Shown here: positions 1-64,000 of the stretch, one piece after another | How the letters are laid out: every line of letters begins with the position of its first letter | Numbering within the stretch: position 1 is the stretch's first letter | Assembly (NCBI GenBank): GCA_947631015.1 | Contig: CANRJS010000002.1 | Coordinates: forward strand, 1,726-65,725 | Length of the DNA stretch: 64,000 nucleotides | Direction: 5' to 3' | DNA from: an uncultured Clostridia bacterium | Lineage (GTDB): Bacteria; Bacillota; Clostridia; Oscillospirales; JAAYOS01 | Program-made: the position numbers and the translations under genes | Notes under the pieces: generated by a model | Seen by the model: only the letters and a program-made list of their open reading frames with translations | Databases searched by the model: none | What the model was told of the DNA's origin: nothing

Positions 1-618
1 GCGGTCGTCATGCCGAGCGGCGACAACCACTTCTACGTCGACGGCGTCCCCGCCGACGCGAAGTACGGCAAATTCATCTCGCAGGAGCTCGTCGAGTTCA
101 CACGCAAGAGCTTCCCGCTCTCGCATAGGCGCGAGGACACATTCATCGGCGGCCTCTCGATGGGCGGCTACGGCTCGATAATCAACGCTCTGAACGCGCC
201 CGAGACTTTCGGCGCGGTCTGCGCCCTCTCCTCGGCGCTTATCACCGACGGGCTCACGCAGTACACCGAGAACACCGATATGATATTCACTGACCGCGCT
301 TACTACGAGGCGGCGTTCGGCAAGCTCGAAGCCGTCAAGGGCAGTAACAAGGACTACCACGAGATGGCGCGTCGCGTCGCCGCGTCCGGCACGGAGAAGC
401 CGAAGTTCTTCATGAGTTGCGGCACCGAGGACGGACTTTTCGGCGTCAACGAGGCGTTCATGCACGAGCTGAAGGAGCTCGGCTACGACGTGACGTGGCT
501 CCCCGCCCCCGGCGTCCACGACTGGCTGTTCTGGGACACGCACATCAAAGACGCGCTCGACTGGCTCCCGCTCGGCGAGGAGTCGCAGGGCATAAGCTCG
601 GGGCACGTCTCGGAGTAA
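1..618 (+). CDS. Putative esterase (alpha/beta hydrolase, acetylesterase/tributyrin esterase-like), 5' partial
   Basis: GLSMGG nucleophile elbow, CGTED and GVHDW motifs; frame is open to the window edge. Confidence 0.8.
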   Translation, partial: AVVMPSGDNHFYVDGVPADAKYGKFISQELVEFTRKSFPLSHRREDTFIGGLSMGGYGSIINALNAPETFGAVCALSSALITDGLTQYTENTDMIFTDRAYYEAAFGKLEAVKGSNKDYHEMARRVAASGTEKPKFFMSCGTEDGLFGVNEAFMHELKELGYDVTWLPAPGVHDWLFWDTHIKDALDWLPLGEESQGISSGHVSE

Positions 619-719
619 CTCAACTTTCAATCGCCCAAAACGGACAACGAGTAGCACCGCCGTGATTCGGTATGACGCAAACCCGCCTGTCGACAAAGCC
701 GGAAGGAGGTCATAACAAC

Positions 720-1739
720 ATGAAACGTCCGGTCGCTGTTATTTTGGCCATAGCCATTGCCGGTGCTGTTGCGTTCTGCTTTCTGCGGCCGGTGCCCGGA
801 AAGGTTCAGTTCATCATCGAAGACAAGAGCGATACGGTATACACCTTCACGGAACCACAGCCGTTCAAGCTCTACGGTAAGGACGCCGAGCGCATCGAGG
901 CGGTGTATGAAAGAACTGATTCGTTCAGTAAATACCCTCTACTGGGCTTGGCTCTCAGGTCGGCAGACGGCAGATATTACACGCTCGGTTCATCGGTATA
1001 TGTGAATAGCGAAGAGCATCGGGACCCGGAGATCGAGCATGACTTCTTCACCGAGAGATATGAGAATGGCGGATGGACTGCATGCGACAACATGGAGTGG
1101 TCGGCGAGCGGACCCGGGTTCTTCCTGCCGTTAGGCTATGTTGAAAATGCATTTTCCTCAACCGAGGAGCGGTATTTTGCTTTTCCCCTGAACACCGATA
1201 AGCCGGGCCGGTACAGGATAACATTCTATTTCAGGGACTATATTCCCGCATCTTCCAAGGCGCCGCGCAATGGCGGCTCAAGCGGTGACAGCCTCTACGA
1301 AGCCTCGTTTGAATACGATGTCCCAGGGCACAGTCTGTTTTCCAGGGAGCCGAAGGTGGCGGACTTCTCGATGCTTGATTGGACCGGCGACCTGCGTTAT
1401 GGCGTGGTGGATGGTACATACGCACATATGAGCATGGCGCTGACAAACTGGCGTATAGGCTTCGGCTACCTTCAAGAAGAAGGGAGTGGGATAATGCGGC
1501 GCTCGGAATCCGGCGAGTACGTTCCGGACGACACATTCATCGTAGGGTACGCTCCGCGGGAAAACAACTACTTAGACCCCTCGGATGAAGAAGGCGATTT
1601 CTATGTGCGCGCGCTGACAATGAATCTCCTGAACTGGGAATACGGCGCCGAATATCGCCTGACGCTCGTGTTCACCGAGAACGAGGACGGCACCGGGGAG
1701 GAATGCTCCGTAACGCTGGATCTTCGGTTTGACGAGTGA
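720..1739 (+). CDS. Hypothetical membrane-anchored or exported protein, possibly two tandem Ig-like domains
   Basis: GGAGG RBS before ATG 720; N-terminal hydrophobic helix; two YR(I/L)T beta-strand motifs; followed by a terminator. Confidence 0.65.
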   Translation: MKRPVAVILAIAIAGAVAFCFLRPVPGKVQFIIEDKSDTVYTFTEPQPFKLYGKDAERIEAVYERTDSFSKYPLLGLALRSADGRYYTLGSSVYVNSEEHRDPEIEHDFFTERYENGGWTACDNMEWSASGPGFFLPLGYVENAFSSTEERYFAFPLNTDKPGRYRITFYFRDYIPASSKAPRNGGSSGDSLYEASFEYDVPGHSLFSREPKVADFSMLDWTGDLRYGVVDGTYAHMSMALTNWRIGFGYLQEEGSGIMRRSESGEYVPDDTFIVGYAPRENNYLDPSDEEGDFYVRALTMNLLNWEYGAEYRLTLVFTENEDGTGEECSVTLDLRFDE

Positions 1740-1764
1740 TCGGCGATTATCCGCAGAATACTGA

Positions 1765-1802
1765 AAACCGCCCCGACATTAAAATGTCGGGGCGGCTTTT
1801 TT
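1765..1802 (+). terminator. Intrinsic terminator, likely bidirectional
   Basis: AAAA-CCGCCCCGACATT/AATGTCGGGGCGG-CTTTTTT between convergent genes. Confidence 0.8.
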
Positions 1803-1807
1803 GCTTT

Positions 1808-1930
1808 GAAATGTGCTTCAGTATACTTTATTGTCTCTTTGCACGCTTCCGCGCCTGTTCGCGCGGTTGAAGTTGCTTGCCATAGGCAAGCAACTTCGCG
1901 CAGGGCAATTTATTCGCCCGAGCACATTTC
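1808..1930 (-). repeat. Structured repeat family 1, copy A
   Basis: Aligns with copies at 11429-11555 and 43187-43321; bounded by 10-bp inverted repeat GAAATGTGCT/AGCACATTTC. Confidence 0.75.
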
Positions 1931-1942
1931 GCGCCGACTTTT

Positions 1943-3478
1943 TTACCAGTTCTCAATTCCTCGATACAGATTATGCGGCGCGGGGTCGGCGGCGCTTACG
2001 GCGCCGCGCCGCGCGATAAGCAGGTGCCGCTCGAACGCGAGCGGCGCTATCGGCGCGTTCCGCGAAATGTATCCGTAGAGGTTTTCCGCCGCGGCGGCTA
2101 TGCCGTCCGAGTCCGCCGCGCGGAACGCCGCGAGCAGCGCCGTAAGCTCCTCGTCCGGCTCGCCGCAGAAGTTCAGCGCGCCGCCCGCGCCGAGTATGGA
2201 GTCAAGCGAGAAGTCGGCGGTGAGCTGCGTCTCGCAGAGCGCAACGTCAAAGCTGCCGCGCGCGAGCGTCGCCGCGTAGTCGTCAAAGCCCATGAGCTCG
2301 AGCGTGACGTCTACGCCGAGCTGCCGCCAATCCTCGGAGATGCGCCGCGCCGCCGCCGCTTTGAACGGGTTTTCCTCCGGCGCGATGAGCGTGAGCGCTA
2401 TCCGGCTCCTGCCGAGCGTGAGGAACCCTTCGTCGTCCGGCTCAGCGCCGAGCGCTTCGAGCGCGGACGCGGCCTCGGCAAAGCGCGGCGCGGCGTCCGC
2501 CTCCGCGCCCAATGCGGACGCGGGGCTCGCGGGGAGGTTCGTGGCGTCCGCCGCGCCCGCGAGGTCGGCGGCGGCGATCTCCGGGCGGTTCACCGCCCCG
2601 GCGAGCGCCGCGCGCACCGGCGCGGACAGCCTGCCGCCGTTGAAGCACAGGTAGAGCATATTCGGCGTGAAGCGGCTCCACTCCTCGAAGTTGCCGCCGT
2701 AGTCGAGGTTGTCGGTGTCGGTCGGGTCGCTCGAGGCGGCGCTGACCGTCCCCTGCTCGAAGCTCGATACCATCAGCTCGCCCTCGGGAATGTCCACAAG
2801 CTCAATGCGCGGAAGACTCGCCGCGCCGCGCCGCGAGTCGGAGACGCGGAGGTACCCGCCGTCCTCGGTTTTTACGAAGGTGTAGAGGCCGGTACCGGGC
2901 GGGGCGGAGTCCTCCGCGCTGCCGGCGCGTATCACTGGCGTGTCAAGCAGCAGCTCTAGCCGCCCGGTCGCGCCGTTTGTCGCTATGGAAAGCGTCCTGT
3001 CGTCTATCGTCATGACCGAGCGCACGGGGCGCAAGCGCGCCGCGTATAGGTCGGTGTTCCGCGCGAGCTCGAGGGAGTAGACAACGTCGGCGGCGGTGAG
3101 CGGTTCTCCGTCGCTCATCTTGACGCCGCTGCGGAGCGTTACCGTCCACACCTCGCCCTCGTGCGATATTTCCTCGCAGAGCACCGGCTCCGCCTCGTAG
3201 TCCGGCGTGACCTCGAAAAGTCCCTCGTACATCAGCGGAGCGAGCTCGAGGTTCAGGCGGTTGGTGCCGGTTATCGGATTCAGAGACGCGGTGGAGCTGT
3301 ACGCCACGCCGAAAGCCTCTACCGACGCGGGGCCGCCCGGCAGGACTATCCCCGCAGACGGGGACGGCTCCTCCGGCGTGACCTCCACAAGTGTGTCGGT
3401 GATGTCCTCACCGCCCTCGCACCCCGCGCACGCCACGAGGACGGCGAGCGCGAGCAGCAGCGACGCGGCGCGCCTCAC
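1943..3478 (-). CDS. ABC transporter substrate-binding lipoprotein, family 5 (OppA/DppA-like)
   Basis: Lipobox-like signal, LRSGVKMSDGEPLTAADVVYS family-5 motif; GTG overlaps the pgeF stop. Confidence 0.8.
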   Translation of the reverse strand: MRRAASLLLALAVLVACAGCEGGEDITDTLVEVTPEEPSPSAGIVLPGGPASVEAFGVAYSSTASLNPITGTNRLNLELAPLMYEGLFEVTPDYEAEPVLCEEISHEGEVWTVTLRSGVKMSDGEPLTAADVVYSLELARNTDLYAARLRPVRSVMTIDDRTLSIATNGATGRLELLLDTPVIRAGSAEDSAPPGTGLYTFVKTEDGGYLRVSDSRRGAASLPRIELVDIPEGELMVSSFEQGTVSAASSDPTDTDNLDYGGNFEEWSRFTPNMLYLCFNGGRLSAPVRAALAGAVNRPEIAAADLAGAADATNLPASPASALGAEADAAPRFAEAASALEALGAEPDDEGFLTLGRSRIALTLIAPEENPFKAAAARRISEDWRQLGVDVTLELMGFDDYAATLARGSFDVALCETQLTADFSLDSILGAGGALNFCGEPDEELTALLAAFRAADSDGIAAAAENLYGYISRNAPIAPLAFERHLLIARRGAVSAADPAPHNLYRGIENW

Positions 3479-4284
3479 CGTTCCGCCCTCCCCGGCATTA
3501 TCACCGCGCCCTGAACGCCGCGACGGTCGCCCGTGCGGCGGTGGGAGAAGAAATACTCCGGCTCGCACATGGTGCAGTGCGTGTCGAGGTCTATGTTTTC
3601 CGCGCGCAGTCCCGCGCGCACAAGTTCTGTAAAGTTCAGCATGCCGAGGTCGGGGAAAAACTTCTCCCCGCGCTTAGGGCAGAGCGGCGCGGCGGCGTCT
3701 CCGAAGCGGCGCGCCATCGCCTCCGCGACCTCCGGGGCGGTCTCGAAGCGGTCCCGCGAGATGTGCGGCCCTATCGCCGCGACGAGGCGGCGCGGCTCCG
3801 CGCCGTACTCCTCCGCGAGCCGTTCCACGGCGCGTCCCGCTATACCCGCGGCGGTGCCGCGCCATCCCGCGTGGACGGCGGCGGCCGCGCCGCTAACCGG
3901 GTCGAATATCAGCACCGGCGTGCAGTCCGCTACGAATACCATCAGCGCGAGCGCCGTGCGGTCGCTTATGACTCCGTCCGCGTCCGGACGGTCGGGGCGG
4001 AAAAGCCCCTCCCCCGCGTCCGCGCGACGGACTGTCGACGAATGTACCTGACGGCTCATGACTACGTTTTCGCGCGAAAAGCCTACGGCCTCCGCAAGGA
4101 GGTCGTAGTTTTTATACACGTTTTCCGGGTCGTCTCCGCAGGATATGCGGAGATTCAGCGAGGCATATTCTCCCCCGCTCACGCCGCTGCGCCGCGTTGT
4201 GAAGGCGTGGCGCGCGCCGACTTCCCGCAGCTTGTCGCTTACGAGCAGGGTAAGACCCCGCTCCTGTATCATACGGAGCGCCAT
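3475..4284 (-). CDS. pgeF: PgeF/YfiH (YlmD) family peptidoglycan editing factor / purine nucleoside phosphorylase
   Basis: QVHS, ADC, HAGWRG and FFSHRR motifs. Confidence 0.9.
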   Translation of the reverse strand: MALRMIQERGLTLLVSDKLREVGARHAFTTRRSGVSGGEYASLNLRISCGDDPENVYKNYDLLAEAVGFSRENVVMSRQVHSSTVRRADAGEGLFRPDRPDADGVISDRTALALMVFVADCTPVLIFDPVSGAAAAVHAGWRGTAAGIAGRAVERLAEEYGAEPRRLVAAIGPHISRDRFETAPEVAEAMARRFGDAAAPLCPKRGEKFFPDLGMLNFTELVRAGLRAENIDLDTHCTMCEPEYFFSHRRTGDRRGVQGAVIMPGRAER

Positions 4285-7070
4285 CAGTCTGCGTCTTTAC
4301 CGGCGTTCTGCACGGACGGAGCGCCGTTCGGGTATCTGCCGTGGCATTTCTTGTACTTGAGACCGCTGCCGCAGGGGCAGGGCTCGTTCGGGCCTATCTT
4401 CTTTCCGACACGCACCGGCGCGCGGGTGACGGTCTTTGCCGCCTTCGCCGTCGAGGGGAAGTTCCCGTGGGACGCCTCGGTGGGCTTCGCCACCGCCTGA
4501 CGCTTAGGCTGTTCGCGCGTGATGCGGACGGTAAGGATATACTTCGGCGTGTCCTCGCGTATCGAGGCTATCATCTCGTCGAACATATCCATGCCCTCGC
4601 GCTTGTACTCGTTCTTCGGGTCGACCTGCGCGTATGCGCGGAGGCCGATGCCCTGGCGGAGCTCCTGCATCGCGTCGATGTGATCCATCCAGCGGTTGTC
4701 GACCGTGCGGAGAAGTATTACACGCTCGAGCTCGCGCATATTCTCGGAGCCTATCTCCGCCTCGCGGCGCTCGTATGCCTCGTGGCCGCGCCGCTTGAGG
4801 AATTCCTCAAGCTCGCTCTTGCTCTGTCCCTCGAACTTCAGCTCGCCCTTCTCGAGGAATATCTGCTCGTACTTGACGGCAAGCTCCTCGACCTGGTACG
4901 CCTCCGGCGCCTTCTCGTCGCCGACGGCAGCGGCGACCGACGCCTCGATGCTCGAGTCGAGCATCGAGAGTATCGAACGCTTGAGGTCGTGGCCGTCAAG
5001 CACCTCGTAGCGCTGCTTGTATATCATCTCGCGCTGCTGGTTCATAACGTCGTCGTATTCGAGGACGTTCCGGCGTGTCTGGTAGTGGCGGCTCTCTATG
5101 CGCTTCTGCGCGGACTCTATCGCGCCGCTCAGCATCTTCTGGTCGAGCGGCGTGTCATCGTCGACGCCCATGCGGCTCATCATCATGTCTATCCGCTCCG
5201 AGCCGAAGAGGCGCATCAAGTCGTCCTCGAGGGAGATATAGAACCGGCTGCTTCCCGGGTCGCCCTGACGTCCGGAACGTCCGCGGAGCTGGTTGTCTAT
5301 GCGCCGCGCCTCGTGGCGCTCGGTGCCGATGACGAAAAGTCCGCCCGCCTCGCGGACCTTCTCCGCCTCGTCCTTTATCTCCTCCTCGAAGCGGCTTACA
5401 AGCTCGGTAAACTTCTCCCGCGCCTCAAGTATCTCCTCGTTGTCGGTGGCTCCGTGTCCGTCCGCCTCGGCGACGGCCTCGTCGGAATATCCCTGCTTGC
5501 GGAGCTCGTGGCGCGCCATGTACTCGGCGTTTCCGCCGAGGATGATGTCGGTACCGCGTCCCGCCATGTTCGTCGCTATCGTCACCGCGCCGAACTTGCC
5601 AGCCTGCGCGATGATATCCGCTTCCTTGTCGTGATATTTCGCGTTGAGGACGTTGTGCTTGATACCGGTGCGCTTCAGCATCGCGCTCAGCTCCTCGCTC
5701 TTTTCTATCGAGACGGTGCCGACGAGCACCGGCTGTCCCTTCGCGTGGCACTCCTTTATCTGCTCGACGATGGCGCGGAGCTTCGCAGCCTGCGTCCGGT
5801 AGACGACGTCCGGCAGGTCCTCGCGTATCATCGGCTTGTTCGTGGGTACCTCGACAATGTCAAGCTTGTATATCTCCCCGAACTCCTCCTCCTCGGTCTT
5901 GGCGGTGCCGGTCATGCCGGAGAGCTTGTCATACATGCGGAAGAAGTTCTGGAAGGTTATCGTCGCGAGCGTCTTGCTCTCGCGCTCGACCTTCACGCCC
6001 TCCTTCGCCTCTATCGCCTGATGCAGTCCGTCCGAATAGCGCCGCCCGAACATCATGCGGCCGGTGAACTCGTCGACTATGATGACCTCGCCGTCCTTAA
6101 CGACGTAGTCCACGTCGCGCTTCATCAGACCGTTTGCGCGTATCGCCTGATTGATGTGGTGAGAAATTGTAGAGTTCTCCGGGTCGGACAGGTTCTCGAG
6201 CCCGAAGAAGCGCTCCGCCTTCCGTGCGCCCGCTTCGGTGAGCGTGACCGTCCTCGCCTTTTCGTCGACGATGTAGTCGCCGCCGAGGTCTTCGTCGGCA
6301 AAGGTCTTGCTGTCCTGCTCCTTTATGCGGACGCAGGTGAGGCGTTTTGCAAACGAGTCCGCCTGAGCGTAGAGGTCGGTCGATTCGTCCCCCTGTCCCG
6401 AGATTATGAGCGGGGTGCGCGCCTCGTCTATGAGTATCGAGTCGACCTCGTCGACGATGGCAAAGTGGTGGCCGCGCTGGACCATATTCTCCTTGTATAT
6501 CGCCATATTGTCGCGGAGATAGTCGAAGCCGAACTCATTGTTCGTGCCGTAGGTGATGTCCGCGTCGTAGCTCGGCTTGCGCTTGTCCGGGTCGATGTCG
6601 TGAATGACGAGGCCGAGCGACATTCCGAGGAAGCGGTAGAGCTTCTCGAGCATCTCGCCCTGGTACTTCGCGAGGTAGTCGTTGACCGTTACGACGTGGA
6701 CGCCCTTGCCCTCGAGCGCGTTCAGATACGCCGCGAGCGGCGCGATGTAGGTCTTGCCCTCACCGGTCTTCATCTCGGCGATGCGTCCCTGATGCAGGAC
6801 TATTCCGCCGAGCAGCTGTACGCGGAACTGCCGCTTTCCGAGCACTCGGCGGCTCGCTTCGCGCACGGTCGCGAACGCCTCGACGAGCAGGTCGTCAAGC
6901 GTCTCTCCCTTCGCAAGGCGCTCTTTGAACTCCTTTGTCTTGCCGGAGAGCTGCTCGTCCGTAAGCTTCATGTACTCCGGCTCAAGCGCCTCAATAGCGT
7001 CAACTATCGGATAAAGCTTTTTAAGCTCGCGGTCGTTCTGCGAGCCGAATATTTTAGTAAAGATACCCAT
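4284..7070 (-). CDS. secA: Preprotein translocase ATPase SecA
   Basis: [28 protein letters not shown]-terminal [14 protein letters not shown]. Confidence 0.98.
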
Positions 7071-7315
7071 TTGGCAACGCTCCTTTCTGCCCTGCGCTCA
7101 GCGCATGACAATACAGTGTATAGTATAGCACACCCATGCGCCGAATTAAAGTTGAATTTATGAACAAACGCAAAATTTTTCTTTACAAGGCGGCGCGTTT
7201 CAGTTATACTTAAAAGGCTATGGAACCGATGAGGAGACTTCGTTTTATGAGGATTTGAGCCGGCACAAAGAGAATACGACACCGTATGCCGAACATTTGA
7301 AAGGATGGAACTCTC

Positions 7316-8440
7316 TTGCTGATAGAATTTGACGAATATAAGCAGAAGCTTGCGGCTCTCGCGCCGCGTCTCGACGAGCTCGGGAAGGCTCTCGGGCTGG
7401 ACGCGGCAAAGAAGGAGCTCGAGGAGCTCGAGGAGCTTGCGGCGTCGGACGGCTTCTGGAACGACATCGAGCACTCGCAGAAGGTCCTTCAGCGCACAAA
7501 GCAGCTCCGCGACAAGATAGCGGGCTATAATAAGCTGAAAAGCATGCACGACGACGCGGTGACGCTCTGCGAGCTCGCCGTCGAGATGGATGACGACAGC
7601 CTCATTGACGAGCTGCGCGAGCAGTACGCCGCGCTCGAAAAGGACCTCGAGGAGGCGACGCTTTCGACCCTCCTCAACGGCGAGTATGACCACAACAACG
7701 CCATCCTCACCTTCCACGCCGGCGCGGGCGGTACCGAGGCGCAGGACTGGGCGCAGATGCTTTTCCGCATGTACACCCGCTGGGCAGAGCGCCACGGCTA
7801 CAAGTGTACGACGCTTGACTACCTTGACGGAGACGAGGCCGGCCTCAAGAGCGCTACCATCTCGATAGAGGGCGAGAACGCCTACGGCTACCTCAAGGGC
7901 GAGAACGGCGTCCACCGCCTCGTGCGCGTGAGCCCGTTCGACGCGGCGGGACGCCGCCACACCTCCTTTGCCGCGCTCGAGGTCATGCCCGAGATAGACG
8001 ACAATGAGGAGATAGAGATACGCGACGAGGATCTGAAGGTCGACACCTACCGCTCCTCCGGCGCGGGCGGTCAGCACATCAACAAGACCGAGAGCGCGAT
8101 ACGCATAACGCATATCCCCTCCGGCGTGGTCGTGAGCTGTCAGACCGAGCGCAGCCAGCACCAGAACCGCGAGTACGCCATGCGCATGCTCCGCGCGAAG
8201 CTCGCCGAGATAAAGGAGCGCGAACATCTCGACCGAATTGACGACATCAAGGGCGTCCAGATGAAGATAGAGTGGGGCAGTCAGATCCGCTCCTACGTCT
8301 TTATGCCCTACACTCTCGCGAAGGACCACCGCACGAACTTCGAGAACGGCAACATCAACGCCGTCATGGACGGCGACCTCGACGGATTCATCAACGCGTA
8401 CCTTCGCGCGCTTGCCACCGGCGAGCTTATCAAGAAATAA
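7316..8440 (+). CDS. prfB: Peptide chain release factor 2, uninterrupted frame
   Basis: SPF tripeptide and GGQ motif; TTG start. Confidence 0.95.
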   Translation: MLIEFDEYKQKLAALAPRLDELGKALGLDAAKKELEELEELAASDGFWNDIEHSQKVLQRTKQLRDKIAGYNKLKSMHDDAVTLCELAVEMDDDSLIDELREQYAALEKDLEEATLSTLLNGEYDHNNAILTFHAGAGGTEAQDWAQMLFRMYTRWAERHGYKCTTLDYLDGDEAGLKSATISIEGENAYGYLKGENGVHRLVRVSPFDAAGRRHTSFAALEVMPEIDDNEEIEIRDEDLKVDTYRSSGAGGQHINKTESAIRITHIPSGVVVSCQTERSQHQNREYAMRMLRAKLAEIKEREHLDRIDDIKGVQMKIEWGSQIRSYVFMPYTLAKDHRTNFENGNINAVMDGDLDGFINAYLRALATGELIKK

Positions 8441-8464
8441 TTTGTGCTGCGGCAAAAAAATCTC

Positions 8465-8493
8465 TTGAAATGCCGCGCCGCTTGTGGTATACT
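8465..8493 (+). promoter_or_regulatory. Sigma-A promoter of secG
   Basis: TTGAAA-17-TATACT with extended -10 TG. Confidence 0.7.
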
Positions 8494-8535
8494 GTTAGAT
8501 ACTGCGGAATAGAATAATATTTGGAGGCGTTTGTT

Positions 8536-8766
8536 TTGAAACTCGTTTTTACGATCATTCAGGTGCTCGCGAGCCTGTTCCTTATCGCGGTCGTCCTTCT
8601 CCAGAGCGGTAAGCGCTCCGGCCTCAGCGGCGCTATTTCCGGCGTTGCGGATACCTTCCTTGCCAAGAACCAGGCAAAGACGTGGGATGCGCGCCTCGCC
8701 AAAATGACGACCTGGGTGGCTATCCTCTTCATCGTCCTCACGCTCGCGATAAACCTCATCCCGTAA
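8536..8766 (+). CDS. secG: Preprotein translocase subunit SecG
   Basis: Two TM helices, VLLQSGKRSGLSGAISG; GGAGG RBS. Confidence 0.9.
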   Translation: MKLVFTIIQVLASLFLIAVVLLQSGKRSGLSGAISGVADTFLAKNQAKTWDARLAKMTTWVAILFIVLTLAINLIP

Positions 8767-8784
8767 ATCAAACCTCAGTAACGG

Positions 8785-8884
8785 AAAGCGGAGCCTCACG
8801 GCTCCGCTTTTTCAGTCTGTCCCGTCTTTTGCCGCAAGCGCACAAAAGACCGGCAAGGCCTTATCGGCCTTGCCGGTCTTTTTG
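8785..8884. terminator. Two hairpin terminators between convergent secG and abrB
   Basis: AAAGCGGAGCC/GGCTCCGCTTTT and AAAAGACCGGCAAGGCC/GGCCTTGCCGGTCTTTT. Confidence 0.7.
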
Positions 8885-8977
8885 TTACATGGCTGAACAC
8901 CCATAAAAACGGGTACAAAACACAGTGCGAACGCGGGTACCCGTTCGCGCCATGCTTTTCGTCCGTTTTTCGAAGCG

Positions 8978-9217
8978 CTATTTTGCAAGCTCCTCCAGGC
9001 AGGACTTGCAGACAAGCTTGCCCTTAAACTCGGTAAGCGAGCTGTCCGCCCCGCAGAACACACAGCGGTCGCTGTGCTTCCGCAGAATAATGTTTTCACC
9101 GTCCACATAGATTTCAAGCGGGTCCTTCTCCGCTATCTCCAGCGTTCGGCGCAGCTCGATCGGCAGCACGACCCGTCCGAGCTCATCTACTTTCCTGACG
9201 ATTCCGGTAGTCTTCAT
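8978..9217 (-). CDS. abrB: AbrB family transition-state regulator
   Basis: MKTTGIVRKVDELGRVVLPIELRRTL; C-terminal CxxC..CxxC. Confidence 0.92.
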   Translation of the reverse strand: MKTTGIVRKVDELGRVVLPIELRRTLEIAEKDPLEIYVDGENIILRKHSDRCVFCGADSSLTEFKGKLVCKSCLEELAK

Positions 9218-9262
9218 TCCGCATAGCTCCTTAGTCTTAATGCCGGTACATGGTAAATAACT

Positions 9263-9315
9263 TGTCGAAAACAACCGTACCTTTACATTATATTGTTCAC
9301 AATTTGAGTTGTCAA
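9263..9315 (-). promoter_or_regulatory. abrB sigma-A promoter with downstream Spo0A box
   Basis: TTGACA-17-TATAAT (9315-9287); TGTCGAA 0A box at 9263-9269. Confidence 0.75.
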
Positions 9316-9383
9316 CAACTTTTTTCATTTTTTGGCAAAAATGCATAGTTTTTTTGTATTCCCTTCGTTTGAGGTGGTAAAAT

Positions 9384-10274
9384 TTGGTGATTGATACGGT
9401 CTGGCTCCTGCTGATTATCTGTTCCGTCGTGTTCGGCGCGGCGAACGGGCGTCTCGGCGACGTGAGCGCCGCCGCGCTCGACGGCGCGAAGACTGCGGTC
9501 GAGCTCTCCATCTCTCTTGCCGGCACGCTCTGCCTCTGGAACGGCGTGCTGGAGGTCATGCAGCGCGCCGGGCTTGACCGCGCGCTCGCCCGCGCGGCGC
9601 GCCCGCTGCTCGGGCGTCTCCTGCCGGACATCCGCTCGGACGACGAGGCGCTCGGCGCGGTCTCCGCAAACCTCTCCGCAAACCTCCTCGGGCTCGGTAA
9701 CGCCGCGACGCCGCTCGGCATCCGCGCCGCGTCTCTGATGGCGCGCGGTGAACGCGCTACCGACTCGCTCTGCACCTTCGTCGTGATGAACACGGCGTCG
9801 CTCCAGCTCGTACCGGCGACGATTGCGGCACTGAGGGCGTCGCTCGGCGCGAAGTCGCCGTTTGACATTCTCCCCGCCGTGTGGTGCTCGAGCGCCGTAG
9901 CGCTCGCGGCGGGGCTCGCGGCGGACCGGCTTTTCCGCCGCATCGGACGGCGGCGGGGCAAAAAGGGCGATGACGGCTCTGTGCCTTCCCCGCGCCGGTA
10001 CGAAAGGAGCGCGGCAGAAGCGGGCATGTCCAAGCGCGGTGGGGACCCCGGCACGCCTGGCTCCGATACTTCGGACGGCGGCGCAGAGCATCCGGTCGGG
10101 CACGAAGCCGAATCCTCCGGCGCGGCGCACGGCAAACATGCGGCGGCGTCCCGGCGCGGCGGAGCTGCTGTCCGCCCCGCCCCCGCGCGGAACCGGTGCG
10201 GCGCGCAATCCGCGTGGAACGCGCGTCGTGCGTCAGAAGTTCCGGCTCGCGGCGCGGGAGAGATTTCACCGTGA
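9384..10274 (+). CDS. spmA: Spore maturation protein A with long low-complexity C-terminal tail
   Basis: LWNGVL, ANLLGLGNAATPLG, NTASLQLVPAT. Confidence 0.85.
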   Translation: MVIDTVWLLLIICSVVFGAANGRLGDVSAAALDGAKTAVELSISLAGTLCLWNGVLEVMQRAGLDRALARAARPLLGRLLPDIRSDDEALGAVSANLSANLLGLGNAATPLGIRAASLMARGERATDSLCTFVVMNTASLQLVPATIAALRASLGAKSPFDILPAVWCSSAVALAAGLAADRLFRRIGRRRGKKGDDGSVPSPRRYERSAAEAGMSKRGGDPGTPGSDTSDGGAEHPVGHEAESSGAAHGKHAAASRRGGAAVRPAPARNRCGAQSAWNARRASEVPARGAGEISP

Positions 10275-10789
10275 GCGCGGTGATGAACGCTCTTCTCCCC
10301 GGAATACTCGCGCTTGTGGGCGCGGCGGCGCTCGTGCGGCGCGTGGAGCTGTTCGCGGCGCTCACCGACGGGGCGAGGGAAGGTCTCAGGACGGCGGCGG
10401 GGATAGTTCCTGCGCTCGTCGTGCTGTTCACGGCGATATATATGTTCCGCGCGAGCGGCGCGCTCGACCTCCTCACCGGTCTGCTGCGTCCGGCGGCGGA
10501 GGCCGTTGGGATACCCGCCGAGTGCATCCCGCTCGCGCTGATACGTCCGTTCAGCGGTTCGGGCGCGCTCGCGCTCGGCGCGGACATCATACGCGCCGCC
10601 GGTGCGGACTCGCTTGTGGGGCGCACGTCGGCGGTGATGCTCGGCTCGACCGAGACGACCTTCTACGTTATCGCCGTCTACTTCGGTGGCGCGGGTGTGA
10701 CAAAGAGCCGCCATGCTCTCCCGGCGGCGCTCGTCGCGGACGTCACCGGTTTCTGCATGGCGGCTCTGTTCTGCCGTATATTCGGTTAG
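10271..10789 (+). CDS. spmB: Spore maturation protein B
   Basis: RPFSGSG, GSTETTFYVIAVYFG; GTG overlaps the spmA stop. Confidence 0.9.
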   Translation: MSAVMNALLPGILALVGAAALVRRVELFAALTDGAREGLRTAAGIVPALVVLFTAIYMFRASGALDLLTGLLRPAAEAVGIPAECIPLALIRPFSGSGALALGADIIRAAGADSLVGRTSAVMLGSTETTFYVIAVYFGGAGVTKSRHALPAALVADVTGFCMAALFCRIFG

Positions 10790-10803
10790 CTTCGGCGCGT
10801 CTC

Positions 10804-11211
10804 CTAGAGGTCAACGTGGACATGGTCCACGCCGCTCTGCTCGAACTCCGCCGTGTACTCTGCTATGCGGCGCTCCATCTCCTCGCCCTCCTCGGCGCGG
10901 AGACCCTCCGCCTGCATATCCCTGCGGCTCAGCTCCTCGGCGAGGATGTCGAAGAACATGGCGTCTTCATAGTCCATTATCGCCTCGTGGATGCCGCCCT
11001 CGACGAACGCGCGGCTCGCCTGTATCGTCCCGTCGCGGAACTCCGCGAGCTCGGGCATACCGGCGCGCATGGCCTCAAAGAACATCCTGCTCTCGATGTC
11101 GTCATAAGCCGTGATGCGATCCTCTCCGCGTGCGCTGTTCAGTACCCAGTTTCCGATGTAGACCATGTCGAGGAGCAGCCGGAACTGCTTCTGTGTAAGC
11201 TCGATGTTCAA
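10804..11211 (-). CDS. Hypothetical acidic protein
   Basis: TTG start with purine-rich RBS; host-like codon usage; protein-like composition. Confidence 0.7.
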   Translation of the reverse strand: MNIELTQKQFRLLLDMVYIGNWVLNSARGEDRITAYDDIESRMFFEAMRAGMPELAEFRDGTIQASRAFVEGGIHEAIMDYEDAMFFDILAEELSRRDMQAEGLRAEEGEEMERRIAEYTAEFEQSGVDHVHVDL

Positions 11212-11297
11212 TCTGCCTACCCCCAATCGTATGTCTTTGGTGCAGGTCTCTATTATATACCATCCCGGGAGGAAATACAAGAGATGTCGCTCACGCG

Positions 11298-11668
11298 TCG
11301 CGAAAAATAGGTCGCGGGCTTCGCCCGCGACCTGTTTTTCGCGAGACCGCCGGACAAGGCAAAGCCTTGCCGGCGGCAAGCGCTGCGCTACGCGCCGAGT
11401 TTTCCGCCTTCGGCAGAAAATCGATGCATTCCCACGCGGTCGGCGACCGCGTGGGAGCCCTTTTGATTGAAATGCTCGCCCCGAATGAATCGGGGCTCCG
11501 CGAAGTTGGCGGCAAAGCCGCCAACTTCAACCGCGCGAACAGGCGCAGATGCCGCCCTTGGCGGCGTAGAGGGTCGGGGGCAGTATAGGTTCGAGGGCGC
11601 ATTGTACACGCCGCCGGAAAAAACGATTTGACTTTATTTCGCGCCGGAGGCGCGAAACTCTGCGAGGC
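11298..11668. repeat. Chain of hairpins (REP/MITE-like mosaic) containing family 1 copy B (11429-11555)
   Basis: At least seven consecutive inverted repeats; 11649-11668 is the exact reverse complement of 16407-16426. Confidence 0.75.
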
Positions 11669-11671
11669 CAC

Positions 11672-11703
11672 AAAAAGACGGGGCCGCAGATGCGGCCCCG
11701 TCT
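11672..11703 (-). terminator. Terminator of the BMP lipoprotein gene
   Basis: AGACGGGGCCGCA/TGCGGCCCCGTCT followed by a T-run on the minus strand. Confidence 0.8.
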
Positions 11704-11732
11704 AACGCTCCGGCAAAAGCCGGAATCATCTC

Positions 11733-12863
11733 TTACTGGAAGCTCTCGGGCGTGACGTTGTTGAAGTTCGCGGCCGGGACTATCTCTCCGCTCTTGACCT
11801 TCGCATAAGCGTCGGTGAGGGCGCTGAGGGTAGCCTCGCTGAGCTGCTGACGGCCGTCGGCGGAGACATAGCCAGTGGAGTCGGTGTCGGCATGGAGGGT
11901 GTAGTTGCCGCCCTTGAAGGTGCCGTCCTCGATGGCGTTGAGCTGACGCTCGACCTCCTGCGCCATGTTCTTGAGAACGGAGGTGAGGACGATGTTCGTG
12001 TCGCCGTTGGCGCCGTCGTCATACTGGTCGACGTCGCAACCGATGACCTTGACACCGGTGGCTTCCTTGGCGGCGGTGAACACGCCGTTGCCGGAGTTGC
12101 CCGCGGCGACGAAGATTATGTCGCAGCCCTCGGCTATGAGCGCCTCGCCTATGACCTTGCCGGTAGCCTCGTCGTTAAAGTCGCCGACGTAGTTGCCGCC
12201 GACATTCGTATCGGCGACGTCGGTGCCCGCGTAGGACGGGAGCTCGACTATCTCGGCGGAGGCGCCGAGGTTCTTGTTGGCGTAGTAGACGCCGGACTCA
12301 AAGCCGTACTGATAGTTGACGTTCGACGGGAACGCGACACCGTTGACAACCGCGACCTTGCCGGTCTGTGTCTCCATCGCGGCGGCGATGCCGGCGAAGA
12401 AGCCGCTCTCCTGCTCCGCGAACTGCATGGCGTAGATGTTGTCGACCGTTATCTCGTTGCTCTCGGCGTCGGCCGGGAAGCTGTCGACAAGGATGAACTT
12501 CTTGTCCGGGTTCTCCTGAGCCAGAACGCCGATGCCGGCGAACTGGAAACCCGGGGTGACGATGACGTCATAGTCGGCAAAGCAGTCCGCGACGGCCTGG
12601 ACGGAGGCGGTAGCCTCGCCGGTCGGCTCGTTGACGGGGGTGACGGTGGCGCCGGGATGATTCGCGATGAACGCGAGGATGCCGTTGTAGTTATCCTCGT
12701 TGAAGGAGCCGTCGTCAACGCCGCTCGGGCTGGTGACGATGGCTATCTTGAGCGTGCTGGGGTCTCCGCTCGGCTCTCCGCTTGTGGTCGAGTTACCGCC
12801 GCCGCAGGCGACGAGCCCGAAGCACATGACGAGCGCGAGGGTAAGTGCAAGCACTTTCTTCAT
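11733..12863 (-). CDS. BMP family ABC substrate-binding lipoprotein (nucleoside-binding type)
   Basis: LVAC lipobox, DDGSFN, IFVAAG, IGCDVDQ; own TTGAAA-17-TATAAT promoter. Confidence 0.88.
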   Translation of the reverse strand: MKKVLALTLALVMCFGLVACGGGNSTTSGEPSGDPSTLKIAIVTSPSGVDDGSFNEDNYNGILAFIANHPGATVTPVNEPTGEATASVQAVADCFADYDVIVTPGFQFAGIGVLAQENPDKKFILVDSFPADAESNEITVDNIYAMQFAEQESGFFAGIAAAMETQTGKVAVVNGVAFPSNVNYQYGFESGVYYANKNLGASAEIVELPSYAGTDVADTNVGGNYVGDFNDEATGKVIGEALIAEGCDIIFVAAGNSGNGVFTAAKEATGVKVIGCDVDQYDDGANGDTNIVLTSVLKNMAQEVERQLNAIEDGTFKGGNYTLHADTDSTGYVSADGRQQLSEATLSALTDAYAKVKSGEIVPAANFNNVTPESFQ

Positions 12864-13004
12864 TTTGATATTCCTCCCATAAATTTTAGGCATAACGGTG
12901 CGGAACGCTCTTTAAACACGATCCGACACCGTTTTCAGTGTCATTATAGCACCGCGCCCGCACCATTTCAAGGCGATAACTTCCACAATCTGCACAGTCC
13001 GGCG

Positions 13005-14075
13005 TTACTTTTTTTGGTTAAAAAGACCACGGAGCGAGACGTCAAACGGCGGACGCAGCACCCCGTGCTCGGTGACGATGCCGGTGATAAGGCTGTGGTC
13101 GGTCACGTCGAAGGCGGGGTTGTAGCATTTCACACCCTCCGGAGCCATCCGCTTCGAGTAGAACTTCTCCGCTATCTCCTCCGGGTCGCGGAGCTCTATC
13201 TCAATGTCGTCTCCCGTGGGACAGTCCATGTCTATCGTGGAGGTCGGCCCGAGGACGTAGAATGGTATGCCGTAGTACTTTGCGAGTATCGCGACGCCAG
13301 AGGTGCCTATCTTGTTTGCGGCGTCGCCGTTGGCGGCGATGCGGTCGCATCCGACGAGGCACGCGTCTATCCAGCCGTTTTTCATCACTATGGACGCCAT
13401 GTTGTCGCATATCAGCGTGACGTCTATCCCGGCGGCGTGCAGCTCGTAGCTTGTGAGGCGCGCGCCCTGGAGCAGCGGACGCGTCTCGTCCGAGAAGACG
13501 CGGAAGTTCATCCCTTTCTCCCGCCCGAGGAAGAGCGGGCCGAGCGCCGTGCCGTAGCGCGAGGTCGCGAGCGGGCCTGCGTTGCAGTGGGTGAGGACGC
13601 CCGCGCCGTCATGCAGCAGCGAAAGTCCGTACTCGGAGATGCGGCGGCACATGTCTATGTCCTCGTCCTGTATTGCCTGCGCCTCACGGTCGAGCGCGGC
13701 GATACGCTCCGCGCGCGGAAGCGCGCTCACGGCGCGCGCCACAGAGCACATGCGCTTCAGCGCCCAGGAGAGGTTCACCGCCGTCGGACGCGAGGAGTTG
13801 AGGTAGTCCGCAAGCCGCTTGAACTCGCGGACAAAGTCCTCGCCGTCCGCGTCTATCCCACGCGCGAGCGCCGCCATGCCGAAGCCCGCGCAGATCCCTA
13901 TAGCCGGAGCTCCGCGCACGCGCAGGAGCTTTATCGCCTCGTAGAGCGCTTCGGCGCTCGCGAGCTCGATGTATTTCACCTCGTTCGGAAGGAGCGTCTG
14001 GTCGATGATCGTGACCGTGGCTCCGCCCGAGCTGGGATATACGTTTTTCACGTGTGTGACGCTTCTGATGTCCAT
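13005..14075 (-). CDS. mtnA: S-methyl-5-thioribose-1-phosphate isomerase
   Basis: [41 protein letters not shown]. Confidence 0.95.
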
Positions 14076-14113
14076 ATTTGTTCTCCTTTTTGTAAGTGTA
14101 TTTTTCGGTTTTT

Positions 14114-15043
14114 TCAGAATCTGAATCCGCTCTTGAACGCCCTCGATGCGAACGCCGCCTCGTACTTCTCTATCGGGTAGAGCTCTATCGGCGGAAGTGT
14201 GACAAGTCCCCTCTCGAGCAGGCGCAGAGCCGGCTCGAACGGGCCGCAGCGGCTGCCGACGAGCGTCACCTCGTTCACGACGAAGTCCGCGAGGTTCATC
14301 GGCGTCTTCTCCGCAAACGTGCTCTTGAGGACGAGCGTTCCGCGGTGCCGCACGAGCCGCCTCGCCGTCTCGAAGCCGGAGGCCGAGCCGGACGCGTCCA
14401 CGACGAGCTCGAACGTCTCGTCCTCGCGGAGCTCCGTTCGTGCGAACGGACGGAAGCGCTCGAGCTTTTCGGGGTGCTTGCCCGCGACGACGACCTCCGC
14501 GCCGGTGAGCGCGAGCACCTGCGCTATCATAAGAGCGAGGCGTCCGTCGCCGACGACGGCGGCGGGCTCGCTCGGGCGGACGTGTACCTTGTCCGGTATC
14601 TCGAGCGCTGCCGCGAGAGGTTCGCAGAAGACCGCGACCTCGTCCGGCAGTCCGTCCGGTATGCGGTGGAGGAGGTCGGTGCGGAGCGTCATATACTCCG
14701 CAAAGCAGCCGTCCTTGTCCGCAAGTCCGATCACGCGGCGGTGGATGCAATGCCCCTCCCTACCGGTGCGACAGTAGATGCACTCCCCGCAGCCGGCGTT
14801 CAGCTCGCCGACGACGCGCGCGCCGATAAGCGACGGGTCGGGCGAGCGCTCGACCGTGCCGACAAACTCGTGACCCATCACGCCCCGGAAGTCCGGCTTG
14901 TAGCCCGCAAGCACCTCGCGGTCGGTGGAGCATATCGCCGCGAGCCGTGTCTTTATCAGGCTCTCGCGCTCCCCCGGCTCGGGGACCGGCAGGTCGGTAC
15001 GGAATACCGGCCTCGGCTCGCCCGTGTAGCAAAGTCCCTTCAT
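14114..15043 (-). CDS. Zn-dependent alcohol dehydrogenase (MDR family)
   Basis: [20 protein letters not shown]; GDGRLA nucleotide-binding loop. Confidence 0.9.
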
Positions 15044-15169
15044 ACGTCTTCTCCCTCCCGCCGCGCGGCGGCTGGTGTGCGGCCGCGCGGCACGTTTGCT
15101 GTTATTATGTCGATTATTATATCACGCTTTCGGAGAAAATGGAAGCGTTCATTGTGGCGGAAGCAGAGA

Positions 15170-15200
15170 AGGAGCGCGGCATCGTATGTGCCGCGCTCCT
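15170..15200 (-). terminator. Hairpin, probable terminator
   Basis: AGGAGCGCGGCA/TGCCGCGCTCCT. Confidence 0.55.
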
Positions 15201-15208
15201 CACACTTC

Positions 15209-15544
15209 TCAGTCAACTTGATCCTCATTTTCCTCACCCTCCTGCGGTGCGGAAAACAGTTCGTCTGCAATAGCTTTTGCATTTTGCAGGTGCAAATAAG
15301 GGATATAGAATCTTACTCTCTCCAACATCGGCCCGATCTTTAATGCCAACCCTGCTCCCAATACATTTTTTGTCAGATAAGGAATGTCGTTTTGTTTCAG
15401 TACATCCTCAAGCATTCCGGCCCACACGGCTTTCTGTTCGGTGAGGAAACAGAGGTCGCCGGGCTTGGGCGGCCGGACATTTTGATTTCCGCAAACGGGA
15501 CACCGATTTTCGTCAAAAACAATGCCGCATCTTTCACAGTACAC
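15209..15544 (-). CDS. Small Zn-ribbon protein with DUF2007-like domain
   Basis: CERC..CPVCG; LEDVLKQNDIPY; GGAGGT RBS before GTG. Confidence 0.65.
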   Translation of the reverse strand: MYCERCGIVFDENRCPVCGNQNVRPPKPGDLCFLTEQKAVWAGMLEDVLKQNDIPYLTKNVLGAGLALKIGPMLERVRFYIPYLHLQNAKAIADELFSAPQEGEENEDQVD

Positions 15545-15548
15545 AGCG

Positions 15549-16025
15549 TTACCTCCCTTCCTCCTCTTCAATATCATCCAGTTTCCTTCGCCTCTTTTTA
15601 TATACGCAACGGAAAACCTCCATAATTGCAAAACACAGTATATACACTCCAACGCACATTACGGCGATCCGAACTGTGGCGCCGAGCTCGATCGGTTTCT
15701 TCAAAATAACAAACGCTCTGACGGCGTTAACAGCTCCAAAGATGAATGAAGGTATCAGACTTGTAATGACGTTTGTTTTAAATGTCGGAGTATACTTCCG
15801 CGTCCACAGGCCGTTTTTCAGGCCGGAAAACACAATATAAACGCTTGCCGCAGATAAAGCGGCAAGCTCGCCCATCAGCTCTTTCAGAGTCGTCCCCATC
15901 AACGCCTGCAATAGAACGGCGACAGCCAATACCCAGAACACCAGCCAAAAACCAAACTCCTCAATTTTCAGCAATTTGTTGTCCTGCATTTCATCGAGCA
16001 TATTATTTGATTTTTTGTATTTCAT
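15549..16025 (-). CDS. Four-TM membrane protein (DUF6773-like)
   Basis: LDEMQDNKLLKIE N-terminus, four hydrophobic segments, adjacent to the XRE gene. Confidence 0.7.
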   Translation of the reverse strand: MKYKKSNNMLDEMQDNKLLKIEEFGFWLVFWVLAVAVLLQALMGTTLKELMGELAALSAASVYIVFSGLKNGLWTRKYTPTFKTNVITSLIPSFIFGAVNAVRAFVILKKPIELGATVRIAVMCVGVYILCFAIMEVFRCVYKKRRRKLDDIEEEEGR

Positions 16026-16026
16026 G

Positions 16027-16239
16027 TTAATTTTCCTCCTCTCCGAACAGTTCGTCAAGCGATTTCCCCAGCACCTTGCAAATAGCGCGGCACAGTTTTA
16101 TCGTCGGGTTATAATCTCCCTGTTCTATGGCGTTCATCGTCTGCCGGGAAACGCCGACAGCCTCCGCAAGTTCCTTTTGCGTTATGTCCAACGAGCCTCT
16201 TGCCGCCTTGATTTTTACATTCCTGGCTATCGTAACCAC
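16027..16239 (-). CDS. XRE/Cro family HTH regulator
   Basis: TQKELAEAVGVSRQTMNAIEQGDYNPT. Confidence 0.92.
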   Translation of the reverse strand: MVTIARNVKIKAARGSLDITQKELAEAVGVSRQTMNAIEQGDYNPTIKLCRAICKVLGKSLDELFGEEEN

Positions 16240-16247
16240 CCCTCTAT

Positions 16248-16288
16248 ATAGTAATATATATCTGAATAAATGTCAAGTATATACGACA
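16248..16288 (-). promoter_or_regulatory. Promoter with palindromic operator over the -35
   Basis: TTGACA-17-TACTAT; imperfect palindrome TGTCAAGTATATACGACA at 16271-16288. Confidence 0.6.
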
Positions 16289-16350
16289 AATTTGTGGTCT
16301 CATTTTTTATCTTCGCTTGTCAACAAACTTTTCCGCATTCTTTGAAATCC

Positions 16351-16394
16351 GCCGCGAACACAACAAAGCCGGGAGGATAGTCCTCCCGGCTTTT
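16351..16394. repeat. Terminator-containing direct repeat, copy 1
   Basis: GCCGCG..AAAGCCGGGAGGA-loop-TCCTCCCGGCTTTT; matches 17344-17387. Confidence 0.75.
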
Positions 16395-16455
16395 CTGCTT
16401 GTCAAAGCCTCGCAGAGTTTCGCGCCGACGAAACGGCGATTTCCCGCGAAAGTCT

Positions 16456-17232
16456 TCAGCTGCTCCAGCCTCTCCCGCCTGTCGGGTCTATGTTCCCCGG
16501 ATACACATAGTCGTCTACGAGCCAAACTCCGTCCACGCATTTCACCGTGAAGTCAACGTAGCTTGCGGAGAAGTCGGGAGGCGTCTGAACCTCGATTTGC
16601 AGACGTATCCTGTCCTTCTCCGTGTCCGCCGTTTTCGCGGAGGGTATGTTCAGCGCAGGAGTCCAGCCCGTTCTCCACGGGCATTTCCTCCAAATTTTGC
16701 CGTCGTATTCCTCGATAAAGTGATTCTCCGTAACCGCCGCCGTGAATTGTTCCGCGCCTTCGTCGGTAAAGCACTCGCTTACCGCTTCGTCAAAGTTTAA
16801 GATCTCCTCGAAACCCGCCCCCTGCACCGTGCCGTCCTCCAAAGTGAAGGGATGCATCGTCGAATTGTACTCTCCGAGTTCAAAAGGACCAGCCAAATCC
16901 TCGTTGTACATCGAATTGACGTTGTACCACAGCTCGACAACGCGGGCTGTTATGTCATTCCCGTCAATATCGAGCACGGTCAGGTTGTAGTCCTCCGGAT
17001 CGTACGGAAGCGGTTCATCGGACACGGGCGGCGCGCCCACATCCGGCGTTTTGCTTGGGGAAGGCGCCTCCGGCCCATCGGACACAGCCTCGGGAGACGC
17101 GCTCGAACCGGGTGTTTCGCTTTGACGGACGTCGCTCCCCCGCTCCGGACTTACGTTTTCGCCCGCGCCGACGCCGCACGAGCAGAGCAGCATCGCAAAC
17201 ACGATAACAACGGAAATAAGTATCTTTTTCAC
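16456..17232 (-). CDS. Lipoprotein, possibly IseA-like DL-endopeptidase inhibitor domain
   Basis: LCSC lipobox, S/P-rich linker, FTDEG..FIEEYDGKI..VDGVWLVDD pattern. Confidence 0.6.
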   Translation of the reverse strand: MKKILISVVIVFAMLLCSCGVGAGENVSPERGSDVRQSETPGSSASPEAVSDGPEAPSPSKTPDVGAPPVSDEPLPYDPEDYNLTVLDIDGNDITARVVELWYNVNSMYNEDLAGPFELGEYNSTMHPFTLEDGTVQGAGFEEILNFDEAVSECFTDEGAEQFTAAVTENHFIEEYDGKIWRKCPWRTGWTPALNIPSAKTADTEKDRIRLQIEVQTPPDFSASYVDFTVKCVDGVWLVDDYVYPGNIDPTGGRGWSS

Positions 17233-17343
17233 ACTTCCGCCCCCTCTCAAAGTTCCGGCTGTGCTGCTTCTTTATGTAAAATTTGTGCTAAAATAATTAT
17301 ATAATAAAGGAAATAATATGTCAACTATTTCCTATTTTATTTT

Positions 17344-17387
17344 GCCGCGCACATAAAAAGCCGGGAGGAAATATCCTCCCGGCTTTT
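17344..17387. repeat. Terminator-containing direct repeat, copy 2
   Basis: Matches 16351-16394; also the likely terminator of the GH5 gene. Confidence 0.75.
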
Positions 17388-17422
17388 ATAACGCCGAAAA
17401 ACAGGGAACGGCGCATAATCGT

Positions 17423-18526
17423 TCAGAATCTCAGCCAGCCCTGATTCACGCAGCGTCCGGCGTCGTCGCATTGCGCGTCGAGGCCGTCCGCGATGACCTT
17501 CCACGTCCAGTAGAACCACCCCATCGCGTCGCGCATACTGTCTTGGAAACTGTCCGCGACGGTGGTGTAGAGGTAGTCCTTCTCGGCCTTCGTCATCTCC
17601 GCAAGGCCGTCCGCATGGTTCTGCGCGTTCCACTCGCCCACTATCAGCGGCACACGCCTCGCGGCGGCGTTCACACGCTCGCCGAGTCCGCGCAGATACT
17701 CCGCGTAGACCTCTACGTTCCGCTCGCGGAAAATGGTCATGTCCGGAGTCATGAGATAGTTGTGCGTATCCAGCACCGCGCCCTCGAGCGAGCCCAGAAA
17801 CTCATCCCAGATATCGAGCTCGAACGCGTCCGAGAACACTACGTACTTCTCCGGCCCCGCGTGGCGGCGGATGGCGGCGTAGGCATCGAGGTAGAAGCGC
17901 TTTAGAAAGTCGAGCGTATAGCTCTCGTTCTTCTTCGCGAGCTCTTTATCGACCGGCTTGTAGAACTCCACGAGGCTGTTGATGTTAAGGAGCTTGCCCG
18001 CCTCGGTGTCGCTGCACATCGGCTCGTTCAGAACTTCTATGCCCCACAATGCCTCGCGCTTCCCGTAGCGCTCCGCTATCTGCTCCAGGACGTCCACCGT
18101 GTAGCGGACGTACTCCGGCTTTGTCGACCACATGCAGATGCCGCAGATGCCCGAGTTGTCGGTTCCGTTGTGGCCGCCGGGCGCGGTGTGGAGGTCGACC
18201 AGTATTTTCAGTCCGAACTTCTCCGCCCAGTCGAAGGCGCGGTCAAGGTACTCATAACAATGTATGTACGGCCCGACGTCTTCAAAGAGGAAGAACGGCA
18301 CCGGGATGCGGACGGCGTTGAAGCCCTTCGCCGCTATTTCCTCAAAGTCCCGCTCGGATATGAACTCGTCGCGGTGGACCTTGAGCCGCTCCGCCGCGCG
18401 CTCGCGGCCGAGCTCCACGCACAGATATGTCTCATCCTCTGCGCTCGTTCCCGAGAACAGCGCCTCCGTCATCCACTTTTCAAGCACCAGCCAGTTTCCG
18501 AGGTTGACCCCGCGCAGCTTTTCCAT
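17423..18526 (-). CDS. Glycoside hydrolase family 5 (exo-beta-glucanase-like)
   Basis: RGVNLGNWLVLEKWM, NEP acid/base and VGEW nucleophile; TTGACA-17-TATACT promoter. Confidence 0.9.
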   Translation of the reverse strand: MEKLRGVNLGNWLVLEKWMTEALFSGTSAEDETYLCVELGRERAAERLKVHRDEFISERDFEEIAAKGFNAVRIPVPFFLFEDVGPYIHCYEYLDRAFDWAEKFGLKILVDLHTAPGGHNGTDNSGICGICMWSTKPEYVRYTVDVLEQIAERYGKREALWGIEVLNEPMCSDTEAGKLLNINSLVEFYKPVDKELAKKNESYTLDFLKRFYLDAYAAIRRHAGPEKYVVFSDAFELDIWDEFLGSLEGAVLDTHNYLMTPDMTIFRERNVEVYAEYLRGLGERVNAAARRVPLIVGEWNAQNHADGLAEMTKAEKDYLYTTVADSFQDSMRDAMGWFYWTWKVIADGLDAQCDDAGRCVNQGWLRF

Positions 18527-18678
18527 GTTGCTCCTCCCTTTCCGTTCTCTTTAAGTCCAGTATAAACGCAGAAAGAAATCGTGTCAACAACAACTCGCCC
18601 GCTTTTTGTCCCGTTAATGCCGGGCACACGCAAACACGTCCGATCCACGACCGCTGCACTTCTGTTGCAAATCTACTG

Positions 18679-18975
18679 CCCCCGGAAACTCACCCGGTCG
18701 GACGACAGATTTGTTCGATACAGAGTGTCGTCTGGTTATGTGGGTTCCGGTTGTGTGTCTGTATTCGGGAGAGGGATCGTTAAGGGAGAGGGCGAAGCCC
18801 TCTCCCTTAAACGCGCTTTTTGGTTACTTTTTACGCGAGCAAAAATGTATCGCGTGCGGGCTCGAACCTTTTCCGCGTAGATACATTCTACAGCCCGCAC
18901 TAGCATTGTCCGCTTCGCGGACAATGCCCAACATTTTCTTCACGAAACTGTGCGGGGCGGCACAGCCCCGCAAGG
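18679..18975 (+). repeat. Structured repeat family 2, left copy
   Basis: 18679-18845 is an inverted near-copy of 23072-23236; includes the AAGGGAGAGGGC/GCCCTCTCCCTT hairpin. Confidence 0.85.
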
Positions 18976-19035
18976 TATCGAAACCGCTAGGTTCCGCATA
19001 AAACCTCGAAGTTTTACTTCGTCAACAACGCTGTT

Positions 19036-19281
19036 TTATGCCGCGAGCTTTGCTAAAATCTCCCTCTCAAAGAAGCTCTTTACCTCGTGTCTCTCGACCG
19101 AGTGGACCTCTCCGTCCACCGTGACGTTCACGCCGGCGGTGCAGCTTCCCATGCAGAAGGCGGCGGAGACGCGCACCCTGTCCTCAAGTCCGTTCTCGCG
19201 TATCAGATATTGCAGCTCCTCGAGCACTCCCGCGGCGCCCTTCAGGTGGCAGGAGCTCCCGATGCAGACGGTCACATTCAT
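19036..19281 (-). CDS. Thioredoxin-like [2Fe-2S] ferredoxin-domain protein (HfsA-like)
   Basis: VCIGSSCHLKG and FCMGSC. Confidence 0.8.
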   Translation of the reverse strand: MNVTVCIGSSCHLKGAAGVLEELQYLIRENGLEDRVRVSAAFCMGSCTAGVNVTVDGEVHSVERHEVKSFFEREILAKLAA

Positions 19282-19283
19282 AC

Positions 19284-20036
19284 TCACATGTAGTCCGTGA
19301 CGTTGACCCAGCCGAGCAGGAACTCCCGCTCCTCCGGCTTGCCCTTGACCGTCTGCGAGGCGGCGACTATCGGCAGCCACTTCTGGACGTTCTCGCGCGG
19401 CATGTCGCTCTTGCGGCAGAAGATGTCAAGATACTTCTCGGCGTTCTGGATGTCGCCCGCGAGCCAGAACAGCAGGTAGGTGCGGGCGGCGTCCGCCGCG
19501 CCGTCTCCCTGAGTGACGTGCGCCCAGTCGATGATGTACGCCTCGCCGTCCTTGTCGCTGATTATGACGTTCGAGGGGTTGAAGTCGCCGTGCAGGACCT
19601 CGCGGTGGCTCGGCATACCGTCGAGGCGGACGTTGAGGTCGTAGCGGAGCTCCGCGTCGAAGTTCGTCTCGGCTATCTTGCGGCGCATCTTGTCCTTGTG
19701 GCGGGTGAGGAGGCGGCAGCTGTGCGACTGTATTTCGAGCTGGGTATCGACGAGCCTTTCGAGGTAGGCGTCGGTCTTTTCGGGGTTCTCCTGCATGAGC
19801 TCCGCGAGAGTCTTGCCCGCGACGTACTCCATGACTATCGCCCACTTGCCGTCGATATTGGCGACCTCGAGGAGCTTCGGGACGCGCAGTCCCGCCTCCT
19901 CTATTCGGGCATGGTTCAGCGCCTCATTGAGAACGTCCGACTTGGCGTAGCTCTCGTCAAAGACCTTTATCTTCTTGCCGTCCTCCTGATAGATGCTCTT
20001 TCTGCCGTCGCTGTAAATAAGGTTGTCGAGCTTCAT
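19284..20036 (-). CDS. APH/choline kinase-like phosphotransferase
   Basis: HGDFNPSN and IIDW; ATGA overlap with adhE. Confidence 0.85.
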   Translation of the reverse strand: MKLDNLIYSDGRKSIYQEDGKKIKVFDESYAKSDVLNEALNHARIEEAGLRVPKLLEVANIDGKWAIVMEYVAGKTLAELMQENPEKTDAYLERLVDTQLEIQSHSCRLLTRHKDKMRRKIAETNFDAELRYDLNVRLDGMPSHREVLHGDFNPSNVIISDKDGEAYIIDWAHVTQGDGAADAARTYLLFWLAGDIQNAEKYLDIFCRKSDMPRENVQKWLPIVAASQTVKGKPEEREFLLGWVNVTDYM

Positions 20037-22651
20037 TTTGCTTCCTCCTCCCCGTAGTATGCCGCGAGATACATCTGCTTTATCTCGCTTATGAGCGGAT
20101 AGCGCGGGTTCGCGCCGGTGCACTGATCGTCAAACGCCTGCTCGCACATCTCGTCGAGCCGCTCAAGGAAGTCCTTCTCGTCTATGCCGTACTCGCGTAT
20201 CGTTTTCTTTATGCCTATCGCGGCCTTCAGCTCCTCGAGCTTTGCAATGAGGTTTTCGAGGCTCTCGTCGTCGTCCTTGCCCGCGATGCCGAGGAACTGC
20301 GCTATCTCGGCATAGCGCGCCTTGGTGTGCGGATAGGCGTACTGCGGGAAGGTGCCCATCTTCGGCGGGACCTCCTCCGCGTTGAAGCGGAGGACGTGGC
20401 TTATCATGAGGGCGTTCGCTATGCCGTGGGCTATGTGGTGGAACGCGCCGAGCTTGTGCGCCATCGAGTGGCAGACGCCGAGGAAGGCGTTCGCGAACGC
20501 CATGCCCGCCATCGTGGACGCGTCCGCCATCTTCGCGCGCGCCTCCGGGTCGGAGGCGCCGTTATTGTAGGCGCGCGGCAGGTAGTCGAATATCGTCTTT
20601 ATCGCCTTGAGGGCTATGCCGTCGGTGTAGTCGGTCGCCATCATCGAGGCGTATGCCTCGAGCGCGTGGGTCATGGCGTCTATTCCGGAGGCGGAGGTGA
20701 GTCCGCGCGGCATGGTCATCATCATGTCCGCGTCGACTATCGCCATGTTCGGCAGGAGCTCGTAGTCCGCGAGCGGGTACTTCACGCCGGTCGTCTCGTC
20801 GGTGATGACGGCAAAGGGCGTCACCTCCGAACCGGTACCGGCGGAGGTCGGTACGGCTATGAAATACGCCTTCTCTCCCATCTTCGGGAACTTGTAGACG
20901 CGCTTGCGGATATCCACAAAGCGCATGGCCATATCCATGAAGTCGGCCTCGGGATGCTCGTAGAGCACCCACATTATCTTACCCGCGTCCATCGCGGAGC
21001 CGCCGCCGACGGCGATGATGCAGTCCGGCTCGAACGCGGTGAGCACCGCCGCGCCCTTCTTCGCGCTCGCGAGCGACGGGTCGCTCTCCACCTCGAAGAA
21101 GGTGGTGTGGACTATGCCCATCTCGTCGAGCTTGTCGGTTATCGCCTTGGTGTAGCCGTTCTTGAAGAGGAAGCTGTCGGTGACGATGAAGGCGCGCTTC
21201 TTGCCCATGTCGCGGAGCTCGTCGAGCGCGACCGGCAGGCAGTGCGGCTTGAGGTAGACCTTCTGGGGCGTGCGGAACCAGAGCATATTCTCTCTCCTTT
21301 CGGCGACGGTCTTGATGTTCAACAGGTGCTTGGCGCCGACGTTTTCGCTCACCGAGTTGCCGCCCCACGAGCCGCAGCCGAGCGTGAGCGACGGGGTGAG
21401 CTTGAAGTTGTAGAGGTCGCCTATGCCGCCGTGCGAGGACGGAGTGTTCACGACGACGCGGCAGGTCTTCATCCGCGAGGCGTAGAGCTCCACGAGGTCG
21501 TGGCGGTTCTGCGTGTCGACGTAGAGCGAGGCGGTGTGGCCGTAGCCGCCGTCCTCGACAAGGCGCTCGGCCTTCGCGCACGCGTCGTCAAAGTCATTCG
21601 CGCGGTACATCGCGAGCACCGGGGACAGCTTCTCGTGCGCGAACTCCTCGCGCATCGAAACGTCCTCGACCTCGCCTATCAGTATCTTCGTGTTCTCCGG
21701 AACTTCGACGCCCGCGAGCGCCGCTATCTCCGGCGCGCGGCGGCCGACTATCTTCGAGTTCACGGCGCCGTTTATGACTATCGTCTTTCTGACCTTCTCG
21801 AGCTCGTCCTTCTCGAGGAAGTAACAGCCGCGCGCGGCAAACTCGCGCTTCACATCGTCGTAAATTTCATTCGCGACTATGGCCGACTGCTCGGACGCGC
21901 ATATCATCCCGTTGTCGAAGGTCTTCGAGTGGATTATCGAGTTCACGGCAAGGCGGACGTCCGCGCTCGCGTCTATGACGGCGGGGACGTTCCCCGCGCC
22001 GACGCCTACCGCCGGCTTGCCGGACGAGTAAGCGCTCTTGACCATGCCGGGGCCGCCGGTGGCAAGAATGATGTCCGCCTCGCGCATGACGGTCTGGGTC
22101 ATCTCAAGGGTGGGCATGTCTATCCAGCCGATTATCCCCTCCGGCGCGCCGGCGGCAACCGCCGCCTCAAGCACGACCTTCGCCGCGGCGATGGTGCACT
22201 TGCGGGCGCGGGGGTGCGGGCTGAAGATTATACCGTTGCGGGTCTTGAGCGCGAGGAGCGACTTGAATATCGCCGTCGAGGTCGGGTTCGTTGTGGGTAT
22301 GACCGCCGCAACGACGCCGATAGGCTCGGCGTAGCGGGTAATGCCGTAGGCCTCGTCCCGCTCGATCACGCCGCAGGTCTTCTCGTGGCGGTACCTGTTG
22401 TAGATGTATTCGGCGGCAAAGTGGTTCTTTATCACCTTGTCCTCCATGACGCCCATGCCGGTCTCCTCGACCGCCATCTTCGCCAGCGGGATGCGGGCGC
22501 GGTTCGCGGCGGTGGCGGCGGCAAGGAAAATCTTATCCACCTGCTCCTGGGTGTAGGATGCGTACTCGCGCTGTGCCGCGCGCACCGAGGCAATGGCTTC
22601 GGCAAGGCGTTCGGGCGTGTCTACCACCGGGTATGTCTTTTTTCCTTTCAT
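20033..22651 (-). CDS. adhE: Bifunctional acetaldehyde-CoA/alcohol dehydrogenase
   Basis: PTTNPTST, DNGMICASEQ, GGGSAMDAGK, GVCHSMAHKLG. Confidence 0.97.
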   Translation of the reverse strand: MKGKKTYPVVDTPERLAEAIASVRAAQREYASYTQEQVDKIFLAAATAANRARIPLAKMAVEETGMGVMEDKVIKNHFAAEYIYNRYRHEKTCGVIERDEAYGITRYAEPIGVVAAVIPTTNPTSTAIFKSLLALKTRNGIIFSPHPRARKCTIAAAKVVLEAAVAAGAPEGIIGWIDMPTLEMTQTVMREADIILATGGPGMVKSAYSSGKPAVGVGAGNVPAVIDASADVRLAVNSIIHSKTFDNGMICASEQSAIVANEIYDDVKREFAARGCYFLEKDELEKVRKTIVINGAVNSKIVGRRAPEIAALAGVEVPENTKILIGEVEDVSMREEFAHEKLSPVLAMYRANDFDDACAKAERLVEDGGYGHTASLYVDTQNRHDLVELYASRMKTCRVVVNTPSSHGGIGDLYNFKLTPSLTLGCGSWGGNSVSENVGAKHLLNIKTVAERRENMLWFRTPQKVYLKPHCLPVALDELRDMGKKRAFIVTDSFLFKNGYTKAITDKLDEMGIVHTTFFEVESDPSLASAKKGAAVLTAFEPDCIIAVGGGSAMDAGKIMWVLYEHPEADFMDMAMRFVDIRKRVYKFPKMGEKAYFIAVPTSAGTGSEVTPFAVITDETTGVKYPLADYELLPNMAIVDADMMMTMPRGLTSASGIDAMTHALEAYASMMATDYTDGIALKAIKTIFDYLPRAYNNGASDPEARAKMADASTMAGMAFANAFLGVCHSMAHKLGAFHHIAHGIANALMISHVLRFNAEEVPPKMGTFPQYAYPHTKARYAEIAQFLGIAGKDDDESLENLIAKLEELKAAIGIKKTIREYGIDEKDFLERLDEMCEQAFDDQCTGANPRYPLISEIKQMYLAAYYGEEEAK

Positions 22652-22690
22652 CTGGATCACTCTTTCTGCCGCACACGCGGCCGGGTCAGA

Positions 22691-22708
22691 TTGATAAAAA
22701 TTTAACAA
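22691..22708. promoter_or_regulatory. Rex operator 1
   Basis: TTGATAAAAATTTAACAA, one mismatch to TTGTTAANNNNTTAACAA, upstream of adhE. Confidence 0.75.
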
Positions 22709-22804
22709 ACTACTTGACTACGACAATTATATCACCCGCCGTTCCGAATGTACAGCGGAATTTTCGCCAAACCGACACTTTTTCTGTTTTTCACAAACAT
22801 TTAA

Positions 22805-22822
22805 TCGTTAATTTTTTAACAA
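22805..22822. promoter_or_regulatory. Rex operator 2
   Basis: TCGTTAATTTTTTAACAA, one mismatch to consensus. Confidence 0.7.
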
Positions 22823-22854
22823 TATAGCATGTTGAAGACTTACCTAACTCCAAC

Positions 22855-23615
22855 CTTGCGGGGGCAACCACCCGCGTTCTAGGTAGAGCAGAGCTCTACC
22901 GACACCTTCGCGGGGCTGTGCCGCCCCGCACCCGTATAGCGGGGAAGCCCCGCGAGCATTCGCGGGGCGAGACCCCGCGTCCCAAAGTGAGGCAGAGCCT
23001 CGCCGGTACCTTACGGGGGCTCTGCCCCCGCACCCCCGGCGGGGCTGTGCCGCCCCGCACCCCTGCGTTACTTTTTGCTCGCGCAAAAAGTAATCAAAAA
23101 AACGCGCTTAAGGGAGAGGGCTTCGCCCTCTCCCTTAATAATTCCTCTCCTGAATACGACACACAACCGGAACCCGCATAACAGGACACACTCTGTATCA
23201 AACAAATCTATCATCCGACCGGGTGAGTTTCTGGGGAAAGAACATCCGACTTTCCCACTGTATCCGACAACATCGAACAGTTCCTGCGTAGTAGAAATAA
23301 AAGTCCGGTCCTGCGCTCCCACTATAAGCGTAATGCAGATACTTTCCCGGGGAAATGGAGCTTTCGGTTCTAGGCGAAAGTACGAGCGGGGAAGCTTGTA
23401 CCAAGCTACGGACAGACGCCCCGCGTAGCAGAGACCTTCCGGTCAAAGGAAAGAGGGGTACAAAGGGGAGAAAACAAAGTTTTCTCCCCTTTGTGTGCTT
23501 TTTGGTTACTTTTTGCACAAGCAAAAAGTAACGCAGGGCGCGGGGCGCAGCCCCCGCATGGTGTCGGTAGAGCTCTGCTCTACCTAGGGACGCGGGGCTT
23601 CCCCGCTGGAGGCAT
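22855..23615. repeat. Structured repeat family 2 composite with two outward-facing arms
   Basis: Both arms carry GGTGTCGGTAGAGCTCTGCTCTACCTAG and TTACTTTTTGC..GCAAAAAGTAACGCAGGG in opposite orientation. Confidence 0.8.
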
Positions 23616-23622
23616 AGGCGCG

Positions 23623-24339
23623 TTATCGCGCCGCGTCAAGTACCTCTCCCACCAGTCCGTGTATGACGAGGTTCGCGCGCCCGTCGCGCGGGGTCGGGTC
23701 GCGGTTGATTATGACGAGGCGGTCGCCCGGGTAGAACTCGAGGAACGCCGCCGCAGGGTAGACCGTGAGCGACGTGCCCGCGACTATCACAAGGTCGGCG
23801 CGGCGGAGCGCCCGCGCCGAGGCGTCTATCACCTCCGCGTCGAGCGACTCGTCGTAGAGCACGACGTCCGGCTTTATCACCCCGCCGCAGTCGCAGTGCG
23901 GAACGCCCTCCGTCGCCGCGATATACTCCGCGTCGTAGAACTTTCCGCACCTCATGCAGTGGTTGCGGTGGACCGAGCCGTGCAGCTCGAGGACGTTCTT
24001 CGAGCCCGCCGCCTGGTGCAGTCCGTCGATGTTCTGGGTTATCACGGCGGAGAGCTTGCCCTCCCGCTCGAGCTCCGCGAGGCGGATGTGCGCGCGGTTC
24101 GGGAGTATCCCCGGCACGAGCAGCTTATCCCGGTAGAACTCGAAAAACTCCTCCGTGTGCGACATGAAAAAGCTGTGGCTCAGTATCGTCTCGGGCGGAT
24201 AGAGCCGCTTTTCCGAGTAGATGCCGTCCGCCGAGCGGAAGTCCTTCAGCCCACTCTCGGTGGACACTCCCGCCCCTCCGAAGAAAACTATCCTGCCGCT
24301 CTCCGCTATCCAGTCCCGCAAGGTCTCGCGCGCGTCCAT
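23623..24339 (-). CDS. cobB: NAD-dependent protein deacylase (Sir2 family)
   Basis: GAGVSTESGLKDFRS, TQNIDGLHQAAG, HGSVH, Zn-binding cysteines. Confidence 0.93.
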   Translation of the reverse strand: MDARETLRDWIAESGRIVFFGGAGVSTESGLKDFRSADGIYSEKRLYPPETILSHSFFMSHTEEFFEFYRDKLLVPGILPNRAHIRLAELEREGKLSAVITQNIDGLHQAAGSKNVLELHGSVHRNHCMRCGKFYDAEYIAATEGVPHCDCGGVIKPDVVLYDESLDAEVIDASARALRRADLVIVAGTSLTVYPAAAFLEFYPGDRLVIINRDPTPRDGRANLVIHGLVGEVLDAAR

Positions 24340-24643
24340 GCAGATGCCTCCCTTTGCTCATTTTCTACTATTATACTCCGCTCCTCCGCGCGTTTCAAGC
24401 GCGAAGGAAGGCGGAGCGTGCGCGGCGTGTGGGAGGCGGCGTACCTCGGCAGAAAACGAAGCGCCGCCGCGAGACGGCAAAGTCGCCGCTCAGTCGGGCA
24501 GGAACAGTCCAAACGTCGTGCTTTGAGAGATGTATCGGCGAAATGCCTCACCTCCGCCGGTCGCAGTGTTGAGAGAGGCAAAGCCGCCGCGCGGGAGGCG
24601 GCGCACCGGCAATCGGAAGCCCGGCCGCGCACCCGAGCCGCCG

Positions 24644-25528
24644 TCAGCGTGGGCGCTTTCCCGCGCGGCGGCGGAGGTACGCGCCGACGAGTCCGCGCTT
24701 CGGCGCGGCGATTAGAACCGCGAGGAACACCAGCCCCGCCGCCGTCGCCATCGCCCCCGCGAACGACACGTCGAGCGCGAGCGCCGCGCGGACGCCGATT
24801 ATGGCGCTTGCCGCCGCCGCAGTCACCGCCGCCGCGAGCATCTTCCCGAAGCTCTCCGCGAGGAGGTACGCCGTCGCGGCGGGCGCCGCCATGAACGCCA
24901 CGACGAGCACCGACCCCACCGTGTCAAACGATCCCACCGCCGTGAGAGAGACGAGCGCCATCATAAGATAGTGCAAAAGCGCGGGCGAAAATCCCATGAC
25001 GAGCGCCGCAGTCCGGTCAAATGATACGGTCTTCAGCTCCTTGAAAAGAGCGACGACGAACAGCAGGTCAAGCGCGAGCAGTCCTGCGGACGTGTATATT
25101 CCCTTCGCGCCGACGTCCGCGCCGAAGACCGTCATCCGCTCGAACGGCGCGAACGCCAGCTCGCCGAGTAGCACCGTGTCGGTGTCGAGATGCACCGAGG
25201 ACGCATACCGCGTTATGAGTATCACGGCAAGCGCGAACAGGAGCGGGAAGACCACGCCGACCGCCGAATCCTCGCTCACGAGGCGGCTCTTTACGAGCAG
25301 TTCGCCGAGGGCAACCGTCACAAGTCCGACGGCGGCCGCGCCGAGGAAGAGCAGCGGCGAGTCGAGCCCGCCCGCCGCGAAGTACGCGAGCACTATCCCG
25401 AGAAGAATGGTGTGGCTCACGGCGTCCGCCGTCATCGTCATGCCGCGCACGAGCAGCAGCGAGCCGCACACCGCGCAGGACGCCGCCGTCATTACCGCAA
25501 TAAGTTCTATCTCAAGCTCCGCCGGCAT
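24644..25528 (-). CDS. Mn/Zn/Fe ABC transporter permease (TroD-like)
   Basis: DAVSHTILLG, SVHLDTD, multiple TM helices. Confidence 0.88.
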   Translation of the reverse strand: MPAELEIELIAVMTAASCAVCGSLLLVRGMTMTADAVSHTILLGIVLAYFAAGGLDSPLLFLGAAAVGLVTVALGELLVKSRLVSEDSAVGVVFPLLFALAVILITRYASSVHLDTDTVLLGELAFAPFERMTVFGADVGAKGIYTSAGLLALDLLFVVALFKELKTVSFDRTAALVMGFSPALLHYLMMALVSLTAVGSFDTVGSVLVVAFMAAPAATAYLLAESFGKMLAAAVTAAAASAIIGVRAALALDVSFAGAMATAAGLVFLAVLIAAPKRGLVGAYLRRRAGKRPR

Positions 25529-26636
25529 CGCTTCCGCCTCCTCTCCCGTCTTTGTCCGGCGCGGACGCAGCGGCGCGTCCCTCTCCGTCTAGCGTAGCGG
25601 CGGGGCGTCCCTCTCCATCCGGCGTGGCGACCAGGTGCGTCCCCTGCTCCGGGGCGGCGCTCACGTCCGGCGGCGTCCTGCCAAGTCCTTCGGGAACGCT
25701 CATGTCCGCCGCGAGCACCCGGCGGCGGAGACGTCTCCGCCGGACGAGCTTTGCCGCTATCCCCCGCCCCGGCGCGGCGAGGAGGCTCACCCCCGCGATG
25801 ACGCTCGCCGTCACGACTATGGCGGGGCCGGTCGGGACGCCCTCGCGGAGCGAGCTGTACGCCGTCCCCGCGACGCCGCTCACCGCGCCGAACACCGCCG
25901 CGAGCGCGGTCATACCCGCGAGGCTCCGCGTCCACTGCCTCGCCGCGACGGCAGGCGCTATGAGCAGCGCGCTCATCAGCACCGCGCCGACCGCCTGTAT
26001 GCCGAGCACCGTCACGGCGACGGTCATCGCCGTGAGCGCGCCGCCCGCCGCGCCCGAGCGGAGGCCGGCGCTCGCGGCGTACTCGGGGTCGAAGGCGGCG
26101 AGTTTGAACTGCCGGAAGAACACACACACGAGCGCCGTAAGCATCAGCGCGAGCACCGCCGAGGCGCACACGTCCCGCATGACTATCGAGCTTGCCTCGC
26201 CGTAGATGAAGCGCGCGAGGCCCGCCTTCGACGCTCCGGGGAGGCGCTGCGCATAGCTCATCAGCGCGAGCCCGAGCCCGAAGAATACGCTCATCGCGAC
26301 GGCGAGCGCGCTTTCAAACTTTATCCGCGTCCTGCGCGCTGTGAGCACGGTCGCGGCGGCGGCGAGGACGGCGCTCGCCGCCGCCCCCGCGAGCAGCACG
26401 GCGGCGTCCCTGCTGCCGGTGATGAGGTACGCCGCGACTACGCCGGGGAGCGCCGCGTGCGAGGCGCCGTCCGCAAGCAGCGCCTCTCGCCGCAGTACCG
26501 AGAAGCAGCCGACGACGCCGCTCATCAGTCCTATGATAGCCGCGCCGAGCGCCACCGTGCGGAAGGTGTAGTCCGACATGAGCGCCGCAAGCGTCCCCGC
26601 GGCGAGGCGCGGCGCAGATACGAGCGCCGCCGTCAT
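25512..26636 (-). CDS. Mn/Zn/Fe ABC transporter permease (TroC-like) with repetitive tail
   Basis: DGASHAALPG, QAVGAVLMSALLIAPA. Confidence 0.88.
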   Translation of the reverse strand: MTAALVSAPRLAAGTLAALMSDYTFRTVALGAAIIGLMSGVVGCFSVLRREALLADGASHAALPGVVAAYLITGSRDAAVLLAGAAASAVLAAAATVLTARRTRIKFESALAVAMSVFFGLGLALMSYAQRLPGASKAGLARFIYGEASSIVMRDVCASAVLALMLTALVCVFFRQFKLAAFDPEYAASAGLRSGAAGGALTAMTVAVTVLGIQAVGAVLMSALLIAPAVAARQWTRSLAGMTALAAVFGAVSGVAGTAYSSLREGVPTGPAIVVTASVIAGVSLLAAPGRGIAAKLVRRRRLRRRVLAADMSVPEGLGRTPPDVSAAPEQGTHLVATPDGEGRPAATLDGEGRAAASAPDKDGRGGGSDAGGA

Positions 26637-27352
26637 ACCGCCGCCTCCGCCGCGCGGCGGCTGTACGCGCGGTCAATGTTTCTCTCGCAGAAGACGTCCT
26701 CCACCGCGCCGGAGGCCACCACGCCGAGGTTTATGATGCTCACCCAGTCGAAGTAGTCCCGCACGGTTCGGAGGTCGTGGTGGACCATGACGACGGTCTT
26801 CCCCTCCGCGCACAGTCCGCGCAGGATGGATATTATCGCGCGCTCGCTCACGGCGTCCACGCCCTTCAGCGGCTCGTCGAGAAAGTATATCTCCGCGTCC
26901 TGCGCGAGCGCCCGCGCGAGGAACACCCTCTGCTGCTGTCCGCCGGAGAGCTCCCCTATCTGCCGCGAGGCAAACTTCTCCATCCCCACGCGCCGCAGGC
27001 ACTCCTCCGCCACGGACTTATCCGCCTTTCCCGGGCGGCGGAACCATCCGAGCGAGGCGTACCGCCCCATCAGCGCGACCTCGTAGGCGCTTATCGGAAA
27101 GTCGCGGTCTATGCTCTCGCTCTGCGGGACGTAGCCGACCGCGCCGCGCCGTCCCCGCGCGGGTATGCTGACCTCGCCCGCGAGCGGCTTCACAAGTCCG
27201 AGCATCGTCTTCATCAGCGTCGTCTTGCCCGCGCCGTTCGGGCCGACTATCGCGGCAAAGCTGCCGCAGGGTATCGTGAGGCTCACGTCCATGAGCACGG
27301 GCTTCTCGCCGTAGCTCACCGTGAGGTGGCGCACCTCCGCCGCCGCGTTCAT
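26633..27352 (-). CDS. Metal ABC transporter ATPase (TroB-like)
   Basis: GPNGAGKT, LSGGQQQRVFLARAL, VHHDL. Confidence 0.92.
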   Translation of the reverse strand: MNAAAEVRHLTVSYGEKPVLMDVSLTIPCGSFAAIVGPNGAGKTTLMKTMLGLVKPLAGEVSIPARGRRGAVGYVPQSESIDRDFPISAYEVALMGRYASLGWFRRPGKADKSVAEECLRRVGMEKFASRQIGELSGGQQQRVFLARALAQDAEIYFLDEPLKGVDAVSERAIISILRGLCAEGKTVVMVHHDLRTVRDYFDWVSIINLGVVASGAVEDVFCERNIDRAYSRRAAEAAV

Positions 27353-28302
27353 TCCGCCGCCCCCTCTCCCGAAAGCGCGGAAACTATCGTGTCGATGTTC
27401 CTTTGGAACGCCGAGGCGTAGGCCGCGTCCTCGCCGTCGCCGAGCGAGTCGGAGTAGAGCGAGCCGCCTATTTCGAGCGTTCCGCCGCGCGAGCGCACCG
27501 CCGCGATAAGCGCCTCAGCGCTCTTCTGCGGCACGCTCGTCTCGACGAACACCGCCCGCACCCCGCGCTCCGCTATCATATCCGCGAGCGCGGATATTTC
27601 CGCCGTGCCGGCCTCGGCGGAGGTATTCATTCCCTGTATACCGCGCACCTCGAAGCCGTACTCCTCGCCGAAGTACCCGAAAGCGTCGTGCGCCGTGACG
27701 AGCACGCGGCGCTCCGGCGGGAGCTCCGCCGTCCTCTCGCGGATATAGCCGTCCAGCACGTCGAGCTCCGCGAGGTAGTCCTCAAGGAGCGCCGCATACC
27801 CATCGGCGTTCTCCGGGTCGAGAGATGCAAGCGCGGAGGAGACGTGCTCCGCCGCCTTCTTCCACAGCGGCACGCTGAACCAGATATGCGGGTCGGGCAC
27901 GCCGCCGATGTATCTCAGACTGTCCTCCTCTATCGCGTCGCCTGCGGCGACGACCTTCTTCTCCCCCTCGAGACCCCGAAAGACGTCGCTCATCCTCCCC
28001 TCGAGGCCGAGGCCGTTCACGAGTATCATGTCGGCGGAGCGCAGGCGGCGAAGGTCGCCGGCGCTCGCCTGATAGGTGTGCGGGTCGACGCCCTCGCCCA
28101 TCAGAGTCTCTGCCGATATGTACTCCCCTCCGAGCACCGAGGCGAGGTCGCCGAGCATCGTGGTCGTCGCGACGACGCGTATGCCGTCCCCCGCTGCGAG
28201 AGTATCCTCCCCCGCGCGGGCGCCGCCCGGCGAGCATCCCGCGCCCGCAAGCGCGGCAAGGGCGGCGAGCGCCGCCGCTGCCGCGCGAAACAGCTTTCTC
28301 AT
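27349..28302 (-). CDS. Metal ABC substrate-binding lipoprotein (TroA-like)
   Basis: DPHTY, DPHIW, HDAFGY and YSD ligand motifs. Confidence 0.92.
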   Translation of the reverse strand: MRKLFRAAAAALAALAALAGAGCSPGGARAGEDTLAAGDGIRVVATTTMLGDLASVLGGEYISAETLMGEGVDPHTYQASAGDLRRLRSADMILVNGLGLEGRMSDVFRGLEGEKKVVAAGDAIEEDSLRYIGGVPDPHIWFSVPLWKKAAEHVSSALASLDPENADGYAALLEDYLAELDVLDGYIRERTAELPPERRVLVTAHDAFGYFGEEYGFEVRGIQGMNTSAEAGTAEISALADMIAERGVRAVFVETSVPQKSAEALIAAVRSRGGTLEIGGSLYSDSLGDGEDAAYASAFQRNIDTIVSALSGEGAAE

Positions 28303-28409
28303 AGTCTTCTGTCCTCCGCTCATTTATTGGGCGCGCCGGACGCAGACATGCGCGGGCGCTATCCCTCGTTACAGAGTATTCGGCGTCCGGCGGGGTGTGA
28401 CGGTAAAAA

Positions 28410-28441
28410 TTTCCGTCCGACCCGCGAGGGGCCGGACGGAA
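28410..28441 (-). terminator. Terminator of the GH78 gene
   Basis: TTCCGTCCG/CGGACGGAA stem followed by ATTTTT on the minus strand. Confidence 0.6.
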
Positions 28442-28468
28442 GCATAACGCACAATTGTAAAACCTCAA

Positions 28469-31111
28469 TCAGAACTGGAATTTCGGCATTTCCGCTATGG
28501 GGAAGCCGCGAGTCGGCGTGTAGCGGTACTCGTACTCGCCGTGCTCGAGCTCGAGAACGGCGTTCTCGCCGGACTTCTTCGCGCCCTCTATCACCGACGC
28601 GGAGCAGGCGGGGAGAACGAGCGTCGCCGTCGAGCCGAACGGCACCGCCGCTTTCACGGTGAGGACGCCGTCCTCAAGCCGCCACTCGCTCATGACGCGG
28701 CCTGCCGCCGTATTCACCTCGGCGCGAGCCCAGCCGAGCGCGTCGCTCGGTTCGGGAGCTATCGTGAAGCGGCGGTAGCCCGGCGCAGACTCGTCCGGGT
28801 TTATGCCGCACATGTTGCGGTACATCCACTCGACTATCGAGCCGTAGGCGTAGTGGTTGAGGGAGTTCATGCCGGTGTCCGAGATGTACCCGTCCGGCAT
28901 GACGGAGTTCCAGCGCTCCCAGACGGTCGTCGCGCCCATCTTCACCTCGTAGAGCCATGAGGGGTAGTCGTCGTTGAGGAGGAGACGGTATGCGTATCCG
29001 CTCGCGCCCATCATCGAGAGGGCGCGGCAGAGCCACGGTGTCCCGATAAAGCCGGTGTTGAGGTGCAGGTGGTTCTTTATAAGCGCCGCCGCAAGCTCGT
29101 GCGCCGTCTTTCCGCAGTCCGGCGTGATGCCGAGGAATATCGCGACGACATAAGCCGTCTGCGTAGTGACGGCGAGGCGTCCGGACGGAGTAAAATACTC
29201 CGCGCGGATAGCGGTAAGTATCTCGTTCGCGAGCTTTTCATACTCCTCCGCCTCCTCGGTCTTTCCGAGGACGCGCGCGGCGCGCGCCGTAAGCTGTGCG
29301 GAGTAGCGGTAGTAGGCGGAGCAGAGGAAGGTGTTCTCCGTGCCGCCGACGGGGGCGGAGGGCTCGGTGTAGTTGTCGAGGGCGAGCCAGTCTCCGAAGT
29401 GGAATCCGGTGTGCCAGAGGCGGGTGTCGCCGGTGTTCCTGTCCTCGCGGCGTATCCACTCGACCCACGCCTTCATATTGCGGTAGCAGTCCTCGAGGAC
29501 GCGTCGGTCGCCGTAGTGCAGGTAGACGTTCCACGGCACGACCGTCGCCGCGTCCCCCCATGCGACCGACCCGGACGCCGCGCCGGGGCCGAACTGTCCG
29601 ATGACGTCCGGGACGACGTGCGGGACGCTTCCGCCGTTCTTCTCCTGCTCCGCCCACATGTCGCGCATGACCTTCATATAGAACGCGTCGCAGTCGGCGT
29701 TCATACAGGCGGTGCCGCTGAACACCTGCGTGTCGCCCGTCCAGCCCATGCGCTCGTCGCGCTGGGGGCAGTCGGTCGGCACGTCCACGAAGTTTCCGCG
29801 CTGACCCCAGAGAGCATTGAGAAATAGGCGGTTGAGGTCGGGGTTCGAGGTCTCGATGCGTCCGGTCTCCTCGATATCCGAGTAGAGGACGCAGCCCGCA
29901 AAGTCGTCGCAGGCGGGCTCGCCGTCCCAGCCCTCGACCTTGACGTAGCGGAAGCCGTAGAAGGTGAAGTGCGGCCGCGCCTCGACCGGCCGTCCGTCCG
30001 AGATGTAGGTGTACTCCGCCTTCGCCGTGCGTAGATTGTCGCGGTAGAAGCAGCCGTCCTGAAGTATCTCGCCGAAGCTGAGCTTCACTATTCTGCCGGT
30101 CTCTGACGGCGCGGCGAACCTCAAAAAGCCCACCATGTTCTGCCCCATGTCGAGCACCGTTTCTCCCTTCGGGGTGTGTATGACCTCGACCGGGCTTATC
30201 ACGCGCTTTATCTTTACCGGGAGGCTAAGACGCTCCTCGAGCCCGCCGAGGCCGAGCGTCACGGTATGTACGCCGCCCCAGGCAGAGTCGTCATAATTTG
30301 CGCCGGAGGCGCCGGGGAGCGCCGCGCGCGCGTCGTACACCTCGCCGTCGTATATGCTCGCGGAGACTACCGGCGACCGCGTGCTCCGCCAGTCCTCGCC
30401 GGTGGTGAAGACCTCGTGCGAGCCGTCCTCGTAGTCGACGTGCAGTTCGCAGGTGAAGGCGAGCTTCTTTGTGTAGTAGTGCGGAGTGTCCGCGTTAAAG
30501 CCGAGCCTCCCCGCCCAGCCCTGTCCGAGCATGGCGAGGGCGGCGTTCTTTCCCGGCATGACGAGCTTCGTTATGTCGTAGGTCTGGTACTGTATCCACC
30601 TGTCGTAAGCGTTGTAGCCCGGGGTGAGGTACTCGTCCCCGACGCGCGCGCCGTTTATCTCGAGCTCGTAGAGGCCGATGCCCGAGACGTAGGCGCGGGC
30701 GCGCACCGGCGCGCCGCGCAGCTCGAACGTGCCGCGAAGATAGGGTGGCTCGCCCTCGCCGAGGTCGGCGGCTATCCACGGAGCCGTCCACGGCTCGTCC
30801 ATCTTACCGGTCTCGAACCACGCGCAGGCGGAGGCGCTGTCGCCCCCGTCGCCCGTGACCTTCACGCGCCAGTAGTAGCGGGTGCGCGGCTCAAGCGTGA
30901 GCTCCGGCTCGAAGGAGAGCGAGTCTATCTCCGCGCGCTCGCCGCTCGAATATACGACGTCGCGGAAATCCTCGTCAAGCGCCACGTCCACACAGGCGGA
31001 CGCCTGCCGCTTCGACGGCGTGTCCTCCACGACCCACGAGAGGCGCGGACGTCCGAGGCGGAAGCCGAGCGGATTTGTTATCCTGTTTGTCTTGAGACGG
31101 GTGAGCTTCAT
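28469..31111 (-). CDS. Alpha-L-rhamnosidase (GH78)
   Basis: PTDCPQRDERMGWTGD, GATTVWERW, SLNHY. Confidence 0.93.
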   Translation of the reverse strand: MKLTRLKTNRITNPLGFRLGRPRLSWVVEDTPSKRQASACVDVALDEDFRDVVYSSGERAEIDSLSFEPELTLEPRTRYYWRVKVTGDGGDSASACAWFETGKMDEPWTAPWIAADLGEGEPPYLRGTFELRGAPVRARAYVSGIGLYELEINGARVGDEYLTPGYNAYDRWIQYQTYDITKLVMPGKNAALAMLGQGWAGRLGFNADTPHYYTKKLAFTCELHVDYEDGSHEVFTTGEDWRSTRSPVVSASIYDGEVYDARAALPGASGANYDDSAWGGVHTVTLGLGGLEERLSLPVKIKRVISPVEVIHTPKGETVLDMGQNMVGFLRFAAPSETGRIVKLSFGEILQDGCFYRDNLRTAKAEYTYISDGRPVEARPHFTFYGFRYVKVEGWDGEPACDDFAGCVLYSDIEETGRIETSNPDLNRLFLNALWGQRGNFVDVPTDCPQRDERMGWTGDTQVFSGTACMNADCDAFYMKVMRDMWAEQEKNGGSVPHVVPDVIGQFGPGAASGSVAWGDAATVVPWNVYLHYGDRRVLEDCYRNMKAWVEWIRREDRNTGDTRLWHTGFHFGDWLALDNYTEPSAPVGGTENTFLCSAYYRYSAQLTARAARVLGKTEEAEEYEKLANEILTAIRAEYFTPSGRLAVTTQTAYVVAIFLGITPDCGKTAHELAAALIKNHLHLNTGFIGTPWLCRALSMMGASGYAYRLLLNDDYPSWLYEVKMGATTVWERWNSVMPDGYISDTGMNSLNHYAYGSIVEWMYRNMCGINPDESAPGYRRFTIAPEPSDALGWARAEVNTAAGRVMSEWRLEDGVLTVKAAVPFGSTATLVLPACSASVIEGAKKSGENAVLELEHGEYEYRYTPTRGFPIAEMPKFQF

Positions 31112-31178
31112 ACTGTTCCTCCATTCATTCTGTAATATATAGCCGGCGGGACGGCGTCCCGCATGTATTCCGTTTAAC

Positions 31179-32075
31179 TCAGCGCCGCGCCCTGTCCTTT
31201 GCGCGGTAGGGGTCGAACTCCTTCGCCTCCGCGTATATGCGGAGGTAGCTTTCGTAGCGGCTCGCGGGTATCTCTCCCGCCTCGACCGCCTCCCGGACGG
31301 CGCAGCCACGGTCGCTGCCGTGTGCGCAGCCGTGGAATCGGCACTTCCCGAGGTAGGGCGTGAACTCGGGAAAGCAGTCCTCAAGCTCCTCCGGCGGAAT
31401 GTGGGTCTCCTCGCCGTCGTCAAAGGAGGAAAATCCGGGGGTGTCCGCGACGGTCGCGCCGTCGAGGTCGAACAGCTCGACGTGGCGCGTGGTGTGCCGT
31501 CCCCTGCCGATGCGCTCGTTTATCGCGCCGGTCTCGGCGCGCGCGGCGGGCAGTATGCGGTTGATGAGGCTGCTCTTTCCCACGCCGCTCACCCCCGCAA
31601 ACGCGCAGAACCTTCCCCGGAGCGCTCGCAGGAGCTCGTCCGTCCCCTCGCCGGTCGCGGCGGAGACGATGTGCGTCTCTATCCCGCTGCGGCGGTATAT
31701 CTCCGCCTCGGCCTCCGCGCGGCGGAGGTCGCTCTTGTTGAACACCACCACCGGCGTTACGCCCTTCCTGCGCGCGACGACCGTCATGCGGTCGACGAGC
31801 GGCAGCGGCGTCACCGGCGGCGCGGCGGACGCGACTATCGCGAGCGTGTCGAGGTTTGCCACCGGCGGACGCTCGAACGCGGAGGAGCGCGGAAGCAGCT
31901 CCACCACATACGCAAGCCTGTCCTCGTGGGTCTCGACGCGCGCGATGTCCCCTATCATCGGGGTTATCCCGTCCCTGCGAAAACGTCCGCGAGCGCGGCA
32001 CTCCAGAATGCCGCGCTCGGTCTTTACATAGTAGAATCCGCCTATGCCCTTGTATATCCTTCCGGTCTCTGTCAT
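31179..32075 (-). CDS. rsgA: Ribosome small subunit-dependent GTPase A
   Basis: NKSD, GVSGVGKSS, GRHTT, DTPG, Cys/His Zn finger. Confidence 0.95.
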   Translation of the reverse strand: MTETGRIYKGIGGFYYVKTERGILECRARGRFRRDGITPMIGDIARVETHEDRLAYVVELLPRSSAFERPPVANLDTLAIVASAAPPVTPLPLVDRMTVVARRKGVTPVVVFNKSDLRRAEAEAEIYRRSGIETHIVSAATGEGTDELLRALRGRFCAFAGVSGVGKSSLINRILPAARAETGAINERIGRGRHTTRHVELFDLDGATVADTPGFSSFDDGEETHIPPEELEDCFPEFTPYLGKCRFHGCAHGSDRGCAVREAVEAGEIPASRYESYLRIYAEAKEFDPYRAKDRARR

Positions 32076-32076
32076 C

Positions 32077-34248
32077 TTATCTGCCGAACGTCACGGAGTA
32101 GCTGTCGTGGAGAACGTCGTCAAAGTATATCTCGACCTGCTGGGTGCCGGTGCCGGATATGGCGACAGTGTATACCATTTCTGCGGTATTTACCGTCGCG
32201 TTGTGGACGGAGACGCCGCCGACGTATATCGTGATCCTGACGGTCTCGCGCCCGTCCTGCGGAAGCGTTATGCTGAGCATGCGGCTCGACGTCGCGGGCG
32301 TCGGGGTGGTCGAGGGCTCCGTGGACGGCGTGGGCTCGCTCGAGGCGGGTCCCGCCGGAATGTCACTCGGTTCGCTCGAAACCGGCTCGGAGGACACCGG
32401 CGCGGACGGCTCGGTGCTCGGCTCGGTCGAGGACGGTGCGGACGGCTCGACGGACGGTTCCTCGGAGGGCTCCTCCGAGACTTCCGCGCTCGGGTCGACG
32501 TAGAACGCGCCGTTCGAGACGTAGAGCGTGACCTTAGTGCCCTTGTCGACCTCCAGTCCCTGAGGAACGCTCTGGTTTACGACCTCGCCCGCGGGCTTGT
32601 CGCTCTCCTGCGTGCGCGTGCCGCCATAGGTGAGGCCGAGCGCCTCTATCGCGGCTATGGCGTCCTGCTCGGTCCTGCCGACGAGGTCCGGCATGACCGC
32701 CTGCTCGGTCTCCGGGCCGAGGGAAATGTACAGCGTCACCGTCTCCCCCTCGCCGAGCGAGCTGAACGCCGGAGGCTCGGTGCGTATGACGTCGTTCTGA
32801 AGGACGGTCTCGCTGAACTCGTACTGTGTCTCGCCGACGGTGAGGTCGAGGCGGCGTATCTCGTTTTCCGCGTCCCGGTACTCGTAGTCGGAGAGGTCGG
32901 GAAGCTCGATGGTGCGCGGCCCGCGGCTCACGGTGAGCGTAACCGTGGCTCCGGGCTCGACGCTCCGTCCCGCGCTCGGGCTCTGCTTGAGGACGGTGCC
33001 CGCAGGCTCGTCGGCATACTCCACCGTCGTCGACTCGACGATGGTGAAGTCGCCGCCGTTCGACACGTCGTACTGCTCCATCACATCGTCGTAGAGCAGG
33101 CCCATCTCGACAAAGTCGGGCACGCTCACCTTGGTATTTTCCGGGTTTATCAGCGGGTCTACGACCTGCCACAGGAAGCGTATCATCACCGCGACGAGCG
33201 CGAGCACGAGCAGCACCGCGAATATCATCGCGACGATGCCGAAGCGGCTCCTGCCACGCGGTTCCTTCTTCTTTTTCTTCTTCTTTACTTCGGGCTTTGC
33301 GGTGCGGACCGCCGCCTTCGGCTGCTGCACGGCCGGATGCGGCTGCGCGTCGCTCACGGCGGGTATCTTCCGCGTAGGCTCGTCCGCGCTGTCGATATAT
33401 CCGAAGACGGTGTTCGGGTCCTTGCGGAACTGCTCGAGGTCCTGATACATCTCGTCGGCGGACTGGTAGCGGCGCTCGATGTCGGGGCACATCGCGTGCA
33501 TCGTTATCTCCTCGAGGCCGACCGGTATCGACTCGTCTATCTCACGCGGATTGAGCGGCATCGAGTTGATGTGCTGTATGGCTATGGCGACGGCGCTGTC
33601 TCCCTCGAACGGGAGACGTCCCGTAAGCATCTCGTAGAGCACGACGCCTACCGAGTAGATGTCGCTCCGCGCGTCGCACGCGCCGCCTTTCGCCTGCTCC
33701 GGCGAAATGTAGTGTACCGAGCCGAGTGCCTCCTGCGTGAGCGTGCTCTGCGCGGAGGCAAAGCGAGCTATGCCGAAGTCCGCGACCTTCACGCTGCCGT
33801 CCCGCAGGACCATGATGTTGTGCGGCTTTATGTCGCGGTGGATTATACCCCGCGAATGGGCATGGCTCAACGCCCGTACTATCTGGGTGGTGAAATGCAG
33901 CGCCTCGCGCCAGTTGAGACGATCCTTCAGGCTCATGTAGTGCTTGAGGGTTATGCCGTCTATCAGTTCCATGACGAGATATTCGATACCCTGCGAGCGG
34001 TTGACGTCATAGACCGCGACGATGTTCGGGTGACTGAGCATCGCCACCGCCTGGCTCTCCGCGTGAAAGCGGCGGCGGAACTCCTCGTCCCGCGCGTACT
34101 CGGGCCGCAGTATCTTTATAGCTACAAAGCGCCCAAGGCGGTGGTCCCTCGCCTTGTAGACGACGGCCATTCCGCCTTCCCCGACCTTCTCCACTATCTC
34201 GTAGCGGTTATCGAGCATCAAGCCGATGTAGCTGTCCTTTGCGTCCAT
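32077..34248 (-). CDS. pknB: PASTA-domain Ser/Thr kinase
   Basis: HRDIKPHN, DFGIA, TM helix, three PASTA repeats. Confidence 0.95.
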   Translation of the reverse strand: MDAKDSYIGLMLDNRYEIVEKVGEGGMAVVYKARDHRLGRFVAIKILRPEYARDEEFRRRFHAESQAVAMLSHPNIVAVYDVNRSQGIEYLVMELIDGITLKHYMSLKDRLNWREALHFTTQIVRALSHAHSRGIIHRDIKPHNIMVLRDGSVKVADFGIARFASAQSTLTQEALGSVHYISPEQAKGGACDARSDIYSVGVVLYEMLTGRLPFEGDSAVAIAIQHINSMPLNPREIDESIPVGLEEITMHAMCPDIERRYQSADEMYQDLEQFRKDPNTVFGYIDSADEPTRKIPAVSDAQPHPAVQQPKAAVRTAKPEVKKKKKKKEPRGRSRFGIVAMIFAVLLVLALVAVMIRFLWQVVDPLINPENTKVSVPDFVEMGLLYDDVMEQYDVSNGGDFTIVESTTVEYADEPAGTVLKQSPSAGRSVEPGATVTLTVSRGPRTIELPDLSDYEYRDAENEIRRLDLTVGETQYEFSETVLQNDVIRTEPPAFSSLGEGETVTLYISLGPETEQAVMPDLVGRTEQDAIAAIEALGLTYGGTRTQESDKPAGEVVNQSVPQGLEVDKGTKVTLYVSNGAFYVDPSAEVSEEPSEEPSVEPSAPSSTEPSTEPSAPVSSEPVSSEPSDIPAGPASSEPTPSTEPSTTPTPATSSRMLSITLPQDGRETVRITIYVGGVSVHNATVNTAEMVYTVAISGTGTQQVEIYFDDVLHDSYSVTFGR

Positions 34249-34263
34249 AAACAAAAACCTCCG

Positions 34264-34998
34264 CTAGATCTCGAGCAGTACGACGGTTATGTTGTCTCTC
34301 CCGCCGCGCGAGTTCGCTATCTCCACAAGGCGCTCGCATGCGAGGCTCTTGTCCCCGCCGTGCAGTACCTCATAAAGCATCTCCTGTTCTTCGACCATAT
34401 TCGTGAGCCCGTCCGAGCAGAGAAGTATGTGCTCGCCGGGGTTCATTTCCCTGTAATACACGTCGCATTCGGTTTCTTCGTCCACACCGACCGCGCGCGT
34501 TATCAGGTTCCGCGAGGGGTGACGCCGCGCCTGTTCTGCGGTGATGTCCCCCTGTATCATCATATCCTCGACAAGCGAATGGTCGCGCGTCAGGCGCTCG
34601 ATACCGCCGCTTGTGATGAGGTAAGCTCTGCTGTCGCCTATGTTCGTTATCACCATCCGCCGCCCGGAGGCGACGGCCGCGACAAGCGTGGTGCCCATTC
34701 CGCTGTACTCCGGCGAGGCGAGGCTGCGCTCGTAAACGTCGCTGTTCGCGCGCTCGCACGCGTCCCGCGCGAGCGCCTTGAGAAATTCCGCGTCCCTCTC
34801 GCCGCCGGGCAGGCGCGAACGCACCTCCTCGGCAAAGGAGCTCGCCGCGATGGCGCTCGCCACCGCACCGCCCTTCGCTCCGCCCATACCGTCACAGACC
34901 ACGCAGACAGTGTTCCCCTGTGCGTCCAGTTCGATGAAATAAGTGTCCTGATTTTCCGTCCGTACTTTCCCTATGTCGGTTTTCCCCCATGCCCGCAC
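34264..34998 (-). CDS. stp1: PP2C-type Ser/Thr phosphatase (Stp1/PrpC)
   Basis: DGMGG, GDSRAY, CSDGL, DNIT. Confidence 0.93.
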   Translation of the reverse strand: MRAWGKTDIGKVRTENQDTYFIELDAQGNTVCVVCDGMGGAKGGAVASAIAASSFAEEVRSRLPGGERDAEFLKALARDACERANSDVYERSLASPEYSGMGTTLVAAVASGRRMVITNIGDSRAYLITSGGIERLTRDHSLVEDMMIQGDITAEQARRHPSRNLITRAVGVDEETECDVYYREMNPGEHILLCSDGLTNMVEEQEMLYEVLHGGDKSLACERLVEIANSRGGRDNITVVLLEI

Positions 34999-35028
34999 GG
35001 GAAACACCTCCCTTCCGCGTAGTCTTTT

Positions 35029-36069
35029 CTATCCTTCGGTTCGCTCCTCCGCGCTCCTGCGGCGGCGGAGCTGTCCGCATGCCGCGTCTATGTCCGCGCC
35101 CATCTTTCTGCGGACGGTGACGTTCACGCCGCGCCGCTCGAGTATCGACTTGAAGCGCGCCACCCGCTCGGGCGGGCTCGGCTCGAGCATGGAGCCGTCC
35201 ACGTGGTTGAGCGGTATCAGATTGACGTGTCCGTCGCTTCCCGCAAGGAGCGACGCAAGCGCCTCCGCCTGCGCGTCACTGTCGTTCACGCCGTCCGCGA
35301 GCAGGTATTCGTAGCTTACACGCCGGCCGGTCTTTTTCCGGTACTCCGAGCATCTGCGGATGAGCTCCTTCACCCCTCCGCCGGTGCGGTTTACCGGCAT
35401 GAGGCGCGAGCGCGTCTCGTCGTCCGGCGCGTGGAGCGACACCGACAGCGTAAGCTGAAGGTCGAGCTCCGCTAGGCGCTCTATGCCGCCCTCCGGGCCG
35501 CAGGTGGAAAGCGAGATGTGGCGCATTCCTATCCCCGCGCCCTCCTCCGCGCCGACAAGGCGAAGGAACTTTATGACGTTTTCAAAATTGTCGAGCGGCT
35601 CGCCTATCCCCATCAGAACGATGTTCGATATCTTCTCACCGCTCTCGCGTTCGCTGCACTGCACCTCGTCAAGTATCTCGCCCGGCGTGAGGTCGCGCAC
35701 GCGTCCTCCGCGCGTGGAGGCGCAGAACGCGCACCCCATCCTGCACCCCACCTGCGTGGATATGCAGACGGTGCTGCCGTGCCTGTACCGCATGACGACG
35801 CTCTCGACGCTCGCCCCGTCGTAAAGTCCCCAGAGCAGCTTCACCGTCCCGTCCCGCGATACTTGCTTTGCAAGCACCTCCGGCGGAGTGAGCCGGCAGC
35901 AGGCCGAAAGCTTCTCGCGGAGCGGCGCGGGGAGGTTTGTCATCTCCCCGAAGCTGCGGGCTCCGTCCGCCGTCCAGCGCCAGAGCTGATCCGCGCGGAA
36001 GCGCGGCTCGCCGAGCGACTGCATGAGCTCGGAGATCTCGGTGCGGTCCATGCTCCTTATATCATACAT
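35029..36069 (-). CDS. rlmN: 23S rRNA m2A2503 methyltransferase
   Basis: CRMGCAFC, MGIGEP, AACGQL. Confidence 0.95.
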   Translation of the reverse strand: MYDIRSMDRTEISELMQSLGEPRFRADQLWRWTADGARSFGEMTNLPAPLREKLSACCRLTPPEVLAKQVSRDGTVKLLWGLYDGASVESVVMRYRHGSTVCISTQVGCRMGCAFCASTRGGRVRDLTPGEILDEVQCSERESGEKISNIVLMGIGEPLDNFENVIKFLRLVGAEEGAGIGMRHISLSTCGPEGGIERLAELDLQLTLSVSLHAPDDETRSRLMPVNRTGGGVKELIRRCSEYRKKTGRRVSYEYLLADGVNDSDAQAEALASLLAGSDGHVNLIPLNHVDGSMLEPSPPERVARFKSILERRGVNVTVRRKMGADIDAACGQLRRRRSAEERTEG

Positions 36070-37372
36070 CTTTTTCACCCAAAACGCAAATAAAAAATCC
36101 GTCTCTTGTGCCTTTTTCGCTCCAAAGCGACGCCCGGCCGTCCGGGAAATCTCCCATACCGCCGGAAAATGTGAAACTTTTTGTTTCGAAATTCGGATTG
36201 TTTGCAAGAAAATCGTCCACTATACTGTCATTTTCTTCCTTTCGCCATGTACACGTGCTGTATACGAGCCTGCCGCCCTTTTTTACGCATTTTGCCGCCG
36301 AATCGAGTATTTCCCGCTGCAAACGGGGCAGCTCCGCGACGTCTGTCGGGGTTTTGTAGCGTATGTCCGGCTTCTTGCGGATTATCCCGAGGCCGGAGCA
36401 GGGCACGTCGCAGATAACGCGGTCGAAGGCTCCGACCCATTCCGGCGGAACCTCTCTCGCGTCCCCCGAGCGCGTCTCTATGTCAAAGCCGAGCCTCCGC
36501 GCGCCGTCCTCCACGAGCTTCATCTTCGCCTCGGATATGTCGCTCGCGGTGACCCGTCCTCCCCGCACGGCCGCGCCGAAGCTCTTGCCGCCGGGCGCGG
36601 AGCAGAGGTCAAGGACGCTCATGCCTTCCTTCACGTCGAGCGCTTCCCCTGCAAGCTGACTGCTCACGTCCTGCACCCAGAAAAGGCCCTCACGAAAGCT
36701 CGGAAGGCGCGCTATGTCCCCCGAGCCGGTCATATCTATCGAACAGTCGAGCGCGCCGGGAGCGGCGTCCGCGCCCTCCCCGCGGAGGCGCGCGATAAGC
36801 GCGTCCCGCGTTATTCTTGCGGTGTTCGTCCTGAGCGTGACTGCGGGCGCGGTGTTGTCGGAGATAAGCTCCTCCTCCGCCTTCTCCATGCCACGGAGCG
36901 CGACGAGCTCGCGCACCATCCACTCCGGGTGCGACCAGCGTATCGAGAGCCGCCGGACGGGGTCGGTCTCCTCCACGTCGAGCGGGTGCTCGATGCGGCT
37001 CGCCGTGCGGAGCACCGCGTTGACGTACCCCGCCGAGCGGCGGTCGCGCCCGCGCATGAGCGCCACCGTCTCGCCCACGGCGGCGTGGGCGGGTATCCCG
37101 TCCGCGAAGAAGAGCTGGAACGCGCCGAGGCGGAGCGCCGCGAGGACGCGCCGCTCGAGCTTTCCGAGCGGTATCTTTGAGAGCTTTTCGAGGCGGTAGT
37201 CGAGCAGGATGCGGTTCTGCACTACGCCGCCCGCGAGGAAGGTCGCGAGCGCCGCGTCCCGCTTGTCCAGCCCCGCCGCGCGTATCGCCTCCGAGAAGTG
37301 CGCGGCGTCCCACTCGCCCGTTCCGTCCCAGCGGACGAGCTCTCGAAGCGCCGTTTCCCTTGCGCCGCCCAT
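36062..37372 (-). CDS. rsmB: 16S rRNA m5C967 methyltransferase
   Basis: DLCSAPGGKS, DVPCSGLG, YSTCT. Confidence 0.92.
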   Translation of the reverse strand: MGGARETALRELVRWDGTGEWDAAHFSEAIRAAGLDKRDAALATFLAGGVVQNRILLDYRLEKLSKIPLGKLERRVLAALRLGAFQLFFADGIPAHAAVGETVALMRGRDRRSAGYVNAVLRTASRIEHPLDVEETDPVRRLSIRWSHPEWMVRELVALRGMEKAEEELISDNTAPAVTLRTNTARITRDALIARLRGEGADAAPGALDCSIDMTGSGDIARLPSFREGLFWVQDVSSQLAGEALDVKEGMSVLDLCSAPGGKSFGAAVRGGRVTASDISEAKMKLVEDGARRLGFDIETRSGDAREVPPEWVGAFDRVICDVPCSGLGIIRKKPDIRYKTPTDVAELPRLQREILDSAAKCVKKGGRLVYSTCTWRKEENDSIVDDFLANNPNFETKSFTFSGGMGDFPDGRASLWSEKGTRDGFFICVLGEKDV

Positions 37373-38076
37373 CAGCTTCTCCTGTTCCTGCTTGACGTGA
37401 TGGCGACGAGCCGCAGGAGTTGCGCGAGGCTCACCGCGAGCGCCGCGACGTAGGTCAAAGCGGCGGCGGTGAGTACCTTCCTCGCGCCGCGAAGCTCCTC
37501 CTCGTCGAGCATCCCGCTCGAACGAAGCGTCTCCATGGCGCGGCGGGACGCGTTGAACTCCACCGGCAGCGTCACGAGCTGAAATACGACCGAGAGCGAG
37601 AAGCAGAGTATCCCCGCCGTCCAGAGCGCGGGGAAGGAGAATATGAGCCCGAGTATGACGAGCGGTATCGCGAGCGACGAGCCTATCTGCGTTATCGGGA
37701 TTATCGCCGCGCGCACCTTTATCGGGAAGTAGCCTGAGGAGTACTGCGCGGCGTGGCCCGCCTCGTGCGCCGCGACGCCGACCGCCGCGACCGTCGGGGC
37801 GGAGTACACCCCGTCCGACAGGCGTATCACGTTCGTCCTCGGGTCGAAGTGGTCGGTGAGCTCGCCCGCGACGCGCTCCACACGCACTCCGTAGACGTTG
37901 TTGTACCTCAGAACGCGCTCGGCGGCGGAAGCGCCGTCCATGGCGCGGCGCACCGGCGTCTGCGAATACTTCCTGAACGTGCTCTTGACGTGTATCTGGC
38001 ATATCAGCGATATGATAAGCGCCGGGATCACGAGAATGATATAGTAGATGTCGATATAGTAATATCCGAACGGCAT
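37372..38076 (-). CDS. Membrane zinc metallopeptidase (YugP-like)
   Basis: DHFDP, AAHEAGHA, TLPVEFNAS. Confidence 0.9.
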   Translation of the reverse strand: MPFGYYYIDIYYIILVIPALIISLICQIHVKSTFRKYSQTPVRRAMDGASAAERVLRYNNVYGVRVERVAGELTDHFDPRTNVIRLSDGVYSAPTVAAVGVAAHEAGHAAQYSSGYFPIKVRAAIIPITQIGSSLAIPLVILGLIFSFPALWTAGILCFSLSVVFQLVTLPVEFNASRRAMETLRSSGMLDEEELRGARKVLTAAALTYVAALAVSLAQLLRLVAITSSRNRRS

Positions 38077-38127
38077 AGCTTATCCGGAGGGGATGCCCCT
38101 CCGACCTCCTTTTCGGGAAAACCCGAT

Positions 38128-39045
38128 TTATTCGCCGAGCTTCGTCCCGGGTTCGATGCGGTGGCCGTTGAGCCACGCCTTCGCGCTCATACGCTTGCCG
38201 CCGGCGGCGGCTATGTCGGTAAGGACGACCGAGTCCTCGAGGCATGCGACCTCTATGCCCTCCCACGTCGAGACGACCGTGCCCGGCTCCCCCTCAGTAT
38301 GTCCGAGTGAGGCGGCGTAGAGCTTCATCGGCGCGCCGGAATATATTGTGAATGCTCCGGGGTCTGGATTCATGGCGCGGATGAGGTCGCGCACCTCTCG
38401 CGCGGGGCGCGCGAAGTCGACGCGGCAGTCCTCCCGCGTTATCTGTGCGGCGTAGACCGCGCCCTCCTCCGGCTGAGGCGCGCGCGGCGCCGTGCCGTCC
38501 TCAATGGCGCGTATAGTCTTTATCAGCAGCTCGCCGCCCATCTTCGCGTAGCGGTTGCGAAGGGTGCCGCCGGTGTCGTCCGGGCTTATCTGGGTCTCCT
38601 CGCTGAAGATGACGTCTCCGGTGTCAAGCCCCTCCGCCATGTACATCGTTGTGACGCCGCCGAGCGTGTCCCCCGCCTCTATGGCGCGCTGTATCGGCGC
38701 GGCTCCGCGCCAGCGCGGCAGGAGCGACGCGTGCATGTTGACGGCGCCGTACCTCGGGTAGTCGAGAACTTCCTTCGGGAGTATTCTTCCGTATGCCGCA
38801 ACGACGATGAGCTCCGGGTCGATGCTGCGGAGCAGGTCGCCGCATTTCTTTAGGCGGGTCGGCTGAAAGACTTCGACGCCGCGCTCAAGCGCGAGCGTCT
38901 TTACGGGCGGCGGCGTGAAGCGCATCTTTCTCCCCTGCGGCTTGTCCGGCTGGGTAAACACCGCGCGGACGTCCATGCCCGCGTCGAGAAGCGCGCGCAG
39001 ACACTCCGCCGCTATCTCCGGCGTACCCATAAAGAGTATCCTCAT
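38128..39045 (-). CDS. fmt: Methionyl-tRNA formyltransferase
   Basis: FMGTP, HASLLPRWRGAAPIQ. Confidence 0.96.
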   Translation of the reverse strand: MRILFMGTPEIAAECLRALLDAGMDVRAVFTQPDKPQGRKMRFTPPPVKTLALERGVEVFQPTRLKKCGDLLRSIDPELIVVAAYGRILPKEVLDYPRYGAVNMHASLLPRWRGAAPIQRAIEAGDTLGGVTTMYMAEGLDTGDVIFSEETQISPDDTGGTLRNRYAKMGGELLIKTIRAIEDGTAPRAPQPEEGAVYAAQITREDCRVDFARPAREVRDLIRAMNPDPGAFTIYSGAPMKLYAASLGHTEGEPGTVVSTWEGIEVACLEDSVVLTDIAAAGGKRMSAKAWLNGHRIEPGTKLGE

Positions 39046-39536
39046 CAGCGCGGCTCCTCCTCGCGCATACGCATGACTTCTTCGGTCGTGAGGTAGCGCT
39101 TGACCTTGTCGACAAAGCAGACGCCGTCGAGATGGTCTGTCTCGTGGCAGAACGCGCGGGCGGTGAGACCCGTGCCGCTCACCTCAAACGGCTTGCCGTT
39201 CCTGTCCTGCGCGCGGACGGTGACGTTCATCGGCCGCTCGACAAGTCCCCATCTGCCGGGGAAGCTCAGGCAGCCCTCCGCGCCCTCGTTTTTCCCGTCC
39301 GCCGCGATTATCTCGGGGTTGACGAGTTCGATTATGTTGTCGTCCGCGTCTATGACGAGCACGACGCGGCGGAGCACGCCTACCTGCGGCGCGGCGAGGC
39401 CGAGCCCCTCCGCGTCGATAAGCGTCTCGCGCATATCGTCTATCAGCTCGTGCAGGCGGCGGTCAAAGACCGTCACCTCTCTTGAACGTTTGCGGAGAAC
39501 GGGATCCCCGTCCTCAACTATTTTGCGCAGCGCCAT
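39045..39536 (-). CDS. def: Peptide deformylase
   Basis: GLAAPQVG, EGCLS, HETDHL. Confidence 0.96.
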   Translation of the reverse strand: MALRKIVEDGDPVLRKRSREVTVFDRRLHELIDDMRETLIDAEGLGLAAPQVGVLRRVVLVIDADDNIIELVNPEIIAADGKNEGAEGCLSFPGRWGLVERPMNVTVRAQDRNGKPFEVSGTGLTARAFCHETDHLDGVCFVDKVKRYLTTEEVMRMREEEPR

Positions 39537-39562
39537 TTTCTTCCTGCCCCTTTCTCCGTGTG

Positions 39563-42010
39563 TCAAATATCGTTTGGGTTGATGTCTGCGAATACCGCGC
39601 ACCCCTTTCTTTCGGACGCGCGGAACAGCCGTATCGCGTGGGTGATAACGAGCCGCAGCGTCCTGTCCGCCTTTCCCATGAGCGTCATCCTGTAGCGGTA
39701 GCGCCCCGCCATGCGGAACACCGCCGCCTGCGTCGGCCCGAGGACCTTCGTATCCGGCGAATGCTCCGCCGTGAGCTCACGCAGGAGGTCGCGCATGCGC
39801 ATCGCTCCGTCGAGCGCGAGCGACTCGTCGAGCGCGCTCACCTCCACCGAGATGAGGTCGCAGAACGGCGGGTAGCCGAGCCGCTTCCTCAGCGCTATCT
39901 CCTCCGCAAAGAACCCCTCGTAGTTCTGCTCCGCCGCCGCGAGCAGCAGCGGGCTCGAGGGCGTGAAGGTCTGAAGTATCGCGTGGCCGCCGTCCTCGCC
40001 CCGTCCGGCTCTGCCGACGACCTGCGTTATTATCGAAAACGTCCGCTCGTTTGCGCGGAAGTCGTCCGCGTAGAGCGCGCTGTCCGCATTGAGGACGCCG
40101 ACGAGCGTGACCTTCGGGAAGTCGAGCCCCTTCGCTATCATCTGCGTGCCGAGCAGCACGTCCGCCTCGCCCGCGCGGAACTTTGAAAGTATCTCCTCGT
40201 GCGAGTGGCGCGCGGAGGTGGTGTCCGAGTCCATACGGAGCACCCGCACTCCGGGGATGAGGTCTATAAGCTCCTGCTCGACCCGCTGCGTCCCCGCGCC
40301 GACGAGCTTCAGCTCGCCGCCGCACTCGGGGCAGCGCTCCGGCTTCGGCTCGCTCGAGCCGCAGTAGTGGCACATCAGGCGGCCGTTCGCGGAGTGGTAG
40401 GTGTAGACGGACGAGCAGTTGGGGCATTCGGGAGTGTACCCGCACTCGGCGCATATCACGCGCCGCGCCGCGCCCCTGCGGTTGAGGAAGAGTATCGACT
40501 GCCGCTCCTCCGCCATCCGCTCCTCTATCGCGTGTCGGAGTGCGGCGCTTATCATGCCGGGGTTCGCCCGCCGCAACTCCTCCCGCATGTCGACTATCTC
40601 GACCGAGGGGAGCGGGCGCGAGGCGTACCGCTCCTTCAGCGTGACGAGCTCGTATATGCCGCTCCTCGCGCGCTCGTAGCTCTCGACCGACGGCGTCGCG
40701 CTGCCGAGCACGAGGAGCGCGGACGCGCTCGCGGCACGTCTCCGCGCGACGTCGCGCGCGTGGTAGCGCGGCGTGCTCTCCGACTTGTAGCTTCTCTCCT
40801 GCTCCTCGTCTATGACGATAAGCCCGAGGTTCGAGATAGGCGCGAACACCGCCGAACGCGTGCCGAGCACGACGTCCGCCTCACCCGCGCGGATGCGCTT
40901 CCACTCGTCCGCGCGCTCGCCGACGGTGAGCGCGGAGTGGAGTATCGCCACCCTGTCCCCGAAGCGCGCGCGGAAGAGGCGCATGAGCTGCGGCGTGAGC
41001 GCTATCTCCGGCGCGAGGATCATCGCGCCGCGCCCGCTCTCTATGACCTTTGCCGCAAGCTCGATATACACAAGCGTCTTTCCCGAACCGGTGACGCCGT
41101 ACAGCAGCGCGGCGGCGGGCTTCCCGCCGTCCGCAAGCGCCGCGAGGCGGTCGAGCGCCGCCTGCTGCTCCTCATTGAGTTCGGCGGGGCCGGACGGCTC
41201 CACCTGCTCAAGCTCCGGACGCCGGTAGGTCGGCAGACGCTTCTCCGCTATAAGCCCGCTCTTTTTCATGCCGGTCACCTGCTGCTTCGTCGCGCCGGTG
41301 AAGTAGGTTATCTCGCCTAAAGCGGCCTCGCCCGCGTCGCGCAGGAAGTTCAGCACGTCGCGGCGGTACGGGTATTTGTCTCCGTTGCGCGCGATGTAAC
41401 GCCGCGCCTCCTCGTCGGTGACGGCGAGGCTGAATATCCTCACCGTCTTGTCGCCGACTACGCGGCTCGCCGCCGTCTCGCGGACTATCACGCCCCGGCT
41501 CACGAGCGCGTCGAAGATCTTACCTCCCGCCGCACGCTCGCCCTTCGCGACGCCGACGCCCTCCGCCGCAAGCTCTATCGCCGCGCGCTCCGCGTCGCTT
41601 TCCGCGAGCGCGAGCGCGGAGTCGCGGCTGAGCTCCGGCGCGATGCGGTACTCGTCGTCGACGGAGTACCATATCCCGCTCGGAAGCATGGCCTTCACCG
41701 CGTCGTAGTAGGTGCAGAAGCACCTGTCGCGGAGCGAAAGCGCAAGGCGGATGAGCTCCGGCGTGAACACCGGCTCGCGGTCGAGCACATGGAGGACAGG
41801 CTTGAGCTTCCGTTCCCCCACGTCGTCGGTGATGTCGAGCACCATCGCCTCGGTGCGGCGGTTGCGCGTTCCGAACGGCACGAGTACCCGCGTCCCTACG
41901 GCGATCTGCTGCTCAAGTGACGCGGGTATCAGGTATGTGTATGTGTGATCGGCGGAGTACGCCGCGGCGCTGACCGCGACCTTCGCCGCCCGGACGGTCT
42001 CCTCGTACAC
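39563..42010 (-). CDS. priA: Primosomal protein N'
   Basis: GVTGSGKT, PEIALTPQ, Cys-rich region, GTQMIAKGLDF. Confidence 0.96.
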   Translation of the reverse strand: MYEETVRAAKVAVSAAAYSADHTYTYLIPASLEQQIAVGTRVLVPFGTRNRRTEAMVLDITDDVGERKLKPVLHVLDREPVFTPELIRLALSLRDRCFCTYYDAVKAMLPSGIWYSVDDEYRIAPELSRDSALALAESDAERAAIELAAEGVGVAKGERAAGGKIFDALVSRGVIVRETAASRVVGDKTVRIFSLAVTDEEARRYIARNGDKYPYRRDVLNFLRDAGEAALGEITYFTGATKQQVTGMKKSGLIAEKRLPTYRRPELEQVEPSGPAELNEEQQAALDRLAALADGGKPAAALLYGVTGSGKTLVYIELAAKVIESGRGAMILAPEIALTPQLMRLFRARFGDRVAILHSALTVGERADEWKRIRAGEADVVLGTRSAVFAPISNLGLIVIDEEQERSYKSESTPRYHARDVARRRAASASALLVLGSATPSVESYERARSGIYELVTLKERYASRPLPSVEIVDMREELRRANPGMISAALRHAIEERMAEERQSILFLNRRGAARRVICAECGYTPECPNCSSVYTYHSANGRLMCHYCGSSEPKPERCPECGGELKLVGAGTQRVEQELIDLIPGVRVLRMDSDTTSARHSHEEILSKFRAGEADVLLGTQMIAKGLDFPKVTLVGVLNADSALYADDFRANERTFSIITQVVGRAGRGEDGGHAILQTFTPSSPLLLAAAEQNYEGFFAEEIALRKRLGYPPFCDLISVEVSALDESLALDGAMRMRDLLRELTAEHSPDTKVLGPTQAAVFRMAGRYRYRMTLMGKADRTLRLVITHAIRLFRASERKGCAVFADINPNDI

Positions 42011-42012
42011 CG

Positions 42013-42234
42013 TTATTCCTTTGCCGCGCTCTGGAATCCGTCGCGCAGAGTGCCGCGGGTACGTCCCTCGTTTATGTCGTTAATAGCCATCTTGACCGGC
42101 TTCTCCTCGAGCTTCTCGCCCGCTTCGTCGGCCCGTCCGGCAATCTCACGCGCGCGGCGAGCGGTGAGGTTGACGAGCATATAACGGTTGTCGACCTTCT
42201 TCAAAAGGTCCGTGATGGTGGGATAGAGCATCAT
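42013..42234 (-). CDS. rpoZ: RNA polymerase omega subunit
   Basis: NRYMLVNLTARRAR, KPV; follows gmk. Confidence 0.92.
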   Translation of the reverse strand: MMLYPTITDLLKKVDNRYMLVNLTARRAREIAGRADEAGEKLEEKPVKMAINDINEGRTRGTLRDGFQSAAKE

Positions 42235-42842
42235 ATTCCGAGTCCTCCTTTGACTGATTCGATGCACTTTGCCGCTTTAAGTCTCTCGGCGGCCATTATG
42301 CTTTCTATGTCGCTTACCGCATGGGGCACGGTATCGTTTTGAACTATGTAGTCGTACTCGTCCATGTGAAGTATCTCGGCGCGCGCCTTCTCCATGCGCG
42401 CCGCTATCTGCTCCTCCGACTCGGTGCCCCGCCCGCGAAGGCGGCGCTCCAGCTCCTCAAAGCTCGGCGGCACGAGGAATACCAATACCGCGTCCGGACG
42501 CTTCCTCTTTACGTTGTTCGCGCCGTTTATCTCGATGACGAGTATCATGTCCCGACCGGCACCGAGCGCGGCGTCCACCGCCGCCGCCGGAGTGCCGTAG
42601 GACGCCGTGGTGTACTCCGCGTACTCCAGGAACTCCCCGCGCTCTATCATCTCAGCGAAGCGCTCCCGCGTGACGAAGTAGTAGTCCTTTCCCTCCGTCT
42701 CGCCCTCGCGCGGAGCGCGGGTCGTCGCAGAGACCGAGAACGCCGTCTCGGGATGCAGGCGCAGCAGCTCGCGCACGACGGTGTCCTTCCCCGTCCCGCT
42801 CGGCGCGGAGACGACGTAGAGGGTGCCCTTCCGTTCACTCAT
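42231..42842 (-). CDS. gmk: Guanylate kinase
   Basis: [19 protein letters not shown]. Confidence 0.95.
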
Positions 42843-43098
42843 CCTCCCCGTCCTCCTCGTCTCCGCCGCTCGTGACGCGGCCGGCTATCGTCTCCGGCTG
42901 TATCGCGGAGAGGACGATGTGGTCCGAGTCGGTGATAAGTACCGCGCGGCTCTTGCGGCCGTAGGTCGCGTCGATAAGCATGCCGCGCTCCCGCGCGTCC
43001 TGAACCATCCGCTTTATCGGCGCGGAATCCGGGCTCACTATCGCCACGAGCCGCGCCGCCGAGACCATGTTCCCGAAACCTATGTTTATGAGCTTCAT
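42835..43098 (-). CDS. remA: RemA/DUF370 family regulator
   Basis: [23 protein letters not shown]. Confidence 0.92.
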
Positions 43099-43132
43099 AT
43101 ATCCGAAACTTTCCTTTCGTACAACCTGCGGT

Positions 43133-43185
43133 TTACTCTATGTTTTGAACCTGTTCGCGTATCTTTTCAATCTCGCTTTTCAACG
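43133..43185 (-). repeat. Duplicated 3' end of yicC (att-like)
   Basis: Direct repeat of 43320-43372 with a 35-bp identical core; encodes [16 protein letters not shown]. Confidence 0.9.
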
Positions 43186-43186
43186 C

Positions 43187-43321
43187 TTCCCCAAAATGTT
43201 CCTTGAACATTTTGGGGACCCCTTTGATTCAAATGCTCGGCGGAAATGAATTCCGCCTGCGCGAATTTGCCGGCTCCGCCGGCAAATTCACCGCCGGAAC
43301 CGCGGCGGAAGCTGCCGCATT
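43187..43321 (+). repeat. Structured repeat family 1, copy C
   Basis: Four hairpins with the same loops and linkers as copy B. Confidence 0.8.
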
Positions 43322-44219
43322 ACTCTATATTTTGAACCTGTTCGCGTATCTTTTCAATCTCGCTCTTGAGCGAAACGACTTCGCGCGCGATGTCGAGGTC
43401 GTTTGCCTTCGAGCCTATCGTGTTCGCCTCGCGGTTGAACTCCTGAATGAGGAAGTCAAGCTTCCGTCCGACAGCGCCGCCCTCCGAGAGAAGCTTGCGG
43501 AGCTCCGCTATGTGGCTGCGGAGGCGTACCGTCTCCTCGTCGACGGCGACCTTGTCGGCGTATATCGCCGCCTCGGTGACTATTCTTCCCTCGTCCGCGC
43601 TCGCGCCGAGCTTTTCAAGCGTGTCGTGAAGCCGCGCGAGCAGCTTCGCAAAGTATCCCGCAACGCACTCCTTCGAGCGCTCCTCTATGCGTCCCACGGC
43701 CTGCTCTATCGTGTCCGCGCGCGTGAGGATGTCCTGCGTGAGGCGTTCGCCCTCCGCGCGGCTCATCGACAGGAAACTCTCCGCCGCCGCGTCGAGCGCC
43801 GCAAGGACGCCCGCCATCAGCTCGTCCCCGTCCGGCTCGTCCGCCTCTACCGACAGTACGCCCTCGAGGCGTGAGAACGCGACGAGGTCGAGGTTTACGG
43901 CGGAGCCCGGCAGGAGACCCTCCGCCGTCTGCTTCAGCTCGTCCAGCGCCTGCATGTACTTCTCCGCAGCCGCCGCGTTCACCTTTATCTCCGGCGCGGA
44001 GCCCGGCTGCTTCTCGACGGTAACGAACACATCCGTCTTGCCGCGCGACACGCTCTGCGCGAGGCGGCTCTTTATCGCGTCCTCCATGTAGACGTAAACG
44101 CGGGGGAGGCGCACATTGCAGTCGAAGTAGCGGTGATTGACGGAGCGCATCTCGACGGTTATGTCGCACCCTGCGGCGCTTGCCGTCCCGCGTCCGTAGC
44201 CGGTCATGCTCCTTATCAT
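43320..44219 (-). CDS. yicC: YicC/YloC family endoribonuclease
   Basis: [38 protein letters not shown]. Confidence 0.95.
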   Translation of the reverse strand: MIRSMTGYGRGTASAAGCDITVEMRSVNHRYFDCNVRLPRVYVYMEDAIKSRLAQSVSRGKTDVFVTVEKQPGSAPEIKVNAAAAEKYMQALDELKQTAEGLLPGSAVNLDLVAFSRLEGVLSVEADEPDGDELMAGVLAALDAAAESFLSMSRAEGERLTQDILTRADTIEQAVGRIEERSKECVAGYFAKLLARLHDTLEKLGASADEGRIVTEAAIYADKVAVDEETVRLRSHIAELRKLLSEGGAVGRKLDFLIQEFNREANTIGSKANDLDIAREVVSLKSEIEKIREQVQNIE

Positions 44220-44222
44220 AGC

Positions 44223-44759
44223 CTATCCTCTCCTCTTTATATACTTTCCGAATTTGGATATAAACAGCGTAATGAGCCCCGAAAATCCCAAGTCGTATAT
44301 CACAAATGCGGCGTTTCCCGCGAGGTACACCGTCCACACCGCCCAGTCGACGGCAAGGAAGTCGAAGAGCATCGTCCCTGCCGCGAGCACGAGCACAGTG
44401 AGAAGCGCGTTGAACACCGCGAGCTTCACCGCCCACTCGAGCGGTTTTGCGGGCAGGCGCTCCGCGAGGCTCTTAATCATCGGGTAGTGTCCGAAGATCG
44501 CCGCGTACACCAGCGCCGAGCCCTTCGACGGCACGAGCAGCAGCGAGAGCGCCGCCGTCACCGCATACACGGCAAACCCGGCGGGAAGTCCCGCCGTCAG
44601 CACCGCCGCCGCCGGGAGCAGTCCCGCGGCGGCGACGAGCGCGAGCCGCGCCGTCGGCAGCGTCCCCGAGAGGTACAGCAGCACCGTTCCGAGAGCCGCG
44701 AGCACGGCGCAGAGCGCCGCGTCCCGCGCGGAAAACACCTTTTTCTTCTCCCCCGCCAT
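44223..44759 (-). CDS. Membrane protein of unknown function
   Basis: Five to six TM helices; tightly packed in the operon. Confidence 0.75.
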   Translation of the reverse strand: MAGEKKKVFSARDAALCAVLAALGTVLLYLSGTLPTARLALVAAAGLLPAAAVLTAGLPAGFAVYAVTAALSLLLVPSKGSALVYAAIFGHYPMIKSLAERLPAKPLEWAVKLAVFNALLTVLVLAAGTMLFDFLAVDWAVWTVYLAGNAAFVIYDLGFSGLITLFISKFGKYIKRRG

Positions 44760-44760
44760 A

Positions 44761-45381
44761 CTAGCAGCAGCGTATCAGGTCGCCGCCCATGCACTCGCAG
44801 CAGGTGTCCGCGCAGAGCAGGTCGCCGCAGAGGCCGCATCCCGTGAGCCCGCCGCCGGCCGCGGTCGTACCCCGGTACATCCCACCGCCGCGCTGGAGCA
44901 TCGCGAGCGCCTGACGGTATTCCATGTTGTTCGGGTCCATGTTGACGGCCGTGGCGATATTGCGCATCGCCTCGTCGTACATACCCTTCTGGCGGCAGAC
45001 TATGCCGTAGAGGAAGTACCACTCCGCGTTCCTGTCCGGAACGGAGTTCAGCAGCACCTCCGCCTGTGAGAGATTCCCCGCCTGTATATACTGGCGTATG
45101 CGGGTGTAGATGCTGCTCTGCGCCTCGTATCCGCCGCCGCTCCCGCCGTAGTTCGGAGAGGACGGGCCACCTCCGCCGTAGGAGGTCCCGTTCTGGCGCA
45201 TCTTCGTTATCTCGTCATACGCCTCGTTTATCTGCTTCATCTTCTCCTCGGCGAGGTCGCCGAGGGGATTGTCGGCATAGTTGTCCGGATGATACTTGCG
45301 GGCGAGATCGCGGTACGCCCGTTTGACCTCCTCGTCCGAGGCCGAAGGGTCCACTCCCAGTATCTTATAGGGGTCGTTCAT
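44761..45381 (-). CDS. J-domain (DnaJ-like) protein with TPR-like region and Cys-rich tail
   Basis: KYHPD; [11 protein letters not shown]-like segment; [25 protein letters not shown]. Confidence 0.88.
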
Positions 45382-45403
45382 CTCAACAGCTCCTTAATCC
45401 AAC

Positions 45404-46267
45404 CTATAAAGTCCTTTTGGACTTCTTTGCCTTCCATCTGCCCGCGAGGACTTCGTCCGTCACGGCATAGAGGCCGAGACGCAGCGTGTTCTCAACGAGC
45501 GCCGCCTCACGTCCGAGTTCCAGCTCGCGCGCCGCCTCCCATGCGGCGTCGAGCGAGAACGCGAGCGTTCCCTCGATGTGCGCCCTTATCTCTCCGTCCG
45601 GCGGACCGGTGAGCCCAAAGCGCTCTGCCACGGGATTGTAGCGGCGCGCGGCGATGTCCTCCCCGATGTCGTCGCACGCGTCGACGATGTATATCCATCT
45701 GCCGACGTGATAGAACATCCGCGCCGTCCGTTCGCCCGCAAGCTCCTCGCCCGCGGCGGAGAGTATCCGCGCGAACGCGTCTGCGGGGTAATCTATTGAA
45801 GCGCACCGCTCGCCCTCGAGTTTTTCGAGCGCCGCGAGCGCTTCATCCACCTTCAGACCGAGCTCCGGGCGGTAGCGCCTCGCCTTCCGGTAGTACGGCG
45901 TGAGGAGCAGACGCAGGAATCGCGCGCCGAGACCTCGGAAAAAACCGGAGTCCCGCACCTCGTCGTCCAGCTTCTTATAGCCGAGCAGTACGGTGAGGTC
46001 GGCGGCAAGTTCCATGCCGTTTCCCTTGCAGAGGATACACTTCTTGCGGAAGGGGCTCGCGGCACAGCGCCGGAATTCCGGCGCGGCGGAGCTGTCCAGC
46101 CCGTCCGCGACCGCGGCGTAGAACGCGAGGTCGTAGCTGAGCAGGAACCGCGCGCCGAAGCCGTACCTCCGGCTCAGCATGTGGCAGAGCCCGCAGTAGA
46201 CAGCCCGGAACCGCTCGAACTCGGAGACCTTCAGCTCTCCCTTCAGCGGACGCACATACCCGAACAT
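45404..46267 (-). CDS. DUF5685 family protein
   Basis: MFGYVRP..YCGLC..LSYD, YIVDACDD..D. Confidence 0.75.
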   Translation of the reverse strand: MFGYVRPLKGELKVSEFERFRAVYCGLCHMLSRRYGFGARFLLSYDLAFYAAVADGLDSSAAPEFRRCAASPFRKKCILCKGNGMELAADLTVLLGYKKLDDEVRDSGFFRGLGARFLRLLLTPYYRKARRYRPELGLKVDEALAALEKLEGERCASIDYPADAFARILSAAGEELAGERTARMFYHVGRWIYIVDACDDIGEDIAARRYNPVAERFGLTGPPDGEIRAHIEGTLAFSLDAAWEAARELELGREAALVENTLRLGLYAVTDEVLAGRWKAKKSKRTL

Positions 46268-46357
46268 TCCGAACCTCCCGCTCCGCAGAAGCCGCGCATC
46301 CTGCCCGGCGCGCGGAAAATAACGAGTCTATAACAGCCTCATCTTATATTTTACTAC

Positions 46358-46392
46358 AAAAGCACCCCAAAGCGCAAGCTTTTGGGGTGCTT
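46358..46392 (-). terminator. Terminator of cdaAR
   Basis: AAGCACCCCAAAG/CTTTGGGGTGCTT-type stem with T-run on the minus strand. Confidence 0.75.
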
Positions 46393-46436
46393 AAACGAAA
46401 AATTTACAGTTTGTTCATCACGGGACGCGTGCGGGG

Positions 46437-47678
46437 TCACTCTCCCGCCTCATCCTCGGGCATCAGCTCAACCGAAACGTTGTACTCGCCGAGCACTCCG
46501 ACGTCCGGGAAACCGTCCACATAGACGTCCGCGTCAACGGTGTAGCGTCCGCTCTCGGTTATGCCCGTACCGCGCAGGTCGGCCACGACCCGCAGGTTGA
46601 GCGGCTCTATCCCGTCAATATCCTCCGCCCTGCCGCGCAGGGTGATGCTGCGCTCGTTCGTTATGACGTTTACGGCGAGGCCTTCCGGCTGGTTTATCGC
46701 AACGATGTTGTCACAGACTATCGACTTCACCGAAAGTCCCTCAAGAGTCACCGATACGCTGCATTCCCCCTCGCCGGAGAGGCTCTCCACGCCGTTTGGC
46801 AGGCTTATCGGGAAGGTGAACTCCGCCGTGCCGAGCACGTCCGCAAGGTCTATTGAGCCGACGTCGACCGAGTTGAGCGCGTCCACTATCGAGGGCTCGC
46901 CCGCGACCTCTATCTCGGCGGGGTCTATCGTCCATTTAGCGTCCGTCTCGGCGGCGCCCGCGCCGCCCACAATTTTGACCGAGAGCGGCAGGGTCTTCAT
47001 CTTCTGGACGGGCATGGTCACGTTGACCGTCTCGTAATTGACGTTCAACTCCTCGGACTCGACAAGCTCCCCGTCGTCGGTATAGAGCGAATAGCCTACG
47101 TCTGCGGTGATGGTGCTGTCAACATTCTGCCTTGTCCAGACCGCCTCGGCATAGCCGATGCCGCTCACGAGCTCGCGCGGCCCGGTGACGAGTATCGACG
47201 CGGGCTCTATCGAGGGTGTCTTTGTGATGAAGCCCTCGGAGACGCTTCCGTCGTTGCGGAGGCGCACCTCCACGGCGGTGGTTATCACGTTCTCGAGCGT
47301 GACGTTGAGGTAGTACGGGGACTGGTCGAGCAGCGTCACATCCTCGTCGGGGATGGTGACGGTGTAGTTTACCTGCTTTGTTCCGGCGCTGTTGTAGCGG
47401 CTGAGGTCGGCCTCGACCGTTATCGACTCCTTGTGGGTGTTCAGCTCCGCAATGTCCCGGATGCTTCCCATGACCGTCAGGTCGACGGTGGCGTGCTTCT
47501 CGGAGGTCATCATGAGGTCATAGTCCTCATAGATCTCGTCCACGCCGATAAACGTGACCGGAACGCCGCTTATGACGTCCTCCTTCTGCGGGTTTTCCAC
47601 GCCGACGACGTATATCCACAGCAGCACGGAGGCGACAAAAGCAATAAAAATATAGAGGATCCTAGTTCTCCCTGCCAT
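46437..47678 (-). CDS. cdaR: CdaR/YbbR-domain regulator of diadenylate cyclase
   Basis: N-terminal TM ending LWIYV, repeated beta domains, overlaps cdaA. Confidence 0.85.
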   Translation of the reverse strand: MAGRTRILYIFIAFVASVLLWIYVVGVENPQKEDVISGVPVTFIGVDEIYEDYDLMMTSEKHATVDLTVMGSIRDIAELNTHKESITVEADLSRYNSAGTKQVNYTVTIPDEDVTLLDQSPYYLNVTLENVITTAVEVRLRNDGSVSEGFITKTPSIEPASILVTGPRELVSGIGYAEAVWTRQNVDSTITADVGYSLYTDDGELVESEELNVNYETVNVTMPVQKMKTLPLSVKIVGGAGAAETDAKWTIDPAEIEVAGEPSIVDALNSVDVGSIDLADVLGTAEFTFPISLPNGVESLSGEGECSVSVTLEGLSVKSIVCDNIVAINQPEGLAVNVITNERSITLRGRAEDIDGIEPLNLRVVADLRGTGITESGRYTVDADVYVDGFPDVGVLGEYNVSVELMPEDEAGE

Positions 47679-48540
47679 TTTTCTTCCCCTTTATCTGCTG
47701 CATCACTTTCTTGACGCCCTTCTGCGAAGTTTCCGGCTCGCTCGGTATCAGCTCGCGGCGGAGCAGCGCCGCCAGCGTCTCGGTATTCAGGTGGCGTTTG
47801 AGCATGCCGCCGGTCGCCACGGATATGGCGCCGGTCTCCTCGCTGACTATTACCACGACGGCGTCGCTCACCTCGCTCATGCCGACGCCCGCGCGGTGGC
47901 GCATACCGAGGTCCGGGCTGAGGTTGTTGTTTGTGGTGAGCGGAAGCATACACCCCGCCGCGCAGAGGCGGTCGTCCCGAATTATGACCGCGCCGTCATG
48001 CAGCGCAGCCTTCGGGAAGAAGATGTTCTTTATGAGCATGCTCGACACGGCGGCGTCCACCACGGTGCCGGTCTTTATCACGTCCTCGAGCAGCATCGAG
48101 CGCTCGAAGACGAGGAGCACGCCTATCTTCTGCTGTGAAAGCGTGTTGCAGGCGCTGACGACCTGGGCTATCACCGCCTCGGTGTCCCGCGCGACGCGCT
48201 CGTCGTTCTTTGAAAAGAGATTTGAGAGCTTGCTGCTGCCGACCGTCTCGAGCATCTTGCGGAGCTCCGGCTGGAAGAGCACGAGCAGCGCTATTATGCC
48301 GAGCTGGAGGGTGTTCGAGAGAATGAAGGTCAGCACGTCAAGCTCGAGGAGCGCGGCGATGGCGAGCATAACGACAAGCAGCGCGATACCCTTGAGTATC
48401 TGCGCCGCCGGCGTCTTGCGTATCAGGACCAGCAGCTTGTAGATGACAAACGTCATCACAAGAACGTCAACCACGTCCGTCCAGCTTATAAGCTGGAGGT
48501 AGTTCACGACGTTTGAAAGCGCCTCACGAATCAGTTCCAT
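47662..48540 (-). CDS. cdaA: Diadenylate cyclase CdaA (DacA)
   Basis: Three TM helices, FQPELR, LHDGA, GMRHRA, VSEETG. Confidence 0.95.
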   Translation of the reverse strand: MELIREALSNVVNYLQLISWTDVVDVLVMTFVIYKLLVLIRKTPAAQILKGIALLVVMLAIAALLELDVLTFILSNTLQLGIIALLVLFQPELRKMLETVGSSKLSNLFSKNDERVARDTEAVIAQVVSACNTLSQQKIGVLLVFERSMLLEDVIKTGTVVDAAVSSMLIKNIFFPKAALHDGAVIIRDDRLCAAGCMLPLTTNNNLSPDLGMRHRAGVGMSEVSDAVVVIVSEETGAISVATGGMLKRHLNTETLAALLRRELIPSEPETSQKGVKKVMQQIKGKKNGREN

Positions 48541-48636
48541 AACCGCTCCATCGCTCTTTATAAGACATATTCTGCCGTATTGATTTTACCACACCTGCCC
48601 TTAATGTTAAATAGGCATTTGGAGAATTTATGAATT

Positions 48637-48653
48637 TGTAACAATTTTGTAAC
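48637..48653. promoter_or_regulatory. WalR/OmpR-type direct-repeat box upstream of cdaA
   Basis: TGTAAC-AATTT-TGTAAC. Confidence 0.55.
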
Positions 48654-48703
48654 ATTTCGGCGGAGCGCCGAAACGCTGCCGCCCGGCACGGTTCGAGGGC
48701 GGA

Positions 48704-48740
48704 AAAACACCGCCCCGACGCGTTGTCGGGGCGGTGTTTT
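48704..48740 (-). terminator. Terminator of the GH127 gene
   Basis: AAAACACCGCCCCGAC/GTCGGGGCGGTGTTTT. Confidence 0.8.
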
Positions 48741-48784
48741 CGCGGCGCGCGGCACGTCCGCGCGCCCACCGATGTTGTGGTTTC

Positions 48785-50683
48785 TCACTCCGCCGGCATC
48801 CAGACGCGCATCTGGTTTACGCCTCGGTTTGCCCAGGTGTAGTAAGGAACGGCGCGCGCCGTCACCGGCGTCCTTTTCGGTTCCGCCGAGGTGTAGAGCG
48901 CGCCGGAGTCCTCCGTGCGGAGCGCCTCTGCGGATATCGCCGCCGTGCCGCCGAGCATATCCGGGTCGAATTTCTCCGCGCGGAGGCGTCCCCCGCGCCG
49001 CAGCGCAAGCGACAGCACGTCGCCTCCGTTGTCCGCTCCCTCGAAGCAATAGACGAGCGGCCCGCGCTCGACGGCGACTTTTCCCGAAAGCGCCGGGACC
49101 TTCGGCGAGGCGTAGACGTACCTCGGAGCGTCGTCGAGCGTGACGGTTATGCGGTCGCCGTCCTCCGAGTCGATATAGACGTATCCCTTCTCCGGCTCGC
49201 AGACAAACTCCTGCCCGTTGAGCTCCACAGAGAACTTATTCCGGCTCCAGCCGGGTATCCTTACCGCTATTCTGCCGCCGCTGCGGACGTCGTAGCGCAC
49301 CTCGAAGCCGTAGGGGTACCCGGTCGAACACTCGAGCGATACGCCGTTTGCAAACTCCACCTCGCCCGCGAGGAACATATTGCAGAACGCGGTGTCGTGC
49401 GTCTCGCCGTAGGCGTACTTGCCGAGCGACGCTATCAGCCGCGCCGCGTTCGGCGGGCAGCATGCGCAGGCAAACCAGCCCGGCCGCTCACAGAGGACGT
49501 GCCGCTCGGTCGCAGCCGAGCCGCTTATTCCGGGCACGCACTCGAGCGGGTTGACGTAGAAGAACCTCCTTCCGTCAAGCGACATCCCCGCAAGGACGGT
49601 GTTGTAGAAGGCGCGCTCCATCACGTCGGCGTACTCGCCGTCGTGGTCGCGTTCGAGCATGCGCATGGCAAAGAATATCAGTCCCACCGAGGCGCAGGTC
49701 TCGGCGTATGCGGTGTCGCCCGGGAGGTCGTAGTCGACGGTGAACGCCTCGCCGTGGACGGTCGAGCCGACGCCGCCGGTGACGTACACCCTCTTTTGCG
49801 TGACGCTCTCCCAGAGACGGCGGCAGGCGGTGGAAAGCTCCGCGTCGCCGGTCTCGGCGGCGACGTCCGCCATCCCGCTGTAGAGGTACATCGCGCGGAC
49901 GGCGTGACCCACGGCGTCCTGCTGCTCGCGCACCGGCGCGTGGGACTGCTGGTACTCGCGGTCGGCGGCGTCGTTTCCCCAGACCTCCCAATCGCGCTCC
50001 CTTGCCTCGCGCTCGAAGTAGTACGGCTCGCGTCCGCGCGCGTCAATAAAGTGTTTCGCGAGCTCGAGGAGCTTCCGCTCCCCCGTCGCGCGGTACATCC
50101 GCACGAGCGCGAGCTCGACCTCCGGGTGGCCGGAGTATCCGTCGCGCCCCTCCTCGACAAAATGCCGGTAGATGTGCAGGGCGCACTTCGTCATGACGTC
50201 GAGGAGCTTCCTCTTGCCGGTTGCCTCAAAGTATGCGGCGGCGGCCTCCATCATGTGCCCCATGCAGTAGAGTTCGTGCGCCTCGAGAAGGTCCGTCCAG
50301 CGCTTCTCGCGGTCCTTTATCGTGAAGCGCGTGTCGAGGTATCCGTCCTCATCCTGCGCCGCCGCTATGATGTCGATAAACGCGTCCGCCTCGCGCTCGA
50401 GCTCGTCCGACGGAAAGACCGCGAGCGAGTACGCCGCCGCCTCGAGCCACTTCGCGGCGTCGCTGTCCTGAAAGACCATGCCCCGGAAGCCGTCGCCCGT
50501 GTTCTCGCCGCGCAGAGCCTTTCCGGCGTTGATGAAGTTCCGTATCGCGTGGCTCTCCTCCGCGCCGGGGACGGCGTCGCGCAGTATGTCGTACTGATAG
50601 GGTATGACGGTGTCCGCCACGAGCCTCTGGTACTTCTCCGCAAACCCCGCCGGGCGGTACGCCGAAATATGTATCTGTCTCAT
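48785..50683 (-). CDS. Glycoside hydrolase family 127 (beta-L-arabinofuranosidase-like)
   Basis: HELY, GHAVR, ETCAS, CACCPPN. Confidence 0.9.
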   Translation of the reverse strand: MRQIHISAYRPAGFAEKYQRLVADTVIPYQYDILRDAVPGAEESHAIRNFINAGKALRGENTGDGFRGMVFQDSDAAKWLEAAAYSLAVFPSDELEREADAFIDIIAAAQDEDGYLDTRFTIKDREKRWTDLLEAHELYCMGHMMEAAAAYFEATGKRKLLDVMTKCALHIYRHFVEEGRDGYSGHPEVELALVRMYRATGERKLLELAKHFIDARGREPYYFEREARERDWEVWGNDAADREYQQSHAPVREQQDAVGHAVRAMYLYSGMADVAAETGDAELSTACRRLWESVTQKRVYVTGGVGSTVHGEAFTVDYDLPGDTAYAETCASVGLIFFAMRMLERDHDGEYADVMERAFYNTVLAGMSLDGRRFFYVNPLECVPGISGSAATERHVLCERPGWFACACCPPNAARLIASLGKYAYGETHDTAFCNMFLAGEVEFANGVSLECSTGYPYGFEVRYDVRSGGRIAVRIPGWSRNKFSVELNGQEFVCEPEKGYVYIDSEDGDRITVTLDDAPRYVYASPKVPALSGKVAVERGPLVYCFEGADNGGDVLSLALRRGGRLRAEKFDPDMLGGTAAISAEALRTEDSGALYTSAEPKRTPVTARAVPYYTWANRGVNQMRVWMPAE

Positions 50684-50707
50684 CCGTTTCTCCTCCGTGG
50701 GAAGCGA

Positions 50708-51976
50708 CTATTTTGTCTGCATCGAGAGCCATTCGAGCAGGCTCACTTCTTTTCCGTCCGCCGTGACCGGACGCCCGTCGTAGTCCAGGCGGCAGTCGTC
50801 GTTGAACACCGGTATCCACGCGAAGTGACCGAGGTACTCGAACGGTTTGCCGTCCGGCCCCCGGAAGCCCTCGTGTATGTCCTCGATCTTCGGCCAGAAG
50901 GTGAAGTGTACGTTCCTCGCCCCGGCGTCGATAAGGCGCCTGTAAGTCGCCTCGACGGTCGTCTCCGGCTTCACGACGGGGTCGTTCTTCGCGTGTGTGA
51001 ACCATATCGGCAGATGCACGATCTTTTCAAGCGCCTCGTCGGTTATCGTTCCGTCGTAGAGCGCTTCGCAGACCGGGAAGGCGGCGGCGAAGAAGTCGGG
51101 ATAGTCGAGTATCATCCGCATCGTCATAAAGCCGCCGTTGCTGTCTCCGCCGATGTATATGCGGCTGCGGTCTACGGCCGGGTTCTTTTCGACGAACTCA
51201 TCTATACACGCCTTCAGCGCTTCGACATACATGCTCTTACCCGACTGTCCGTACTGCCCGGAGCCGTCGTTCATCCAGAAGGTTTTCGTCTGAGGCACAA
51301 GGATGTATGCTCCGCCGAAGGACTTCTGTATTTTCTCTCCGGCGAACGCCGTCACCTTGTTTGCGGTGTAGGCTATCGTCGCGTCGACGCCGCCCTCGCC
51401 CGCGCCGTGCAGCCATACGATGAGCGGGTGCTTCTCCCCCGGCGTCTGCGGCACGAAGTAGCCGTAGTTCAGCGGCTCGGGCGCGTAGGACGAGGTCGAG
51501 TTGAGGAAGCCCTCCGCGTCCGGGCAGAAGTCGCCGAGGGGATAGTCCCAGCAGAGCCCGCCGAGAGCTCCGGCGTCCGACTCGAGCTTTGCCGTCTGCG
51601 TGACGGTGTAGCGCATCTTCACATAGACGTTGAGGCCGTTCGGCGCGGATATGCGGCTCGAGAGCTGCGTCATCGGGCCGTAGGCCGTCTCGAGCGTGAC
51701 GAACTCACCGGCGTCCGCCCTGTTCCCTTCGATGTCCGACGGATACGCCGCGAGGACGGGAATATAGCCCCGGCTCGGCTCCCTGTCGTCCCGTGCCATC
51801 CAACTCTTCGGCAGCAGGAGCGCGTCGCCCTTCTCGTCCATCCGCTCGACGTAGACCGAGAACTTCTCCGGCAACGTCTCCTCCGCCTTCACGCTGCCGG
51901 GGACCGGCAGTATCACCTTCGTCACATACGGCCCGTAGTCGGTGACGCGCGTAAGAGTGTAGTAACCTCTGCTCAT
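50708..51976 (-). CDS. Esterase with N-terminal Ig-like domain (Thermotoga EstA-like)
   Basis: PLIVWLHGAGEGG, GDSNGG elbow, HAKND, GHFAW. Confidence 0.75.
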   Translation of the reverse strand: MSRGYYTLTRVTDYGPYVTKVILPVPGSVKAEETLPEKFSVYVERMDEKGDALLLPKSWMARDDREPSRGYIPVLAAYPSDIEGNRADAGEFVTLETAYGPMTQLSSRISAPNGLNVYVKMRYTVTQTAKLESDAGALGGLCWDYPLGDFCPDAEGFLNSTSSYAPEPLNYGYFVPQTPGEKHPLIVWLHGAGEGGVDATIAYTANKVTAFAGEKIQKSFGGAYILVPQTKTFWMNDGSGQYGQSGKSMYVEALKACIDEFVEKNPAVDRSRIYIGGDSNGGFMTMRMILDYPDFFAAAFPVCEALYDGTITDEALEKIVHLPIWFTHAKNDPVVKPETTVEATYRRLIDAGARNVHFTFWPKIEDIHEGFRGPDGKPFEYLGHFAWIPVFNDDCRLDYDGRPVTADGKEVSLLEWLSMQTK

Positions 51977-52094
51977 CTAAAAATACCTCCCTGTCGGCGG
52001 GCATTCCGCCGGAAAATTCTTCGGGCGCACGACCCGCATATTACTTGACCTAATTATATCACCGGAAATACTGACGCTCAATATCCGCGTATAC

Positions 52095-52131
52095 AAAAAT
52101 GCGCGGGGATGCAGTTCCCCGCGCATTTTGC
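52095..52131 (-). terminator. Terminator after the dfgB-like gene
   Basis: AAAATGCGCGGGGA/TCCCCGCGCATTTT. Confidence 0.8.
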
Positions 52132-52133
52132 TT

Positions 52134-52574
52134 TTACACTATGATAAGCGTCCGCTCGTTGACGTGGTGGCCGAACTCCGGCAGGATGACGAAGTTCTCC
52201 TTGTCCGGGTCAAGCGACTCCTGCATCATCGGCGGCATATAGCTTGAGGTGAAGCAGTAGCCGTATTTGAGGTGATGATACCCCTGCGACAGTCCGCCCG
52301 GCTTCTTCACCTTGAGGACGGCGAGGTCGGTGGGCGTCCAGTGCGTCCTGAAGTCGACTGCCATCTCCTCGTTAGTGTAGTCTTCTCCGCCGAGGCACCA
52401 CACGATGTTCTCCTTCTCTATTTTCTCCCCGTCCACAAAGAGCGTGCCGGGACGGAGCTGGCTTAAGTACACGCCGCGATAGTACGGAAGCCGCACCTTG
52501 AACTGGAACCCGGTTATCTCTCCGTTCTCCTTTATGTTGCGGAAGCCTACCGACTGAATAACTTCTCTTTCCAT
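52134..52574 (-). CDS. dfgB: C-glycoside deglycosidase beta subunit (DUF6379; DfgB/DgpB-like)
   Basis: GFRNI..GEITGFQFKVRLPYYRG..LS, KPGGL..GYH, SYMP; adjacent to its TIM-barrel partner. Confidence 0.85.
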   Translation of the reverse strand: MEREVIQSVGFRNIKENGEITGFQFKVRLPYYRGVYLSQLRPGTLFVDGEKIEKENIVWCLGGEDYTNEEMAVDFRTHWTPTDLAVLKVKKPGGLSQGYHHLKYGYCFTSSYMPPMMQESLDPDKENFVILPEFGHHVNERTLIIV

Positions 52575-52583
52575 ACTCTCCTC

Positions 52584-53456
52584 CTAGTCTCCGATGAGCC
52601 GTTTCAGCATGATGTGCTGCTTTCTGAGGGTCGCGCCGACCTCGTAGCCGGGGTCGTACTTGTCCGCGCCCTCGTACTCGCTGAGCAGGTACCCGTCCCA
52701 GCCGTGGTCCTGAAGGATCTTCACTATCTCGGGATAGGGTATTGTAGTCTCCTCGAAGTCGTCCGACATGTGTATGAACTTCGCGTGGCAGCAGTAGATG
52801 TACGGCAGCAGCGGGATGATGTCCTCCGGCTCGTTCGCCTTGTACTGCGGGTCGACCCACTCTCCCTCGCCGAAGCGGCTGCGGAACACGCTGAAGTCGA
52901 TGTTGAGCCCGAAGTTCTTCGTGCCGGTCTTGTTGATGAAGTCTACGTACTCCGAGACCATCTTTCCCTTGAGGTTCGAGGGGGTGTGTATCTCGGGGCA
53001 CATCACAATGCCGAGCTCCTCCGCGAGCGGGAGCGCGGCGGAAATTATCTCGCGCCAGTTCTCCACCGGCTCGAGCGCGCCGTTTATGACCGGCATTTTC
53101 GTCCGCATGACGGTAAAGCCGAGGCGGTGCGCAAGGCGCAGGTCGCGGCAGAGCATCTCCACGCTCTCCTCGGTGGTGAGCTCGCGCCCGCCGAGGACGT
53201 GGCTATCTATCCAGTGGCCGTACTCGACCGGGACTATCTCGTACTTGTCGCAGAGGCGGAACCACCTGTCCACCCACTCGTCGGTCGGGTAGGGGTAGTT
53301 CTCAATGTGGGTATTCGCGAGGATCTCGATGCCGTGCGCGCCCATGTCGCACACGTCCTCGAAGCAGTCTTCGAGGTTCTTGGTAAGTCCGAACTCCGCC
53401 GAGTAGCTGTAAAGCGCCACACCGCGCTTCGGACCCTTCCGGTCATAGCGATACAA
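52584..53456 (-). CDS. dfgA: C-glycoside deglycosidase alpha subunit (TIM barrel; DfgA/DgpC-like)
   Basis: [27 protein letters not shown] putative metal ligands; GGAGG RBS before TTG. Confidence 0.85.
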
Positions 53457-53537
53457 TCAGATTCCTCCCTTTCCTTTTTTCGGCGGCAAAGCGCCGCCCC
53501 GGCAGCCGCGCACCTCCGCAGGTCACGGTATAGTGAT

Positions 53538-53592
53538 ATTATACCCGACTGCGGACTGTATGTCAAATCGTGGCAGTCATTTGCAGTCATTT
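53538..53592 (-). promoter_or_regulatory. dfgAB sigma-A promoter with upstream tandem repeat
   Basis: TTGACA-17-TATAAT; GCAGTCATTT x2 at 53573-53592. Confidence 0.7.
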
Positions 53593-53598
53593 TGCGGC

Positions 53599-53627
53599 AA
53601 AAACCGGAAGCGCGGGGCTTCCGGTTT
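53599..53627 (-). terminator. Terminator of trkAH
   Basis: AAACCGGAAGC/GCTTCCGGTTT. Confidence 0.7.
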
Positions 53628-53630
53628 ATC

Positions 53631-55070
53631 TCAGAATTTCTGCCAGTTTTCCTTTGTGAAGAGCAGCAGGAGCGGGAACAGCTCGAGACGTCCCGCGAGC
53701 ATGTCGAATATCAGCACGAGCTTCGAGAGCGCAGAGTACCCCGCGAAGTTCTGTGCGGGACCGACCGCGCCGAGGCCGGGGCCGATGTTGTTGAGCGTCG
53801 CCGCGACGGCGGTGAAGTTCGAGGTGAAGTCGAACCCGTCAAAGGATATGACGAGCACCGACACCACAAATATCAGTATATACGAGAACATAAAGACGTT
53901 TGTCGAACGCACGACCTCGTGCGCTATCGACTTTCCGTCGAGCGCTATCTTCTTAACGCTCATTGGGTGTAGCAGGCGGCGGAGCTCCTTTCGCATCGTC
54001 TTAAAGAGGATGATACAGCGGGACACCTTCACGCCGCCGCCGGTGCTTCCGGCGCAGGCGCCGATGAACATCAGCAGCACGAGTATCGCCTTGCTTGCCT
54101 CCGGCCAGAGGTCGTAGTTCGTCGTGGTGAAGCCGGTGGTCGTGATTATCGAGCCCACCTGGAAGGAGGCGTGGAGCAGAGCCGTGGAGATGTGCTCGTA
54201 GAGCCCGCGTATGTTTATCGTGATGACGATTATTGCCGTGAGGATGATGCCGGCGTACACCCTCACCTCCTCCATCATGACCGCCCTGCGGAACTTCCGC
54301 ATGAGCAGGAGGAAGTAGAAGTTGAAATTCACGCCGAACATTATCATGAACACCGTGATGACGGTCTGGATGTAGGGCGAATAGCTCGCTATGCTGTCGT
54401 TCCGAACGCCGAAGCCGCCGGTGCCCGCCGTTCCAAAGGATACGGTCACGGCGTCGAACGCGGGCATCCCGCCCGCGAGCAGGAATACTATCTCAAGGAC
54501 GGTGAGGAAGATGTATATCCCGTAGAGTATCTTTGCCGTGGACTGCACCGTCGGCGCGAGCTTTTCCACCTGCGGGCCGGGGCTCTCCGCCTTCATCAGA
54601 TTGACGTGCGAGCCGCCGGAGAGCGACGTTATCGAGAGCAGGAACACGAGCACGCCCATTCCGCCTATCCAGTGCGTGAAGCTCCGCCAGAACAGCAGGC
54701 CGTGGCTCATCGCCTCAACGTCGTAGAGTATGCTCGCGCCGGTGGTCGTGAAGCCGGACACCGTCTCGAATATCGCGTCGACGGGGCTTGCTATCTCCCC
54801 GGATATGAGGAACGGGAGCGAACCCACCACGCTTATCATTATCCACGCGAGCGCGGTTATCGTAAATCCGTCGCGGAGCTGGAGCACGCGGTTTCGCGGC
54901 TTGCGCCGCGAGAGCAGAAATCCCGCGGCGGCGCATACGGCAATGGTGACGCCTATCGCCATGGCGCACCCCTCGCGGTAGATGAGCGCCGTCGCGAGCG
55001 GCAGGAGCAGCAGCACCGCAAGCGTCAGAAGCAGCCGTCCCAGTATGAAAATTATCATCGAAAAGTTCAT
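53631..55070 (-). CDS. trkH: TrkH potassium uptake protein
   Basis: SGFTTTGA, GTGGF, TTTGF and NIGPG pore loops. Confidence 0.95.
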   Translation of the reverse strand: MNFSMIIFILGRLLLTLAVLLLLPLATALIYREGCAMAIGVTIAVCAAAGFLLSRRKPRNRVLQLRDGFTITALAWIMISVVGSLPFLISGEIASPVDAIFETVSGFTTTGASILYDVEAMSHGLLFWRSFTHWIGGMGVLVFLLSITSLSGGSHVNLMKAESPGPQVEKLAPTVQSTAKILYGIYIFLTVLEIVFLLAGGMPAFDAVTVSFGTAGTGGFGVRNDSIASYSPYIQTVITVFMIMFGVNFNFYFLLLMRKFRRAVMMEEVRVYAGIILTAIIVITINIRGLYEHISTALLHASFQVGSIITTTGFTTTNYDLWPEASKAILVLLMFIGACAGSTGGGVKVSRCIILFKTMRKELRRLLHPMSVKKIALDGKSIAHEVVRSTNVFMFSYILIFVVSVLVISFDGFDFTSNFTAVAATLNNIGPGLGAVGPAQNFAGYSALSKLVLIFDMLAGRLELFPLLLLFTKENWQKF

Positions 55071-55083
55071 TGAGACCCCTCTG

Positions 55084-56442
55084 TTATCTGGCAAGAATAC
55101 CGCTTATGTCCTGCATTCCCTGCTCGAGGGTGACGACTATGACCGTGTCCCCCGGCTTTATGACGTCGCGGCCGAACGGGATTATCACCTTTCCGCCCCT
55201 GATGATGCTGCATATACGGAGATTCGGCTTCAGCTTCAGCTCGGAGAGCGGCACGCCGGTGACGGCGGACTCTCCTTCCACGTTGAACTCGAGCGCCTCG
55301 ACGCGGTTGTCGAGTATCCGGTAGAGCGTCTTGACGTTGTTTCCGGCTTGATTTTGGAGGGCGCGGACAGCCTGCACGATGTAGTCGCACACGAGATATT
55401 TGGGGTATACGACGCTGTCTATATCCATGCCGTCGAGCAGGTCGTCAAGCTCGAGCCTGTTGACCTTCGTGACGACCTTCGTAAGCCCGAGCTTTCCTGC
55501 AAAGAACGCGAGCAGTATGTTCTCCTCGTCGATATTCGTAAGCGCCACAAAGGAGTCGGTCTGCGGAAGCCCCGCCTCGATTAGAAACTTCCTGTCGGTG
55601 CCGTCTCCGTGAAGTATCGTCGCCTTCGGCAGGAGCTCGGAGAGACGCTCGCAGCGGCGGAAGTCGCTCTCGACTATCCGCACGCGTATGTCGTGGTCAA
55701 GAAGGTCCTTTGCGAGGTAGTAGCCTATCGTGCCGCCGCCGACTATGAGCGCGCTGCGGACGGCGTGCGTCGGCATGCCGAGCTTTCCGAAGAAGCCGCC
55801 CGCCCTGCCGCTCTGACAGAGTATCGTGACGAGGTCGCCCTCCCTCAGCAAAAATTCGCCGTCCGGGATGACGACGCCGGTCTCGCGCTCGACGGCGCAG
55901 AACAGCGCGTCCGAGCCGAACTTCTTCGACACCTCGCGCAGGCGCAGTCCCTCGAGCCCCTGACCGTGAGTGACGCGGAACTTTATCAGGCGCACCTTGT
56001 CGTCCGCAAAGCTGTCTATCTTGCTTGCCGCCGGGAAGCGGAGCAGGCGCGAGATCTCCTGCGCCGCCGCAAGCTCCGGGTTGATTATCGTGGCTATGCC
56101 AAGCTGCTGCTTGATGAAGTCGAGCTCGCGGCTGTAGAGCGGGTCTCGCACGCGCGCTATCGCGTAGCAGTGCCCGGACTTCCGCGCGAACATACAGCTC
56201 AGAAGGTTCAGCTCGTCCGAGCCGGTGACCGATATGAACACGTCGGCGCGGTCGACCGCCGCCTCCATCAGCGTGTTTATCGAGCAGCCGTTGCCGACGA
56301 TGCCCATGACGTCGAGCTCCTCGCTTATCCGCTCTATCTTGTCCGCGCTGGTGTCTATGACGGTCACGCGGTGCCCTTCGTCGGTGAGCTGCGCCGCGAG
56401 CGCCGTACCGACCTTGCCGCACCCGACAAGTATTACCTGCAT
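55084..56442 (-). CDS. trkA: TrkA potassium transporter RCK subunit
   Basis: Two RCK domains (GCGKVG, GGGTIG). Confidence 0.95.
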   Translation of the reverse strand: MQVILVGCGKVGTALAAQLTDEGHRVTVIDTSADKIERISEELDVMGIVGNGCSINTLMEAAVDRADVFISVTGSDELNLLSCMFARKSGHCYAIARVRDPLYSRELDFIKQQLGIATIINPELAAAQEISRLLRFPAASKIDSFADDKVRLIKFRVTHGQGLEGLRLREVSKKFGSDALFCAVERETGVVIPDGEFLLREGDLVTILCQSGRAGGFFGKLGMPTHAVRSALIVGGGTIGYYLAKDLLDHDIRVRIVESDFRRCERLSELLPKATILHGDGTDRKFLIEAGLPQTDSFVALTNIDEENILLAFFAGKLGLTKVVTKVNRLELDDLLDGMDIDSVVYPKYLVCDYIVQAVRALQNQAGNNVKTLYRILDNRVEALEFNVEGESAVTGVPLSELKLKPNLRICSIIRGGKVIIPFGRDVIKPGDTVIVVTLEQGMQDISGILAR

Positions 56443-56615
56443 AATTCCCTTCTCTTTCCGCCCGCACGAGCGGGCTCGTGGCATATCTTTATCGATGCCG
56501 TTATACCTTTTCGGAAAATCCACGCTCTATTATAGCACCTGGATTCAAAATGTCCATATCTTTTTCGATTTGTGCGGAGGCGGGAGTTCTGTATCGTCTC
56601 TTTATTCCCACACTT

Positions 56616-56662
56616 GTCCGGGTTTTTGTTGTTGCTTGCGGGTTTTGTACGGTGTATATTTA
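56616..56662 (+). promoter_or_regulatory. GH3 promoter with shared 21-bp element
   Basis: TGTCCGGGTTTTTGTTGTTGC overlapping TTGCTT-17-TATATT. Confidence 0.6.
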
Positions 56663-56698
56663 TTGTATGGACACAACGAAACGGAAGGAGCAGACACT

Positions 56699-59089
56699 AT
56701 GGAAAAGTACAGAAACCCGTCGCTGCCGGTTGTCGAAAGAGTGGACGACCTCATCGGCCGTATGACCGTCCGCGAGAAGGTCATGCAGCTCACCTGCGTC
56801 TACGGCTTCGGAGGCATGCTCGACTTCTCCGAGCTCGGGGACGGCATCGGGCAGGTCGCCATGAGCCACGGCTCGCAGACGATGGAGCAAAACGTCGAGC
56901 TTGTCAACCGCGTGCAGAAGCACCTAATTGAAAATACACGCCTCGGCATCCCCGCTCTTTTCCATGTGGAGACGCTGAACGGCGGCGCCCTCACCGGCGC
57001 GACGGTGTACCCCATCCCTCTCGGCCTCGCGGCGTCCTTTGACGACGCGCTCGTACATGAAATGACCTCCGAGATACGCCGCGAGATGACAGCCTGCGGA
57101 CAGAAGCTCGCGCTCGCGCCGGTGCTCGACATCTCGCGTGATCCGCGCTGGGGCCGTCAGGGCGAGACCTACGGTGAAAGTCCGACGCTTGCCGCCGCCA
57201 TGGGCAGCGCATACATAAGCGGCATACAGGGTGGGCTCGGCGAGGACGGAATGGCGTCCTGCGCGAAGCACTTCCTCGGCTACGCCGCAAGCGAGGGCGG
57301 CATAAACATGGCGGGCGCGCACATCGGCCCGCGCGAGCTTCGCGAGGTGTACGCAAAGCCGTTTGCCGCCGCCATTGACAACGCCGGCCTTCAGGGCGTG
57401 ATGAACTGCTACCTCGCGGTGGACGGAGAGCCGGTCACCGGCACGAAGAAGTATCTGACGGAGCTTCTGCGCGACGAGCTCGGATTTGACGGGTGCGTCG
57501 TCGCCGACTACGGCTCGATAGACAAGCTCTTCGACGTCTACCACATCGCCGAGGACTACCCGTCCGCCGGAGCGATGGCGCTGTCGGCAGGTCTCGACGT
57601 CGAGACCCCGCGCCGCATCTGCCTTGACGACGAGTTCATCCGCCGCGTGGAGGCGGGAGAAATTCCCATGGAGACGGTCGACACCGCCCTCCGCCGCCAC
57701 CTGACGCTCAAATTCAAGCTCGGACTTTTTGAAAAGCCCTACGCCGACCTCGAGGCGGCAAAGGCGCTCTGCGGTTCTGAGGCACACACCGCCACATCGC
57801 TCCGCCTCGCGCGCGAGAGCATGACGCTTCTGAAAAACGAGCGCGGGATACTTCCTCTGCGGGACAAGAAGCGCATCGCCGTCGTCGGCCCCAACGCCGA
57901 CAATGTGCGGGCGCTCTTCGGAGGGTACACCTACCCCGCCTTCTACGAGAGCATGAGGGACATCTTCCTCGGCATCAGCGAGACTATGGGTCTCGAGGGC
58001 GTCGGAGGGGACGACGAGCAGATGGCAGCCCTCAAGAATATGCTCTCGTCGCTTCCCGAGGTAAGCGACCTCATACGCCGCGATTACAGGGGCGTGAAAA
58101 CCGTCCTGGAAGCCGTAAGGAGCGCCGCGCCGTCCGGCACGGAAATAGTCTACGCCCGTGGGTGCGGGAACCTCGAGACCGACGACAGCGGCTTTGACGA
58201 GGCCGTCCGCGCGGCGGCGGAGAGCGAGGTCACGCTCTACGTCTGCGGCGGGCGGAACGGCTCCGCCGACGGCTGCACGATGGGTGAGAACGTAGACGCG
58301 AGCCACATCGGCCTGCCGGGGTGCCAGGAAGAGCTTCTCCGCGCGCTTACGGATACCGGCACGCCGCTCGTCGTCGTCCACATGGACGGCAGGCCGCTCT
58401 CGAGCGTCTACGCCTCGGAGCACGCCGCCGCCATACTCGAGGCGTGGCACCCCGGGCAGATGGGCGCCGAAGCCATCGCGGATACGCTTTTCGGAAAGTC
58501 GAACCCCTCGGGGCGGCTCCCGGTGACGGCCGTCCGCCACTCGGGTCAGGTGCCGATATATGCCGAACAGAACCGCGGAAGCGGCGTCCTCGGGCGCGGT
58601 CAGAGCAACAACAACATCACGCAGGGGTATGTGGACGAGCCGGGCTTCCCGCTCTGGCCGTTCGGCCACGGTCTCTCCTACACCTCCTTTGAAATATCCG
58701 GTCTGCGCGTCTCCTCCGGCGAGATGCCGCCGGACGGCAGGGTCACGGTCTCCTGCACCGTGAAAAACACCGGCAATATGACGGGCGCGGACGTCGTCGA
58801 GCTCTGGTTCCGGGACAAGACCGCAAGCGTCGTGCGGCCGAATAAGGAGCTCGCGGGGTTTGCGAGGGTCGAACTCGCTCCGGGTGAGAGCCGCGAGATC
58901 TGCCTTAACTTCTACGCCGACGAGACGGCGTTTCTCGACAGCCGTCTCCGCTGGACGGTCGAGGCGGGCGAGGTCGAGCTTCTTCTGGGCGACACGACCG
59001 AGAGCCTTATGCCGGCGGGGACGGTGCGCATCACCGAGTCGAAAGCGCTCGAAAGCGGCAGGAGGCACTACTTCGCGGAGCGCGCGTGA
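56699..59089 (+). CDS. Glycoside hydrolase family 3 (beta-glucosidase/xylosidase)
   Basis: RDPRWGR, AKHF, ADY nucleophile, FGHGLSYT, C-terminal Fn3-like domain. Confidence 0.93.
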   Translation: MEKYRNPSLPVVERVDDLIGRMTVREKVMQLTCVYGFGGMLDFSELGDGIGQVAMSHGSQTMEQNVELVNRVQKHLIENTRLGIPALFHVETLNGGALTGATVYPIPLGLAASFDDALVHEMTSEIRREMTACGQKLALAPVLDISRDPRWGRQGETYGESPTLAAAMGSAYISGIQGGLGEDGMASCAKHFLGYAASEGGINMAGAHIGPRELREVYAKPFAAAIDNAGLQGVMNCYLAVDGEPVTGTKKYLTELLRDELGFDGCVVADYGSIDKLFDVYHIAEDYPSAGAMALSAGLDVETPRRICLDDEFIRRVEAGEIPMETVDTALRRHLTLKFKLGLFEKPYADLEAAKALCGSEAHTATSLRLARESMTLLKNERGILPLRDKKRIAVVGPNADNVRALFGGYTYPAFYESMRDIFLGISETMGLEGVGGDDEQMAALKNMLSSLPEVSDLIRRDYRGVKTVLEAVRSAAPSGTEIVYARGCGNLETDDSGFDEAVRAAAESEVTLYVCGGRNGSADGCTMGENVDASHIGLPGCQEELLRALTDTGTPLVVVHMDGRPLSSVYASEHAAAILEAWHPGQMGAEAIADTLFGKSNPSGRLPVTAVRHSGQVPIYAEQNRGSGVLGRGQSNNNITQGYVDEPGFPLWPFGHGLSYTSFEISGLRVSSGEMPPDGRVTVSCTVKNTGNMTGADVVELWFRDKTASVVRPNKELAGFARVELAPGESREICLNFYADETAFLDSRLRWTVEAGEVELLLGDTTESLMPAGTVRITESKALESGRRHYFAERA

Positions 59090-59119
59090 CCCCTTTCCTC
59101 AAAACTTTCCGAGCCGCCT

Positions 59120-59176
59120 GCGCCGCTGCGGTATCCGCGCGTCCGACGGGAAGGAAACAGTCGTTAGGCTCCGCAG
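59120..59176 (+). repeat. Degenerate copy of the 3' end of the downstream GH106-like gene
   Basis: Matches 62004-62060 with 20-bp identical core GCGTCCGACGGGAAGGAAAC. Confidence 0.8.
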
Positions 59177-59203
59177 ACGGCTGCCTTTTGTATTTCATAC
59201 ATC

Positions 59204-59249
59204 TGTCCGGGTTTTTGTTGTTGCCCGGTGCTTTTCTCTGATGTATACT
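59204..59249 (+). promoter_or_regulatory. GH106-like gene promoter with shared 21-bp element
   Basis: TGTCCGGGTTTTTGTTGTTGC overlapping TTGCCC-17-TATACT. Confidence 0.6.
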
Positions 59250-59301
59250 AACGGTATGAACAAATCGGGCGCGAGCGCCGTGAAAATAGAGGAGATACGT
59301 A

Positions 59302-62064
59302 ATGAAAATCTGGAACGATATTAAGATGGATGCGCGTCCGCGCGTCCGCTACTGGGTACCCGCCGCCGCCATGGACGAGGGCGACCTGCGTGCCGACCTG
59401 CGCCGCCTGCGGGACAGAGGCTTCGGCGGCGTCGAGGTCGTCGTGCTTCAGCTCGTCCCGCCCGAGGTCCTGAGAAGCGAGCGCGGCTGGGGCACCGGAG
59501 AGTGGGACAGGATAAGCGGGATACTGAACGACGAGACGAAGAAGCTCGGCATGTCGCTCGATTTCGCGATAGGCCCCGGCTGGCCGATGGGCTCCCCCGC
59601 CGTTCGCGACGCGGACGACCCCGCCGCGCTCTATGAGCTCACATGGGGTGTGCTCGAGGTGTCCGGCTCCTACAACGGGCCGCTGCCCGAGCGCCGAAAG
59701 ACGCACGACGAGGGCACGCCGCACCTCCTGCACGTCCTCGCGTACCGCGAGACGGGCGTGAAAACGCTCTACTCCTCGAGCTATATCGACCTGCGCCCGT
59801 ATGTCTCGGACGGCGTCCTCCGATACGACTTTCCGGAGGGACGCTGGCTCATCTTTGCCTTCTGGGAGCAGCCCGCCGTCCAGAAGATAAACGCCGGCAT
59901 GACCTACACAATAGACCATCTCAGCCGCGCCGGGGTCGAGGCGGTGGAGGCGTACTGGGAGAAGGCCCTCGCGGAAAATGACCTCGGACACGTGGAATCG
60001 CTCTTCTGCGACTCTCTCGAGTACGAGGTGGCGCTTGACTGGACGCCGGATATGCTCCGCGAGTTCGAGACGCGGCGCGGCTACTCGCTGCTGCCCTATC
60101 TGCCGCTTCTCGGCATGCGGAACAGTTTTCCCGCCTGCGACCCGCCGCTCTGCGACTTTGAGGACGTGGATCGGAGCGAGCGTATCCGCAGCGACTACCG
60201 CGAGGTTCTGACCGAGCTCTACTGCGAGTATCACCTTGCGGAGCTCGAGCGCTTCGCGGAGCGGCACGGCAAGACGATACGATACCAGGTCGCCTACAAC
60301 AAGCAGTTCGAGCCGGAGCGCTGCGGGCTGTACGTCGCGATCCCGGAAAACGAGGCGCTCGGACGTGCCGCCGTGGACTGTCAGAAGATAATGGCGGCCG
60401 CCGCGCACCTCGGGCGAAAGGCGCGTTACTCCTTCGAGTGCGCGGCGGAGTTCGGCTACACCTACTCGCAGGAACACGACGACCTCTTCTGGTGGATAAA
60501 GCGCAGCCTGATGGCCGGCATGAACGCACAGGTGCTGCACGGCGCCTCCTACTCCGGCGCGACCGACATTCCCGGCGTCGAGTGGCCGGGATATGAGGGT
60601 TTCTCCAGATTCGTCTCCAACGAGTGGGGGCGCACCCTCGACGGCGCTCACACCCGCGGCGTTCTCGACGCGGCGGCGCGTCTCAACACCGTGTTCCGCC
60701 TCCCCGCCCGCGTGGACATAGCCGTCTATCACGGCGAATACTCCTGCGACGGGAAAGGCGACGAGTACTATATCTACCCCGACGGCGGGCTTCTCTCCCG
60801 CCTCGGTTACAGCTACGAGTTCCTTTCTGAAAAGCTGCTCTCGCTCGACGTCTGCACCGTCCGGGACGGGCGTCTCGACCCGGACGGCGTCCGCTACCGC
60901 GCGCTCGTCCTGCCGGAGCAGAGGTACGCGAGCCGCGAGCTGCTGCAAAACGCCATACGCCTCGCGGAGAGCGGGCTTCCCGTTCTGTTCGTCGGGGGAA
61001 AACCGTCCTGCGCGCGCTGCGAGTGTGAGTTCGACACCGAAGAGAAGCGCCGCGAATGGGCATCGCTTCTCGAGCGGGCGTGGGCGCTCGGCGCGCACAC
61101 GGCGACGCTTGAAGGCGTCCCGGAGGCCCTTGCCGCGCTCGGCGTCGTTCCCTCGGTCTCGCTTGAAAGCGGCATCGACATCATGACCGCCACACATGAC
61201 GGCGGCGACGTCAGATACTGCGCTCTCTACGCGAATAACCGCGTCCTTCAGGCACAGCCCGGCGAGGTCGCGGACGAGATACTCGCAAGCGCGGACTACA
61301 AAAAGGGTACCGTCAAGCGGGCGTACTCCCGCCCCGGCGAGAAGAGCCGTAGAAAAATCTCCGTCTCGCTCGAGGGCGAGGGGCGCGTGCTCCTCATGGA
61401 CCCGTGGAGCGGACGTTCGCGCGACGCGGGGTTTGTCCCCGACGGCGCGGGACGGATGCAGGGCACGGTCTCAATCGAGGAGGACGAGCTTCTCCTGCTC
61501 GCGCTCGACCGCTCCGAGCAAGCTCACGCCGTCCCGGAGCAGGAGGACATCTCCGACGCGCCGCTCCTCCCGGTCGACTTTGAGAACGTCACTCTCTACG
61601 CCTTCGAGCCGAACGAGCCGGGCGAAAAGAGCTTCCTCCGAAGCGGCTTCGGATCCGAGGGCAGGATCTTCACGCTCACGGAGCCCCTGCCTTGGTGCGA
61701 GCTCAGCCCGGAGCTTGCGAAGTTCTCCGGGCGCGGCGTCTACCGCGCGGGCTTCACCGTTCTGGACGGCGGAGAAAATGCCCGCGCCGTGCTCGAGCTC
61801 GGGAACGTGTCCGACACCTTCACCGTCCGGATAAACGGCGTCGAGACCCCGTTCCCCGACCAGGTGCTGAAGCGCGCCGACCTCACGGGGCTCCTCCGCC
61901 GCGGAAGAAACGAGCTCGAGATAGAGGTCGTTTCGACACTCTACAACGCACTCTACGAGCCGGGCATGTCTCTCGGCGGCGTGCTGCCCCTCCCCTACGA
62001 GACGCGCCGCTACGGTATATGGGCGTCCGACGGGAAGGAAACGGGCGTGAGGCTCGCAAAGTGA
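59302..62064 (+). CDS. GH106-like glycoside hydrolase (alpha-L-rhamnosidase-like)
   Basis: RPRVRYW, GFGGVE, GPGWP, FCDSLE; C-terminal beta-sandwich. Confidence 0.75.
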   Translation: MKIWNDIKMDARPRVRYWVPAAAMDEGDLRADLRRLRDRGFGGVEVVVLQLVPPEVLRSERGWGTGEWDRISGILNDETKKLGMSLDFAIGPGWPMGSPAVRDADDPAALYELTWGVLEVSGSYNGPLPERRKTHDEGTPHLLHVLAYRETGVKTLYSSSYIDLRPYVSDGVLRYDFPEGRWLIFAFWEQPAVQKINAGMTYTIDHLSRAGVEAVEAYWEKALAENDLGHVESLFCDSLEYEVALDWTPDMLREFETRRGYSLLPYLPLLGMRNSFPACDPPLCDFEDVDRSERIRSDYREVLTELYCEYHLAELERFAERHGKTIRYQVAYNKQFEPERCGLYVAIPENEALGRAAVDCQKIMAAAAHLGRKARYSFECAAEFGYTYSQEHDDLFWWIKRSLMAGMNAQVLHGASYSGATDIPGVEWPGYEGFSRFVSNEWGRTLDGAHTRGVLDAAARLNTVFRLPARVDIAVYHGEYSCDGKGDEYYIYPDGGLLSRLGYSYEFLSEKLLSLDVCTVRDGRLDPDGVRYRALVLPEQRYASRELLQNAIRLAESGLPVLFVGGKPSCARCECEFDTEEKRREWASLLERAWALGAHTATLEGVPEALAALGVVPSVSLESGIDIMTATHDGGDVRYCALYANNRVLQAQPGEVADEILASADYKKGTVKRAYSRPGEKSRRKISVSLEGEGRVLLMDPWSGRSRDAGFVPDGAGRMQGTVSIEEDELLLLALDRSEQAHAVPEQEDISDAPLLPVDFENVTLYAFEPNEPGEKSFLRSGFGSEGRIFTLTEPLPWCELSPELAKFSGRGVYRAGFTVLDGGENARAVLELGNVSDTFTVRINGVETPFPDQVLKRADLTGLLRRGRNELEIEVVSTLYNALYEPGMSLGGVLPLPYETRRYGIWASDGKETGVRLAK

Positions 62065-62196
62065 GCGCAGTCCGTTCATTTCCCCGGGGTTTTCGGCGGT
62101 TCCTCTTGCGTCCGCCGGATATATTTGGTACAATAGTGTCAGCATACGGGACGGGCGGCGCGTCCGCAGTCCCCCAAAACAGGGAGAGGTGAAAGC

Positions 62197-64000
62197 ATGA
62201 AAGCCGAACACAGGATACTGTTTGAGGAAACAAGTGTCGGAAAAATGACGATGAAGAACCGCTTCGCTATGGCTCCGATGGGTCCGCTCGGGCTCGGGGA
62301 CGCGGACGGCGGCTTCAACCAGCGCGGCATCGACTACTACACCGAGCGCGCGAAGGGCGGCACCGGGCTCATCATCACCGGCGTGACGTTTGTCGACAAC
62401 GTCGTCGAGGAGCACGGTATGCCGAACTGCCCGAGCCCCACCTACAACTCCATCCAGTTTGTCCGCACCGCACGCGAGATGACCGAGCGGATACACGCCT
62501 ACGGCTCGAAGGTCTGGCTGCAGATGTCCGCCGGATTCGGACGGGTGACGATACCCACAAACCTCGGCGAATACCCGCCGGTCGCACCGTCGCCGATAAT
62601 GCACAGGTGGCTCGACAAGGTCTGCCGCGAGCTCACAAAGGACGAGATACACACCATCGTGAAGAGCTTCGGGGACGGCGCGTTCAACGCCAAGCGCGCC
62701 GGCTTTGACGGCGTGGAGATACACGCCGTCCACGAGGGATACCTGCTCGACCAGTTCGCCATATCATTCTTCAACTACCGCACGGACGAGTACGGCGGCA
62801 GCCTCGAGAACCGTCTGCGCTTCGCGCGCGAGGTCGTAGAGGAGATAAAGCGCCGCTGCGGGGACGACTTCCCCGTCGCCCTCCGCTACAGCCCGAAGAG
62901 CTTCATCAAGGACTGGCGCAAGGGTGCCCTGCCGGGCGAGGAGTTCGAGGAGAAGGGTCGCGACCTTCCGGAGGGCGTCGAGGCGGCAAAGCTCCTCACG
63001 GAGTACGGCTACGATTGCCTCGACGTCGACGTCGGCAGCTACGACGCGTGGTGGTGGAGCCATCCCCCGATGTACCAGAAGAAGGGTCTCTACATCGAGT
63101 ACGCAAAGCTTGTGCGTGACGCCGTCTCCGTCCCGGTGATATGCGCGGGACGCATGGACGACCCGGACATGGCGGCGAAGGCTGTCGCGGACGGCGCGTG
63201 CGACATAGTGTCGCTCGGGCGTCCGCTCCTCGCCGACCCTGACTATGTGAACAAGCTCCGCGCGGGACGCGTGGAGTCGATACGTCCCTGCCTCTCCTGC
63301 CACGAGGGCTGCATGGGAAGGATACAGGAGTTCTCCGCGCTGAACTGCGCCGTCAACCCTGCGTGCTGCCGTGAGCGTGCGGCGCGCCTCGTCTCCGCGG
63401 CAAAGCCGAAGAAGGTCCTCGTCGTCGGCGGAGGCCCCGCCGGATGCGAGGCGGCGCTTGTCCTCGCCGAGCGCGGGCACACTCCGGTGCTCTGCGAGGC
63501 GGGAAGCATCCTCGGCGGCAACCTCATCCCCGGCGGCGCGCCCGACTTCAAGGAGGACGACCGCGCGCTCGCGAAGTGGTTTACGCACGAGCTCGCGGAG
63601 CGCGGCGTCGAGGTGCGGCTCAACACCCGCATGAGCGCGGAGGACATCCTTGCGGAGAAGTTTGACGCGCTCGTCCTCGCGACCGGCTCGCGTCCTAAGA
63701 CGCTCCCGCTCGAGGGCGGAAACGTCCTCACGGCAGAGGATGTGCTGCTCGGCAAGGCCGACCCGGGAAAGAAAACGGTCATCGTCGGCGGCGGACTCGT
63801 CGGTTGTGAGACCGCGCTGTGGCTGAAAAAGAAGGGCGTCGAGGTAACGATAGTCGAGGCGCTGCCGAAGCTCCTCGCGGTCAACGGGCCTCTCTGCCAC
63901 GCGAACAGCGAGATGCTCGAGGCGCTGATACCCTTCAGCGGAATAGAGACGGTCTGCGGCGCGGCGCTCTCCGGCGTCGACGCGTCGGGCGCTTCCGTCA
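62197..64000 (+). CDS. 2-enoate (cinnamate) reductase, FldZ/Enr-type OYE flavoprotein with 4Fe-4S motif; 3' partial and absent from the ORF track
   Basis: Manual translation: KNRFAMAPMG, ERAKGGTG, GFDGVEIHAVHEGYLLDQF, CLSCHEGC..CAVNP, GGGPAG, GGGLVG; RBS and TTGCGT-17-TACAAT promoter. Confidence 0.88.
   Translation, partial: MKAEHRILFEETSVGKMTMKNRFAMAPMGPLGLGDADGGFNQRGIDYYTERAKGGTGLIITGVTFVDNVVEEHGMPNCPSPTYNSIQFVRTAREMTERIHAYGSKVWLQMSAGFGRVTIPTNLGEYPPVAPSPIMHRWLDKVCRELTKDEIHTIVKSFGDGAFNAKRAGFDGVEIHAVHEGYLLDQFAISFFNYRTDEYGGSLENRLRFAREVVEEIKRRCGDDFPVALRYSPKSFIKDWRKGALPGEEFEEKGRDLPEGVEAAKLLTEYGYDCLDVDVGSYDAWWWSHPPMYQKKGLYIEYAKLVRDAVSVPVICAGRMDDPDMAAKAVADGACDIVSLGRPLLADPDYVNKLRAGRVESIRPCLSCHEGCMGRIQEFSALNCAVNPACCRERAARLVSAAKPKKVLVVGGGPAGCEAALVLAERGHTPVLCEAGSILGGNLIPGGAPDFKEDDRALAKWFTHELAERGVEVRLNTRMSAEDILAEKFDALVLATGSRPKTLPLEGGNVLTAEDVLLGKADPGKKTVIVGGGLVGCETALWLKKKGVEVTIVEALPKLLAVNGPLCHANSEMLEALIPFSGIETVCGAALSGVDASGASV

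Follow-up and report, generated by a model that had tools for sequence, protein, structure and literature searches.

The locus at 11429-11549 raises the question of why a chain of short hairpins should recur at dispersed sites with its pairing kept and its stem sequences changed, and whether such an element acts as RNA or moves as DNA. It lies in a 64,000-nt stretch (hereafter the window) that corresponds to G000:C2:1726-65725 of the source genome G000, a draft of 1.89 Mb in 43 contigs with 61% G+C and 98% completeness. The preliminary description of this DNA, made from three copies, had proposed a mobile single-stranded DNA or RNA element, either a REP-like substrate of an HUH enzyme or a small non-coding RNA, and had held a riboswitch to be less likely. 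To our knowledge, the small interspersed repeats of Proteobacteria and streptococci have received much study, those of gut Clostridia hardly any.

Results

Family 1 is a chain of four hairpins

The unit, here called family 1, is non-coding and about 120 nt long, and consists of hairpin P1, a linker, and hairpins P2, P3 and P4. In full units the order is the P1 hairpin, GCCCYTTYGATT, GAAATGCTC, P2 (loop ATGAA), TSCGC, P3, (C)AA and P4 (loop GAACMG). The window contains exactly three copies, termed A, B and C. These copies and the features associated with them are:

1841-1930, minus strand: copy A, consisting of P2-P3-P4 without P1
11401-11428, plus strand: small separate hairpin module (ttttccgccttcggcagaaaa then tcgatgca) that often adjoins family-1 units in mosaics
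11429-11549, plus strand: copy B, a full unit (covariance-model match of 137.7 bits at G000:C2:13152-13276)
11430-11456, plus strand: P1 of copy B, as read from the sequence, like the parts that follow
11457-11477, plus strand: linker of copy B
11478-11496, plus strand: P2 of copy B, loop ATGAA, followed by TCCGC
11502-11528, plus strand: P3 of copy B, followed by AA
11531-11548, plus strand: P4 of copy B, with one mismatch
11429-11603, plus strand: block of copy B plus a hairpin-and-tail module, polymorphic between species in an alignment of G000, G001, G002 and G005
43133-43186, no strand assigned: left copy of the 54-bp target duplication of copy C, comprising the duplicated stop codon and last 51 nt of the minus-strand gene 43320-44219
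43187-43319, plus strand: copy C, a full unit P1-P4 (43188-43308) with an 11-nt tail (covariance-model match of 124.4 bits)
43320-43373, no strand assigned: right copy of the same duplication, the 3' end that is still attached to the gene body

The positions and stems first given for the three copies were borne out by the sequence, as was the occurrence in copies B and C of P1 followed by CCCYTTTGATT. The P2 stems are GGGC/GCCC in A, GCCCC/GGGGC in B and GGCGG/CCGCC in C. P3 arms of 11-13 bp pair perfectly in all three. The P4 stems are CCGCGC/GCGCGG in A and CCGCCG/CGGCGG in C, and copy B has the 3' arm GCGCAG and with it one mismatch. The idea that loops and linkers are kept while stems are swapped holds for some junctions and for the P2 loop, but not for the loops of P1 and P3, which are the variable parts of the unit, nor for P4, whose stem is conserved. 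The conserved parts are the block TT.AAATGCTCG, the P2 loop AATGAAT, CT.CGCgA and the whole of P4, and mean column conservation among the copies of the source genome is equal for paired (0.82) and unpaired (0.81) positions.

Copy A starts 12 nt past the stop codon (1945-1943) of the minus-strand gene 1943-3568, and a hairpin resembling a terminator comes next, at about 1760-1800. The corresponding site of the related genome G001 holds a longer mosaic in which P1 is present.

Family 1 is a high-copy intergenic repeat in the source genome

A profile made from the cores of copies A, B and C returned 217 rows at E<=10 in the source genome, and 107 matches at E<1e-5, distributed over 31 contigs with 58 on the plus and 49 on the minus strand; 90 are near full length. 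Anchored patterns parsed 66 of these 107 copies, and an alignment of 54 with differing stems, copies B and C among them, gave the covariance model R1, which found 131 matches at E<=0.001 in the same genome. The three copies initially recognized are thus all real, but as a measure of the extent of the family they were a large underestimate. The classification as a dispersed non-coding element is supported, nearly all copies being intergenic and lying on either strand. Head-to-tail arrays that repeat every 118 nt or so were seen, among other places, at C12:9198-9676 and at the end of C16, and many copies are embedded in mosaics with other recurrent hairpin modules.

According to a crude gene caller, four of the 107 copies overlap an open reading frame by more than 30 nt and six lie at contig ends. 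The remainder comprise 31 copies between convergent genes, 10 between divergent genes and, between tandem genes, 24 in the sense and 32 in the antisense orientation, so that family 1 is scarcer between divergent than between convergent genes. The 3' end of a gene faces 95 of the 107 copies, with 49 copies running in the same direction as the nearest such gene and 46 in the opposite one. Variable orientation relative to neighbouring genes, already apparent from three copies, is therefore a property of the whole family and argues against a riboswitch, as the preliminary description had held. A riboswitch or other cis-regulatory leader was rejected on this ground, and also because only 10 of the 107 copies lie between divergent genes and the neighbours are unrelated housekeeping genes. 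Nor was one direction favoured when orientation was compared with GC skew (48 same, 50 antisense) or with the strand that carries most of the local genes (37 same, 31 antisense).

The location behind genes would suit a second kind of RNA function, namely a host-useful RNA that is either a 3'-UTR hairpin chain protecting or terminating transcripts or a family of small RNAs, the structure being selected as RNA. The 95 copies faced by a gene 3' end are in its favour, as is the start of copy A 12 nt past a stop codon, whereas the orientation relative to the upstream gene (49 same, 46 antisense) is random in the source genome.

The family is restricted to a few lineages

Among 60 relatives searched, G001, G002 and G005 of the same genus carry at least 57 units each and G003 and G004 of that genus none; matches in other genera were weak and confined to two of 55 genomes. 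Species of one genus thus differ in copy number from 0 to more than 100, which is not what the host-useful RNA would lead one to expect. A pattern scan with one genome per species yielded at least 105 stretches, and among those listed most fall into a few records of uncultured Clostridia. The named Oscillospiraceae among the matches listed are Muriventricola aceti, Pseudoflavonifractor phocaeensis, Flavonifractor sp. An100, Lawsonibacter celer and Flintibacter porci, and R1 confirmed full-length units at all 32 such loci tested.

In five whole genomes of named Oscillospiraceae, 9, 12, 2, 14 and 12 units were counted. The neighbours at 12 loci of these low-copy genomes are housekeeping genes, including aspS, infB, miaA, eno, metK, nadE, pta, lepA, secA and alaS; no transposase was present among the neighbours at these 12 loci, and no consistent neighbouring gene was found there. 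The presence of units behind highly expressed housekeeping genes in low-copy genomes is again in line with a host-useful RNA. In the same genomes, seven of eight units between tandem genes are antisense to the upstream gene, a small sample with coordinates read by eye, whereas the source genome is without such a bias; this excess is a weak hint of an RNA role of the reverse strand.

Pairing is maintained by compensatory change on both strands

Folded as single-stranded DNA, both strands of copies A, B and C reached z values of -5.3 to -9.0, and in all six folds none of 200 dinucleotide shuffles was as stable (copy B: -6.2 for the plus and -7.2 for the minus strand). The two strands of family 1 fold equally well. 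Double, compensatory changes were found in 25 of 33 predicted pairs among the 54 aligned copies of the source genome, a count that is inflated because these copies were picked for stem diversity. In 40 distinct units from other genomes, 91.4% of the cells pair, compared with 66.1% after column shuffles and 38-50% with slid partners, and double changes affect 31 of 35 pairs. This second alignment is biased, too, since 32 of its 41 source loci had been found by a pattern placed on the P2 region, whose conservation in this set is therefore partly given by construction. Compensatory stem change, originally deduced from three copies, is thus seen in both sets.

The types of pairs are informative with regard to the molecule on which selection acts. 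With 13 short extracts left out of the 107, the stems of the other 94 copies comprise 3192 Watson-Crick, 19 G:T, 18 A:C and 13 other pairs; the corresponding numbers across genera are 1153, 30, 29 and 82. Structured RNA usually shows G:U tolerance on one strand. Since G:T and A:C are about equally frequent, family 1 gives no indication of such an RNA-type tolerance, which speaks against the host-useful RNA. When the two outermost P1 pairs are left aside, the counts across genera are 13 G:T and 26 A:C, and this surplus of A:C represents a weak lean towards an RNA role of the reverse strand.

Rfam 15 gave no match in a gathering-score scan of the whole window. In an E-value scan of 11350-11720 all rows were at chance level, the best one over copy B reaching 16.6 bits against a gathering score of 45, and no self-cleaving ribozyme was detected by these Rfam scans. 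Family 1 thus matches no described Rfam family, a check that the preliminary description had recommended. With no Rfam match, G:T no commoner than A:C and strands that fold equally, the small non-coding RNA suggested there found no support.

Searches of four RNA-library runs with window positions 1-20000 retrieved assembled contigs of relatives, 92-99% identical, that contain units. In run X1 the bins with copies A and B have summed depths of 130.9 and 464.2, as would be expected of a 100-copy repeat. The occurrence of units in contigs from RNA libraries would be compatible with a host-useful RNA, but such assembled contigs are silent on strand, ends and expression level, and DNA carry-over into the libraries is possible.

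Six positional orthologues in G000 and G001 are 83% identical, compared with 92% for the rest of the same BLAST match, which is mostly coding. Units in place therefore diverge faster than their flanks, so that purifying selection in place cannot be claimed; this and the failure to match Rfam are further points against a host-useful RNA. On its side stand the hairpins conserved across genera, and cross-genus compensatory change together with conserved junctions would also fit a functional structured RNA. On balance we regard a host-useful RNA as an improbable origin of family 1. A passive stabilizing or mildly useful effect of hairpins at 3' ends is compatible with the main explanation given below and does not require a separate origin.

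Units insert at new sites and duplicate their targets

Copy C is one such insertion. G001, G003 and G004 have an empty site in which a 54-bp stretch occurs once, whereas in G000, G002 and G005 two copies of it flank the unit; overlapping BLAST matches of 50-55 bp bear the duplication out. The empty state is ancestral because G003 and G004 are without the family altogether, and since both of these family-free outgroup species are empty at the site, precise deletion is unlikely. At C4:18603 of the source genome, a P1-P4 unit with four extra nt at each end lies between two copies of a 16-bp stretch that is single at the empty site of G001. In G001 itself (C4:59300-59600), two tandem units have been inserted behind rplL and are flanked by a duplication of about 110 bp that takes in the terminator of rplL and, before it, the stop codon and last 57 nt of the gene. 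Comparison of G001:C4:59150-59720 with its counterparts showed that this site is empty in G000 (C17:6640-6960) and G005 and at least partly filled in G002. The P4-side junction of the rplL insertion holds, in inverted form, 15 nt of the sequence from across the start of the duplicated stretch. Such an inverted patch is explained by a template switch but not by a simple staggered cut. Mobility, previously a deduction from dispersal, is demonstrated directly by these empty and filled orthologous sites with duplications of 16, 54 and about 110 bp.

Empty-site proof is thus available for three insertions, two of which have duplications that cover the 3' end of a gene. A local-alignment survey of flanks revealed locus-specific direct repeats of 39-127 nt at about seven further or overlapping loci, which include one tRNA 3' end and three more 3' ends of protein genes. 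The target duplication is therefore often the 3' end of a gene, with the consequence that the gene stays intact. The majority of copies in the survey are without a flanking duplication, and long duplications may thus describe only a subset of events.

The two ends of the unit behave differently. The 5' end, at the foot of P1, mostly abuts the flanking repeat, which in most cases ends 0-2 nt before P1, whereas the 3' end is variable and consists of P4 plus 4, 11 or 23 nt, or of part of the next P1. The possibility that the duplicated gene end always has the same polarity was rejected, because the P4 side faces the intact gene at four loci and the P1 side at two or more (C25:2457 and the tRNA locus). 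At the tRNA locus (G000:C5:56157-56492; G001:C1:263900-264320), a CCA-terminated tRNA 3' end and the start of the terminator are doubled around a unit, 39-40 nt on each side, and this unit has a different hairpin in place of P1.

Units turn over and exchange parts

Copy B illustrates the behaviour of units after insertion. Between flanks shared by the two genomes, G001 has an unrelated 27-bp piece of another repeat module where the source genome has 11429-11603. Spread within mosaics is thereby a further mode, the unit having replaced the other module at this site. The block is absent from G002, and G005 has at this site a family-1 unit with different P2 and P3 stems. The module at 11401-11428 is present in G001 without a family-1 unit. 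Family-1 units have at least three other recurrent modules as neighbours, the combination differing from place to place, tandem duplications of element-plus-flank blocks occur with periods of 204-215 bp, and a unit with its tail module has opposite orientations at the same intergenic site of two genomes (G000:C2:67513-67641, which corresponds to window coordinates 65787-65916, past its end, and G001:C3:223154-223278). Units turn over and exchange parts, and some of the stem differences between species are accordingly due to replacement or re-insertion of whole units rather than to paired point mutations in place.

Two modules follow copy B in 11550-11720, first a hairpin (gccgcccttggcggc) whose tail of about 45 nt has ggttcgagggcgcatt at its end and then a hairpin followed by aaactctgcgaggc; both recur at many loci in the source and sister genomes.

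The window contains other differences between G000 and G001. The stretches 15200-16436, 17386-19037 and 59120-62089 (about 1.2, 1.65 and 3.0 kb) are present in G000 and absent from the syntenic region of G001, and the last of them contains an open reading frame of 921 aa at 59302-62064. The intergenic regions 22853-23617 and 24422-24606, which are GC-rich and differ between the two genomes, carry repeats that are not part of family 1, namely runs of cgcggggc/gccccgcg hairpins and a ttactttttgc...gcaaaaagtaa palindrome.

Six families of mobilizing enzymes gave no match above cut-off in six genomes of the genus

Enzymes were sought in six draft genomes of the genus with six families (Y1_Tnp, RVT_1, DDE_Tnp_1, rve, IS110 and TnpB); multi-copy IS elements often remain unassembled in drafts. 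Y1_Tnp (PF01797) had no match in any of the six genomes, while the control search was positive in six of 14 reference genomes, and two of the five other carrier genomes did have a match. RVT_1 (PF00078) was likewise without a match in all six, and a SINE-like retroelement was rejected on account of this absence of reverse transcriptase. DDE_Tnp_1 and rve gave no match in the six genomes either. For the TnpB zinc ribbon and for IS110 nothing scored above the cut-off in any of them; each gave two matches below it, those of IS110 lying in long unrelated frames of the two family-free genomes.

These results bear on the preliminary suggestion that family 1 is the substrate of an HUH enzyme of the RAYT type, i.e., a REP/REPIN-like sequence moved by a Y1 transposase acting on single-stranded DNA hairpins. 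High-copy extragenic palindromic hairpins, mosaics resembling BIMEs and pairing kept on both strands would all be expected of such a substrate. The suggestion is not sustained, as Y1_Tnp is lacking in six of six genomes of the genus and present in only two of five other carriers. Furthermore, insertion into lagging-strand single-stranded DNA would be expected to leave an orientation bias, which is seen neither with GC skew (48/50) nor with the majority gene strand (37/31). IS200/IS605-type insertion is not known to duplicate its target, in contrast to family-1 insertions with their duplications of 16-110 bp. We therefore consider it very improbable that family 1 is substrate of a RAYT.

A transposase acting in trans is another candidate. 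In this model family 1 would be a MITE-like non-autonomous transposon moved by an enzyme with a long and variable stagger, such as those of IS1634 and IS1549, supplied by a phage, a plasmid or an unassembled IS element. DDE_Tnp_1, which presumably covers IS4/IS1634-type enzymes, is absent from all six genomes of the genus, and rve, IS110 and TnpB gave nothing above cut-off. The consensus of family 1 starts with TTCCCA... and ends with ...GCGCGGAA; as read off this consensus, the ends share TTCC alone when one is reverse-complemented, and a terminal inverted repeat beyond it is not visible. The variable 3' end (P4 plus 4, 11 or 23 nt, or part of the next P1) does not fit the model, while the fairly precise 5' end, with the repeat ending 0-2 nt before P1 in most cases, does. 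A precedent for long, variable direct repeats, of 8-514 bp, exists in IS1549 and IS1634 (PMC2266710). With respect to an outside vector, the INPHARED phage collection contains no match to family 1, whereas IMG/VR has a single contig with the search pattern, in which a 41-bit unit at 767-883 lies beside a gene with a P22-like portal domain. This contig would make an outside vector possible, but one contig is too little to claim phage carriage of the family. Overall, a MITE-like origin appears doubtful to us. A limited search of the literature revealed no description of such repeats in Oscillospiraceae.

Discussion

Taking the data together, we conclude that family 1 is probably a lineage-restricted, non-coding, mobile and recombining interspersed repeat of the REP/BIME/BOX kind. 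It is best read as an undescribed repeat and not as a riboswitch, a dedicated small RNA or a RAYT substrate. Against this conclusion stands the fact that neither a mobilizing enzyme nor an intermediate was seen for family 1 in the draft genomes searched with the six enzyme families.

Insertion would be a copy-in event rather than classical cut-and-paste transposition. Its most likely route may be a template switch, linked to replication or repair, that leads into an existing copy and out again; alternatively, a hitherto unseen enzyme might make widely staggered cuts. We favour template switching because the 3' ends are variable, the ends overrun one unit, an inverted patch is found at rplL and none of the transposase families searched was found, although the argument draws on few events and, for the inverted patch, on one junction. 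A stalled or reversed replication fork would switch template into an existing family-1 copy and copy from the foot of P1 for about one unit, or for more if the donor is a tandem array. The original template would then be re-engaged 16 to about 115 nt behind the exit point, and this would produce the order target-element-target, often at gene 3' ends and terminators. That a hairpin chain spreads in this way, by template switching of forks between copies and independently of a dedicated transposase, is a tentative proposal to which we assign a modest chance. A second reading, in which a nuclease or integrase of a new kind would recognize the folded loops and cut with a wide stagger, is equally tenable.

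The hairpins may be kept because the element must fold, be it as DNA, single-stranded or cruciform, or as RNA made from it in either orientation. A need to fold in either orientation would explain why Watson-Crick pairs alone are tolerated.

Family 1 fills many intergenic regions of a 1.9-Mb genome and breaks assemblies at contig ends. Since it differs between species that are 92-94% identical, it affects the assembly of metagenome-assembled genomes, strain typing and possibly the behaviour of mRNA 3' ends. Long and variable duplications that occur without any of the searched transposase families make it a testable case of whether a repeat can spread by errors of replication or repair alone or depends on an enzyme. 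If the template-switch reading is true, family 1 could be called a 'template-switch parasite' that propagates itself, and no such way of spreading has been described for bacterial repeats. The carriers Muriventricola aceti, Lawsonibacter celer and Pseudoflavonifractor phocaeensis are cultured, and experiments are therefore possible.

Comparison with known repeat systems

REP, BIME and REPIN sequences are associated with RAYTs, occur in Proteobacteria and are built on a single palindrome of 20-40 nt; in the REP/REPIN-RAYT system the RAYT gene is present in the same genome, where it is typically flanked by repeats. Family 1 resembles them in being a high-copy extragenic palindromic sequence that lies on either strand, is commoner behind genes than in promoters, forms mosaics and has a lineage-specific copy number. 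By contrast, it is a 120-nt chain of four hairpins instead of a single palindrome, the six genomes of the genus yielded no RAYT/Y1 gene, its target duplications are long and its hosts are Gram-positive Clostridia. The likeness to BIMEs, i.e., modules in varying order and combination, is one of architecture only and implies no sequence relationship.

Bacterial MITEs such as Correia/NEMIS of Neisseria are short, non-autonomous intergenic repeats whose presence or absence varies between strains, and they possess terminal inverted repeats and duplicate a short target of constant length. Family 1 is also short, intergenic and polymorphic for presence or absence, but its ends share TTCC alone, its 3' end is variable and the length of its duplications varies about seven-fold.

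Long variable direct repeats of 8-514 bp are reported for IS1549 and IS1634, with no proposed mechanism (PMC2266710). These elements have in common with family 1 that the duplications are long and differ in length between copies (from 16 to about 115 bp in family 1), and they are the sole precedent we found for duplications that vary about seven-fold and exceed 100 bp. They differ in that they are autonomous elements of 1.5-2 kb encoding a DDE transposase, whereas family 1 is non-coding, has 120 nt and occurs in a genus in which DDE_Tnp_1 is absent from six genomes.

BOX, RUP and SPRITE of Streptococcus pneumoniae are described as small modular repeats with extensive secondary structure that are confined to a few close species; they are judged to be parasitic, are co-transcribed with neighbouring genes and insert anew only slowly (PMC3049150). 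Their modules and hosts differ from those of family 1, to which a sequence relationship is not expected, and long variable duplications do not figure in that description (PMC3049150). Nevertheless, family 1 is likewise a modular, highly structured interspersed repeat of a Firmicute that is present in few close species.

Follow-up and report, generated by a model that had tools for sequence, protein, structure and literature searches.

The C-glycoside deglycosidase EuCGD is formed by DfgA and DfgB of Eubacterium cellulosolvens (PDB 7BVS, 7DRE, and 7EXB; Mori et al. 2021, PMC8563793). It accepts C6-glycosides but not C8-glycosides. The related gene clusters are dfgABCDE of E. cellulosolvens and dgpABC of strain PUE. 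Unlinked oxidase genes have already been reported for Catenibacillus (PMC11170127). Among the 2-enoate reductases, ER-BC reduces trans-cinnamate and 2-hexenedioate (PMC5460604). FldZ has a narrow, aromatic substrate range, and other characterized 2-enoate reductases have broad ones.

We analyzed a 64,000-nt stretch (the window) of contig CANRJS010000002.1, retrieved from an uncultured Clostridia bacterium (assembly GCA_947631015.1). The host is a gut member of the Clostridia with a 1.89-Mb genome, and the GC content was 61%. The same contig contains GH5, GH78, and another GH3 gene, each single among housekeeping genes. The order along positions 48785-64000 is GH127, esterase, dfgB, dfgA, trkH, trkA, GH3, GH106-like, and reductase (Table 1). 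A sequence-only reading had named seven of these genes, and Pfam found all seven. Its gene list was right, except that it omitted trkA and trkH, which lie between the deglycosidase pair and GH3. The set is split over both strands, and five or more transcription units are predicted for it. These 15 kb are probably a series of independent transcription units, not one pathway locus, in which dfgAB encodes an EuCGD-orthologous C-glycoside deglycosidase (probability about 0.8). Judged from its sequence, dfgAB is the sole unit of the 15 kb with a specific, well-founded predicted function.

Table 1. Genes, repeats, and predicted signals at positions 48698 to 64000 of the window
Feature	Position	Strand	Basis or remark
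Predicted 17-bp terminator hairpin + U-run after GH127	48698..48741	-	within 105-nt fold, -63.1 kcal/mol, z -4.4
GH127, beta-L-arabinofuranosidase-like	48785..50683	-	three GH127 Pfam domains, 344/84/35 bits; 24 bases past esterase gene
Serine esterase, Ig-like N-terminal domain (EstA type), predicted cytoplasmic	50708..51976	-	PF18435 (EstA_Ig_like) + alpha/beta-hydrolase families
Promoter-like site of esterase-GH127 unit	52053..52081	-	10/12 with TG extension
Predicted terminator hairpin + U-run directly past dfgB stop	52088..52131	-	-26 kcal/mol, z -5.1, 0/200 shuffles as stable
dfgB, beta subunit, CGDB/DUF6379	52134..52574	-	PF19906, 126.7 bits; 9 bases after dfgA
dfgA, alpha subunit, metal-binding TIM barrel without lid domain	52584..53456	-	AP_endonuc_2 (Pfam)
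Promoter-like site of dfgAB, TTGACA-17-TATAAT	53538..53566	-	12/12 consensus matches
Predicted terminator hairpin + U-run after trkH	53596..53627	-	-17.2 kcal/mol, z -4.0, 0/200 shuffles as stable
trkA-trkH, potassium uptake, no glycoside role	53631..56523	-	TrkH, TrkA Pfam/NCBIfam matches
Promoter-like site of trkA-trkH	56529..56556	-	11/12 matches
Repeat D1 copy a, upstream of GH3	56605..56678	+	74 nt, 73% identical to 59194-59267
GH3 glycosidase, beta-xylosidases closest, accessory cassette	56699..59089	+	GH3 N, C, Fn3-like domains
Repeat D3 copy a, just past GH3 stop	59120..59171	+	52 nt, 87% identical to 62004-62055
Repeat D1 copy b, upstream of GH106-like	59194..59267	+	contains promoter-like site 59221-59249
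GH106-like (alpha-L-rhamnosidase-like) cassette	59302..62064	+	PF17132, 105.5 bits in two stretches
Repeat D3 copy b	62004..62055	+	inside 3' end of GH106-like gene
2-Enoate reductase, Fe-S flavoenzyme	62197..64000	+	Oxidored_FMN (OYE) + Pyr_redox_2; cut by window end

DfgA aligned gap-free with 7bvs_A, residues 1-290 on 1-290, at 581.4 bits (~240/290 identical, ~83%, by hand count). DfgB matched 7bvs_B ("DfgB") at 256.6 bits (~110/146 identical, ~75%, by hand count). The proposed likeness of the TIM-barrel/DUF6379 pair to DfgA/DfgB is borne out as near-orthology by these scores. DgpBC (7bvr) is distant, at 137.6 and 65.2 bits. In DfgA, residues E155, H157, D187, H224, K226, E260, and E262 are spaced like the AgCGD2 ligands. 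DfgAB retains all of the metal, catalytic, and C6-specificity residues, and the equivalents of Leu128-alpha and Pro115-beta are both present. The pair is a close orthologue of EuCGD and, by homology, would cleave 6-C-glucosyl flavones in their 3''-oxo form.

DfgAB appears to be encoded by a self-contained bicistron, with a putative Mn/Ni-binding TIM barrel as its alpha subunit. Its predicted substrates are 3''-oxo-6-C-glucosyl flavones (isoorientin, isovitexin) and 3'-oxo-mangiferin, in which it would cut the C-C bond. The reaction would be His-base/metal-assisted and beta-elimination-like, and it would yield the aglycone and 1,5-anhydro-D-erythro-hex-1-en-3-ulose. The prior 3''-oxidation may fall to a Gfo/Idh/MocA enzyme of the DgpA type, encoded apart from the pair on contig C12 (L085:778-1932, minus strand), which scored 361.5 bits to DgpA 7xr9 and 365.3 bits to DgpA1 9m3d. 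Perhaps a DgpA2-like enzyme on contig C14 also serves (L086:808-1932, minus strand; 181 bits to DgpA2 9m37). Both candidate genes are surrounded by housekeeping genes.

dfgAB is insulated, with its own consensus promoter and terminators on both sides, as predicted signals. The promoter-like site lies 82 bases ahead of the TTG start, and AGGGAGG is just upstream of the TTG. The terminator past dfgB was overlooked by the consensus scan and was found by sequence and folding. The esterase gene has GGAGG ahead of its ATG. No operator-like word common to the five upstream regions rose above shuffles, except one marginal 14-mer.

DfgB lies alongside DfgA in 78 of 80 loci from other species, and the remaining two loci stop at a contig edge. 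The esterase, trk, and reductase genes are common to only 3 of the 80 (L004-L006, DfgA 99-100%). In the flanks of the other 77 (median 10 kb per side; 5 kb or more on each side in 45/77), GH127, esterase, and GH106-like genes were each found at none, a reductase homologue at one (34%), and GH3 homologues at nine (23-34%). The usual neighbors there are a Gfo oxidoreductase (31 loci), an MFS_2 carrier (26), AraC-GH39 (25), and further TIM barrels. Phyletic patterns also differ among 31 genomes: DfgA occurs in 9, the reductase at 69% identity or more in 6, the esterase in 11, and GH127 in 5. Genome G004 has dfgAB (89%) in a different context, and G003 has no dfgAB. The block of esterase-GH127, dfgAB, trkAH, and reductase is kept in all three nearest relatives, which says little because protein identity is 94-100%.

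The full reductase contains 664 aa (L003:123-2117). The motif HAVHEGYLLDQF falls at residue 176. A cysteine motif, C-2X-C-3X-C-11X-C, follows at residue 365. It is identical to ER-BC (P0066, UniRef100_G2TQU6) at 470 of 662 positions (71%), and the suggestion that the OYE/4Fe-4S gene encodes an enoate reductase is borne out by comparison with this characterized cinnamate-reducing enzyme. Its characterized relatives take cinnamate and p-coumarate. By these matches it is a genuine enoate reductase, predicted to be of the cinnamate type, from a family that is conserved and very widely distributed. In G011 and G020, its orthologues adjoin either TetR, CoA-ligase, and acyl-CoA dehydrogenase genes or unrelated ones.

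The esterase has GDSNG at residue 277 and scored 87.8 bits to the 3doh esterase. Its family matches include PHB-depolymerase/esterase models. Orthologues occur in 10 of 12 family genomes; those in G003 and G004 adjoin AraC, GH32, and another esterase. GH127 scored 616.2 bits against 4qjy and 499 bits against 3wkw. On the aceric acid hydrolase model of NCBIfam, its score is far under the cutoff (386 versus 950 bits). The GH3 ORF spans 56225-59089 on the plus strand, with the likely start at 56699. It scored 594.7 bits to the beta-xylosidase 7zb3, and its best NCBIfam model is beta-xylosidase/alpha-L-arabinosidase (579 bits, under the cutoff of 1050). GH127 and GH3 look like a putative beta-L-arabinofuranosidase and beta-xylosidase of cell-wall oligosaccharide use. 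The GH106-like protein scored just 72.2 bits to 6q2f.

trkH occupies 53631-55094, and the trkA ORF occupies 55084-56523, with the family match from residue 28. In close relatives, the interval from trkA to the reductase gene holds GH3 with or without GH106, GH106 by itself, or a gene for a lipoprotein. GH3 is absent at congener locus L005; DNA contigs from runs X5 and X11 lack it as well, across a joint. The GH106-like gene was found in none of five congeners at an E value of ≤1e-20 and is absent from L004-L006; within its genus, only this genome has the cassette. The D1 core TGTCCGGGTTTTTGTTGTTGC is invariant in four of four aligned sequences, and D1 could be a common control region for GH3 and GH106-like. 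The part of the window examined shows no integrase or mobile-element gene. The repeats suggest a possible mechanism of gene replacement at this site. The esterase-GH127, trkAH, GH3, GH106-like, and reductase units are probably neighbors through gene insertion and replacement. The enzymes other than DfgAB are predicted to work in the cytoplasm, on plant glycosides or oligosaccharides that the cell has imported.

The single cytoplasmic pathway first proposed has adjacency as its only basis. Its milder form, in which separately promoted units make up a functional neighborhood or regulon for acylated, O-glycosylated C-glycosylflavones in this lineage, is improbable. Here the esterase would deacylate; GH3, GH106-like, and GH127 would trim O-sugars; DfgAB would cleave the C-glucoside together with the remote oxidase; and the reductase would use the hydroxycinnamates set free as an electron sink. 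In grasses, C-glycosylflavones commonly carry O-linked xylose, arabinose, and rhamnose as well as acyl groups, and the chemistry is therefore plausible. A true deglycosidase pair and a true enoate reductase are present, the arrangement is retained in three close relatives, GH3 and GH106-like share the D1 element, and a trans-acting regulator common to the units may exist. The absence of signal peptides, as had been stated, also fits one cytoplasmic route: by a crude hydropathy test (not SignalP), none of the seven enzymes has a signal-peptide-like N terminus, and their Kyte-Doolittle means over 10-residue stretches peak at 1.35 or less within the N-terminal 45 residues, against 2.40-2.84 for three lipoprotein-type binding proteins of the window. 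The genes are adjacent within 15 kb, and four carbohydrate-active genes there are a local excess against the ~26 counted genome-wide. That count is a lower bound from a post hoc tblastn test of the 1.89-Mb genome with 16 GH/esterase queries, including the window's own genes (24 places, 15 contigs). The clustering is only modestly beyond chance. Co-occurrence in relatives, set beforehand as the refuting test, was limited to three near-identical congeners, all without the GH106-like gene, and GH3 is replaced or absent in close relatives. Predicted terminators and promoters separate the units, dfgAB is insulated, trkAH lies in the middle, and the 15-kb locus has no transporter, regulator, or 3''-oxidase. 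GH127 resembles beta-L-arabinofuranosidases, and we know of no such linkage in flavonoid glycosides. The single-pathway claim lacks support and does not pass the co-occurrence test.

It is possible, though doubtful, that the other genes help to use plant cell-wall fragments and that dfgAB was inserted among them without sharing their role. Imported oligosaccharides of arabinoxylan, pectin, or extensin would lose acetyl or feruloyl groups to the esterase, beta-xylose or alpha-arabinose to GH3, beta-L-arabinofuranose to GH127, and rhamnose to GH106-like, and the reductase would remove the hydroxycinnamates set free. The GH127 and GH3 matches, the PHB-depolymerase/esterase models, and the single GH5, GH78, and GH3 genes of the contig fit this. 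However, none of these enzymes reaches a specific family cutoff, the GH106 assignment is weak, and the substrates come from distant relatives only. The units are also mutually no more syntenic in relatives than with dfgAB. Least probable, by a little, is that the DfgAB-like pair targets something other than flavone 6-C-glucosides, such as other 3-keto-glycosides or O-glycosides, and that its C-glycoside label misleads. The oxidase, carrier, and regulator are not adjacent to the pair, D126G and L127A adjoin Leu128 in the active-site loop, and 12 AP_endonuc_2 and 4 Gfo genes in the genome suggest wider 3-keto-sugar chemistry. Against this stand the identity to an enzyme characterized by biochemistry and structure, the gap-free alpha alignment, the retained ligand, catalytic, and named specificity residues, and the Catenibacillus precedent (PMC11170127).

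GH127 shares the three-domain architecture of the beta-L-arabinofuranosidases of Geobacillus (4QJY) and Bifidobacterium (HypBA1, 3WKW). The trkA-reductase interval resembles flexible genomic islets in swapping genes between conserved flanks with repeats D1 and D3, but it is very small, with one or two genes. The reductase resembles ER-BC, FldZ, and Enr in length (664 versus 663-665 aa), in its OYE-like FMN and FAD/NADH domains, and in its cluster motif; its G011 and G020 orthologues have no glycosidase linkage. As for the dfgABCDE and dgpABC clusters, the two-step logic is possible, since a DgpA homologue and a DgpA2-like protein are encoded, but the oxidase genes sit on other contigs. The window pair lacks the usual flanking dfgCDE, carrier, and regulator. 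Its host belongs to a high-GC, small-genome Clostridia lineage. The pair differs from EuCGD at ~17% of alpha and ~25% of beta residues, and its DfgA loop has D126G and L127A. It shares with EuCGD two adjoining genes in identical order and a lid-less alpha subunit with the long M121-N133 loop. DfgAB adds a new member to an enzyme family already known.

The gene order at the end of the window was read from Pfam scans and is given in the table below. The genome (GCA_947631015.1) contains 1.89 Mb in 43 contigs, is 98% complete, and has a GC content of 61%. The sequence-only reading had joined seven enzyme genes from position 48785 to the window end into one phenolic-glycoside pathway. All seven were present in the Pfam scans, and the observation is real. 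The members of its list were correct, but trkAH, in the middle, had been left out. It had also described the enzymes as lacking signal peptides, and this agrees with their hydropathy: all seven peak at no more than 1.35 over 10 residues and have no hydrophobic N-terminal segment. The comparison set, three lipoprotein-type binding proteins from the same window, peaks at 2.40 to 2.84 and contains lipoboxes.

Genes at the end of the window, with positions in the window, strand, and basis of the call
Feature	Position	Strand	Basis
cdaR and cdaA	end at 48540	-	housekeeping
GH127	48785-50683	-	Pfam
EstA-type esterase with Ig-like N-domain	50708-51976	-	Pfam
CGDB/DUF6379 (dfgB)	52134-52574	-	PF19906
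AP_endonuc_2 TIM barrel (dfgA)	52584-53456	-	PF01261
trkH	53631-55094	-	Pfam
trkA	55084 to about 56442	-	Pfam
GH3	56699-59089	+	Pfam
GH106-like gene	59302-62064	+	Pfam
OYE/Fe-S flavoenzyme (reductase)	from 62197, stop 188 bases beyond the window; 664 aa, L003:123-2117 in the overlapping stretch	+	Pfam

The terminators and promoters around dfgAB predict a stand-alone bicistron. An 11-bp hairpin with a U-run lies directly 3' of the trkH stop (-17.2 kcal/mol, z -4.0 on folding). It is followed by a perfect TTGACA-17-TATAAT (12/12), the predicted promoter of dfgAB, and by a leader to dfgA, about 80 nt long, in which AGGGAGG precedes the start. The two genes are separated by 9 bases, and a 16-bp hairpin with a U-run lies directly 3' of the dfgB stop (-26 kcal/mol, z -5.1 on folding). 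Upstream of the esterase gene are a predicted promoter (10/12 with a TG extension) and then GGAGG. The esterase-to-GH127 spacing is 24 bases, and a 17-bp hairpin with a U-run closes GH127. On the plus strand, neither GH3 nor the GH106-like gene is followed by a convincing terminator (z 0.2 and -0.35). The hairpins after trkH, dfgB, and GH127 were found by reading the sequence and then folded; a consensus terminator scan missed all three and returned 11 sites against 11.0 in shuffles, and all of these signals are predictions. The region contains 12 promoter-like sites against 2.6 expected. Rfam gave 0 matches in 44000-64000 at E<=0.1, so no known riboswitch or leader lies ahead of dfgA.

Five upstream regions were searched for a shared operator (length/mismatches of 9/0, 10/1, 12/2, and 14/3) against 15 mononucleotide shuffles. 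The sole word above the shuffles was the 14-mer TTCCCCGGGGTTTT, present in four upstream regions. It was rejected as a regulon operator; it resembles a terminator-type GC palindrome with a T-run. One RNA sequencing run (X15) covered a small share of the locus as assembled contigs, which give neither level, strand, nor transcript ends. With 17 of 23 at 90-95% likeness, these contigs come from a relative.

DfgA was scanned for in one genome per species. This gave 150 stretches, of which the best 80 (76-100% identity) were analysed. Among these, 41 loci are labelled Lachnospiraceae. The others are from Oscillospiraceae, Acutalibacteraceae, Anaerovoracaceae, Christensenellaceae, one Coriobacteriaceae, and unclassified Clostridia. 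DfgB follows DfgA in 78 of the 80 loci, and the remaining two stop at a contig edge. The esterase, trkAH, and the reductase stand beside dfgAB only in the three loci from the closest relatives (L004 to L006; DfgA 99-100%). These also carry GH127, which is complete in L006; the copies in L004 and L005 are truncated where the contig ends. The other 77 loci were searched with tblastn (E<=1e-10, at least 50% coverage) over flanks with a median of 10 kb per side (5 kb or more on each side in 45/77; 1,150 kb in total). In these flanks, GH127, the esterase, the GH106-like gene, and trkH were each found at 0/77 loci. trkA was found at one, a reductase homologue at one (34%), and GH3 homologues at nine (23-34%).

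The genes also part company among the 31 genomes made up of this one and 30 relatives. DfgA is present in nine. The reductase is present at 69% identity or more in six, including G011 and G020; G020 has the reductase without DfgA, and G004 has DfgA without the reductase. The esterase was retrieved from 11 (10/12 in the family); G003 and G009 have it but lack DfgA. GH127 was retrieved from five at E<=1e-100, a threshold that missed the cut copy in G002. The GH106-like gene was found in 0/5 congeners. The neighbours differ as well. In G004, dfgAB (89%/77%) sits among MatE, GH42, and PALP genes. The reductase orthologue lies beside TetR, CoA ligase, and acyl-CoA dehydrogenase genes in G011 and beside unrelated genes in G020. 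The esterase orthologue lies beside AraC, GH32, and a second esterase in G003 and G004.

DfgA of the window is 89% identical to that of G004 (L099:10674-11546), against only 53-56% for TrkH and 40% for TrkA. The GC3 of the window pair is fully host-like (0.88 for dfgA and 0.80 for dfgB; 0.81-0.86 for neighbour genes). Recent import of dfgAB was rejected as a reading of the composition, since its GC3 resembles that of the neighbours and gives no sign of import; the GC dip at 52-54 kb is due to the spacers and to codon positions one and two. No convincing direct repeats flank dfgAB or the esterase-GH127 genes. A quick DfgA tree (L004 to L083) barely clustered the family labels (17 changes, where shuffled labels averaged 18.4 and 21/200 shuffles were as low). 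The spread of DfgA may be explained by transfer between gut Clostridia or, alternatively, by extreme constraint.

Close relatives differ in what occupies the site between trkA and the reductase (56443-62196). The window contains GH3 plus the GH106-like gene. G001 (L006) and G005 (L004) contain GH3 alone. G002 (L005) contains a 307-codon ORF, which on hand translation shows a lipobox-bearing signal peptide; after this ORF come the final bases of a GH3 gene as a 3' remnant. In DNA contigs from two studies (X5 and X11), position 56577 is joined to 59194 through 28 letters that equal the L004 upstream allele. This joint, GH106 without GH3, has depths of 3.25 and 5 and sides of 31 and 92, and it hints that the GH106-like gene stands alone at the site in these contigs. 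Repeat D1 (74 nt, 73% identity) lies ahead of both GH3 and the GH106-like gene in the window, and its core TGTCCGGGTTTTTGTTGTTGC is invariant in 4/4 sequences. Repeat D3 (52 nt, 87% identity) occurs after GH3 and again inside the GH106-like gene, at its 3' end. Together, the two repeats are what would be expected if a single crossover had joined two alternative occupants of the same site. In L006, an additional 931-aa GH3 lies between GH127 and cdaA (L006:14701-17496), a position taken up in the window by a 244-base spacer alone. The varying occupants and this additional gene show that glycosidase genes are gained and lost one at a time here. The trkA-side site is a tidy example of strain-level glycosidase gene turnover.

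The GH127 protein contains the catalytic, middle, and C-terminal GH127 domains (344, 35, and 83.9 bits in Pfam) and matches 4qjy, a beta-L-arabinofuranosidase, at 616 bits. The GH3 protein matches beta-xylosidases (7zb3, 8c7f) at 595 bits, and the esterase matches 3doh at 88 bits. The GH106-like protein matches PF17132 above the cut-off (105.5 bits) in two stretches over profile positions 216-680 of 743. It reaches only 72 bits against 6q2f and 169 bits against the NCBIfam rhamnosidase model, for which the cut-off is 1300, and its matches to 5mqm are confined to the C-terminal jelly roll. Among nine proteins, only TrkA received an equivalog-level NCBIfam name.

Single GH5, GH78, GH3, and esterase genes are scattered among housekeeping genes along the contig. 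The window itself has a GH5 gene at 17423-18526 and a GH78 gene (alpha-L-rhamnosidase, 391 bits) at 28469-31423, amid rsgA, adhE, and znuABC, and these lone genes indicate a one-at-a-time layout of glycosidases in this genome. Genome-wide, 16 queries returned at least about 26 GH or esterase genes on 15 contigs; this is a lower bound, so glycosidase density is treated only qualitatively. Just beyond the window (L003:6661-12092), a radical-SAM/SPASM maturase-like gene adjoins a sulfatase gene. Next to these are a circularly permuted GH3, with the C-domain before the N-domain, and a LacI regulator.

The reductase is of the 665-aa type and contains an OYE-like FMN domain, an FAD/NAD(P)H domain, and the C-2X-C-3X-C-11X-C [4Fe-4S] motif, which is stated for 2-enoate reductases in PMC5460604. 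It is identical at 470/662 positions to P0066 (UniRef100_G2TQU6), the accession of ER-BC, which is described in that source as reducing trans-cinnamate and 2-hexenedioate. FldZ (665 aa) is described as preferring cinnamate and p-coumarate (PMC5882074). We are confident from the identity to characterised ER-BC that the protein is a 2-enoate reductase, as the sequence-only reading had proposed. It is predicted to carry out NADH-dependent reduction of cinnamate-type 2-enoates. The family is huge and conserved, with 7,982 of 7,989 scored candidates at E<=1e-50 and many about 70% identical. No NCBIfam equivalog cut-off was reached by the reductase (427 bits against 825 for BaiCD). The interval from its stop to an ECF S-component gene is about 1.9 kb with two long ORFs and no Pfam match (L003:2117-4022); in L006, it is about 470 bases.

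A single locus would be marked by co-transcription or cross-species synteny. Here the units are separated by predicted terminators and promoters, trkAH is interposed, phyletic patterns differ, and synteny is restricted to three near-identical relatives among 80 loci. The one-pathway proposal fails its own check, co-occurrence in relatives; adjacency is all that binds the seven genes into a pathway. The same reading took the combination to be undescribed, and a full-text literature search for a gene cluster of C-glycoside, enoate reductase, and arabinofuranosidase genes did return only general reviews, most likely because the combination is not a unit. The analysis reveals no new pathway, and the striking combination results from neighbourhood rather than from a conserved unit.

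It is improbable, in our estimate, that single-gene cassettes gathered beside dfgAB by insertion and replacement at hot spots now form one cytoplasmic, separately promoted route for the acylated, O-glycosylated 6-C-glucosylflavones of grasses in a rabbit-gut-type Clostridia lineage. In such a route, the esterase, GH3, and GH106-like protein would strip decorations, DfgAB and a remote DgpA would cut the C-C bond, and the hydroxycinnamates released would serve the 2-enoate reductase as an electron sink. If the route were true, the range of decorations that a strain can remove would be adjusted through the swappable slot beside trkA.

Within this neighbourhood, the dfgAB pair has a clear identity, and the same organism appears to encode a glycoside 3''-oxidoreductase of the DfgE/DgpA type. 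The genome contains four Gfo/Idh/MocA genes and 12 AP_endonuc_2 barrels. The Gfo gene on contig C12 matches DgpA (7xr9) at 361.5 bits and DgpA1 (9m3d) at 365.3 bits. That on contig C14 matches DgpA2 (9m37, solved with isoorientin) at 181 bits and has a LacI-type gene beside it. Both are unlinked to dfgAB, each alone amid housekeeping genes. dgpA and dgpBC are likewise described as unlinked in Catenibacillus (PMC11170127). A remote DgpA-type oxidase probably feeds the window pair. Elsewhere, two places, G000:C9:22059-23252 and G000:C30:16212-18797 (L084, L089, L087, L092, and L095), have a Gfo gene immediately adjacent to one or two barrels. These groups may be DfgCD-like or other 3-keto-glycoside systems.

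Forage and herbal medicines commonly contain mangiferin and C-glycosylflavones such as isoorientin and isovitexin. To our knowledge, the aglycones of these compounds are released only once bacteria have cleaved the C-C bond. What is new here is a DfgAB-type enzyme, assigned with confidence, and a candidate DgpA-type oxidase in one uncultured, small-genome lineage of Clostridia from herbivore gut metagenomes. DfgA is retained in at least 80 species from several families (76-100% identity), which aids annotation and the prediction of who deglycosylates C-glycosylflavones and mangiferin.

In other species, the usual neighbours of DfgA follow the dfgABCDE pattern. Outside the closest relatives, 31 of the 80 loci contain a Gfo oxidoreductase (often in two copies), 26 an MFS_2 carrier, 25 an AraC-GH39 fusion, and 13 and 8 further AP_endonuc_2 barrels, plus sugar ABC parts; these counts are lower bounds because ORF picking was crude. 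The flanks of the window pair contain no such TIM-barrel and Gfo genes, carrier, or regulator.

The pair itself belongs, by every available sequence test and with confidence, to the known and structurally solved DfgAB/EuCGD family, as had been proposed. DfgA matches PF01261 (67.5 bits) and aligns to 7bvs_A over residues 1-290 on 1-290 with no gap (581.4 bits). DfgB matches PF19906 (126.7 bits) and 7bvs_B, deposited as 'DfgB' (256.6 bits). Identities counted on the printed alignments are about 240/290 for alpha and 110/146 for beta. DgpC and DgpB of strain PUE are much farther away (137.6 and 65.2 bits). Mori et al. (2021, PMC8563793) describe EuCGD as an alpha4beta4 metal enzyme that cuts 3''-oxo-C6-glycosides (homoorientin, isovitexin, and mangiferin) and not C8-glycosides. 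The metal ligands of this family are given there as one His, two Glu, one Asp, and one Lys, with a His base at the first Glu +2 and a supporting Glu at the last ligand +2. The window DfgA contains the ligand set (E155, D187, H224, K226, and E260), the base (H157), and its partner (E262). These motifs are identical to those of EuCGD, and the spacings of +32, +2, and +34 match E147/D179, H269/K271, and K271/E305 of AgCGD2. EuCGD is described as having no lid domain and a longer M121-N133 loop, and as keeping out C8-glycosides through Leu128-alpha and Pro115-beta (PMC8563793). The window pair also has no lid domain and the same loop length. It departs from EuCGD at D126G and L127A of DfgA. L128 is kept in alpha, and the Pro115-beta equivalent is P114. 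The window DfgAB is predicted by homology, like EuCGD, to assemble as alpha4beta4 and to cleave 3''-oxo-C6-glycosides.
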